A stretch of DNA of 32,000 bases, taken from Candidatus Scalindua sp. GTDB lineage: Bacteria; Planctomycetota; Brocadiia; Brocadiales; Scalinduaceae. The notes below the pieces were generated by a model, which saw only the letters and a list, made by a program, of their open reading frames with translations, did no database searches and was not told the DNA's origin. The position numbers were made by a program, and so were the translations under genes. Location: contig JALDRA010000001.1 of NCBI GenBank assembly GCA_031316235.1, positions 3,450,001 to 3,482,000 of the forward strand, written 5' to 3'. Below, piece after piece: positions 1-32,000 of this stretch (the first letter of the stretch is position 1; each line of letters opens with the position of its first letter).

Positions 1-953
1 GTACAAGAATAACCGTTACCTATGATCCAATTGAAAATGTTGGTCTTTATATCCCGGGAGGTTCTGCATCGTATCCTTCAACAGTACTCATGAATGCGAT
101 GCCTGCTAAAGTTGCAGGGGTGAAAAATATCGCTGTCGTCTCACCGCCTGGGAAAGACGGGAGTTTATCACCTGAAAGGCTGGTTGCCTGCAAGGAATCT
201 GAGGTAGATGAGATCTATAAGATTGGAGGCGTACATGCAGTTGCGGCGCTTGCATTCGGTACGAAGACAGTACGGAAGGTTGACATGATAGTTGGTCCGG
301 GTAATATCTATGTTACCCTTGCCAAAAAAGAGGTATTTGGACATGTCGGAATCGATATATTAGCGGGTCCGAGCGAAGTCCTGATCATTGCGGATCATTC
401 TGCAAATGCTGTTTTTATTGCTGCCGATCTGCTTTCTCAGGCGGAACATGCCCCTGGCATATCAATATTAGTTACCGACTCTGAGAAATTTGCAAATGAC
501 GTCTTACATGAGACAGATCGGCAGTTGTTAAGTGTACCCCGGAGCGACTGCGTCAGAGAATCACTTGCGAAGTTTGGTTTCATTCTCATCACAAAAGATC
601 TTGACGAGGCAATTGCTGTAACAAATACTCTTGCTCCAGAGCATCTCCAGATAGTTACAAGAAATGATGAAAGTGTTCTGTCGGGGATAAAGCATGCAGG
701 GGCAATATTTCTGGGTCCCTATTCACCCGTTGCGGTAGGGGATTATATTGCCGGACCGTCCCATGTCTTACCAACGGGAAGCACCGCTCGATTTTTTTCC
801 GGTTTGTCTGTGAACGACTTTCTGAAAAGGAAGAGTATTATGACAAATTCAAAACATGATCTGGCTTCACTGGCAGATGATATTATCACCATTTCAGAAG
901 CTGAAGGTCTTTGGGCACATGCTCAATCGGTGCGCGTGAGAATGGAAAAATGA
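1..953 (+). CDS. hisD: histidinol dehydrogenase, C-terminal part (5' end outside window)
   Basis: The frame is open from the window edge (codon phase starts at nt 3) to TGA at 951-953. The translation GLYIPGGSASYPSTVLMNAMPAKVAGV...LLSQAEHAPG...APEHLQIV...GDYIAGPSHVLPTGSTARF matches the conserved HisD core. Confidence 0.95.
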   Translation, partial: TRITVTYDPIENVGLYIPGGSASYPSTVLMNAMPAKVAGVKNIAVVSPPGKDGSLSPERLVACKESEVDEIYKIGGVHAVAALAFGTKTVRKVDMIVGPGNIYVTLAKKEVFGHVGIDILAGPSEVLIIADHSANAVFIAADLLSQAEHAPGISILVTDSEKFANDVLHETDRQLLSVPRSDCVRESLAKFGFILITKDLDEAIAVTNTLAPEHLQIVTRNDESVLSGIKHAGAIFLGPYSPVAVGDYIAGPSHVLPTGSTARFFSGLSVNDFLKRKSIMTNSKHDLASLADDIITISEAEGLWAHAQSVRVRMEK

Positions 954-986
954 GTCTCGGATCTGGCTTTTATCTTGAACCTGTGA

Positions 987-1098
987 TATACTGAAACCGA
1001 TTTGGTTTTCGGTTTTTCTGGAAACCAAATCTTGGTGAAGGCATACTCGCTCCATTTTATCTCAGATTTTATCCGAAAACCATTATGAGATGAGTATA
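987..1098 (+). repeat. modular palindromic intergenic element, copy 1 (modules A+C, canonical)
   Basis: tatactgaaaccgatttggttttcggtttttctggaaaccaaatcttggtgaaggcatactcgctcc...cattatgagatgagtata. It differs from copy 3 at about 6 of 112 positions by eye. It lies between hisD and hisC. Confidence 0.9.
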
Positions 1099-1152
1099 AT
1101 TCTGATCAGAAACCAGGTTTTCTCACATTCATTTTGACTCTTTAATTCTGGA

Positions 1153-2241
1153 GTGTCCAGACTGGATTTTATTACCATGACAACACGATCAAGTTACTTT
1201 AGAAAGAACATTGATAGAATGGCCGGATACGTTCCTGGAGAACAACCCCGGGATGGCGCGTATATCAAGCTCAATACTAATGAGAATCCGTATCCACCAT
1301 CACCAAAAGTACTGGCGGCATTGAAGGAGGCTGTGGATGAAAAATTGCGGCTCTATCCCGATCCGAATGCAACGGCTGTGAAGGAAAAGGCGGCCGAGAT
1401 TTTTAGCACACGTCCTGAACGTGTCATGGTGGGGAATGGTTCAGATGAACTATTAACCATAATAATTCGCTGCTTTGTAGGGGAGGGAGATAAAGTTGTT
1501 TATCCCTATCCAACGTATCTGCTTTATAAGATCCTCTCTGATATTCAAGATGGTACGGTGTGCACTGTGAACTTTCCTGAAGACTATTCCCTACCGGAAG
1601 AGATTATAAGCAAGGGGGCATCAATTATTTTTATCTGTAATCCGAATTCTCCTTCCGGAACGATGGTATCTGTCGATGAGGTATCAAACATTGCAGGTAA
1701 GACAAACAGTGTAATTGTAGTTGATGAGGCATATGTTGATTTTGCTGATGATAACTGCTTGAGACTGGTAGACGAACATCCAAACCTGATTATCCTGCGT
1801 ACTTTGTCAAAGTCATATTCTTTAGCGGGAATGCGTCTGGGGTTTGCTGTTGCCCAGGAAGGCTTGATAGGCGGGATGATGAAGGTCAAGGATTCGTATA
1901 ATGTAAACAGGCTGGGTATGGCAGCTGCAATTGCAGCATTAGGTGATCAGGAAACATTCCGGGAAAACGTTGCCAGAATAAAACGGACGAGAGGACACCT
2001 CGTGGACTCACTGGGGAAACTGGGGTTTCATGTATATCCGTCCCAGACTAATTTTGTGATGATAAAGTGTGCGGGCAGCTCTGTGGCCAAAGGGATATAT
2101 GGAAGATTGAAAGAACAGAAGATTCTTATCCGGTACATCGATGAACCAAGCCTGGACGATTGTCTCAGAATTACGGTTGGGACAGATGGGGAAATAGAGA
2201 CATTGCTCAAGAAAATGGAGGAGATAAAACGTTCTCTGTAG
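1153..2241 (+). CDS. hisC: histidinol-phosphate aminotransferase
   Basis: The translation contains GYVPGEQP, LNTNENPYPPSP, YPDP, NPNSPSG and TLSKSYSLAGMRLG (PLP lysine motif). The start is ambiguous: GTG at 1153 or ATG at 1177. Confidence 0.93.
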   Translation: MSRLDFITMTTRSSYFRKNIDRMAGYVPGEQPRDGAYIKLNTNENPYPPSPKVLAALKEAVDEKLRLYPDPNATAVKEKAAEIFSTRPERVMVGNGSDELLTIIIRCFVGEGDKVVYPYPTYLLYKILSDIQDGTVCTVNFPEDYSLPEEIISKGASIIFICNPNSPSGTMVSVDEVSNIAGKTNSVIVVDEAYVDFADDNCLRLVDEHPNLIILRTLSKSYSLAGMRLGFAVAQEGLIGGMMKVKDSYNVNRLGMAAAIAALGDQETFRENVARIKRTRGHLVDSLGKLGFHVYPSQTNFVMIKCAGSSVAKGIYGRLKEQKILIRYIDEPSLDDCLRITVGTDGEIETLLKKMEEIKRSL

Positions 2242-2370
2242 GATTTCGGAATTCGGCCTGCGGATTGTGGAATATTTACCTTGTATCAGGACTGCCGCTT
2301 GAAAACCCTCCTGGAAACATCATGCACAGGTTGGCAGTTTGTGTTCAGTCACTAAATAGGAGAAACTGCT

Positions 2371-2961
2371 ATGAGTATGAGAACGTCACATATCTGCAGA
2401 AAAACAGATGAGACAAGCGTAAGTCTATCGCTTAATCTGGATGGAAAGGGGAAGAGGTCGATATCTACCGGCATTGGTTTCTTTGATCACATGCTGGATC
2501 TCCTGGCAAAACACGCTTTGTTTGATCTGGAGATCAAGGCATCAGGAGATACTGAGGTTGACTATCATCATACGGTTGAAGACGTTGGTATCTGTTTGGG
2601 CCGTGCAGTGAAGGAGGCTCTGGGTGATAAAGCCGGGATTACCCGTTTTGCTAATGCCAGTATTCCAATGCAGGAGTCTCTGGCCAATGTTGCGGTTGAT
2701 ATAAGCGGCCGTTCTGCACTGGTATTTCGTGTGAAATTGGAGACAGAAAAGATAGGGGATTTTGATACGGAATTGATAAAAGAGTTTCTGGAGGCGTTTA
2801 CGGTAAATGCCGGCCTCAATCTTCATGTTGAAGTTCCGTACGGTGAAAATGCACATCACATATCAGAGGGTATATTCAAAGGTATTGCAAAGGCACTTGA
2901 CAGGGCCATGAGAATAGACAACCGAACGGACGGTGTTCCCTCAACAAAGGGTGTACTCTGA
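2371..2961 (+). CDS. hisB: imidazoleglycerol-phosphate dehydratase
   Basis: The translation contains [55 protein letters not shown] and EGIFKG.AKAL. An aggag ribosome-binding site lies 8-12 nt upstream of the ATG. Confidence 0.95.
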
Positions 2962-3064
2962 TATGAGGAGATTACTCAGGTTGTCAGGCTCTGATTGAAA
3001 TGGGTTCTGTGAAAAAAGGCCAGGTCTGCAAGGGAGCAGGAAAGACTGTTTTCAGAACCCTGTT

Positions 3065-4348
3065 ATGAGTAAGTTTGTTTGTTTGAAAAACGGCGCCTTT
3101 ACACGGATGTATGAATTAAATCGAAAGGGATTTTTTGTGACACTATATACGATACAGGTTTTTAGACAGAGACATTTATTGCCCAGTACGTTTTTCACTT
3201 TTTATTTTATGTTCCTGGCCGTTTCTTTCCATACTGCATGGGCGGATGACCAGAAGGGAGAGAGTGTAAGATATCAATCAGAATACTTCGGGGCCAGGGT
3301 GGCAAAAACACCCTGGCCGATGCATCGGCATGATTTACGCCATACCGGGAGGAGTCCTTACGTGGGCGCTCAGACAAATGGGATAAAATGGAAGTTCCAG
3401 GCCGGGGCTTCAATCTCCTCTTCCCCCGTTATTGGTATCGATGGGACTGTTTTCTTCGGATCACAGGATAAGCACTTCTATGCAATCAACCCGGATGGTT
3501 CTCTGAAATGGAAATTTGAGACAGGAGATGATGTGGATTCAACTGCGACCATTGATATTGATGGTATAATCTATTTCGGTTCATGGGATAGGTATCTGTA
3601 TGCACTGTATCCGGATGGTAAACTGAAATGGAAGTACAAATCAGATGGAGGCATTATCTCATCCCCCGCGATAGGGGATGATGGGACCCTTTACTTTGGA
3701 TGCTGGGACGATAGGATACATGCTGTGGATTCCAGCGGTAAACAAAAATGGGTGTACAAGACGGCTGATCACATATGGTCTTCACCTGCCATCGGCGACG
3801 ATGGCACGGTGTATTGCGGGTCTGAAGATTACTATATGTTTGCTCTCAGGCCTGATGGAAAGGCTGTCTGGTCATTTGGTACACACTACCTGCTTGAATC
3901 TTCTCCTTCTATCGGAGACGACGGGACCATTTATTTTGGTTCTGAAGATGCCAATCTCTTTGCCCTGGAGCCATCCGGCCGCCTAAAATGGCAGTTTAAG
4001 ACTGAATATGATATTGATTCTTCGCCAGCCCTGGCGAGCGACGGGACAATTTATGTCGGGTCTGGTGACGGGTTCTTGTACGCACTTAATCCTGATGGAA
4101 CACTGAAGTGGAAGTTTGAGACAAGGTATTCAATAATGTCATCTCCTGCTGTAGATGCCAATGGGACTGTCTACATTGGTTCCAGAGACAAAAAATTCTA
4201 TGCCATGAACAGCGATGGCACCCTGAAGTGGTATATTGAAACAGGAGGAGCCATTGAATCCTCGGCCGCCATAGATGAAGATGGGACTATTTATATTGCC
4301 TCAACAGATGGCATACTCTATGCTATCGGGGAAAAGCTTGATCCCTGA
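3065..4348 (+). CDS. secreted PQQ-like/BamB-like 8-bladed beta-propeller repeat protein
   Basis: There are eight consecutive 40-aa units (DGT[IV]YFGS.D..LYA[LI]NPDG.LKWKFET.....SSPAI) with exact 120-bp periodicity from about 3431 to 4340. A hydrophobic leader ends in HTAWA/DD. The true start is uncertain (3065, 3107 or later). Confidence 0.85.
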   Translation: MSKFVCLKNGAFTRMYELNRKGFFVTLYTIQVFRQRHLLPSTFFTFYFMFLAVSFHTAWADDQKGESVRYQSEYFGARVAKTPWPMHRHDLRHTGRSPYVGAQTNGIKWKFQAGASISSSPVIGIDGTVFFGSQDKHFYAINPDGSLKWKFETGDDVDSTATIDIDGIIYFGSWDRYLYALYPDGKLKWKYKSDGGIISSPAIGDDGTLYFGCWDDRIHAVDSSGKQKWVYKTADHIWSSPAIGDDGTVYCGSEDYYMFALRPDGKAVWSFGTHYLLESSPSIGDDGTIYFGSEDANLFALEPSGRLKWQFKTEYDIDSSPALASDGTIYVGSGDGFLYALNPDGTLKWKFETRYSIMSSPAVDANGTVYIGSRDKKFYAMNSDGTLKWYIETGGAIESSAAIDEDGTIYIASTDGILYAIGEKLDP

Positions 4349-4467
4349 GCCGTAATCGAAAAATTCTAAAAAATAAAAAAAAGAGGATAAGAGGAGACAT
4401 CTGGAGAAACCGGGAAGTCACTGTTTTTTATAATGGAGAGAGCTCTCTTCTTTACCTGTTGAAATGA

Positions 4468-4580
4468 TATACTAAAACCGATTTGGTTTTCGGTATTACC
4501 GGAAACTAAATATTTGTTGCCGTTATGCTCGCTCAATTTTATCTCGGATTGTATCAGAAAATCATTATAAGATGAGTATA
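4468..4580 (+). repeat. modular palindromic intergenic element, copy 2 (A+C, more diverged)
   Basis: tatactaaaaccgatttggttttcggtattaccggaaactaaatatttgttgccgttatgctcgctcaattttatctcggattgtatcagaaaatcattataagatgagtata. It lies 17 nt upstream of the hisA start. Confidence 0.88.
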
Positions 4581-4596
4581 AAACAATAATATACCC

Positions 4597-5364
4597 ATGA
4601 GATTTAGACCGTGCATAGACTTGCGGGAGGGGCGTGTTGTTCAGATTATTGGAGGGTCTCTTGATGAAAGCAACTCAGAGAAATTAAAGACCAATTTTGA
4701 GACAGATCGTTCTCCTGCGTATTTTGCAGAAATGTACAAGGAAGATAATCTTCCCGGTGGCCATGTGATATCACTTGGACCAGGCAACGAGGAGGCTGTT
4801 CTCTCCGCGCTCCATGCCTTTCCAGATGGATTCCATGTTGGAGGAGGGATATCACCTCAAAATGCTGGTATGTATCTTGACGCGGGAGCAAGCCATGTAA
4901 TTGTGACATCATATGTATTCTCTGATGGAAAAGTCGACATGGATAAGCTCCGTTTACTTCAAGGCACTGTTGGCAAAAACCGACTGGTACTGGATCTGAG
5001 CTGTCGGAAAAAGGGGTCTGGCTTCTGGATTGTAACCGACAGGTGGCAAAAGTTCACGAATGTGTCTATCGACCGTGAACTGCTTGATCAGCTTTCAGTC
5101 CATTGCGACGAATTTCTGGTGCATGGGGTTGATGTTGAAGGGAAAATGGAAGGAATTCAATCGGATCTCATTACAATTCTCGGAAAATATTCTCCGATCC
5201 CAGTAACCTATGCCGGTGGCGTCAGATCCCTTACAGACCTTGGCATGGTGAAGGAATTTGGCCTGGATCGGGTAGACCTCACCATTGGCAGTGCACTGGA
5301 TATTTTTGGAGGAGGTATTCCCTACCGCAGCGTTGTGAATTGGTTCAATCCAGCAATACATTAA
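4597..5364 (+). CDS. hisA: ProFAR isomerase, eukaryote-type (yeast His6-like) HisA
   Basis: The translation MRFRPCIDLREGRVVQIIGGSL...KTNF...GGHVI.LGPGN...VGGGI...VIVTS...LVLDLSCRK..G.W.V..D.WQ....EFLVH.VDVEG...GI...YAGG....DL......VDLT.GSALDIFGG aligns along its full length to my memory of S. cerevisiae His6 rather than to classical bacterial HisA. Confidence 0.88.
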   Translation: MRFRPCIDLREGRVVQIIGGSLDESNSEKLKTNFETDRSPAYFAEMYKEDNLPGGHVISLGPGNEEAVLSALHAFPDGFHVGGGISPQNAGMYLDAGASHVIVTSYVFSDGKVDMDKLRLLQGTVGKNRLVLDLSCRKKGSGFWIVTDRWQKFTNVSIDRELLDQLSVHCDEFLVHGVDVEGKMEGIQSDLITILGKYSPIPVTYAGGVRSLTDLGMVKEFGLDRVDLTIGSALDIFGGGIPYRSVVNWFNPAIH

Positions 5365-5710
5365 AGCAAGGCGGCAGGCTGGACTGCTTCGCTTGCTCAG
5401 GAATCTGAGTTTTTCGTTACTATCATTTCCAATCATCTCTCCCTTCTTCCCGGTTACTGCTCATCAGGCAAATAGACACTGTCTCGACTTGTTGATGATG
5501 CGGCAAACGGCATAGAAATGGAAATTATAACAGAGCTGAAACAGGTAACTATGCGAAGGGTGATGAGAGTGAACCGGGCTGTTTTTCTGTCGAAAACCAT
5601 TCACTGTTTCAAATATTTCCATAGCTTGATTTCTCGGGGTAAATTTGTCATAATTCACTCCCATACAGTGCCGATATTTTTTGCGAAATTTTTTTACAAG
5701 GAGGTGTATT

Positions 5711-5941
5711 GTGAGATGCTACATTTGCGACCATGAAGGGGAAAAAAATATAGAGACTTTAGCGGTATGCGTTGTATGCGGGATTGCAGTTTGCAAAAAA
5801 CATCAGATTCGTGAACAACTACCCGTAACAGAGACCTACAAATGGGGGTTGGGAGAGGAAAAAGTGACGCTGCCGGTACCGCTTCCCCAGGTTTTATGCA
5901 CCTGGTGTCATCAGGCCCTGGTCGTCCAGAAAAATCGATAA
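5711..5941 (+). CDS. DUF2180-like small zinc-ribbon protein
   Basis: Three CxxC pairs are present (CYIC, CVVC, CTWC) in the arrangement I recall for DUF2180. An aaggagg site at 5699-5705 favours the GTG at 5711 over the ORF-track start at 5681. Confidence 0.65.
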   Translation: MRCYICDHEGEKNIETLAVCVVCGIAVCKKHQIREQLPVTETYKWGLGEEKVTLPVPLPQVLCTWCHQALVVQKNR

Positions 5942-5978
5942 TGCTCTCAGATGTCTTATGATTACAGCGTAATAGACC

Positions 5979-7304
5979 ATGAAAAAAAACAGCCTCATTG
6001 AGAAAATTGCTGAACATCTTGAAGTTATTAAAAAGTGTTCAATTCCATCCAATCACGGAACAGTTTTGTTGGCAACTCTTCTGGAATCCCGCTATCCGTA
6101 TGTATACCCGAGAGATAATTCCAGTGCCTCCATGCTGTTCAGGAAAATGGTTGAAAAAGACCTGGATCCCGGTGGAGATGCTTTTCGTCTTTTAAAAGGG
6201 GTGGCACAATTCATAGCATTTGTTCAGGACGAAAACGGGCAGTGGGGGCAGCGCTATGGGTTAAACGGGCAGAACAAAGCCATTTATATTCAAGAAGATA
6301 ACACGGCTCATGGAGGCATCATCCTGGCTAACTATTTATTGGCCTGTCACTCCCGGCAAGAGGAGCCTGCTGAACTGGAGGACTATCTGAAAAGGATAAA
6401 AATGGCAATCCAGTATGCCCTCAAATTTTTTTATCGTGAGGAGATATTTCTGTTCTTTTCTACCACCAGCATACATGAATCTGCCATTGAAAAGGGCTAC
6501 AGCATCTGGGTAAATCATCTTTACATCCTCTTTTTTAATCTCATTTTACAACTGGCAAAGAAATTTGACTTGAAGGATCTTTTCAAGGAAGAGCTTTCAT
6601 TCCGGTGCAGATTCTGCCAGTCCGTTCATCGGCGCTTCATACTCAGTGACAGATTCGTCAGACGCATAACAAAAGACGGAACCCTTGATTTGAGACCTGA
6701 TGTTACCCTGATAAGCCCCTTTTATTTCCAGTGTAAAGAGAGTCACTGTGATTCCTGTGCCCTGGATGAAAACTATGAGATTATTACCAATTCTGTCAAC
6801 TACATGGTAGAGAACCTCTGGGATTCTGAACTCGGCATGCTACAAAGATACCTCCCTTTTACGGAAGATATTGAAACTCATATCCATGCCGGAAACGGAC
6901 CCTGGATCCAGTATACAGCGATGCTGGCTCAGTATTACTACAAAACCGGGGCAATTGAGAAAGGTGATGTTATTTTGGACCAGATTGACAAATATAAGAC
7001 CGGTCAAGGGTATATTCCTGAGCATTTAAGTACGAAAAGAAGATTTGAAGAGTTTATACGCCTGGAATGGGAAGTAGGCCTTGACGCAAAGAAAGAGTTT
7101 CATCCGGATATTTTAGTTCCCAACCTCTCCTACGATTTTATTGTTGATGAGCTTTTCTTCATGAAAAAAAGTTATGACAGGATAAGAAAGGAAATTGCTG
7201 AAGAAAAGAAAACTGTTATCCAGTTTGCCGTACCCCTCATGTGGTCTCATGTAGAGTACGCGAGAGCCCTTATTGCCAAATACGAATATCAATGGGCTGA
7301 TTAA
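5979..7304 (+). CDS. glycoside hydrolase family 15 protein (glucoamylase/glucodextranase/trehalase-like)
   Basis: GH15-type motifs are present: YVYPRDNS near the N-terminus, GPWIQYTAMLAQYY, GYIPEHL (candidate catalytic Glu) and PLMWSHVEYARAL. Confidence 0.78.
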   Translation: MKKNSLIEKIAEHLEVIKKCSIPSNHGTVLLATLLESRYPYVYPRDNSSASMLFRKMVEKDLDPGGDAFRLLKGVAQFIAFVQDENGQWGQRYGLNGQNKAIYIQEDNTAHGGIILANYLLACHSRQEEPAELEDYLKRIKMAIQYALKFFYREEIFLFFSTTSIHESAIEKGYSIWVNHLYILFFNLILQLAKKFDLKDLFKEELSFRCRFCQSVHRRFILSDRFVRRITKDGTLDLRPDVTLISPFYFQCKESHCDSCALDENYEIITNSVNYMVENLWDSELGMLQRYLPFTEDIETHIHAGNGPWIQYTAMLAQYYYKTGAIEKGDVILDQIDKYKTGQGYIPEHLSTKRRFEEFIRLEWEVGLDAKKEFHPDILVPNLSYDFIVDELFFMKKSYDRIRKEIAEEKKTVIQFAVPLMWSHVEYARALIAKYEYQWAD

Positions 7305-7412
7305 AGAGATCCGGCAGGTCTGGCAACACCTGCTGAGAGTTAAACAAGGAGCACGGTAAATCCACTTCAGGGAGACTGTATAGAGCAGGAGGGATCAGCC
7401 CGGAGTGTAACT

Positions 7413-7523
7413 ATACTAAAACCGATTTAGTTTTCGGTTTTACTGGAAACCAAATCTTGGTGAAGGTATACTCGCTCAATTTTATCTCGGATTTTATCCG
7501 AAAACCATTATGAGATGAGTATA
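7413..7523 (+). repeat. modular palindromic intergenic element, copy 3 (A+C, canonical)
   Basis: tatactaaaaccgatttagttttcggttttactggaaaccaaatcttggtgaaggtatactcgctcaattttatctcggattttatccgaaaaccattatgagatgagtata. It lies between the convergent GH15 and receiver genes, and ends 21 nt from the receiver stop codon. Confidence 0.92.
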
Positions 7524-7544
7524 GTACTGAAGTACAGGCCTGTC

Positions 7545-8048
7545 CTACTTCCAATTGCCTTCAGCATCCCGTATTTTCTTACATGAGGGACAAATGGGAA
7601 GCAGGCCGGATAGGGTGGTTATCTTGGGCAGTGCGCCCTGGAGCTCTTCAATGAGTCTCCTTCGTTCTTTTTCTATCCGATGCTTATAAAGGGCAATTTC
7701 TATCGATATTTTTAAATCCTCATTTACGAAAGGCTTGACAATATATCCGAATGGTTCAGTTATGCTTGCCCGTTCCAGTGTATTCTCATCTGCATATGCG
7801 GTGAGATAGATAATGGGAATATTGTAACAAGCGCGGATTTGACGGGCAGCTTCTATTCCATCCATTTCACCCTTTAACACAATATCCATCAGCACTAGAT
7901 CGGGCCTACCCTTTTCAGCATTTTGAATTGCCTCTTCCCCTGATGAGGAGACAGAGGTTACCGTATAGCCTAAACTCTCCAGACTCATTTTAATATCTTC
8001 AGCAGTTATCCATTCATCTTCAACAATCATTATTTTAGCCTTTGCCAT
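7545..8048 (-). CDS. CheY-like response regulator receiver with a 40-aa C-terminal tail ending in a CxxCKKIRD motif
   Basis: Receiver motifs are present: IMIVEDE, DLVLMDIVL and YIVKPF. The tail RRRLIEELQGALPKITTLSGLLPICPSCKKIRDAEGNWK has no DNA-binding domain. It is a close paralog of 13176..13568. Confidence 0.9.
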   Translation of the reverse strand: MAKAKIMIVEDEWITAEDIKMSLESLGYTVTSVSSSGEEAIQNAEKGRPDLVLMDIVLKGEMDGIEAARQIRACYNIPIIYLTAYADENTLERASITEPFGYIVKPFVNEDLKISIEIALYKHRIEKERRRLIEELQGALPKITTLSGLLPICPSCKKIRDAEGNWK

Positions 8049-8193
8049 AGTTTGTTCCTTTCTTACAGAAATAGTTAATATGATGGACCTGTTATCTTAC
8101 CTCTGGTCAGCCATAAGGGGTAAACTTTCAATGAATTTTTTCCTGAGACCTGAGACGTCAGAGAACTCATGACCAGTGACGTATGGCTACTTA

Positions 8194-10014
8194 TCATATC
8201 CTCTCCTTGTATTTTACCTCCTGGAAATTGAGTCGAAATTCTGTCCCTCCATTTCTCTTGAGTCCCAGTTTACCCTGTAATTGATTCTCTGATAAATTGG
8301 TTATCAGCCTCAAACCGAGTGACTGGGTATTTCTGTAATCTAACTCTTCTGGAATTCCGATACCATTGTCACTGACTATGAGTTCAAACATCTCAGATTC
8401 TGAGTCCGCATTGGGCAATCGTTGATTTCCCGGCTGACTGGTATCAATTGGAATCTGACGCAGGGATATTTTTATTTCACCATCTTTTTTTCCCGGAAAG
8501 GCGTATTTCAGGGAGTTCGTTACCAGTTCATTGACAATCAATCCGCAGGGAATTGCTGTATCAATTCCAAAGGGAACCGTTTCAATATTCATCTTCAGTG
8601 CGACTTTGCCATCACTCACTTTATATGATAAAAACAGGTCATTTACAAGATTCTTAATGTAATCATTGAAATCAATATTTGCCAGATCTTTGGAACGGTA
8701 GAGTTTCTCGTGAATTAGAGCCATGGCCTTTATCCGGTTCTGGCTTTCTTTAAATATCTCAACATACTTCTCATCTTTGATATGGCTTGATTGAAGCCTG
8801 AGCAGACTTGAAATAACCTGCATATTATTCTTGACCCTGTGATAAATTTCCCGTGAAAGCATATCCTTTTCCCTTATGGATTCCCTGAGTTTGTTCATCA
8901 TTAAATTAAATGATTCAACCAGGTCTTTTATTTCATCACTCCTTTTTCCAATGGTTATCGGATGTTCCAGATCACCATCCGCCATCCTCTTGGTCCCCTC
9001 TATCAGTTTTTGTATAATCGCGTTTGTTTTGCCGGAAATAACAAACGCAAATATAAATACCAGAAATAATACTCCACCTCCGGAGAGCAAAAAAACATAT
9101 TTAATCCTCAGTAACGGCAGAAAGGCATCTTTAACATATTTTTCTGCCAGGATCACCCAGTTTGCTTCAGGTACAAACAGCGCTGTACCCAATACCCGAA
9201 TACCCTTATAATTTTCATAGATTCCGGATAATTCTCTCTTTGAGGTCAGCACTTCTTTCACCGCCTTTGTATCAACTATCTGATTAAAACCAGACCCCTC
9301 TAGAAAACGTGAATTTAATAACATCAACTTGTTACTGTTTACAATATAAATCTCACCGGAAGGATCAACAAAACTTTCTTTGTCAGAACGGTACATTGGT
9401 TCCTTGAGTATCCCTTCAAGAATATTGCCCTTTACCTTGGTAACGAGAACTCCCATGGGTCTGTGCAGATCTTTGTCTGCAAGGATTGCAGAAAAGACTA
9501 ACTGTAATTCCTCACCCTTTTCCGACCGTTCAAGGGCATCAGAAAAATAGGGCCCCTTACTTTCAAGAGAAAGGAATGGGTCCCTGAAGTAAACTTCACT
9601 CGATTTGTCTTTGCCTATCTGGTGGCGTGAAGATGAAGCGATGACCTCTCCTCCTTTGTTGAGAATTGATACCTCAATCAGGTCAGGATCCAGCCTTTTT
9701 TGTTTTTTTATGAGGTAGGTATTCAACCTTTCACTGATCTCAGAATAATCAGGAGTTTTTCGATTCATCTGTTCTACACAGTCACTGATAAATCCGTCTG
9801 AACTGAAATCGACAACCCTGATTCTTCTTTTCGACAGTAAGAGTTTCAGTTGTTCATTCAGACTGTGTGCCGTAGACCTTAGATGCCTTTGTACCTCTTC
9901 TCTTGTCCTGTCATGGACATATTTATACACTATGGTGCCTGCAATACCCAGGGGTACGATGGTTACCAATAAAAATAAAAGAAACAGTTTTACACCAAAT
10001 TTTGTAAGCTTCAT
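8194..10014 (-). CDS. sensor histidine kinase: TM, extracytoplasmic Cache-like region, TM, HAMP, HisKA_2-type DHp, HATPase
   Basis: It has an N-terminal TM (FLLFLLVTIVPLGIAG), a second TM (VFLLSGGGVLFLVFIFAFVI) and a HAMP region (GDLEHPITIGKRSDEI). The H-box EIYHRVKNNMQVISSLLRLQ is typical of HisKA_2/HWE-like kinases. The ATPase motifs are NELVTNSLKYAF and DNGIGIP. Confidence 0.9.
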   Translation of the reverse strand: MKLTKFGVKLFLLFLLVTIVPLGIAGTIVYKYVHDRTREEVQRHLRSTAHSLNEQLKLLLSKRRIRVVDFSSDGFISDCVEQMNRKTPDYSEISERLNTYLIKKQKRLDPDLIEVSILNKGGEVIASSSRHQIGKDKSSEVYFRDPFLSLESKGPYFSDALERSEKGEELQLVFSAILADKDLHRPMGVLVTKVKGNILEGILKEPMYRSDKESFVDPSGEIYIVNSNKLMLLNSRFLEGSGFNQIVDTKAVKEVLTSKRELSGIYENYKGIRVLGTALFVPEANWVILAEKYVKDAFLPLLRIKYVFLLSGGGVLFLVFIFAFVISGKTNAIIQKLIEGTKRMADGDLEHPITIGKRSDEIKDLVESFNLMMNKLRESIREKDMLSREIYHRVKNNMQVISSLLRLQSSHIKDEKYVEIFKESQNRIKAMALIHEKLYRSKDLANIDFNDYIKNLVNDLFLSYKVSDGKVALKMNIETVPFGIDTAIPCGLIVNELVTNSLKYAFPGKKDGEIKISLRQIPIDTSQPGNQRLPNADSESEMFELIVSDNGIGIPEELDYRNTQSLGLRLITNLSENQLQGKLGLKRNGGTEFRLNFQEVKYKERI

Positions 10015-10053
10015 TTTTTCACAATACTTCCATCCCCAGGGTATCGGTTCAGG

Positions 10054-10194
10054 TACACTGAAACTGCTTTGGTTTTAGATTTATCTAAAAACCAAAGCCT
10101 GATTAATGGTATCCCCGGACAAAAAACGCCGAGGACTTGTACTCGCTCCGTTTTTTCCCGGATTTTATCCGAAAACCTTTATAAGATGAGTATG
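10054..10194 (+). repeat. modular palindromic intergenic element, copy 4 (variant A + inserted module B + C)
   Basis: tacactgaaactgctttggttttagatttatctaaaaaccaaagcctgattaatgg + tatccccggacaaaaaacgccgaggactt + gtactcgctccgttttttcccggattttatccgaaaacctttataagatgagtatg. It sits inside the DUF3365-kinase operon gap. Confidence 0.85.
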
Positions 10195-10241
10195 CTGAGT
10201 TATGCATCGTGCGAGACCGGGAAATTACCTTTTCCATAAAC

Positions 10242-10862
10242 TTAATCTTCAAGCGAAACAATAATACTTATCCCGCCACGAACATCACCCACGTTGTATC
10301 CATATGCATGGTCATATGGATATCTCTCTTCAAGAAATTTTCTTATTTCCGGTCGTGTCTTCTTCTTTGTACTATGACATTCTAAGCATGCCTTCTCAAC
10401 ATAAATAGGCTTCATGTATCTATATATTTTTCTTCCGCCTGTTACAAGGATCTCTCCAAATCCGGTGCCTTTCGGATAGTCTGATGCATCGAACAATTTC
10501 AATACCTGCTCTTCCCATTTATCCGGTGCGTTATCAGGGTTTCTGAGTTTAAGGCTGGTTTGCTTCAGTTTATGTCCGGTCCTCAGACTGAAATCATTAG
10601 CCACTTCTGAACCAACCATAGCCGGTATAAATCCTTTGAAGTAGTAGTTGCCGGATATCGGATCCATGTTGATAAGGTCCTGGTTCTTTGCTATAACGCT
10701 TCTCGTAGCAATCAGCATGTCAATTGTTGTATCGGCCAGCGTCTGCAGGCATTTCATGTGATTATTTTTTCGGTTTCCCGCATAATCAGATCTCGTATTG
10801 ATGCTGCAGAGTAAAATTACAAGAGCAAGTATTGAAAAGATTCTTTTGTTTATAGTGTACAT
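10242..10862 (-). CDS. secreted DUF3365 (Tll0287-like) c-type heme protein
   Basis: It has a single CLECH heme c motif (10374..10388) and the conserved GNYYFKG, LKQTSLK.RNP.N.PD.WE, MKPIYV and GDVRGGISI blocks. The signal-peptide-like MYTINKRIFSILALVILLCS favours a start at 10862; the ORF-track alternative is 10925. Confidence 0.85.
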   Translation of the reverse strand: MYTINKRIFSILALVILLCSINTRSDYAGNRKNNHMKCLQTLADTTIDMLIATRSVIAKNQDLINMDPISGNYYFKGFIPAMVGSEVANDFSLRTGHKLKQTSLKLRNPDNAPDKWEEQVLKLFDASDYPKGTGFGEILVTGGRKIYRYMKPIYVEKACLECHSTKKKTRPEIRKFLEERYPYDHAYGYNVGDVRGGISIIVSLED

Positions 10863-11313
10863 GGTGCCATTCTCCCATAATTTTGATATAAATCGGCAAA
10901 TGGTTCTTTTTTTGAAAGGTATCACATTGGGGATATTTCCTGAAGCTCCTTTACTCTTTGTGGTGCATGCATTGACTTTACTATATAATTTTGGATTTCA
11001 TATATCAAGCATAAATAACATGGACAGATAGCCTGATTACGTTAGTTTAGTATTGCAAAGACCAGCATATTAGTATAGGATTCAGGTAATACCAATAGTT
11101 TGATCACCGCGTTTCCTTTTAGATAGTTACCGATTCATAATACCAGCATGAAATAAATTGTTATACTTTACGACATTGTGAAAGCGTATCTGAAAAGGTA
11201 AAACTTTCATCGATTGGGGAGGTGACGATTGATGATACAGAAGCTAAAAGCATTTTTAAGTATATCAATCACATGTGGCTTATTTCCTACCGCCGGCGTA
11301 CGCTCTATCCTGA

Positions 11314-11396
11314 TATACGCATCTCATAATGGTTTTCGGATAAAATCCGGGAAAAAATTGAGCGAGTATAACTGCAACCAAATCGGTTTTAGTATA
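11314..11396 (-). repeat. modular palindromic intergenic element, copy 5 (inverted; module A hairpin deleted, C intact)
   Basis: The reverse complement reads tatactaaaaccgatttggttgcagt + tatactcgctcaattttttcccggattttatccgaaaaccattatgagatgcgtata. Confidence 0.85.
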
Positions 11397-11725
11397 TCTC
11401 CTTACCGGAATATCATATCTGGAACAATCAGAGATCTGCACTTAATCCTCAATCCTGTAATGGGTATTTTCATCTGGAAGTACGTATTTTTCTGTTGTGA
11501 GATATTCGGTCATATGCAACGTATTTTCAAAGAGAACTTTTTTCACATCAGCCAGCGTATAAATAATAAGGGCAACCCGGGAGAGGAATTGCCATGTGCC
11601 CAGGTGTGGTTATATAAAAACGGAGTATTAGAAGGGTTAAGGCACAGACATGACAGTATCACCCGGGGTGCAGTAGAATTTTTTCACGACAACAGGCTGC
11701 CTGTTAATAATCGGTTGCAATAATT

Positions 11726-13144
11726 ATGGTAAGGAAAATCATGTACACCATGAAGAGTAACGATTTTTGTCTCAAAGATGGCTCTCTAATTGCCATTATA
11801 GGAGGAGGACCTGCCGGAAGTTTCTTTGCTCATTTTGCATCGAGATATGCAGCAGAAATGGGTCTTGAGGTCTCTATAAGAATCTTTGACAAAAAGGATT
11901 TCTGCCAGAGTGGGCCGCGTGGATGTAATATGTGTGCGGGTGTGATCTCAGAGAACTTATGTAATAAACTGGAGGAGGAAGGAATAACTATTCCCCTGCT
12001 CTGTACCCAGAGAAGGATAGAAGGGTATTGTCTTCAGACTCAGGATGATAGTGTACTTCTTCATCACCCTGTTCCAGGACACGTGCCAGAAATTGTTACG
12101 GTATTTCGTGGAAATGGCCCATTATTACATGAACATGAAGGCAATGTCAGTTTTGATGATTTCCTGTTAAATCATGTAAAGAAAAGGGGTGTAGAAGTCA
12201 TCTCTGGAATTGTAAAAGGGCTTAAACGATCTTCCAGGAAAGGAGACCCGATAAAGTTGATTTTTGGTGAAGAGAAGTCAAAGAAAGAGATTCAAGCGGA
12301 TTTGGTGGTCGGAGCTTTCGGCGTAAATACCGGAATAATGGAAAGGCTTGCCAGTATGGATTTCGGATACACACCACCTAAGGTTGTACGAACGTGTCAG
12401 TGTGAAATAATGCTGGGTAAAGAATACATTGAAAAGACGTTTGGTAACAATGTATTTGTTTTTGAATTGGGAATGAAGGAACTCAAGTTTGCATCAATTA
12501 CTACGAAAAGAGACTATATAACTGTCAGCCTGGTTGGCAGAAAGGATTTGACCAGAAATAATCTCATAGACTTTTTTAATCATCCGGCAGTAAGAAAATT
12601 AATGCCGGATGGCTGGGAGATACCTGGTAATTTTTGTATGTGTTTATCAAAGATCCCCGTATCCCATGCAAATCATCCTTATACAGACAGAATCGTTATA
12701 GTAGGCGATGCCAGCATTTCGCGTGCTTATAAAAGCGGCATCGAATCGGCCTTTAATATGGCAAAGCTGTCTGCCTATACGGCTTTTAAGTACGGGGTAT
12801 CAGAAGGTGCATTTCTGAAAGGTTATTTTAAGCCGGCCAGGAAACTTCTGGCGCGTGATAATTTATATGGCATCGTGATGCTAAAAATCAACGATTACAT
12901 ATCATCACAGCGACACATAGCAAATTCTCATATCAATGTCATCAAATCAAACAAGGGCGCGAAAATTGCTGACGAAATTAACGAAATTTTATGGAACATG
13001 CTTACCGGAAATACAAGTTATAAAGAGATACTCTGTAAAGTCATACTTAATCCACGGCTTGTATTTACCATGTTGTCAATCAGTATGATTGCATGGGTAA
13101 GGCAAAAGATAGACGATTTCAATGCCTGGTGGGAAAACCATTGA
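11726..13144 (+). CDS. NAD(P)/FAD-dependent oxidoreductase (geranylgeranyl-reductase-like fold)
   Basis: It has the dinucleotide-binding motif IAIIGGGPAGSFFA, a GCNMCAGVI cysteine motif, a later VIVGDA motif and a hydrophobic C-terminal segment. The substrate cannot be inferred. The start may be one of the downstream ATGs (11747 or 11756). Confidence 0.7.
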   Translation: MVRKIMYTMKSNDFCLKDGSLIAIIGGGPAGSFFAHFASRYAAEMGLEVSIRIFDKKDFCQSGPRGCNMCAGVISENLCNKLEEEGITIPLLCTQRRIEGYCLQTQDDSVLLHHPVPGHVPEIVTVFRGNGPLLHEHEGNVSFDDFLLNHVKKRGVEVISGIVKGLKRSSRKGDPIKLIFGEEKSKKEIQADLVVGAFGVNTGIMERLASMDFGYTPPKVVRTCQCEIMLGKEYIEKTFGNNVFVFELGMKELKFASITTKRDYITVSLVGRKDLTRNNLIDFFNHPAVRKLMPDGWEIPGNFCMCLSKIPVSHANHPYTDRIVIVGDASISRAYKSGIESAFNMAKLSAYTAFKYGVSEGAFLKGYFKPARKLLARDNLYGIVMLKINDYISSQRHIANSHINVIKSNKGAKIADEINEILWNMLTGNTSYKEILCKVILNPRLVFTMLSISMIAWVRQKIDDFNAWWENH

Positions 13145-13175
13145 TATTGGATGAGTAAAAGATTTTGTATGAGAG

Positions 13176-13568
13176 TTACTCCTTCTCTTTTTCGGTTTTG
13201 TGCTTATAAAGGGCCAGCTCGATCGCTATCTTCAGATCTTCATTTAAGAAAGGTTTCACAATATATCCAGATGGCTCGGTTAACTTCGCCCTCTCGAGTA
13301 CCTCGTCATCGGCGTAAGCGGTGAGATAGATAATGGGAATGTGGAAACGGGAGCGGATCTGATTGGCAGTTTCTATCCCGTCCATTTCTCCCTGTAACAC
13401 AATATCCATCAGTACTAAATCAGGTTTGTCCTTTTCAGCGTTTTTAATTGCCGCATCCCCTGATGATGATATTGAGGTTACGGAATATCCTAAACTCTGC
13501 AGGCTCATTTTTATGTCTTCAGCGGTGATCCATTCATCTTCAACGATCATTATCTTTGCATTTACCAT
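13176..13568 (-). CDS. single-domain CheY-like response regulator (paralog of 7545..8048, no tail)
   Basis: It has the receiver motifs IMIVEDE, DLVLMDIVL and YIVKPF. Its start lies 4 nt downstream of the Amt-kinase stop, so the two are likely co-transcribed. Confidence 0.92.
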   Translation of the reverse strand: MVNAKIMIVEDEWITAEDIKMSLQSLGYSVTSISSSGDAAIKNAEKDKPDLVLMDIVLQGEMDGIETANQIRSRFHIPIIYLTAYADDEVLERAKLTEPSGYIVKPFLNEDLKIAIELALYKHKTEKEKE

Positions 13569-13572
13569 TATC

Positions 13573-15582
13573 TTATATTCTCTGTTTGTATTTTGCTTCC
13601 TTGAATGTAATCTGAAATTTTGTTCCCTGCTTCCGATCTATCTCAATTTTACCCTGGAGTTGATTTTCCGCTAAATTGGTGATCAGCCGTAGACCGAGAG
13701 ATTGTGTGTTGCTGAGATCCAGTTCCTCTGATATACCAACACCGTTATCACTTACTATGAGCTCAAACATATCGGATGTTAAACCTGTAATTCTATGCAG
13801 GGATATTCTGATTTCACCGGCTTTTCCTTTTGGGAATGCGTATTTCAATGAATTGGATACCAATTCATTGATGATAAGTCCGCAGGGAATGGCGGTATCG
13901 ATCCCCAGTGAAATAGTATCAATATTCATCGTTAACTCAATATCTGAGGAACTGACTTTATAGGATAGAAACAGATCATTTACCAGATCTTTAATATAGT
14001 CGTTGAATTCAACATTAGCAAAGTCTTGAGACCGATAAAGTTTTTCGTGGATAAGAGCCATTACCTTTATACGGTTCTGGCTCTCTTTTGCCATCTCTAA
14101 AGTTTTCTCATCCGTTACGTTTCTGGTTTGAAGGCGGAGCAGGCTGGACATGACCTGCATGTTGTTCTTAACCCGATGGTGGATTTCTCTCAGAAGCAAT
14201 TCTTTCTCTTTGAGAGAATTTGCTGTTTTTGCGGCCTCTTTTTGCAGGGCATCCATGACCCAGTTATAACGTTCGGCAATCTGACCGATTTCCGTGAATG
14301 GTTCTACCGGTATACGGAGACTCATGTCTCCTGTCCTCACCTGGCTGTCCATAGTCCTGAACATATCCAGGAGTTCTGTAGTAGCTCCGTGTTCAGAGAC
14401 ATTAAGACCGATATATTCGTCCTCAGGGGTAACGCGAAGCGGAAAATAGCGGTTTATCATGAGAAGTAATGGAAATGATATGCCGAATGTCCATAAGGAA
14501 CATACACCTATACCGATGCATTGAGTTAAAAATTGATCTCCGCGGGGGAGTCCTGTGCCGAGGAGTTCTGTGCTGCCGAAGATGGCAGCTGCGAGTGTTC
14601 CCCAGACCCCTGCACCCAGGTGAACCTGAATCGCACCTACCGCATCATCAATCTGTAAATATTCCAGCAGATAATCAACCCCCAGCATGATCATACCGCC
14701 TATTCCTCCGATGGCTATGGCCGACAGGGTATTTACCACATGTACCGATGCAGTAATGGCTACCAGGCCCGCAACTGATCCAAATATTACCAGTTCTACA
14801 TCCGCCTGCTTCCGAAGTATCCATCCCGTTGTAAGTGTGACCATAGAACCGGAGGCGCCTGCCAGAAAGGTATTTGTAATAATGCCCGGGACCTGGTCGT
14901 TCAAAGCAAGTGTGCTGCCGCCGTTGAATCCAAACCAGCCCATCCAGAGGAGTAACACCCCGAGCACGGACAGGGGAAGATTGCTGCCATGAATCTTTCT
15001 GGGAGGGCCAACCGGAGGGAAACGGCCCTCACGAGGTCCGATAACCAATAGTGCTGCCAATGCAACCCATCCGCCGACACTGTGGACTACCGTTGCCCCG
15101 GCGAAGTCGACGAAACCTATCTGAGCAAGCCAGCCAGATACCATATTCCTTTGTTCACCATTCCAGGCCCAATGGCCAAAGATCGGGTATATGAGGCTTG
15201 AGAGGAGTATTGATATGATAATGTAGCTTCTGAATCGAAGGCGCTCAGCTGTGGACCCGGAGACTATTGTTACTGCTGTGGCACAGAACATGATCTGGAA
15301 CAGAAAAAAAGCGGTCGGCCAGGGACCTTTGTCAGTAGCCAGAAAAAAACCAGTTGTTCCTATCCAGCCGCTGCAGGTTACGCCGTACATAAGAGCGAAA
15401 CCAAAAGACCAGTATAAGATAGTAGAGATCCCAAAGTCGGTTATATTTTTTATGGCAACATTGATGCTGTTTTTTGACCGTGTCAATCCCGATTCAAGGC
15501 AGGTGAACCCCGCCTGCATGAGAAATACCAGACCGGCACAGATCGTGACCCAAAAGATATCTTCCAGCGATTTCTCTATCAT
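13573..15582 (-). CDS. ammonium transporter (Amt) domain fused to a HisKA_2-type histidine kinase
   Basis: The N-terminal ~400 aa carry Amt signatures (AGFTCLESGLTRSKN, FAGATVVHSVGGWVALAALLVIGPR, VHLGAGVWGTL). The C-terminal 204 aa (13576..14187) hold the H-box EIHHRVKNNMQVMSSLLRLQ plus an HATPase domain. Confidence 0.93.
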   Translation of the reverse strand: MIEKSLEDIFWVTICAGLVFLMQAGFTCLESGLTRSKNSINVAIKNITDFGISTILYWSFGFALMYGVTCSGWIGTTGFFLATDKGPWPTAFFLFQIMFCATAVTIVSGSTAERLRFRSYIIISILLSSLIYPIFGHWAWNGEQRNMVSGWLAQIGFVDFAGATVVHSVGGWVALAALLVIGPREGRFPPVGPPRKIHGSNLPLSVLGVLLLWMGWFGFNGGSTLALNDQVPGIITNTFLAGASGSMVTLTTGWILRKQADVELVIFGSVAGLVAITASVHVVNTLSAIAIGGIGGMIMLGVDYLLEYLQIDDAVGAIQVHLGAGVWGTLAAAIFGSTELLGTGLPRGDQFLTQCIGIGVCSLWTFGISFPLLLMINRYFPLRVTPEDEYIGLNVSEHGATTELLDMFRTMDSQVRTGDMSLRIPVEPFTEIGQIAERYNWVMDALQKEAAKTANSLKEKELLLREIHHRVKNNMQVMSSLLRLQTRNVTDEKTLEMAKESQNRIKVMALIHEKLYRSQDFANVEFNDYIKDLVNDLFLSYKVSSSDIELTMNIDTISLGIDTAIPCGLIINELVSNSLKYAFPKGKAGEIRISLHRITGLTSDMFELIVSDNGVGISEELDLSNTQSLGLRLITNLAENQLQGKIEIDRKQGTKFQITFKEAKYKQRI

Positions 15583-15684
15583 CTATTCTCCCTTTCAATT
15601 TCTCTCTGGCAAAATTGAAACTGACCGGTAACCATCAAATGTTCATGATAAACGGTAACGAGAAAGAAAGGCAAGGGAATTTTA

Positions 15685-15692
15685 ATTATTTT
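15685..15692. repeat. target-site duplication, left copy (ATTATTTT)
   Basis: The identical 8-mer directly abuts the outer end of each IS inverted repeat (15685..15692 and 17903..17910). Confidence 0.85.
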
Positions 15693-15719
15693 GGGAGCAT
15701 TCCCGATTTTTTGTAAAAT
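15693..15719 (+). repeat. IS left terminal inverted repeat
   Basis: gggagcattcccgattttttgtaaaat compared with the reverse complement of 17876..17902, gggtgcattcccaatttattgtaaaat. There are 3 mismatches. Confidence 0.88.
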
Positions 15720-15732
15720 ATAATAAAAGATC

Positions 15733-15761
15733 TTGACTTCCTCGTTGTTTTCAACGATAAT
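15733..15761 (+). promoter_or_regulatory. candidate sigma-70 promoter inside the IS for the methylase (TTGACT-17 bp-GATAAT)
   Basis: The -35 ttgact is at 15733-15738 and the -10 gataat is at 15756-15761. The -10 ends 6 nt before the methylase ATG (15768) and there is no Shine-Dalgarno sequence, which suggests a leaderless mRNA. A GATC (15729-15732) abuts the -35. Confidence 0.4.
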
Positions 15762-15767
15762 TCTTCC

Positions 15768-16433
15768 ATGAATTATCCAGGCGGCAAAGGAGGTGTATTC
15801 CAAAAGTTAATCAATCTTATGCCACCCCATGATGTCTACATAGAGACTCATTTGGGTGGTGGCGCTGTTATACGGAACAAACGACCTGCCAGGAGTAATT
15901 TTGGGATAGAAATTGACTCGGAAGTTGTTGAGATGTGGACAAATATGCATCCAATAGGTTTTGAACTGGTCCATGATGACGCAATTAATTATCTGAATAA
16001 TTATCATTTCACAGGAAAAGAACTGGTATATTGTGACCCACCATATCTTCGCGAGACAAGGAAAAAGTATGGACGGCTATATAAATATGACTATAGCCGT
16101 GCGCAGCACATCGAACTTTTGGAAGTTTTGAAAACTCTTCCCTGCATGGTGATGATATCCGGTTACGAGTCAACCTTATACAAAGAATCATTGCGTAGCT
16201 GGCAGACACATTCTTTTCAGGCCGTCTGTCATCATGGCGTAGCAACGGAGTGGTTATGGATGAACTATAGTGTTCCGGTAGGACTGCACGACTATCGTTA
16301 TCTTGGCAATAACTTTCGTGAGCGGGAACGGATAAAGAGGAAGACCAAAAGGTGGACAGCGAAACTTAAATCCATGCCTGTATTAGAACGTCAGGCGTTA
16401 CTATTCGCCATAGATGTATTCAGGGAGCGATAG
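15768..16433 (+). CDS. D12-class (Dam-family) N6-adenine DNA methyltransferase, orphan (no restriction partner seen)
   Basis: It has YPGGKG at the N-terminus, a HLGGGAV (FxGxG-like AdoMet) motif and the catalytic DPPY in VYCDPPYL. It lies inside the IS inverted repeats. Confidence 0.82.
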   Translation: MNYPGGKGGVFQKLINLMPPHDVYIETHLGGGAVIRNKRPARSNFGIEIDSEVVEMWTNMHPIGFELVHDDAINYLNNYHFTGKELVYCDPPYLRETRKKYGRLYKYDYSRAQHIELLEVLKTLPCMVMISGYESTLYKESLRSWQTHSFQAVCHHGVATEWLWMNYSVPVGLHDYRYLGNNFRERERIKRKTKRWTAKLKSMPVLERQALLFAIDVFRER

Positions 16434-16456
16434 AAGTCTTTTGAAAGGGGGTATTT

Positions 16457-17875
16457 TTGACTTGTGTGGTGAAAAGAAAGATAGAGTCATCCGATAACTG
16501 GAGAGCTTTATTTTATGGTTTTTTAGACACCCGATTGGATAAGATTGAGGAAGAGTACTCAATGGAAGATTTAGGAGAAATCTCAAAAGCTGTTTTCGAA
16601 GAGAGAGCGGAGATATTAGGACAACTGATTCTTGGGTTCATAGAGAGGAAATTTGGACATTTATTGAATCAGCAAAGCTGCGATTGCCCCGAATGCGGCA
16701 AGGGTATGCAAAGACAAGGAAAACAATCCAAGACTATCCAAACCCTTGCCGGACAATTTGAATTAACCAGGCCTTATTTTTATTGCAGAGCGTGTCGTTT
16801 AGGATACTATCCTTTAGACGAAGCCCTTGGATTGTCTGAATCATCGAAGCAATATGATGTGCAAGATGTGGAAGCCTGGTTGTCAAGCGAAACGGCCTAT
16901 GAGACGGCCAGCGAAACCTACGAGAGAATAACCGGAGTAAAGCTGAGTGAACATCATATGCATGAGACCACGAATGCCATTGGTCAAGAAGTGGGAATTT
17001 TGGATGTCTGCCCGCCCAGGGAAGAGATTGATAAGCAGATAGAAAACCTCTCAGTGGATAAGTTTCGTCGTCCCATTATGATGCTTGCCCTGGATGGAGC
17101 CCACGGGCCGATGCGTCCCGAGCCAAGTCCTCACCCCCGTAAAGGGAAAAGAGGCAAGGGAGAATACAAAGAGATTAAAGGTTTTAGACTGTATCTCATC
17201 GATGGTCAAACTATTATTCATTTAATTAGCTGGCACCAGGTTTGTGCAGATCACGAATTAGCAGAATACTTGGTTAAGATCAAAGAAGCCGGGCTTATTC
17301 CCCACGAGAAGATACGCCTGGGAATTATAGGAGACGGTGCTCCCTGGATCTGGAACCGATGTAAAGAAATATTTCCCTCGGCAAAAGAGATTCTCGACTA
17401 TTACCATTGCTCGGAGTATGTCCATGGTGTAGCCAATGCCCATTACGGAAAAGAGACAAGAGAGTCTCTACAGTGGTGTGAGGCGACTCTGACAAGAATA
17501 TATTATGGTTACCATGAAGAGGTGCTTGGCGGTCTTGGAAAGATGAAAGCCCGAACTCAAGATATTCAAGATAAAATTGACAAGTTTTATACCTATCTCA
17601 CAAATCATTGTGAAAAGATGGATTACAGTTCCGCCAAGCGTGGAGGATATCACATTGGCAGCGGTGCTATTGAAAGCGCCAATAAATTCATTAGCCATAC
17701 AAGGCTTAAACGATCAGGAGCTTGGTGGTATATCCAAAACGCTAATAACATACTCAAGATCAGATGCGCGAAATATAACGGTACTTACGATAAAGTTATC
17801 GAAAAATACAAAAGGGACGACCAGGAAAGAATTAAAAATAAAAAATTTAAGAGAAGTCTTCGAATTGTTAAATAA
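16457..17875 (+). CDS. ISKra4-family (UPF0236-like) transposase
   Basis: It has a zinc-ribbon-like CDCPECG...CRAC segment, DGAPWIWN, LDYYHCSEYV and HIGSGAIESANKFISHTRLKRSGAWW blocks as I remember them for this transposase family. An aaggggg SD precedes the TTG start. The stop lies just inside the right inverted repeat. Confidence 0.85.
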   Translation: MTCVVKRKIESSDNWRALFYGFLDTRLDKIEEEYSMEDLGEISKAVFEERAEILGQLILGFIERKFGHLLNQQSCDCPECGKGMQRQGKQSKTIQTLAGQFELTRPYFYCRACRLGYYPLDEALGLSESSKQYDVQDVEAWLSSETAYETASETYERITGVKLSEHHMHETTNAIGQEVGILDVCPPREEIDKQIENLSVDKFRRPIMMLALDGAHGPMRPEPSPHPRKGKRGKGEYKEIKGFRLYLIDGQTIIHLISWHQVCADHELAEYLVKIKEAGLIPHEKIRLGIIGDGAPWIWNRCKEIFPSAKEILDYYHCSEYVHGVANAHYGKETRESLQWCEATLTRIYYGYHEEVLGGLGKMKARTQDIQDKIDKFYTYLTNHCEKMDYSSAKRGGYHIGSGAIESANKFISHTRLKRSGAWWYIQNANNILKIRCAKYNGTYDKVIEKYKRDDQERIKNKKFKRSLRIVK

Positions 17876-17902
17876 ATTTTACAATAAATTGGGAATGCAC
17901 CC
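17876..17902 (-). repeat. IS right terminal inverted repeat
   Basis: Its reverse complement matches 15693..15719 at 24/27 positions. Confidence 0.88.
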
Positions 17903-17910
17903 ATTATTTT
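17903..17910. repeat. target-site duplication, right copy (ATTATTTT)
   Basis: It is identical to 15685..15692. Confidence 0.85.
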
Positions 17911-18086
17911 TCAGTAAATGAGTTCAATAGCTCCGTTCTCAACTTTTCCTTGCTCTTTTAATAATACAAAGATAGAATATCAAACATCTTATGCCTGTTA
18001 TTTCTTTATCTGTACGGTGGAAATTATTGAAAAAACGTGAAGATCTTTACTATTTCGAAGAGAGAGAGAAACCGCTGGGATGAAGA

Positions 18087-19613
18087 ATGATTCTATTTCT
18101 AAGAAAAAAAATGAACTCTGACTTACATTTGATTTACGATTATGAAGAGGCGCTGGGAAATGTATGTAATGTCCTGTTTTCGTTTGATGTGAGTGGAAAT
18201 TTGCTATCCTGGCACGATTCCGCTGAAGAGTTGTTCGGGTATCTCAGAGAAAAGGTGGCAGGGAAAAACGTACAGACTCTTTGGCCTCAGAAAAAGCATC
18301 CGATTGCGGACAATATGGTAGATGTACTCCTTAACGGTGCAGCAACATATGAGTTTGTGAACGAGACACCAATCTCCGGAAAATCGGCATCTCAAACTAT
18401 TACCACAATTCCCATCAGAGACCAGAGCAGTAAGGTAATTGGTGCAACGTGCGTTTCTGCGTATATGACTCACAGCAAAAAGTTTCTGCAATCCGTTTTA
18501 GACGGAATTGAAGACTCCATAAAGATCGTTGACAGGGATTTTAATATAATTCTTTATAATGAAAAGGCTGCAAAAGAAAAAAATGGTACGGTAAAAACCT
18601 TAATAGGGAAAAAATGTTATAAAGAGTTCTGGAGTAATAATGAGCCCTGTTCTCACTGTGTTACACGGAGATGTTTTGAGACCAATAAACCTCAACAGAC
18701 GACGGATACGTACCTGTTAAAAGAGAAAAAAAAGTATATGGAATTTTTTAGTTTTCCCATTAAAAATGAATCTGGCAAGACTGTTTATGTTATTGAATTT
18801 GAAAGGGACATAACCGAAAGGGAGGAATTAGAACAAAAAAAGGAGAAACAGAGAGAAGAGCTTGGAAAAATTGTACGAGAGCTTCAACTTGCCTATAAAG
18901 AGATTCAGTCTATGCAGAATAAACTCCTCCATGCGGAAAAATTAGCATCGGTAGGTCAGATTACGTCATGTCTTGCCCATGAACTGGACAGTCCTTTAAC
19001 AACAATCTCCGGATACTGTGAACTGATTGAAGAAGATATACAGGACGAAAATACCCTTTCGAGGTTGGAAATTATTTCCAATCAGGTGACACGGTGTCAG
19101 AAAACCATCCGGGGAGTTCTGGATTATGCAAGAAAATCAAAAGATATAAAAACGTTTCAAGATATCAACACGTTAATAAAAAAGACAATTTCTCTTATGG
19201 GATACGTTCTCAAGGTGAACAGAATCCGTGTTGTTCTGGATCTGGACGATAATCTGCCGCGAGTGCATGTGCAGGAAAACCAAATGCAGCAGGTTTTCTT
19301 CAACCTGCTGAGGAATGCGATAGACTCGATGCCAGATGGAGGAGAGATTGCAATATCAAGTTTTAAAAAGGATGGTAAAAACCTGCAACTTACCGTTAAG
19401 GATACAGGTCATGGAGTGTCAGAGGCTGAGCAGAAGAGCATTTTTGAACCCTTCTTTACGACCAAGGACCCGGGGAAGGGGACAGGCCTCGGGTTGAGTA
19501 TCTGTACTGACATAGTCAGAAGCCATGGAGGAAATATTACTGTGGAAAGCAGAAAAGGTGAAGGTGCAAGTTTCATCATAATTTTACCGGTAAACAATGA
19601 GAAGATTGCATGA
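18087..19613 (+). CDS. cytoplasmic dual-PAS sensor histidine kinase (NtrB-like, classical HisKA)
   Basis: It has two PAS-like regions; the second carries C177-x10-C188-x2-C191-x4-C196. The H-box is SCLAHELDSPLTTISGY. The ATPase motifs are NLLRNAIDS, DTGHGV and GKGTGLGLS. No TM segment is present. The start could be 18087 or 18111. Confidence 0.88.
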   Translation: MILFLRKKMNSDLHLIYDYEEALGNVCNVLFSFDVSGNLLSWHDSAEELFGYLREKVAGKNVQTLWPQKKHPIADNMVDVLLNGAATYEFVNETPISGKSASQTITTIPIRDQSSKVIGATCVSAYMTHSKKFLQSVLDGIEDSIKIVDRDFNIILYNEKAAKEKNGTVKTLIGKKCYKEFWSNNEPCSHCVTRRCFETNKPQQTTDTYLLKEKKKYMEFFSFPIKNESGKTVYVIEFERDITEREELEQKKEKQREELGKIVRELQLAYKEIQSMQNKLLHAEKLASVGQITSCLAHELDSPLTTISGYCELIEEDIQDENTLSRLEIISNQVTRCQKTIRGVLDYARKSKDIKTFQDINTLIKKTISLMGYVLKVNRIRVVLDLDDNLPRVHVQENQMQQVFFNLLRNAIDSMPDGGEIAISSFKKDGKNLQLTVKDTGHGVSEAEQKSIFEPFFTTKDPGKGTGLGLSICTDIVRSHGGNITVESRKGEGASFIIILPVNNEKIA

Positions 19614-20986
19614 AGGCTAAAAAGAAAATTCTTGTGGTTGACGACGATGTGGCGCTGTCTGATATGTGCAAAGAGCTTTTGAATAACCGAGGTTATGATG
19701 TGGAAGCTGTTTATAGCGGTGAAGACGCCTTGAAAAAAGTGAAAGAAGATAATTACTCGATTGTGATTACTGATCTCATGATGCCTGGTATTGATGGCAT
19801 AGAGCTGATGAAAAATATTAAACTCCTGAATGATCGAATTGACGTTATCGTAATGACAAGCTATGCAACAGTCAGTAATGCCGTGAAAGCCATGAAATTA
19901 GGGGCTTCCGATTATATTACGAAGCCTTTTAAACGTGACGAACTGACTTTGATTATTGATAAGATCTTTCAGATGCAGTCCCTGGAAAAAGAGGTGCACC
20001 GATTGCGTTCTGAACTGGATACACAGTATAAGTTTGGAAATATCATTGGGAAAAGTGCAAAAATGAGAAAGGTATATGCCCTCATAAACAGTATCAGTGA
20101 TACGGAGGCCAATGTACTCATTCAGGGTGAGACAGGCACGGGAAAAGAGTTGGTAGCCAAGGCGATACATTATAACAGCATGCGGAAGGATGGTCCTTTT
20201 GTTAAGGTAGATTGTGCGTCTCTCACTGAAACACTGCTTGAAAGTGAACTTTTCGGTCATGAAAAGGGCGCTTTTACGGGTGCAACAAAAGACAGAGTTG
20301 GAAGGTTTCGGATGGCTGATAAAGGAACAATCTTCCTGGACGAGGTAAGCAATATTCCCTTTCAGACTCAGGCAAAGCTGCTCCGTACATTGCAGGATTA
20401 TGAATTTGAAGCAGTAGGAAGTGATAAGACATCAAAGGTAGACGTACGCATAATAGCTGCATCAAATTGCGATTTGGAGTCGTGCATACAGAAGGGGACA
20501 TTCAGAAATGACCTTTTTTATCGACTGAAAGTTGTGACCCTTAATCTCCCCCCGCTCCGCGAAAGATTAGATGATATATCACTTCTCTCCGACCACTTTA
20601 TCGTGAAATATTGTAAAAAGAATAATCGTGATATTAAGGGTATGTCACGATCAGCATTACAGAAATTAATGTCTTATCACTGGCCGGGTAATGTGAGGGA
20701 GTTGGAGAATCTGATCGAAAATGCGGTTGTTCTCTGTAGTTCAGATATCATCCAGGATGATGATATTCAACTACCAGATGAAAGATCTCTCCTGCCTGTT
20801 GATACAAAAGGAAAATCATTTCGTGAAATGATTGATGTCGCAGAACGAAGGATCATAAATGATGTATTGAATAAGGTTAACTGGGACAAGGATAAAGCTG
20901 CCCGAGTATTAAAGATCTCACGGGCGAGTCTATACAATAAGATAAAAAAGCATAATATCCATGTGGTGTTTGATAAGAGCGAGTAA
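19610..20986 (+). CDS. sigma-54-dependent response regulator (NtrC family: receiver + AAA+ + Fis-type HTH)
   Basis: It has a receiver (ILVVDDD, VITDLMMPG), Walker A GETGTGKE, the GAFTGA loop (EKGAFTGA), FLDE, and a C-terminal HTH (ARVLKISRASLYNKIKK). An ATGA start/stop overlap links it to the upstream kinase. Confidence 0.93.
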   Translation: MKAKKKILVVDDDVALSDMCKELLNNRGYDVEAVYSGEDALKKVKEDNYSIVITDLMMPGIDGIELMKNIKLLNDRIDVIVMTSYATVSNAVKAMKLGASDYITKPFKRDELTLIIDKIFQMQSLEKEVHRLRSELDTQYKFGNIIGKSAKMRKVYALINSISDTEANVLIQGETGTGKELVAKAIHYNSMRKDGPFVKVDCASLTETLLESELFGHEKGAFTGATKDRVGRFRMADKGTIFLDEVSNIPFQTQAKLLRTLQDYEFEAVGSDKTSKVDVRIIAASNCDLESCIQKGTFRNDLFYRLKVVTLNLPPLRERLDDISLLSDHFIVKYCKKNNRDIKGMSRSALQKLMSYHWPGNVRELENLIENAVVLCSSDIIQDDDIQLPDERSLLPVDTKGKSFREMIDVAERRIINDVLNKVNWDKDKAARVLKISRASLYNKIKKHNIHVVFDKSE

Positions 20987-20987
20987 T

Positions 20988-21099
20988 TATACTCATCTCA
21001 TAATGGTTTTCGGATAAAATCCGAGATAGAATGGAGCGAGTATACCTTCACCAGGATTTGGTTTTCAGAAAAACCGAAAACCAAATCGGTTTTAGTATA
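20988..21099 (-). repeat. modular palindromic intergenic element, copy 6 (inverted, canonical A+C)
   Basis: Its reverse complement is near-identical to copy 1. It starts 2 nt after the activator stop codon. Confidence 0.92.
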
Positions 21100-21244
21100 G
21101 TGTGTGAACGAAAACCCTGTGTGTGAACGAAAACTGTCCAGGTACAAGGAGCGCAATAAGTACGTAACCGGAGCGTACTCAAGTACGTGAGGATTACGTA
21201 CTTATTGCGGCAACACCGTAGATGGGTAGTTTTCGTTCACACAC
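21100..21244. repeat. 145-bp nested palindrome with 16/17-nt terminal repeats (GTGTGTGAACGAAAAC x2 direct, x1 inverted)
   Basis: The 16-mer occurs at 21100..21115 and 21119..21134. A 17-nt perfect inverted partner pairs 21119..21135 with 21228..21244. An inner 16-bp perfect stem pairs 21152..21167 with 21194..21209. The innermost pairing is cgtact/agtacg. Confidence 0.8.
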
Positions 21245-21331
21245 TAATTAGTTGCAAAACAAGACTCTATAGTTTAGGATAGCTTTTTTAGAGAGGTACT
21301 ATTTTATTAATGAGAAATGAGGAGAATTATT

Positions 21332-21526
21332 ATGGCAAGAGTTAAAACTTTCGGGTCGCAGCTAAAAGTGTTTCATGTAAAAGAGGAACTGGACGCCCTT
21401 GATAAGCAGGTGAATGACTTTATAAAGGAAAACAATATAGAGAAGGTGATTTCAGTGAGCGATACTACTACGGCAGGTGCTGATTCCGGTACCATAGGTG
21501 TAATACGAGTAGTTGCCTATGAGTAA
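21332..21526 (+). CDS. small hypothetical protein (64 aa from MARVKTF)
   Basis: A gaggag site lies 8-13 nt upstream of the ATG at 21332; the ORF-track start is 21317. The sequence has a compact, non-repetitive composition. I do not recognise a family. Confidence 0.5.
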   Translation: MARVKTFGSQLKVFHVKEELDALDKQVNDFIKENNIEKVISVSDTTTAGADSGTIGVIRVVAYE

Positions 21527-21804
21527 AGAGAAAGTTCAGGGGACCTTTCGGTAAAGAAGTAGTTCCTTTTGTCAATAGTGCAGCAAAGGGGTTGCTGCCG
21601 GAATGGGGACATAAAACCTTGTGATCACCGTCCAGGATACAGAACAGATTTTACGGATTCAGGGCTCTTCGAAAAACCGGCTCACAATCATTGGAGCGAT
21701 CACTGGAGAGTTAGTCGATAAAATGGGTACTGTACCCTTACAAAGGGAAATCCGGGGTGTTATTACCTGTTTTGTTCTATACTGCGGGCAACCCCGCCTG
21801 CAGC

Positions 21805-23022
21805 CTATTGCGTGTTCTGCCCGGATCTCAATTTTGCATAAAGCTTTTGAAGGGCATCCGCAAATTCAATCCCAAATTCCTCACATTTACTCAGGATCGT
21901 TTTATCTGCAGTCAGCTTTATCTTTAATGAAGGCTTATGCAGCCTGATATGGAGACCGCTTAACCTGTCCTCCATCATTCTGGTGGCCTCCCCGCTCCAG
22001 CCAAACGATCCAAATGCAGAACCCAGGAGTATCATTGATTGTACTGAAGAGATGAGGGAAAGTGCATCCCACACCGGTTTCGGAACATCTCCGGCAATGG
22101 TGGGAGATCCAATGAGGATGCCATCTGCCTTCTCAAGATCATCTCTTATCTTTTGGAAATTGGTCTCCATAATGTCAACTAATGTAACATCAGCGTCTCT
22201 TCCTGATGCTCCTTTTGCAATAGCATCTGCCATTTTCTCTGTGTTGCCATAAATAGTGGTGTATAAGATGAGAATGTTCTTTCTTTCCCTTAAACCTGTT
22301 TCACTCCATTTTCGCCAGTTTTCGATATACTTTTTTGGGGTTTTTCGCAGAACGGGGCCGTGACCTGTTGCAATAATCTCAATTTTTAAATCTTTAATCT
22401 TGTCAACAGCCTTCAGGACATAAGATTTATAGGGACGCATTATACAATCAAAGTAATAGTGTTGATAAGAGTCAAAATTTGACATGAGGTCGTCGAATAT
22501 TCTTTCATCGCAATAATGAGAGCTGAAGACATCACAGCTGAAAAGTATCTTTTCCTGTTCCAGGTAGGTGAAAATAGTATCCGGCCAGTGTAAATATGGG
22601 GCAGGAATAAACTGTAAATCATTTGTGCCGATAGTGAGCCGGGGGCAATCCTCAATCGTTATTACATCAACTGGTATCGTGAGCAGGCTTTTCAGCAGAT
22701 GACCTCCCGATTTTGATGCAATGATCTTTGCGTTTTTCGCATATTTTAAGAGCTCTTGCAGTGATCCGGAATGGTCTGGCTCGGTATGACTCACAATAAT
22801 ATAATCAATAGTTTGAGGATCGGTAAGATCGTTTATCTTAGAGAGGAACTCATCGGTAAATTTACCTTTGACGGTATCGATCAAAACAGTTTTTTCATCT
22901 TTGATAAGATATGAGTTGTAGGTTGTTCCATGATCAGTTTCGAAAACTATATCAAAGATCCTCATATCAGGTTCCAATGCCCCGACCCAGTATATATTGT
23001 CTTTTAAATTAATAGAGGCCAT
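21805..23022 (-). CDS. fprA: flavodiiron protein (metallo-beta-lactamase-like diiron domain + flavodoxin domain; O2/NO reductase)
   Basis: It has the SHTEPDHSGS di-iron ligand motif, ATGHGPV, and a C-terminal flavodoxin-like ILILYTTIYGNTEKMA...IGSPT. The 405-aa length is typical of class A FDPs. Confidence 0.88.
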   Translation of the reverse strand: MASINLKDNIYWVGALEPDMRIFDIVFETDHGTTYNSYLIKDEKTVLIDTVKGKFTDEFLSKINDLTDPQTIDYIIVSHTEPDHSGSLQELLKYAKNAKIIASKSGGHLLKSLLTIPVDVITIEDCPRLTIGTNDLQFIPAPYLHWPDTIFTYLEQEKILFSCDVFSSHYCDERIFDDLMSNFDSYQHYYFDCIMRPYKSYVLKAVDKIKDLKIEIIATGHGPVLRKTPKKYIENWRKWSETGLRERKNILILYTTIYGNTEKMADAIAKGASGRDADVTLVDIMETNFQKIRDDLEKADGILIGSPTIAGDVPKPVWDALSLISSVQSMILLGSAFGSFGWSGEATRMMEDRLSGLHIRLHKPSLKIKLTADKTILSKCEEFGIEFADALQKLYAKLRSGQNTQ

Positions 23023-23108
23023 ACTCTTGTGGTGGTAGAAAATTACACCTGATTACTCTTTGTTGCCCTTCTCTGCTCAGGCGATTACAGGGATTGTAAT
23101 CCTTCTTG

Positions 23109-23128
23109 TTAAATGTTGCAACATTTAA
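23109..23128. promoter_or_regulatory. perfect 20-bp palindrome TTAAATGTTGCAACATTTAA upstream of fprA (candidate operator)
   Basis: The sequence is exactly self-complementary and centred about 96 bp upstream of the fprA ATG. A second hairpin/palindrome, gattaca-gggat-tgtaatc, lies at 23083..23101. Confidence 0.35.
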
Positions 23129-23555
23129 TATTAGCTAAAACTCCTGAGAAGACTAAGATAACTGATTTTTAAGCCTTAAATCACCTGAATTCGACGACAA
23201 ACACCCTTTCTTTCAGGAGAGAAAATTTATAGCTATGAGATATATAAGATAGATACTACACAGTATACCGAAAAATTATGGTTTAACATACCTAATTTCT
23301 TTGAAATTGTGAAAATATTAAAATATATTTCTTCACGGCAGATGCTGAGAACGTGTAATTGAGGTTTATTGCTACCAGTAATTTGTGTGCAGCCGGGTAG
23401 AGGAGATCTTGTGCTCTCTCTTTGGAGAGCGATGACGGATGTAAACGCTGAAGTGAAAGCTACATAACGGTTTATCCTCCATAATACTCACTTATTCTAC
23501 CAGGGCAAAGGTGAAAAATTTTTCCAGCAGATCTGAGGGGAAAGAGAACGCAATC

Positions 23556-23927
23556 TCAGGGCGATAACTTTTTGTCTACTTCATCGAGTAATTTTTCCTT
23601 GGTGAGATACGGCTTTTCAATGTAGACAACATTTGGATCTAACTTTTTTAGGTTTTTATACTGTTTTTGTGAGCAGGCACTGATTATTATTACGGGAATA
23701 TCTTCGTATTCCGGCATGCCTTTGAGGTGTAAGAAAAACGTGTCTCCTGTTACCATATCCATAAGCATGTCCAGCAGTATCAGATCAGGTTTCGTCTCTT
23801 CCAGCTTCATCATTGCTTCATCACCATCATAGGCAAAAATCAGATCGTAATCTCTCTCTTCAAATATTGCAGCATACAGTTCGTGAAAGGCTTGTTCATC
23901 CTCTACTATCAGTATTTTCTTCGCCAT
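23556..23927 (-). CDS. single-domain CheY-like response regulator
   Basis: It has ILIVEDE, DLILLDMLM and a YIEKP motif. It lies 64 nt downstream of the kinase 23992..25908. Confidence 0.9.
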   Translation of the reverse strand: MAKKILIVEDEQAFHELYAAIFEERDYDLIFAYDGDEAMMKLEETKPDLILLDMLMDMVTGDTFFLHLKGMPEYEDIPVIIISACSQKQYKNLKKLDPNVVYIEKPYLTKEKLLDEVDKKLSP

Positions 23928-23991
23928 ATCTTCCCCTTTTATGAAAAATTTAATCTTGATATAATGACAATTTCAAAATGAATGAAACAAA

Positions 23992-25908
23992 CTACTGAGG
24001 ACTGCACATGCACTCATGGTAATCGTCAAGACTTGGTTTTGGGAGAGCAAATTTAAATGTTGTCCCTTTGCCCGTTCGACTGCTTTCGAACCAGATTCTG
24101 CCGCCATGTGCCTTAATAATTGTGTTACAGATTGCCAGCCCTAAACCAACGCCTTCACTTTTTATTTTTTTTTCCTGATAAAACCGATCAAATATCTTAC
24201 CCTGCAGGTGTTTTGGCAAACTTATGCCCACTCCGGTATCCTTGACTGATACTTCAATCTCATCATACCTGTTCTTTGCAGAGACGATAATAGTTCCAGC
24301 TTTTGTGTACTTGATAGCATTATCTATTAAATTAGAAACAACTCTCATGATCTTCATTCTATCTCCCAGAAATTCGGGCAAGTGATCAGCAATGTCTGTT
24401 TTTATTGACAAATCTTGATTCTCCGCTATCAATCTGAGACCTGCAGTTACCTGAAGTATTAATTCTCCGATATTAATAGGTTCTTTATCGTATTTTTCTG
24501 TACCGGATTCGAGATCCGCCAGAGTCAATACACTTTCTATCGTTTTATTCAGTCTTCCAATATTTACTTTTATGATACTGATAAAATGGTCATTCTTGTG
24601 GTTTGCTTTCCTTCGATCTGTTCCGTTATAGACCTGTCTATCCAACCATAATTCCAATGCAAGCCTCAGTTGAGACAACGGAGATTTCAGTTCATGTGAT
24701 ACATCCTTGATTATGTTATCCTTCAATCTGTCAAGACTTCTTAGTGCGGCATTACTCTCGTTTGAAATCCTGAGTTGTTTCACCATTGAGTTGAATTCCA
24801 CAACAACCTCTTGAATTTCATCATTCCTTTTACCAATTGTTATTGGTTGGGTTAAATTACCATGAGCCACTTTTTTGATACCTATCAGCAATTTTCTTAT
24901 GTCTGCACTCAAATGGCTGAAAATGACAGTGGTGCCTGAAAGTATTAAAAATACTACTACACTCCCTGCAATACCAAAAATATATTTTAATCTTGTCAGT
25001 GGTAAAAATGCCTCTTCAAGATTTTTCTCTGTTACAATAGTCCACTGTGTTTCCGGTACAAACAGGAGAGTTCCCAACACCGTAATACCATAGGGGTTTA
25101 CATAAGATCCAGAATAATTCTTCCCTAATCCTGACACTCTTCGTAGTGCTTCAGGATCGATTGATTTTCTGTGCGAACGATTATCGTTCGTTTTTAATTT
25201 CGCAATTATCGTTGATGCATTGGATAAAATATATACATTGCTGAAATGAGCGGAATGGTTTTCTTTTTGTTCATATTGAGTATAATGCCTCTGTGTATCA
25301 ATGATGTTCTCGAGAATAGTGCCTTTTACTTTCATGGCGATAATACCCAAAGGATTATGAACTATTCTGTCTGTTAACATTGAGGAAAATATGAGATCAG
25401 AGATGCTTTCAGTGCCCGACTCAGGCAGGGCATCTGCAAAGAAAAACCCCGATGTCTCCGCTGAAAGGTATGGGAAACGGAAGTAGTTTTTTTGTGATTC
25501 GTTGTTTCCGATCAGCTCTTGAGAAGTCGAGGCGATAATCTGACCGACAGGATCAAGAATTGAAATGCTGATAATATCAGGATCCAGGCTTAATTTATTT
25601 GTCAACAAGTGGTTGTTTAATGCTCTCCTGATCTCAGAGGTGTTCTCAGGCTGCGTTATCAACTGTCCGGTATAATCTCTGATTAAACCGTCAGAACTGA
25701 AATCTACAACCCTGCATCGCTTTTTCTGCAACAAGAGGTCCAGATGAGATTTAATAGTATTGGCAGTTGATTCTAATGCTCTGAACGCCTCATCTTTTGT
25801 CTGGTCATGGAGATATTTGTAAACTATTGTGCCGGTAATACTGATGGGAACTATTGAAACCAAGAGGAAATAACATAAAAGTTTTTTGCCTAATTTGGTC
25901 AGTTTCAT
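23992..25908 (-). CDS. sensor histidine kinase: TM, Cache-like region, TM, HAMP, classical HisKA, HATPase
   Basis: The N-terminal 370 aa are collinear with and similar to 8194..10014 (MKLTK.G.KL...FLLV.IVP..I.GTIVYKY.HD, RVVDFSSDG.I.D, LDPD, PITIGKR.DEI). It then switches to the H-box DVSHELKSPLSQL and the ATPase motifs NLIDNAIKYT, DTGVGI and GVGLGLAI. Confidence 0.9.
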   Translation of the reverse strand: MKLTKLGKKLLCYFLLVSIVPISITGTIVYKYLHDQTKDEAFRALESTANTIKSHLDLLLQKKRCRVVDFSSDGLIRDYTGQLITQPENTSEIRRALNNHLLTNKLSLDPDIISISILDPVGQIIASTSQELIGNNESQKNYFRFPYLSAETSGFFFADALPESGTESISDLIFSSMLTDRIVHNPLGIIAMKVKGTILENIIDTQRHYTQYEQKENHSAHFSNVYILSNASTIIAKLKTNDNRSHRKSIDPEALRRVSGLGKNYSGSYVNPYGITVLGTLLFVPETQWTIVTEKNLEEAFLPLTRLKYIFGIAGSVVVFLILSGTTVIFSHLSADIRKLLIGIKKVAHGNLTQPITIGKRNDEIQEVVVEFNSMVKQLRISNESNAALRSLDRLKDNIIKDVSHELKSPLSQLRLALELWLDRQVYNGTDRRKANHKNDHFISIIKVNIGRLNKTIESVLTLADLESGTEKYDKEPINIGELILQVTAGLRLIAENQDLSIKTDIADHLPEFLGDRMKIMRVVSNLIDNAIKYTKAGTIIVSAKNRYDEIEVSVKDTGVGISLPKHLQGKIFDRFYQEKKIKSEGVGLGLAICNTIIKAHGGRIWFESSRTGKGTTFKFALPKPSLDDYHECMCSPQ

Positions 25909-26024
25909 TTTTTTATTAACATCGAATCACGAAAAAACCCATATCACTCATGAAAGAGAGACCAAAGAAGCAAGCCTATTACGATCGACAGGAGATTGTG
26001 TTGAAGTGAACCATAATAATCACG

Positions 26025-26708
26025 TTAATGTTTTGTCATTTCTACTGGAATAGCAATACTTATCCCGCCGCGAATATCTCCCTCTTTATATCCATGTGCC
26101 AGGTCATGGGGATATTTTCTTGCCATAAACTGTCTGACTGCAGGTTTAAGTTTCTGTTTTTCACTATGGCATTCCAGACAGGTCTTATCAACATAAATAG
26201 GTTTCATGAATCTATATGTCTTCTGTCCATCTATCTCCACAATCTCTCCAAAGCTGACAGCTTTTGAACTTTCTGCTGCCTCAAATGATCTCAATACTTT
26301 CACTTCCCACTTATCGGGAGTATTAGATGGATTCCTGACCTTGAGGCTTGTCTGCTTCAGTTTCCACCCGGTCAGGAGAGTGAAGTCGTTTGCGATTTCT
26401 GATCCTACTACTGCGGGTACAAATCCTTTGAAATAATAATTTCCTGTTATCGGGTCTCTGTTTATAAGCTCCTGGTTCTTTGCAATTATGTTTCTTGTGA
26501 CCATCAACAGGTCTGTTATTATTCTTGCAAATTTCTGTAAGTTTTCCTTTTCAACAGTTCCAGGCTTATTAGATATATCGATGCGTGAACCATATACGAA
26601 CGCCTGTCTGTCATGCTCAGCGGCAAAACAGATACTATCTGTTGCACTATACGTAAGCAGGAGAGAAACTATTACAGCAAAATTGAAATTAAAAAGAGTA
26701 TAATGCAT
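26025..26708 (-). CDS. secreted DUF3365 (Tll0287-like) c-type heme protein, paralog of 10242..10862
   Basis: It has CLECH at 26166..26180, the same conserved blocks as the paralog, an N-terminal signal-like segment, and a gagggggg SD upstream of the ATG. Confidence 0.88.
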   Translation of the reverse strand: MHYTLFNFNFAVIVSLLLTYSATDSICFAAEHDRQAFVYGSRIDISNKPGTVEKENLQKFARIITDLLMVTRNIIAKNQELINRDPITGNYYFKGFVPAVVGSEIANDFTLLTGWKLKQTSLKVRNPSNTPDKWEVKVLRSFEAAESSKAVSFGEIVEIDGQKTYRFMKPIYVDKTCLECHSEKQKLKPAVRQFMARKYPHDLAHGYKEGDIRGGISIAIPVEMTKH

Positions 26709-27204
26709 TTGAACCCCCCTCTGTAAAACGTTAGGTTTGTAATGTAGCTGTGTGGATATCTCTGTAAGAAAACAGCGAAGGCTCCACAGATTTTTTCTCT
26801 TTATGGTGCCTGTTTCACACTATGTGTATGGATCTTAATCCCATTATCATGCATGTACGTGCGAATCCTTATACTATGGTTGTGATCATCAAGAGTCTTA
26901 TCAGGTTCCGGCTACAAAATCAGTGTATCTGGTGTCCGAGGCAGTTTTGGTCTGACCGCAGGGTGTCTGTTCCGGCACTGGCTGCTGTTCTCAAACACTG
27001 AAAGGTTAGATCCGCAAACAAGATACCGATTTCTCTCTATAGTATAGAATGTTTATAAGTCTCTGTTGTTTAGAAGGGTAGGGTAAATATGCCTGTTGAA
27101 AGCTTACTGTTTGTTATAGAAGCGTAACAAAAAATGTTATTGTGCTGTAACAAACAGTAAACCATGTGAGAGCAGGGTGTGATTTTTACTGTAGAGAGTA
27201 GTAA

Positions 27205-27344
27205 TATACTAAAACCAAAGCCTGGTTGCCGGTATCCCTGGACAAAAGCTTGTGCCGAGGACTTTCCCCGGACCAGGCGCCGAGGACTTTACTCACTCCG
27301 TTTTTTTCCGGATTTTATCTGAAAATCGTTATAAGATAAGTATA
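27205..27344 (+). repeat. modular palindromic intergenic element, copy 7 (A hairpin deleted, two tandem B modules, C)
   Basis: tatactaaaaccaaagcctggttgccgg + tatccctggacaaaagcttgtgccgaggacttt + ccccggaccaggcgccgaggacttt + actcactccgtttttttccggattttatctgaaaatcgttataagataagtata. Confidence 0.85.
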
Positions 27345-27431
27345 ATCAGGCAGAGGTAGATCTTTGGCACAGAGGGTATTACAGTCGGGAGGAGACCATT
27401 TTTGTTGTAAAACGGTATGCATGCAGCTGCA

Positions 27432-29132
27432 TTAATCTAGTTGATCTGTTGCAATGTGATAATCGGGGTCGTGGTGAATATCAACCTCCACGATACTGTT
27501 GGCTCTCTTGATGAGGATCTGACACTCCCTGCTCAGATGCTTAAGCGTCAGAAATTTTCCGAGCTCCCTGTATTTTTCACTAACGGTATTGATAGCCTCC
27601 AAGGCAGAGTGATCATAGACGCGGGCATTCTGAAATTCAATAATGACATTTCTTGGATCTTGAGAGGGAGTAAAGATATTTTTAAAACTTGTAACAGAAC
27701 CAAAAAAGATGGGGCCATCGAGAATATATGTCTTGACTCCATTGCGGTATTTTATTTCTGCACTGATGCGTTGTGATTTCTTCCAGGCAAAAACTAAAGC
27801 AGAAATTACCACACCAATGGTGACGGCGATTGCCAGGTCGTGGGTTACCGTTACGGCAGAGACAATTGCTATAATCATGAAATCACTTTTGGGGATCTTG
27901 TTCCAGAGGCGAAGACTTGTCCACTCGAATGTGCCGATCACAACGATAAACATAACGCCAATCAGAGATGCAACGGGTATCATTTCAATAAATTTCCAGA
28001 GCGGAGGGAATACGATAAAACAGAATAGGAACAGGGCTGCGGAGATACCCGACAGACGACCACGACCACCGGAACTGATATTAATCATCGATTGCCCTAT
28101 CATTGCACAACCACCCATACTTCCAAAAAAACCTGATACCATATTGGCAATCCCCTGACCGATACACTCCCTGTTGCTTTTTCCCCTGCTCTCAGTCAAC
28201 TCATCAATCAGCGTTAGCGTCATGAGGGATTCAATGAGGCCGATTGCCGCAAGTGTAATCGCGAGGCCAAATATAATTTCAAGGTCTTTCCATGATAAAG
28301 AGATTTTCGGGACCATGAAGCGGCCGGCTTTGCGAGTCTCTTCCTGTTCATAGACTTGTTCGTTGGCATTTGCAACTATGGTACCTATTGAGTGAACATC
28401 GGATAGTCTCAGTTCATCTTTGATTTTGTGGAACTCCCTTGTCTTAAAATTCTTTTCCAATGTTAACCTTGTCTGTGTATCAACAAAATCCTTTACGGTA
28501 ACTGACTCAATCGGCAGGAGATGTGCCAGAGAAGTTGTAAAGAGAATGGCCACAAGTGTAGCAGGAATTGCCTTTGTAAGTCTTGGTAAAAAGCGGATAA
28601 TCATCATGGTTACTATCAGGATCCCTATTGTCGTATAAAGGCTGTTGCCGCTGATCCATTTAGCAGTTACCTCAAAAGTCTGAGTAGCATTGTTATACAG
28701 CACATGATGGTCACCTTTTAGCTGGCCGAACTGTGACCTGAAGATCACGATTGCAAGGCCATTCACAAATCCCAGCATCACCGGATGTGGCAGGAGTCGA
28801 ACAAACTTCCCCAGTTTGAAGAAACCGCAGAGTATCTGAATGACCCCGCAGAGTATTACTGCAGCAAACAGGTATTCGAGGCCATAGAGGATAACAAAGC
28901 TTGTCATAACAACTGCCATTGCTCCGGTTGCTCCGGAGATCATTCCTGGTCTTCCCCCAATCGAAGAAGTAATGATGCCGACAAAGAAAGCTGCCCAAAG
29001 ACCGACTGCTGGATCTACACCCGCAACAAAGGCAAAGGCTACGGCCTCAGGAACTAATGCAAATGCAACCGTTAACCCTGACAGCAGGTCATTTTTTACA
29101 TTATTCTTTTGCTTTAAGATCAAGTCAAACAT
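27432..29132 (-). CDS. SulP-family anion transporter with C-terminal STAS domain
   Basis: It has the N-terminal DLLSGLTVAFALVPEAVAFAFVAGV motif, multiple TM segments, and a C-terminal STAS-like region (YILDGPIFFGS...VIIEF...VYDHSALEAI). Confidence 0.9.
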   Translation of the reverse strand: MFDLILKQKNNVKNDLLSGLTVAFALVPEAVAFAFVAGVDPAVGLWAAFFVGIITSSIGGRPGMISGATGAMAVVMTSFVILYGLEYLFAAVILCGVIQILCGFFKLGKFVRLLPHPVMLGFVNGLAIVIFRSQFGQLKGDHHVLYNNATQTFEVTAKWISGNSLYTTIGILIVTMMIIRFLPRLTKAIPATLVAILFTTSLAHLLPIESVTVKDFVDTQTRLTLEKNFKTREFHKIKDELRLSDVHSIGTIVANANEQVYEQEETRKAGRFMVPKISLSWKDLEIIFGLAITLAAIGLIESLMTLTLIDELTESRGKSNRECIGQGIANMVSGFFGSMGGCAMIGQSMINISSGGRGRLSGISAALFLFCFIVFPPLWKFIEMIPVASLIGVMFIVVIGTFEWTSLRLWNKIPKSDFMIIAIVSAVTVTHDLAIAVTIGVVISALVFAWKKSQRISAEIKYRNGVKTYILDGPIFFGSVTSFKNIFTPSQDPRNVIIEFQNARVYDHSALEAINTVSEKYRELGKFLTLKHLSRECQILIKRANSIVEVDIHHDPDYHIATDQLD

Positions 29133-29200
29133 TGGGGCTGTCCTTTTTTTTTCATGAATTGTGGATGCTCTCTTGATAGGGGGGAAATTAATTTTTTCGA

Positions 29201-29311
29201 TATATTAAAACCGATTTGGTTTTCGGTTTTACCGGAAACCAAATCCTGGTGAAGGTATACTCGCTCAAATTTATCTCGGTTTTTATCCGAAATCCAGTAT
29301 GAGATGAGTAT
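29201..29311 (+). repeat. modular palindromic intergenic element, copy 8 (A+C, slightly degenerate termini)
   Basis: tatattaaaaccgatttggttttcggttttaccggaaaccaaatcctggtgaaggtatactcgctcaaatttatctcggtttttatccgaaatccagtatgagatgagtat. Confidence 0.9.
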
Positions 29312-29660
29312 TCGGCAGTTCTTTTATCCATTTTTAATGATTTTCTGAGCTTCTTCCTTATAAAGCGGGTCAACGCAAACCAGGAGCCACCCAGCGGTAA
29401 TTCCAGGAATTGTACATGAACCTGCCGAACCGAAGCGGTAGAACAAGGGAGCCTGAGCCGTACCACGATGAAGGAAAAGGATACCGGTGAGGTATATGAC
29501 ACGGTATCAAATTTGACAGGTGATTACTATATATTTTTATTCAAGATCTCAAATATCGCTTCTTCATGTTTTTGCCACGCAGATAGCCACCGTATAATAA
29601 AAAAATAAAGAGGGGTGTGGAAAGGAGAGTAGATTCAGCTAGCGATGCTTATCCGTAACG

Positions 29661-30050
29661 TTACAATTGGACAGATTCGACCTTCAGGGTTTCAGTGAAC
29701 TGCAAAGCGATACACCATATCTTTTTTGTTATGTCTTGCCTGTTAATTCTGATTACCAGACCATTTCCGACAAGTGTGACAGTTTTTTCAGGTAACCTGG
29801 GTGTGGGGATTTTTGCAACTATTTCTATCTTGATAATCTTTCCCAGGGGAAATGATTCCAATTGGTCTGTATTTACATCAAAAGAAACACCCCCTGCGCA
29901 GATATTTTTTGACAGTAACTCTAATTCTGGGTCAACAGACAGTGTTATTGGTAATGAAAGTTCCAGCCTGGTATCAGTTCGTTTTTCAATCTTTTTCGCT
30001 ATCTTGGTTAAGGTTGTACTCATATAGCCCTCCCGTACAAGGCTATCCAA
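29661..30050 (-). CDS. PilZ-domain protein (putative c-di-GMP receptor)
   Basis: It has EKRTDTR (RxxxR-like) followed by NICAGGVSF (D/NxSxxG-like) at PilZ spacing, with a single-domain size. The likely start is the ATG at 30023 (MSTTL...). Confidence 0.6.
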   Translation of the reverse strand: MDSLVREGYMSTTLTKIAKKIEKRTDTRLELSLPITLSVDPELELLSKNICAGGVSFDVNTDQLESFPLGKIIKIEIVAKIPTPRLPEKTVTLVGNGLVIRINRQDITKKIWCIALQFTETLKVESVQL

Positions 30051-30308
30051 AATATAGTATAAGAGTCAAATAAATATACTATATAAGCCTATTTGTCAAG
30101 AAAAATCCATATTTTTCAGAGGCGAATTTGCCTTGAGTGGCGGGTATAGGGAAAAAGAGCATGAGGACATCTGTTGAATGGAGAAGGTAAAGACGCGGCG
30201 GGATACGGCCTCTGTGTATCTGTTTCCGGTGGTTGCGGGATGAAAAGACTTGTTCTAAAATGTATAAACCATTGTTGCGACAGGTGTTGATCTCATGGTA
30301 CGTCAGAT

Positions 30309-30445
30309 TATACTAAAGCCGATTTGATTTTCGGTTTTACCGGAAACCAGATCCTGGTGGTATCCCCGGACAAAAAGCGTCGAGGACCTTACTCGCTCAA
30401 ATTTATCTCGGATTTTATCCGAAATCCAGTATGAGATAAGTATAT
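30309..30445 (+). repeat. modular palindromic intergenic element, copy 9 (A + B + C)
   Basis: tatactaaagccgatttgattttcggttttaccggaaaccagatcctggtgg + tatccccggacaaaaagcgtcgaggacct + tactcgctcaaatttatctcggattttatccgaaatccagtatgagataagtata. Confidence 0.9.
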
Positions 30446-30520
30446 ATACGCTTTTGATAGTTTAAAACGATGCCTGGTACTATGAAACGGATGGGGACAA
30501 TTTGCAGGGGAGATGAGTTA

Positions 30521-30555
30521 AGCTTCCGTCCCGTTTTATACGAGGGGGACGGAAG
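30521..30555 (-). terminator. GC-rich 11-bp perfect hairpin downstream of the ferredoxin gene (terminator-like, weak U-tract)
   Basis: gcttccgtccc (30521..30531) pairs perfectly with gggacggaagc (30545..30555) around a 13-nt loop. It lies 40 nt past the ferredoxin stop on the minus strand. Only TT follows the stem. Confidence 0.4.
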
Positions 30556-30594
30556 CCGTTTGCTTCAAGCTGCAGAGAGTCTGCTGCTCTCAAA

Positions 30595-30783
30595 TTACTC
30601 GTCAATGTTGATACATTCAACCGGACACTCTTCAGCGGCCTGCCTACAGGTCTCTTCCAGTTCAGCTGGGACATCGCCATCTTTTGCAACCGCAATATCA
30701 CCATCCATCTCAAAGATTTCAGGACATGTCTGCGTACAGAGTTCGCAGCCAGTACATTCGTCAGCGTTAACGCTTGCCTTCAT
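30595..30783 (-). CDS. small single-cluster ferredoxin (62 aa)
   Basis: CTGCELCTQTCP plus the distal CP (ECPVECI) is typical of mono-cluster [4Fe-4S]/[3Fe-4S] ferredoxins. The protein has an acidic composition. Confidence 0.88.
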   Translation of the reverse strand: MKASVNADECTGCELCTQTCPEIFEMDGDIAVAKDGDVPAELEETCRQAAEECPVECINIDE

Positions 30784-30955
30784 AGTATTCCTCCAATTTA
30801 ATAATAGTTACAAAACTCATTAAAGTAAGAAAATTAAACAAAAAATCAGTTACCATGATACGGAAAAAGAGATATTAAATATAAAAGTTTGGGGTTAATT
30901 GTCAAGCTTTTTATATTGTATTATTTTTAGGGAAATCTAAAGTATAAAATGGAAA

Positions 30956-30983
30956 TTGACATATATGTATATCCACATATAAT
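30956..30983 (+). promoter_or_regulatory. sigma-70 promoter of arsR (TTGACA-16 bp-TATAAT) with embedded inverted repeat (candidate ArsR operator)
   Basis: ttgaca is at 30956-30961 and tataat at 30978-30983. The inverted repeat atatgt (30963-30968) / acatat (30975-30980) lies in the spacer and -10. The -10 ends 8 nt before the arsR ATG and there is no SD. Confidence 0.6.
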
Positions 30984-30991
30984 AGGCTGAT

Positions 30992-31345
30992 ATGGTTGCC
31001 CCTGATATTTATTTTAAATGTCTTTCCGATGAAACACGCTTAAGAGCTATGATTCTCCTCTATCGGGAAGGAGAGCTCTGCGTATGTGAATTAACGTATG
31101 CCCTTAAATTATCACAACCAAAGATTTCAAGGCATCTTGCCCTGTTGCGGCAATGCGGTCTCTTACATGATAGAAGAGAAGGACAATGGGTCTATTACAA
31201 AGTGAACCGGGGCCTGCCTGCCTGGTCACTGGAGGTTCTGGAGGTAGTGACACGGGAATTTAACAAGAGTAAGCACTATGAGGAGGACCAATTACGATTG
31301 CAATCAATGAAAGGCCGCCCCAGCGCTGCGATATGCTGCAGCTGA
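30992..31345 (+). CDS. arsR: ArsR/SmtB-family metalloregulator
   Basis: It has FKCLSDETRLRAMILL, the ELCVCEL metalloid-binding cysteine motif, and the recognition helix SQPKISRHLALLRQCGLL. Confidence 0.92.
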   Translation: MVAPDIYFKCLSDETRLRAMILLYREGELCVCELTYALKLSQPKISRHLALLRQCGLLHDRREGQWVYYKVNRGLPAWSLEVLEVVTREFNKSKHYEEDQLRLQSMKGRPSAAICCS

Positions 31346-31406
31346 TTTTTTTTATTTTTCTGCATATGTATATATGTATGTGCGTATATAACTCAGTGTA
31401 GGGATA

Positions 31407-31589
31407 ATGCAGGATATGGTAACCATACTGATCCTCTGTACCGGCAATTCCTGTCGGAGTATTCTTGGAGAAGCTCTCCTTAATCATTTGGGGAAAGGGT
31501 GTGTCGAGGCCTTTTCTGCAGGCAGCCACTCAACCGGACATGTCAATGAAATAGGAATGATGGACAGTGTTAAAAAGGAACAACAATGA
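31407..31589 (+). pseudogene. arsC: truncated LMW-PTP-type arsenate reductase (N-terminal ~45 aa conserved, remainder missing)
   Basis: ILILCTGNSCRSILGEALLNHLG....AFSAGS..TG.VN matches the P-loop (CX5R) end of thioredoxin-coupled ArsC. The ORF stops at 60 aa, whereas family members are about 130-140 aa with two further catalytic cysteines. Its stop overlaps the acr3 start (ATGA). Confidence 0.6.
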
Positions 31590-32000
31590 TGGAGAAGAGA
31601 CATGGTATGGGATTTTTTGAGCGTTATCTGACTATCTGGGTAGGTCTGTGCATCGCGGTTGGTATCATAATAGATAAAATTGTGCCGAATTTTGCAAAAA
31701 CGCTTGATGGACTGAATATTGATGTTAATGGTGCACCTGTTGTTTCTATTCCCATTGCTGTCTGTCTCTTTTTCATGATGTACCCTATTATGGTCAAGAT
31801 TGATTTTGCCGGGGTGGTAAAGGCAGGGAAGGGAATTAAACCCGTGGGGTTGACGCTGTTTGTCAATTGGGCAATTAAACCTTTTACCATGTACGCGATA
31901 GCCTACGCGTTTCTCGGCCTCTTATTCCGTCAGTTTATTGGACCGGATGCACTGGATTATATCAAAATACCCTTTGGACTTGATCTGCCGTTAGGGGGAG
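31586..32000 (+). CDS. acr3: ACR3-family arsenite efflux permease (3' end outside window; not in ORF track)
   Basis: My translation from ATG 31586 reads [31 protein letters not shown]...[21 protein letters not shown]...[19 protein letters not shown]. It is open to the window edge, and its FFERYLT.WV, MMYP..K.DF and VNW.IKPF blocks are characteristic of ACR3. Confidence 0.88.

Follow-up and report, generated by a model that had tools for sequence, protein, structure and literature searches.

The window, as we call the whole stretch of 32,000 nucleotides analysed here, comes from Candidatus Scalindua sp. and carries nine copies of one short, hairpin-forming repeat, set among genes that include hisD, a hisC-like aminotransferase gene, a histidine kinase gene, an NtrC-type regulator gene and a sulfate-permease gene. 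A repeat search and two degenerate pattern searches recovered all nine places named in a preliminary description of this DNA and no tenth; module HMMs (nhmmer) run on the window added no further copies, and the pattern for the C module matched nine times, against 0.00 matches expected from 100 shuffles of the window. The coordinates first proposed mostly hold, but copy 3 starts at 7412 rather than 7413, copy 8 ends at 29312 rather than 29311 and copy 9 ends at 30444 rather than 30445. The copies, 83–141 nt long and built from modules A, B and C, and one empty target site are as follows.

987–1098, plus strand: copy 1, canonical 112-nt A+C form, with hisD (stop at 953) on one side and the hisC-like aminotransferase gene (start at 1153) on the other
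4468–4580, plus strand: copy 2, A+C with a diverged A/C linker, ending 16 nt upstream of the start of a His_biosynth gene (4597)
7412–7523, plus strand: copy 3, canonical 112-nt form, flanked by convergent genes (stops at 7304 and 7545)
10054–10194, plus strand: copy 4, composed of an A module with the AGA/TCT stem subtype, a single G+C-rich B insert and C, between Tll0287-like and histidine kinase genes; as both genes are on the minus strand, the copy is antisense to their operon
11314–11396, minus strand: copy 5, 83-nt derivative in a divergent intergenic region, with C intact and the A hairpin deleted between short direct repeats (TTGGTT)
20988–21099, minus strand: copy 6, canonical 112-nt form, beginning 1 nt past the stop of the NtrC-type regulator gene
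26757–26758, no strand: empty target site, a single TA (GTGTGGA-TA-TCTCTG), orthologous to a filled site in Scalindua sp. SCAELEC01
27205–27344, plus strand: copy 7, left terminus retained, A hairpin deleted, two B units, C intact
29201–29312, plus strand: copy 8, canonical, lying upstream of the sulfate-permease gene, 68 nt from its start (29132), and with its terminal A changed to T
30309–30444, plus strand: copy 9, made of A, one B insert and C and placed 25 nt ahead of an ORF starting at 30470, within a divergent promoter region

As the preliminary description held, no supported CDS is struck. The two ORFs that overlap copies (11229–11723 over copy 5 and 29188–29502 over copy 8) have no Pfam support, their outside similarity is that of the translated repeat only and both are spurious. 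The accompanying estimate that about half of the intergenic gaps are occupied fits gaps of at least 100 nt (9/19, 47%) and is too high for all gaps between credible CDSs (9/25, 36%). The far end of copy 6 has a TA in common with a copy (21098–21253) of a second MITE (miniature inverted-repeat transposable element) family, and the repeat also inserts into copies of that family.

The element proper is TACT…AGTA, to which a duplicated TA adds the outer letters of TATACT…AGTATA. Its basic unit is an A+T-rich hairpin of 57 nt, and in the common 112-nt form two such units, A and C, which have diverged from each other, are joined at a common TA. The inverted TATACT/AGTATA termini, the third TATACT at the centre and the two-module structure reported earlier were thus all seen again in the window copies, the central TATACT lying at the A/C junction and each module being more precisely a 57-nt hairpin unit that is also found alone. 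In the 112-nt form the outer inverted repeat is short (6–7 nt, TATACT(A/C)A); the longer ones lie within the individual units, with arms of 12–22 nt, and two palindromic mini-elements (L085 1105 and L067 5038) have repeats of about 22 nt. Longer forms carry one to five G+C-rich hairpin inserts, between A and C or within the loops of these two units; deletions between short direct repeats inside the element give rise to the shorter forms. The termini are unchanged in 57-nt A/A', C'/C and A/C mini-elements and are likewise retained in end-to-end remnants of about 30–36 nt; among 123 full copies they are invariant, with degenerate flanks. Composites measure 100–250 nt (median 137), and the GC content of the copies is 34% compared with 40% in the background. 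Between copies 1 and 3 there are exactly 6 differences in 112 positions, the preliminary count having been about 6. The proposed folding is also borne out, the canonical copy being far more stable than its shuffles (DNA fold of −18.6 kcal/mol; z = −5.6 on one strand and −5.2 on the other). One reading frame through the element, frame −2, is open.

The C-module pattern occurs in at least 117 further 8-kb stretches, all from Scalinduaceae MAGs, and the family is specific to Candidatus Scalindua/Scalinduaceae, marine anammox Planctomycetota. From five other MAGs (946 kb of related loci) we gathered about 200 further copies, comprising 151 A..C composites, 37 solo C and 14 solo A modules. A crude gene call places 95% of copies between genes, compared with about 34% non-coding DNA; as a rough estimate, copies occur about once per 4–20 kb, or a few hundred per genome. 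Consensus sequences are genome-specific (for example ATACCGG…ATCAG in CBDCUS), the median identity of nearest-neighbour copies within one genome is 98–99%, and identical pairs are found at different loci of the same genome.

Comparison of empty and filled sites, which the preliminary description had proposed for orthologous loci, gave five cases, in each of which a single TA in the empty site corresponds to TA…TA in the filled one. At L113 1273 the filled sequence CCTTG-TA[…]TA-TCTG is matched by CCTTG-TA-TCTGG where other copies of a second repeat are empty, and at L096 7096 the same TA has received an insertion in reverse orientation. The TA is also duplicated at L067 2162 (empty in L011) and at L025 851 (empty in L066). 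Finally, a 112-nt copy of Scalindua sp. SCAELEC01 (L070 5415–5526) reads GTGCTGA-TA[TACT…AGTA]TA-TCTGAA, whereas the window is empty at 26757–26758. As ends and target are both TA, these comparisons are ambiguous in that they would formally also fit asymmetric ends inserted with no duplication. Around the TA, the flanks of the 123 full copies exhibit a weak two-fold symmetric preference, with position −2 not C and position +2 not G. In locus pairs between species, insertions are mostly lineage-specific (L067/L011, L025/L066, L015/L111 and L070/window), and one insertion site is common to both species (L014/L077).

Sharp conserved ends, a TA target site duplication at filled and empty sites, insertions present in one species and absent from another, and identical copies in the same genome all point to a MITE. 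We consider it probable (about 0.8) that the nine repeats represent a family of non-autonomous DNA transposons of Candidatus Scalindua/Scalinduaceae, mobilised in trans by a TA-duplicating transposase. Bacterial MITEs have been characterized as non-coding, dispersed elements below about 200 bp, A+T-rich and forming stem-loops, with TA termini, target site duplication and terminal inverted repeats (Delihas, 2008; PMC2229807). The Scalindua repeat agrees with them in its size, non-coding nature and many copies, its TA ends and duplication, its inverted repeats and its A+T-rich stem-loop, and its sites are polymorphic. Mobilisation would be the work of a DDE transposase of the IS630/Tc1-mariner type, recognising the terminal 20 nt or so. 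The build-up of copies between genes may reflect selection that purges insertions in coding DNA, and effects on neighbouring genes, through transcript hairpins or through −10-like TATACT/TATAAT ends, would be incidental and copy-specific.

As already remarked in the preliminary description, no autonomous partner is visible: neither the window nor the 946 kb of related loci contains a transposase with matching ends. The only transposases encountered there are ISKra4-like, ISL3 and IS110-family ones, and the ends of all of them are unrelated to the repeat. The ISKra4-like element of the window (15692–17903), whose ends had been called unrelated from the start, indeed has 36-nt inverted repeats of its own, TGGGAGCATTCCCGATTTT…. 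Clustering of multi-copy ORFs (536 ORFs from the loci) produced no transposase partner, nor did the orphan terminal motifs that were followed up. Long-range inverted repeats enclosing ORFs delimited only housekeeping genes between separate MITE copies and one ISL3 with other ends. Since no transposase with matching ends was found, it is only the TA duplication, expected of IS630/Tc1-mariner-derived MITEs and seen here in five filled/empty comparisons, that suggests this type.

Two candidate parent elements were discarded. The end pair at L054 is a full MITE beside a CCA-adding-enzyme gene together with a degenerate remnant. At L046 and L072 an A-left end is separated from a C-right end by 1.7 kb, which holds an IS110-family element that has entered the B module. 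The B loop reads GGACAAAA-GC-GCCGAGGAC, with the GC core flanking the IS; any guide (bridge/seek) RNA of this element would be expected in its 3' end of 325 nt.

The consensus of the repeat is almost unchanged across species whose coding DNA is only 70–85% identical, and one orthologous copy is identical at 109 of 112 positions while the neighbouring coding DNA is 81–84% identical. This sameness might stem from selection acting copy by copy and not simply from recent activity, although the orthologous copy is nested inside another repeat. We keep, as a minority possibility, the idea that the repeat is more than a selfish MITE: either some unrecognised system moves a minimal 57-nt TACT/AGTA hairpin, as the lack of a visible IS630-type partner would allow, or copies have been domesticated as a genome-wide structured signal in Scalindua, which would fit the near-identical consensus and the 97% identical orthologous copy. 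If so, the G+C-rich hairpins and the nested IS110-family element would represent a second layer of hairpin-targeting mobile DNA.

The same conservation could be taken further, to an element selected by the host in which each copy functions as an RNA stabiliser, a terminator, or a processing or protein-binding site, and in which mobility is secondary or ancient. The strong hairpins, the −10-like TATACT termini and the 19 of 109 copies that begin 0–10 nt past a stop codon lend this proposal some appeal. However, copies show no preferred orientation: 46 lie in the direction of the upstream gene and 63 against it (p = 0.125), and for the downstream gene the counts are 42 and 54 (p = 0.26). Large internal deletions and insertions are also tolerated. 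The A hairpin is 91.8% paired, but its double changes do not exceed shuffled or slid controls, and most departures break pairs. Between the CGG/CCG and AGA/TCT subfamilies the stem is kept with its register shifted, a difference that probably reflects one event. Unpaired positions are as conserved as paired ones, as expected from recent copying. Consensus scans detected no enrichment of promoter-like or terminator-like sites in the window. The Rfam search suggested earlier (cmscan of the whole window, E ≤ 1) returned only a sub-threshold CRISPR-DR53, inside a gene and not at any copy. Without strand bias, significant covariation, promoter or terminator enrichment or an Rfam match, a function at the RNA level is not supported; the hint of a functional role in the preliminary description finds no backing here, and we regard a host-selected element as improbable.

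More doubtful still is a kinship with REP/BIME sequences, in which the hairpin units would move as single-stranded DNA, spread by a RAYT (a Y1 transposase related to IS200/IS605), and assemble into mosaics like enterobacterial BIMEs. The repeat does resemble them in being intergenic and in combining hairpin modules into mosaics whose internal units vary in number; its hairpins are subterminal without long terminal inverted repeats, and neither the window nor the 946 kb yielded a DDE partner. REPs, however, have no target site duplication, are G+C-rich palindromes of 20–40 nt with a GTAG-type 5' tetranucleotide and are tied to RAYT genes. The Scalindua units are 57 nt long, have 34% GC, begin with TATACT and lack a conserved GTAG-type 5' motif; the TA is duplicated in all five comparisons, and one TA was used in both orientations. 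Symmetric ends and a two-fold symmetric target preference are what insertion into duplex DNA would produce. No RAYT gene was seen among the multi-copy or repeat-flanked ORFs of the loci, and the 5,426 complete E. coli genomes searched by blastn (word size 11), in which REP, BIME and ERIC sequences occur, contain no match to the family consensus. Where the preliminary description had left the choice between ERIC/BIME/REP-type and MITE families, the MITE side thus stands, on its sharp ends, TA duplication, polymorphism and identical copies, and the REP/BIME side is not supported, given the duplication and the missing GTAG-type REP.

After an IS110-type insertion the core dinucleotide flanks the element at either end, and an IS110-family element is physically associated with two copies, but a bridge-RNA-guided IS110 recombinase moving the repeat, with the flanking TA as recombination core instead of target site duplication, is most improbable, given that this IS is flanked by a GC core within the B loop and not by TATACT ends, that insertion sites have no extended motif beyond TA where guided recombinases need some 10 or more specified bases, and that most copies hold no IS110 sequence.

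Read as a MITE, the repeat has well-known counterparts. They include the Correia/NEMIS elements of Neisseria, A+T-rich MITEs with long hairpins and TA ends that result from TA duplication (PMC2229807). The likeness extends to a size of about 100–155 bp, intergenic abundance, size classes set by an internal block and TATA-type ends resembling −10 boxes. Correia elements differ in having 24-bp terminal inverted repeats that span the whole element, compared with an outer repeat of 6–7 nt here, and in their betaproteobacterial host, whereas the planctomycete repeat combines G+C-rich inserts with two 57-nt hairpin units that are independent of each other. To judge from the Correia ends, the two are probably unrelated in sequence. 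RUP of Streptococcus pneumoniae is similar in length (about 107 bp), intergenic location, insertion at TA, high copy identity suggesting recent mobility and insertion into other mobile elements, here the second MITE family; unlike the Scalindua repeat, it is mobilised by a known IS630-family partner, IS630-Spn1, whose inverted repeats are similar, and it is not a mosaic with G+C-rich inserts. ERIC/IRU sequences of enterobacteria are imperfect palindromes of about 127 bp that likewise have short terminal inverted repeats (7 bp), TA termini and duplication, size variants due to internal insertions and an open frame through the repeat. They have no sequence similarity to it, as judged from the 5,426 E. 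coli genomes, and their copies are mostly fixed and old, whereas those of Scalindua are polymorphic between species and identical within genomes. The sequence, which was not recognised at the outset, has no match in Rfam, E. coli genomes, plasmids or viral contigs, and we found no literature on MITEs of Scalindua or other anammox bacteria. The sequence family therefore seems undescribed, although the kind of element, a Correia/RUP/ERIC-like MITE, is well known.

Scalindua, the main marine anammox bacteria, are uncultured in pure form, and nearly all knowledge of them comes from MAGs. A repeat at such density breaks short-read assemblies, and a public contig with the NtrC gene of the window ends exactly at copy 6. 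The repeat also creates spurious ORFs, as one of its frames is open, and marks sites of recent rearrangement. It leaves the known biology of MITEs unchanged. Its consensus and the TA-insertion rule can be used to mask annotations and could aid in finding the responsible transposase, and its insertion polymorphisms are usable as strain markers in oxygen-minimum-zone and sediment populations.

The repeat described here as the main element is real. The window (32 kb, 41.7% GC) contains exactly nine copies of this one family, and a pattern for module C, one of the two hairpin modules (A and C) of the canonical 112-nt copy, is matched nine times against 0.00 expected in 100 shuffles. The places reported in the preliminary description are the sole matches in the window of two degenerate patterns derived from the copies, and profile searches of the window revealed none beyond the nine. 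Three boundaries required correction, namely the start of copy 3 (7412) and the ends of copy 8 (29312, where the last base is mutated) and copy 9 (30444). Between copies 1 and 3 we count 6 differences over 112 positions, as in the preliminary description, and we recovered the inverted ends TATACT/AGTATA with a third TATACT at the A/C junction. Folding of the canonical copy gives z-scores of -5.6 and -5.2 on the two strands. All nine copies lie between Pfam-supported genes, so that no supported CDS is struck, as had been claimed. The two mechanical ORFs that run across copies 5 and 8 are spurious, since their sole similarity elsewhere is to the translated repeat. The statement that about half of the intergenic gaps are occupied holds when gaps of at least 100 nt are counted (9/19); the overall figure is 9/25. 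In reverse strand frame 3, the 112-nt consensus is stop-free throughout (YSSHNGFRIKSEIKLSEYTFTKIWFPVKPKTKSVLV), so that gene callers will lengthen ORFs into copies or make up new ones there, for example at window 11229-11723 and 29188-29502.

In the window and 117 loci from related MAGs (946 kb), we counted 151 A..C composites; module C stood alone 37 times and module A 14 times. The distance from A to C falls into discrete classes: 7-8 nt without insert, about 27-37 nt with one unit, and longer classes of about 53, 73-81, 102-107, 131 and 156-162 nt. The common insert, B, is a G+C-rich TCCCCGGAC-loop-GCCGAGGAC, and further G+C-rich hairpins (D, E and F) are located inside A or C loops. B, D and F were found only within or adjoining main-element copies and are thus parts of that element, not repeats in their own right. 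A G+C-rich palindrome, CCTGCCTGTGCGTA(A/C)G…GCAGACAGG, stands alone downstream of a CCA-adding-enzyme gene (L054 7005-7032) and is also nested in a C-hairpin loop (copy L054 5326-5527) and an A-hairpin loop (L072), a hairpin-in-hairpin arrangement. Deletion between short direct repeats produced window copies 5 and 7. Several mini-elements share the termini of the main element:

L085 1105: 57-nt A/A' palindrome
L067 5038: 57-nt C'/C palindrome
L001 2557, L001 2896 and L039 2691: 57-nt A/C fusions
L057 6119 and L102 154: remnants of about 30-36 nt, two ends joined

Because such 57-nt forms exist with the same termini, the canonical 112-nt element is best described as a fusion of two 57-nt hairpin units that have one TA in common and whose inner arms have degenerated.

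The main element has sharp, TA-flanked ends, duplicates TA, occurs in both orientations at one site, is polymorphic and includes recent copies. In the 123 full copies compared, the termini do not vary; the flanks are degenerate, with a weak two-fold symmetric preference around TA. To find empty sites, each element was deleted in silico and the resulting flank junction used as a query. Copies at L113 1273 and L096 7096 lie in opposite orientations at one and the same TA within a second repeat family (empty CCTTG-TA-TCTGG versus filled CCTTG-TA[TACT…AGTA]TA-TCTG). The same pattern was observed for L067 2162 versus L011, L025 851 versus L066, and L070 5415 versus the empty TA at window 26757-26758. 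Filled sites thus carry TA on both sides where empty sites have a single TA, which indicates duplication upon insertion. In eight between-species orthologous locus pairs, insertions are mostly lineage-specific, with one shared copy (L014/L077). Within genomes, canonical copies are a median 98-99% identical to their nearest neighbour, identical pairs occur at different loci, and the consensus variant differs genome by genome. All these observations indicate amplification after species separation, part of it very recent. In L065 (538-677, compared with L113 6376-6668), a copy inserted at an ORF start has displaced the original ATG, for which no in-frame ATG substitutes; the N-terminus of the interrupted ORF (MDKPKILDQVRDAIR…) may resemble integron-type integrases.

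The second family is MITE-like, unrelated to the main element and about 155 bp long (window 21098-21253); the loci contain about 31 copies, among them L053 1048-1200, L106 1128-1280 and L024 3807-3956. Its inverted ends are TA-GTG(C/T)(G/T)TGAACGAAAAC…GTTTTCGTTCA(C/A)(G/A)CAC-TA. Internally it carries a palindrome (AGTACGTGAGGATTACGTA…), and it is likewise TA-flanked; the window copy adjoins copy 6 and has one TA in common with it, and outside the window the main element has inserted into this family repeatedly, at the same internal TA.

The main element would be mobilised in trans, by cut-and-paste, by a TA-duplicating DDE transposase of IS630/Tc1-mariner type, presumably acting on the terminal ~20 nt of the hairpin unit. 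No partner transposase was found in the window and related loci (946 kb), where the only transposases seen were ISKra4-like, an ISL3 and an IS110-family element. The ends of the ISKra4-like element (window 15692-17903) are indeed unrelated to the main element, as first noted, being 36-nt inverted repeats (TGGGAGCATTCCCGATTTTTTGTAAAATA…, 83% complementary); between them lie a D12-type DNA methyltransferase-like ORF (15768-16433) and a UPF0236 transposase (16457-17875). The 1.70-kb IS110-family element (Pfam DEDD_Tnp_IS110, 1.2e-23; Transposase_20, 5.8e-15) lies within the B-module loop of two different main-element copies in Scalindua sp. RBC_AMX3; the two IS110-family copies (L046 4510-6211 and L072 3245-4943) are 99.7% identical. 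Its ORF is in two parts in L046, its 3' non-coding end spans about 325 nt, and it is GC-flanked on both sides (GGACAAA-GC-TTGCTATA…AATAAACCAG-GC-GCCGAGGAC). This placement looks like the work of a bridge-RNA-type recombinase that would target the MITE hairpin by sequence guidance. Some B loops in copy 7 (window 27233-27290) and in linker variants of the loci hold short strings identical to the ends of this element: GGACAAAAGCTTGTGCCGAGG contains its left-end GCTTG and CCCCGGACCAGGCGCCGAGG its right-end CCAG, and CCCCGGATAAACCAGGCGCC is found elsewhere. These strings could be remnants after loss of the element and may explain part of the variation in B loop length.

A functional reading of the main element draws on the conservation of its consensus across species and on the orthologous L014/L077 copy, which is 109/112 identical, though it lies inside a further repeat. 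The data lend no positive support to an RNA-level or regulatory role, since tests of orientation, covariation, conservation and promoter or terminator content were null. Orientation was unbiased relative to the upstream gene (46 same, 63 opposite, p = 0.125) and the downstream gene (42 same, 54 opposite, p = 0.26). Pairing in the A hairpin reaches 91.8% over 62 distinct sequences; double substitutions among them did not exceed shuffled or slid controls, and most departures disrupt pairs. In module C, unpaired positions are as conserved as paired ones, and the window has no more promoter-like or terminator-like matches than its shuffles. C-bearing copies are intergenic in 95% of cases, versus about 34% non-coding sequence by a crude gene call. 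REP/BIME membership is not supported, given the target-site duplication, unit size and composition.

The MITE part of the initial ERIC/BIME/REP-or-MITE proposal is borne out, as the main element fits the definition of bacterial MITEs: <200 bp, non-coding and A+T-rich, with terminal inverted repeats, TA termini, target-site duplication and stem-loops (PMC2229807). The nearest known families are Correia/NEMIS, RUP (tied to IS630-Spn1) and ERIC, from which it differs in sequence, host (anammox Planctomycetota), very short outer inverted repeat, two-unit build and nested G+C-rich hairpins. A strict 54-nt module-C pattern scanned over 185,579 species, one genome each, matched at least 117 stretches; among the matches listed, all were in Candidatus Scalindua or Scalinduaceae MAGs (SCAELEC01, RBC_AMX3, CBDCUS, OFTM1, MFD09964). 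We did not detect the main element in viral contigs, plasmids or E. coli genomes, the Rfam search proposed in the preliminary description gave no match, and we found no published description of the family in the literature. The sequence family is apparently undescribed; the kind of element is well known.

The gene content of the window is bacterial (a sigma-54 NtrC-type regulator, a his operon), with 70-78% DNA identity to SCAELEC01 orthologues. None of the MAGs with listed matches contains the window exactly, so its source is a different Scalindua-like species. It includes paralogous sensory gene clusters at 7545-10925, 13176-15582 and 23556-26708. In two of them, whose DNA is 69-77% identical, a Cache/HAMP histidine kinase and a Tll0287-like gene accompany a response regulator; in the third, the response regulator is accompanied by an ammonium-transporter-histidine-kinase fusion (13573-15582).

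A single public contig encoding the NtrC-type protein of the window was found (L118; Logan contig SRR28338161_64557, 3138 nt); it terminates 27 nt past that gene, within copy 6, which suggests that the main element breaks short-read assemblies. The importance of the main element lies mainly in how Scalindua genomes are assembled and annotated, and in its use as a strain marker.

Follow-up and report, generated by a model that had tools for sequence, protein, structure and literature searches.

Organisation of the Locus

The window, a stretch of 32,000 nucleotides (GCA_031316235.1 JALDRA010000001.1:3450001-3482000), belongs to Candidatus Scalindua, an anammox bacterium of the sea, and one of its kinases (HKA, below) matches a Ca. 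Scalindua protein with 100% identity. Three two-component cassettes are spread over no more than 19 kb of it, all on the minus strand. Each of the eight cassette genes that a sequence-only reading had described is an open reading frame on that strand, with the domains ascribed to it (Pfam).

Cassette A comprises a secreted c-type heme Cache protein of the Tll0287/DUF3365 (sCache_heme) family (TllA, 10242-10862, with an alternative start at 10925), a kinase with the architecture TM-dCache-TM-HAMP-HisKA_2-HATPase_c (HKA, 8194-10014), and a receiver of 167 aa with a conserved C-terminal tail (RRA, or RR167, 7545-8048). In cassette B, an Amt domain is followed by a putative degenerate HAMP, HisKA_2 and HATPase_c (HKB, 13573-15582), and the receiver is a single domain without a tail (RRB, or RR130, 13176-13568). 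Cassette C carries a second secreted c-heme Cache protein (TllC, 26025-26708), a TM-dCache-TM-HAMP-HisKA-HATPase_c kinase (HKC, 23992-25908), and a single-domain receiver that is unrelated to the other two (RRC, 23556-23927).

The domain map of HKA consists of dCache_1 (residues 36-289), HAMP (329-378), HisKA_2 (389-464, E 1.5e-30), and HATPase_c (492-598); that of HKB consists of Ammonium_transp (11-401, E 7e-117), the degenerate HAMP (approximately 414-447), HisKA_2 (466-541, E 6e-29), and HATPase_c (569-663). Both cores belong to HisKA_2 (PF07568), scoring 105.5 bits in HKA and 100.4 bits in HKB against a cutoff of 22.3. The phospho-acceptor histidines, His392 in HKA and His469 in HKB, both lie inside EI[YH]HRVKNN, and the catalytic domains, with the N-box NELV[TS]N and the G1 box DNG[IV]G, are predicted to bind ATP. 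HKC has a weak dCache_1 match, a HAMP domain, a classical HisKA domain (PF00512, E 9e-11, 42.1 bits against a cutoff of 26.9) with the H-box SHELKSP and His405, and HATPase_c (102.8 bits). HAMP (PF00672) is matched at 45.4 bits in HKA and 39.4 bits in HKC; the linker of HKB reaches 17.6 bits (E 0.005, HAMP positions 19-52), which is below the gathering threshold of 25 bits, and its counterpart in the alignment with Sd-Amt1 is a linker that contains HAMP.

Similarity Between the Cassettes

HKA and HKB are 59.8% identical over 271 aa (E 3e-103), and their receivers, RRA and RRB, are 77.5% identical over 129 aa. A recount gave 33 mismatches in the first 130 residues of the kinase cores, the same as the hand count of the sequence-only reading, and 28 of 127 in the receivers, where roughly 27 had been counted. 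RRC is only 27-28% identical to either RRA or RRB. The heme proteins TllA and TllC share 61% identity over 167 aa, and the sensors of HKA and HKC 43% over 345 aa. The abrupt switch between HKA and HKC that had been seen by eye is reproduced: identity per 30-aa window is 0.4-0.7 up to about residue 390, and 0.13-0.33 thereafter. Other HisKA_2 kinases of Scalindua are nearly as similar (e.g., P0095, 64%).

An Old Transmitter Replacement

Separate module trees of sensor and core are incongruent. In the sensor tree, all 22 sensors that bear HisKA_2 are united in a single clade, recovered in 100% of 200 bootstraps. This clade lies inside the group of HisKA-bearing sensors, where HKC has a basal position. 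The cores of A-type kinases, on the other tree, cluster with those of Amt kinases; the clade uniting them has a bootstrap value of 37%, so that A and B cores are only weakly resolved as sisters in these trees, which are neighbour-joining trees of simple distances and include some MAGs that are perhaps mis-binned. Incongruent module trees indicate genuine domain replacement, rather than whole-gene duplication only.

The position of the junction can be placed to a residue. The sequence-only reading had put it right after HAMP, and it maps to about residue 379 of HKA (…FNLMMNKLRES|IREKD…), at nucleotides 8878-8880 or close to them. HKA is identical to PAS-HisKA paralogs up to FNLMMNKLRES, and from the next residue on it is homologous to the Amt kinases. 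Homologs of the Amt-HAMP module stop at the equivalent point and sit on many different outputs. Between A and B, the distance from HAMP to the histidine changes by exactly 7 residues, and the heptad register is kept across the A-type junction.

How old is the replacement? Synonymous sites are saturated in all paralog pairs (the RRA/RRB pair has a dS of 1.18 and a dN/dS of 0.10; the A and B cores have a pS of 0.80). Orthologs of the A-type kinase have 58-82% identity in each of their two halves, and the Cache/HAMP-HisKA_2 architecture is conserved across Scalindua. Because of this saturation and the genus-wide presence of the A architecture, the shuffling must be old, and the idea that parts were shuffled among these three cassettes, or recently, was not borne out. 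The sensor family is large, and HKC is a distant member of it (43%); closer relatives of the HKA sensor (54-64%) are found elsewhere, outside the three cassettes.

Two other histories could in principle produce the same similarities. Recent shuffling or gene conversion in this genome might account for the resemblance of the A and B cores and of the A and C sensors, and the setting invites such a reading, given three cassettes on one strand inside 19 kb, with repeats and a transposase-like gene close by. However, a recent exchange is at odds with the saturated synonymous sites, with the occurrence of the same architectures in species that are only 60-80% identical, and with the finding of 0 concerted (lineage-specific) sites against 15 paralog-specific sites; it was rejected on the first and last of these grounds as extremely improbable. 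Whole-gene duplication followed by divergence, with no exchange of modules, draws on nothing besides the general frequency of paralog expansion. HisKA and HisKA_2 are distinct Pfam families, and this history is scarcely compatible with a fully supported HisKA_2-bearing clade inside the HisKA-bearing sensors or with a sharp breakpoint at residue 379. The nested clade and the breakpoint led to its rejection, as extremely improbable too.

The Amt Kinase as a Predicted Ammonium Receptor

In HKB, the Amt fold (11-401) is fused at its C-terminus to a HisKA_2/HATPase_c transducer, which is the architecture of a sensor-type Amt protein. The N1/N2 ammonium-receptor signature proposed for such proteins (PMC11152129), QX6EX15NX2D[F/T]X54-60TX2[S/T], is matched as a regular expression at residues 23-108. 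HKB is thus a sensor-type Amt protein by its sequence, and a predicted ammonium receptor.

The nearest solved structure to its Amt domain is Sd-Amt1 (PDB 8qj3, E 9e-133), and Ks-Amt5 also aligns (E 4e-90). Sd-Amt1 of Shewanella denitrificans (PDB 8QJ3/8QJ4/8QPF; PMC11152129) has the N1/N2 signature in common with HKB, and the alignment continues beyond the Amt domain, along the HAMP linker, as far as HKB residue 457. Its output differs, since Sd-Amt1 is an Amt-HAMP-diguanylate cyclase with a GGDEF domain, from another organism and with another signalling currency, whereas HKB is a kinase. Ks-Amt5 of Kuenenia stuttgartiensis (kust_3690; PDB 6EU6; PMC5764959) is likewise an anammox Amt fused to a histidine kinase, and the N1/N2-type ammonium-binding signature of its class is present in HKB. 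According to its authors, the kinase of Ks-Amt5 is of the HisKA type and lacks HAMP (PMC5764959); the core of HKB, in contrast, is HisKA_2, and a putative degenerate HAMP precedes it. Moreover, no receiver has been reported for Ks-Amt5, while HKB has a conserved adjacent one.

Among solved structures, the nearest homolog of the two HisKA_2 cores is EL346, a monomeric LOV-histidine kinase. The match (PDB 4R39/4R3A, E 3e-13) covers the HRVKNN H-box and the CA domain, which EL346 shares with both cores; EL346 is soluble and takes its input from a LOV domain, unlike HKA and HKB.

The Heme Proteins

Both heme proteins belong to the Tll0287-like family (PF11845), TllA with 113 bits (E 2e-32) and TllC with 112 bits (E 3e-32) against a cutoff of 24.1. 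The c-heme motif CLECH is at residue 180 in TllA and 177 in TllC. The likely start of TllA is the ATG at 10862, which gives a protein of 206 aa, like its orthologs, with a signal peptide. The Cys/His axial ligation of the redox subtype (Tll0287 and the P. putida protein) was not found in the alignment of TllA and TllC with Tll0287 (PDB 5B82): the axial Cys68 is replaced by Pro in both proteins and in all four orthologs. A sCache_heme protein that binds NO, from a sensor of P. azotoformans, also lacks the axial Cys (bioRxiv 10.64898/2026.02.01.703092), and the Pfam family, CXXCH motif, and export signals of the sCache_heme family match those of TllA and TllC. Sensors of the P. azotoformans type bind NO with high affinity and are fused to a signalling module, whereas the Scalindua proteins are stand-alone and are paired genetically with a separate dCache-HAMP kinase. 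In lacking the axial Cys, TllA and TllC resemble the NO-binding class, and the predicted signal is most likely NO or redox state.

This pairing is persistent. A Tll gene lies upstream of the A-type kinase in 8 of the 8 contexts seen, and the adjacency is also found in cassette C and at the P0059 locus of S. japonica; among the sensor paralogs, one (P0055) has no Tll neighbour.

Sensing by a kinase with the help of a separate protein in the periplasm is known from LuxP-LuxQ and TorT-TorS. In these systems, as in Scalindua, the gene for a secreted ligand-binding protein lies beside that for a membrane-bound kinase whose periplasmic domain is PAS/Cache-like. The putative partner in Scalindua differs in being a heme-c Cache protein. 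Alternatively, the heme proteins might be plain periplasmic redox or electron-transfer cytochromes that happen to lie next to kinases which sense a small molecule directly by their dCache domains. A redox rather than sensory role has been described for stand-alone sCache_heme proteins (bioRxiv 10.64898/2026.02.01.703092), cytochromes are abundant in Scalindua genomes, and the P0055 sensor does without a Tll neighbour. Against this, the adjacency is kept among paralogs down to 43% identity, and TllA and TllC lack the very Cys that defines the redox-type proteins, which makes simple cytochromes an unlikely explanation.

The Receivers and Their Genomic Context

The only Pfam domain in RRA, RRB, and RRC is Response_reg (PF00072, 61-80 bits). 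RRA has the receiver residues D11, D55, T83, and K105, and shares with RRB the motifs VEDEW, LMD55I, LTAY, and KPF; those of RRC are EDE, LLD, SAC, and KPY. It had been stated that neither RRA nor RRB has a recognisable output domain. This stands as far as Pfam is concerned, but RRA has a conserved candidate for one: a C-terminal extension of 40 residues, conserved in sequence and length across Scalinduaceae. In this tail (residues 126-167, approximately; nucleotides 7548-7673), an extended alpha5 helix leads into a LLPICPSCKKIRDAEGNWK knuckle (CxxC).

Of the RR167 genes at 18 Scalinduaceae loci, 14 come immediately after an Amt kinase. A 441-aa conserved protein with no Pfam match (5979-7304, plus strand) is the convergent neighbour of RR167 both in the window and in 13 related loci, and this synteny anchor identifies RRA as the ancestral RR167 slot. 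RR167 of the W-clade (window-type) groups with that of the G-clade (groundwater/freshwater) with 74% bootstrap. By these measures, RRA is orthologous to the receiver found behind the Amt kinase in the majority of Scalinduaceae, and RRB is a diverged, tail-less paralog of RR167. RRB starts 4 nt past the HKB stop codon, and its differences from RRA include the beta4-alpha4 and alpha5 regions.

The gene order varies among genomes. In loci L010 and L012 it is Amt kinase, RR167, Tll, and HKA, with no receiver after HKA; in L069 it is Amt kinase, Tll, HKA, and RR167, and RRB is absent. In all three, a single RR167 adjoins, or is common to, both kinases. In the genome studied here, each kinase has its own adjacent receiver, and the loss of the tail from RRB and its 28 differences also fit specialisation after duplication.

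Do Two Kinases Share One Receiver Family?

The presumed recognition helices are nearly identical in A and B. There is one conservative difference in DHp helix 1 (H+1 to H+16), where the specificity positions were judged by analogy with HisKA. Across DHp-CA there are only 4 conservative paralog-specific differences, and E24Q is the sole difference in receiver alpha1. The comparison of specificity residues that had been proposed thus gave no sign of insulation. At DHp position H+14, both W-clade kinases have R/K and both M-clade (marine) kinases have S; this change coincides with changes in alpha1 of RR167, and the covariation amounts to one phylogenetic event. Given the orthology of RRA, the sharing of a receiver in three genomes, and the near-identical helices, the best reading is that HKA and HKB probably converge on one receiver family.

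The competing possibility is that of parallel pathways, insulated since an old duplication (HKA to RRA, HKB to RRB, HKC to RRC), in which case similarity would reflect common descent only, with no integration. Each cassette has its own receiver here and in L002 and L003, the 4-nt spacing of HKB and RRB suggests translational coupling, and RRB differs from RRA in the regions named above as well as in its missing tail. In addition, the residue preceding the histidine is consistently aromatic in A-type kinases, and His in Amt kinases. However, strict insulation is difficult to reconcile with one difference in each recognition helix, with the lack of RRB in L069 and of a receiver after HKA in L010 and L012, where two kinases adjoin a single RR167, or with the orthology of RRA to the Amt-kinase neighbour of other lineages. 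Insulated pathways are therefore regarded as doubtful, and convergence of HKA and HKB on the RR167/RR130 family as the favoured reading.

A Model for the Two Modules

Two module families would have expanded in the Scalindua lineage and been joined long ago at the HAMP/DHp boundary. One is an extracytoplasmic sensing unit, in which the gene for a secreted c-heme Cache protein immediately precedes that for a membrane dCache-HAMP kinase; the sensor of this unit normally occurs on classical HisKA cores in Scalinduaceae, and cassette C is a distant example. The other is a HisKA_2 transmitter with a small receiver, whose conserved home would be the Amt-HAMP-HisKA_2 kinase, as in cassette B. In a single swap, before the M and W clades of Scalindua split, a sensor of the first kind may have exchanged its HisKA transmitter for a HisKA_2 core, with the cut exactly past HAMP helix 2, at about residue 379 of HKA. 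The resulting A-type kinase would have remained in or near the Amt-kinase locus.

In the present-day system, ammonium would bind the N1/N2 site of HKB, while TllA would sense a second signal by its heme (NO or redox state, most likely) and pass it on to HKA at the dCache domain. Each of the two would govern a HisKA_2 transmitter, and both transmitters would phosphorylate the RR167/RR130 family in a many-to-one branched node. The extended alpha5 helix of RR167, together with the CxxC tail, may then act on a partner. To the account as a whole, the old swap together with both kinases feeding one receiver family, we assign a probability of about 60%. A bolder proposal is that the Amt and heme-Cache kinases are a dedicated coincidence detector for the hydrazine synthase substrates, ammonium and NO, with interchangeable HisKA_2 transmitters acting on a Scalinduaceae-specific RR167 whose conserved CxxC tail, as a half zinc knuckle, would bring in metal or redox as a third input and govern anammox catabolism via a protein partner; this is a long shot.

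Among the closest parallels are the HWE/HisKA_2 networks of Alphaproteobacteria (the MrrA hub, PMC5964349; Pak kinases with SdrG and PhyT, PMC5898713), where several kinases with differing sensors act on a small stand-alone receiver that integrates their signals and passes them to PhyR or other partners. The likeness is one of architecture alone, and convergence in Scalindua would be its counterpart in the Planctomycetota, with Amt and heme/Cache inputs and a receiver with a CxxC tail. Kinases are already well known to shuffle their domains, and many-to-one signalling by HisKA_2 kinases is equally well established; the swap is ordinary in kind and the finding overturns nothing, although it offers a clean case of transmitter replacement from the HAMP C-terminus to DHp.

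The downstream partner of anammox ammonium-sensor kinases was left open in the two structural papers on sensor-Amt proteins (PMC5764959, PMC11152129). RR167 is a candidate for this receiver, with an invariant length of 167 aa, an unannotated CxxC tail, and a position behind the Amt kinase in most Scalinduaceae. The second, heme protein-associated kinase has what may be a sister transmitter and, in several genomes, the same receiver. If the model is true, this would be a regulatory node where the sensing of ammonium meets that of NO or redox state, in organisms that cause much of the nitrogen loss from the oceans and in which genetic manipulation is impossible.

Neighbouring Genes

A FAD/NAD(P)-binding oxidoreductase-like gene (11726-13144, plus strand), convergent with RRB, occupies the variable spacer that separates cassettes B and A; the pair it forms with RR130 is conserved in L002 and L005. 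No PhyR/NepR/EcfG module was seen within the window. A PAS-HisKA kinase and a sigma54-activator response regulator of the NtrC type (18087-20986, plus strand) are the conserved divergent neighbours of the Amt kinase in related genomes. Here they are separated from HKB by a mobile insertion (15768-17875, plus strand), consisting of a D12-class methyltransferase fragment and a UPF0236 transposase-like open reading frame, which is absent in L002 and L069. Finally, a gene for a flavodiiron-type protein (ODP/metallo-beta-lactamase and flavodoxin; 21805-23022, minus strand) lies 533 nt downstream of RRC, and it may be a target of cassette C or belong to its context.

Three cassettes with shared modules

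The window, from a marine anammox planctomycete (Candidatus Scalindua), carries on its minus strand the eight genes listed in the sequence-only reading, and Pfam confirmed every domain call made there. Cassette A comprises TllA (10242-10862), the kinase HKA (8194-10014) and the receiver RRA (7545-8048); cassette B, the Amt kinase HKB (13573-15582) and RRB (13176-13568); and cassette C, TllC (26025-26708), HKC (23992-25908) and RRC (23556-23927). Both Tll proteins match the Tll0287-like family (E ~1e-32). HKA is dCache_1-HAMP-HisKA_2-HATPase_c, HKB is Ammonium_transp-HisKA_2-HATPase_c, HKC is dCache_1-HAMP-HisKA-HATPase_c, and the three receivers contain Response_reg only.

By BLASTP, HKA and HKB are 59.8% identical over 271 aa (71% in the gap-free DHp-CA), RRA and RRB 77.5%, TllA and TllC 61%, and the sensors of HKA and HKC 43%, while RRC is 27-28% identical to either RRA or RRB. 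A recount gave 33 mismatches in 130 residues for the A/B core and 28 in 127 for RRA/RRB, against hand counts of roughly 33 and 27. Since these counts are reproduced and the Pfam domains agree, the observation of shared parts is confirmed.

An ancient exchange of transmitters

Kinases commonly exchange domains at the HAMP/DHp joint as they evolve. A neighbour-joining tree of 70 sensor halves (380 alignment columns, 200 bootstraps) gathers the 22 HisKA_2-bearing sensors, without exception, in a single clade at 100% support. This clade nests within a Scalinduaceae family whose remaining members have a classical HisKA, some of them together with a PAS or GAF insert; the module trees thus bear out the incongruence that the sequence-only reading had proposed. 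The most distant members of this family are HKC and its ortholog P0085; with the HKA sensor, HKC shares 43% identity and other sensor paralogs 54-64%. The clades named here carry our own labels: W (window-type Scalindua), M (marine Scalindua) and G (groundwater/freshwater Scalinduaceae). By parsimony, a HisKA transmitter was replaced once by HisKA_2, before the split between W and M. All trees are neighbour-joining trees on simple distances, the MAGs may hold binning errors, and the genome is viewed through one window.

The point of exchange is sharp. HKA reads …ESFNLMMNKLRES up to the junction and IREKDMLSREIYHRVKNN… beyond it. Three PAS-HisKA paralogs (P0023, P0024 and P0033) are identical to HKA through KLRES and unrelated beyond, and the Amt kinases align with HKA from the residues just past KLRES onward. 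Because paralog identity ends where Amt homology begins, the junction can be placed at residue ~379 of HKA (nt ~8878-8880), immediately past HAMP helix 2, which agrees with the position proposed from the sequence alone. Between the HAMP [FY]N motif and the phospho-His, HKA has a spacing of 23 residues and HKB one of 30, exactly a heptad more.

The claim that the cassettes were built from shuffled parts therefore stands as a statement about module exchange, given the incongruent trees and the sharp breakpoint, and fails as far as a recent or within-genome origin is concerned. Synonymous sites are saturated in every paralog pair (RRA/RRB, dS 1.18 and dN/dS 0.10; core A/B, pS 0.80; sensor A/C, dS 1.46). 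The A-type architecture, Cache/HAMP on HisKA_2, is found in many Scalindua relatives, among which its two halves have diverged in parallel (sensors 59-82%, cores 58-82% identical). Recent gene conversion between A and B could also produce similar cores; it is ruled out by the saturated dS and by the group-fixed sites, of which 15 are paralog-specific and none is lineage-specific, or concerted. Given the saturation, the widespread architecture and the absence of concerted sites, nothing speaks for recent shuffling or for shuffling inside this genome.

The source of the A core is a separate matter. A-type and Amt-kinase cores belong to the same Scalinduaceae-expanded HisKA_2 subfamily; in a neighbour-joining core tree of 136 sequences they cluster at 37% support, and A-type monophyly is not resolved. 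The HKA core is closest to G-clade Amt cores (67-70% identity), followed by P0095, another Scalindua HisKA_2 kinase that is nearly as close (64%), its own HKB (60-62%) and the M-clade A-type cores (58-62%). G-clade Amt cores are, however, the least diverged from all other groups and the slowest evolving, so that rate differences suffice to explain this closeness, and descent of the A core from any single Amt-kinase clade receives 31-44% support. That the A core derived from an Amt kinase is a well-motivated inference, which rests mostly on synteny.

Receivers and the history of the locus

With RRB as query and one genome taken for each species, 76 loci were recovered, and the receivers fall into three types: RR167, which has a tail and includes RRA; RR195, with a four-Cys tail; and RR130/131, which has no tail and includes RRB. 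In 14 of 18 loci, RR167 lies directly behind the Amt kinase (G clade, L004 and L007-L009; M clade, L010, L012 and L014-L021), whereas in the W clade (the window, L003 and L069) it comes after HKA instead. Among genomes with an A-type kinase beside the Amt kinase, the gene order is RR195, Amt kinase, RR167, Tll, HKA in L010 and L012, with no receiver after HKA; Amt kinase, Tll, HKA, RR167 in L069 (SCAELEC01), without RRB; and Amt kinase, RRB, a variable spacer, Tll, HKA, RR167 in the window and L002/L003. The orthology of RRA is anchored by the gene of a 441-aa protein (5979-7304), which is 75-90% identical across Scalinduaceae, has no Pfam match and is almost always convergent with RR167 (13 loci).

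The receiver tree unites the RR167 that W-clade genomes carry behind HKA with the one that G-clade genomes carry behind the Amt kinase, in 74% of 500 bootstraps. RRB pairs with the RR130 of L002 at 59%, and its placement receives 33-59% support. In G-clade genomes, tblastn revealed decayed Amt-HisKA_2 kinase remnants just upstream of an orphan RR131 (L008, 1-224; L013, ~7900-7994), that of L008 joining an N-terminal Amt fragment to C-terminal kinase fragments in differing frames. These are relics of a second Amt-kinase cassette, and thus indicate past tandem duplication of the Amt-kinase/receiver cassette with repeated loss of copies. A metagenome scan with HKA yielded four loci only.

Recognition between kinases and receivers

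The surfaces through which cassettes A and B might cross-talk, as was proposed from the sequence, proved near-identical on comparison. From H+1 to H+16, HKA and HKB differ only by I/M at H+9, their differences being concentrated in the hairpin (H+17 to H+29), and helix α1 of RRA is identical to that of RRB apart from E24Q. Between 24 A-type and 39 Amt-type cores, no position of DHp helix 1 is fixed and different, and the whole DHp-CA holds four conservative paralog-specific differences (A/V, L/F, I/V and F/L). There is thus little evidence for insulation of the two cassettes, at positions that we take by analogy from HisKA (the EnvZ and HK853 work) and that may not be those of HisKA_2. Position H+14 is R/K in both W-clade kinases and in G-clade Amt kinases and S in both M-clade kinases, and α1 of RR167 is altered in the same clade as H+14. 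As a single event, this covariation is only suggestive.

In Alphaproteobacteria, several HisKA_2 kinases are known to converge on one single-domain receiver (PMC5964349, PMC5898713), and sensor Amt kinases have also been described (PMC5764959, PMC11152129). To these, the present cassettes add three new things: sister transmitters that couple an ammonium-receptor kinase to one assisted by a heme/Cache protein, a receiver that is a candidate partner of the anammox Amt kinases, and a Cys tail that has escaped annotation.

The Amt kinase as a probable ammonium receptor

The best PDB match of HKB is Sd-Amt1 (8qj3, E 9e-133), followed by Ks-Amt5 (E 4e-90). Its HAMP region matches below threshold (17.6 bits, E 0.005) and aligns with the HAMP linker of Sd-Amt1. 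Residues 23-108 match the N1/N2 ammonium-receptor signature (PMC11152129), and HKB probably acts as a receptor and not as a transporter. For Ks-Amt5, a HisKA-type kinase was described, without HAMP and without a known receiver (PMC5764959); HKB is thus a different fusion, to a HisKA_2 core, within one class of sensor. When 1.8 billion representatives were scanned in full with HMMER, Amt-HAMP modules emerged that share 50-65% identity with HKB residues ~3-455, and the ten scanned with Pfam carry HisKA_2, PAS-HisKA_2, PAS-HisKA, hybrid HisKA and SpoIIE outputs. The Amt module behaves in the same way as the Cache/HAMP sensor, being exchanged between outputs.

A cysteine tail on RR167

The tail of RR167 reads …LIEELQGALPKIT[TS]LSGLLP[IV]CPSCK[KR][IV]RD[AS][ED]G[NHD]WK, with the stop always at that point, and ~98 database clusters are nearly all of 167 aa, a few being called as 161 or 174 aa. 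Truncation of a four-Cys motif in RRA by the adjacent 115-nt repeat was ruled out, as these ~98 clusters and 18 loci end identically in …GNWK and a stop. The RR195 tail has the full four cysteines (CxxC…CPxC; consensus LLPICSYCKKIRDDxGYWxQxExYIxxHSxAxFSHGICPxC), and that of RR167 is a strictly conserved half-version of this module (examples are the RRA tail at 7548-7673, L010 5156-5743 and L073 8001-8633). AlphaFold2 models RRA as a receiver with α5 prolonged into a long helix (109-146) and a small CxxC knuckle (pLDDT 66-73), and RR195 with the same helix and a compact four-Cys mini-domain (pLDDT 82-87).

The tail has no prior annotation: no Pfam model matched it, a full-text literature search for CKKIRD returned 0 papers, and tail-only homology searches gave only short unannotated fragments. 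Going by the names given at source, these fragments are parts of response regulators, HAMP sensors or RsbU-like proteins. The four-Cys module, which has no Pfam model either, ends proteins from many phyla that carry names of these kinds, the RsbU-like ones being phosphatases. That the Cys tails bind metal across an RR167 dimer is speculation.

Heme proteins and their neighbours

An N-terminal export signal and a CLECH motif are present in both TllA and TllC, which belong to a family recently renamed sCache_heme. In both, and in four orthologs, a Pro stands where Tll0287 has its axial Cys68. An NO-binding sCache_heme member is reported to lack the axial Cys, and Cys/His members to act as redox proteins (bioRxiv 10.64898/2026.02.01.703092). 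Each of the eight contexts examined (the window, L003, L069, L010, L012 and L085-L087) has a Tll gene immediately upstream of its A-type kinase, and one also precedes HKC and the S. japonica paralog P0059. It does not precede every sensor paralog, since P0055 has none. The heme protein might sense NO or redox state and report to the dCache domain.

A flavodiiron protein gene (21805-23022) lies downstream of cassette C, and M-clade loci (L010 1119-4826; L085 9354-14640) carry hybrid cluster protein, rubrerythrin and DUF2231 genes, with a Crp/Fnr regulator also in L085. Genes of nitrosative/oxidative-stress type thus cluster around these cassettes. In Ca. Scalindua japonica (L078, 5341-6004), a paralogous Cache-HAMP-HisKA kinase is preceded by a Tll0287-like gene that falls into two ORFs (145 and 74 aa), owing perhaps to a frameshift, to pseudogene formation or to misassembly.

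Other features of the window

An Rfam search found no family, and promoter and terminator matches were no commoner than in shuffled sequence. An intergenic repeat of ~115-145 nt occurs in at least nine copies in the 32 kb (987-1105, 4468-4587, 7410-7530, 10054-10193, 27211-27344, 29201-29319 and 30309-30449; on the minus strand, 11314-11390 and 20985-21101). Copies immediately follow the RRA stop codon, separate TllA from HKA and precede TllC. The repeat consists of two conserved hairpin-forming halves, sometimes with a ~30-nt insert between them, folds as RNA at -34 kcal/mol (z = -4.6 versus shuffles) with no Rfam match, and has the appearance of a Scalindua element of the REP or MITE kind.

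Beside the Amt kinase, an insertion (15768-17875) holding part of a D12-class DNA methyltransferase gene and a UPF0236 transposase-like ORF separates it from a divergent PAS-HisKA/NtrC-type operon (18087-20986); in L002 and L069 this operon abuts the Amt kinase, without the insertion. Within a histidine-biosynthesis run, between hisB-like and hisA-like genes, lies the gene (3065-4348) of a 427-aa protein with an N-terminal hydrophobic segment and repeated, beta-propeller-like GxDGxxY/W-F-G-S motifs.
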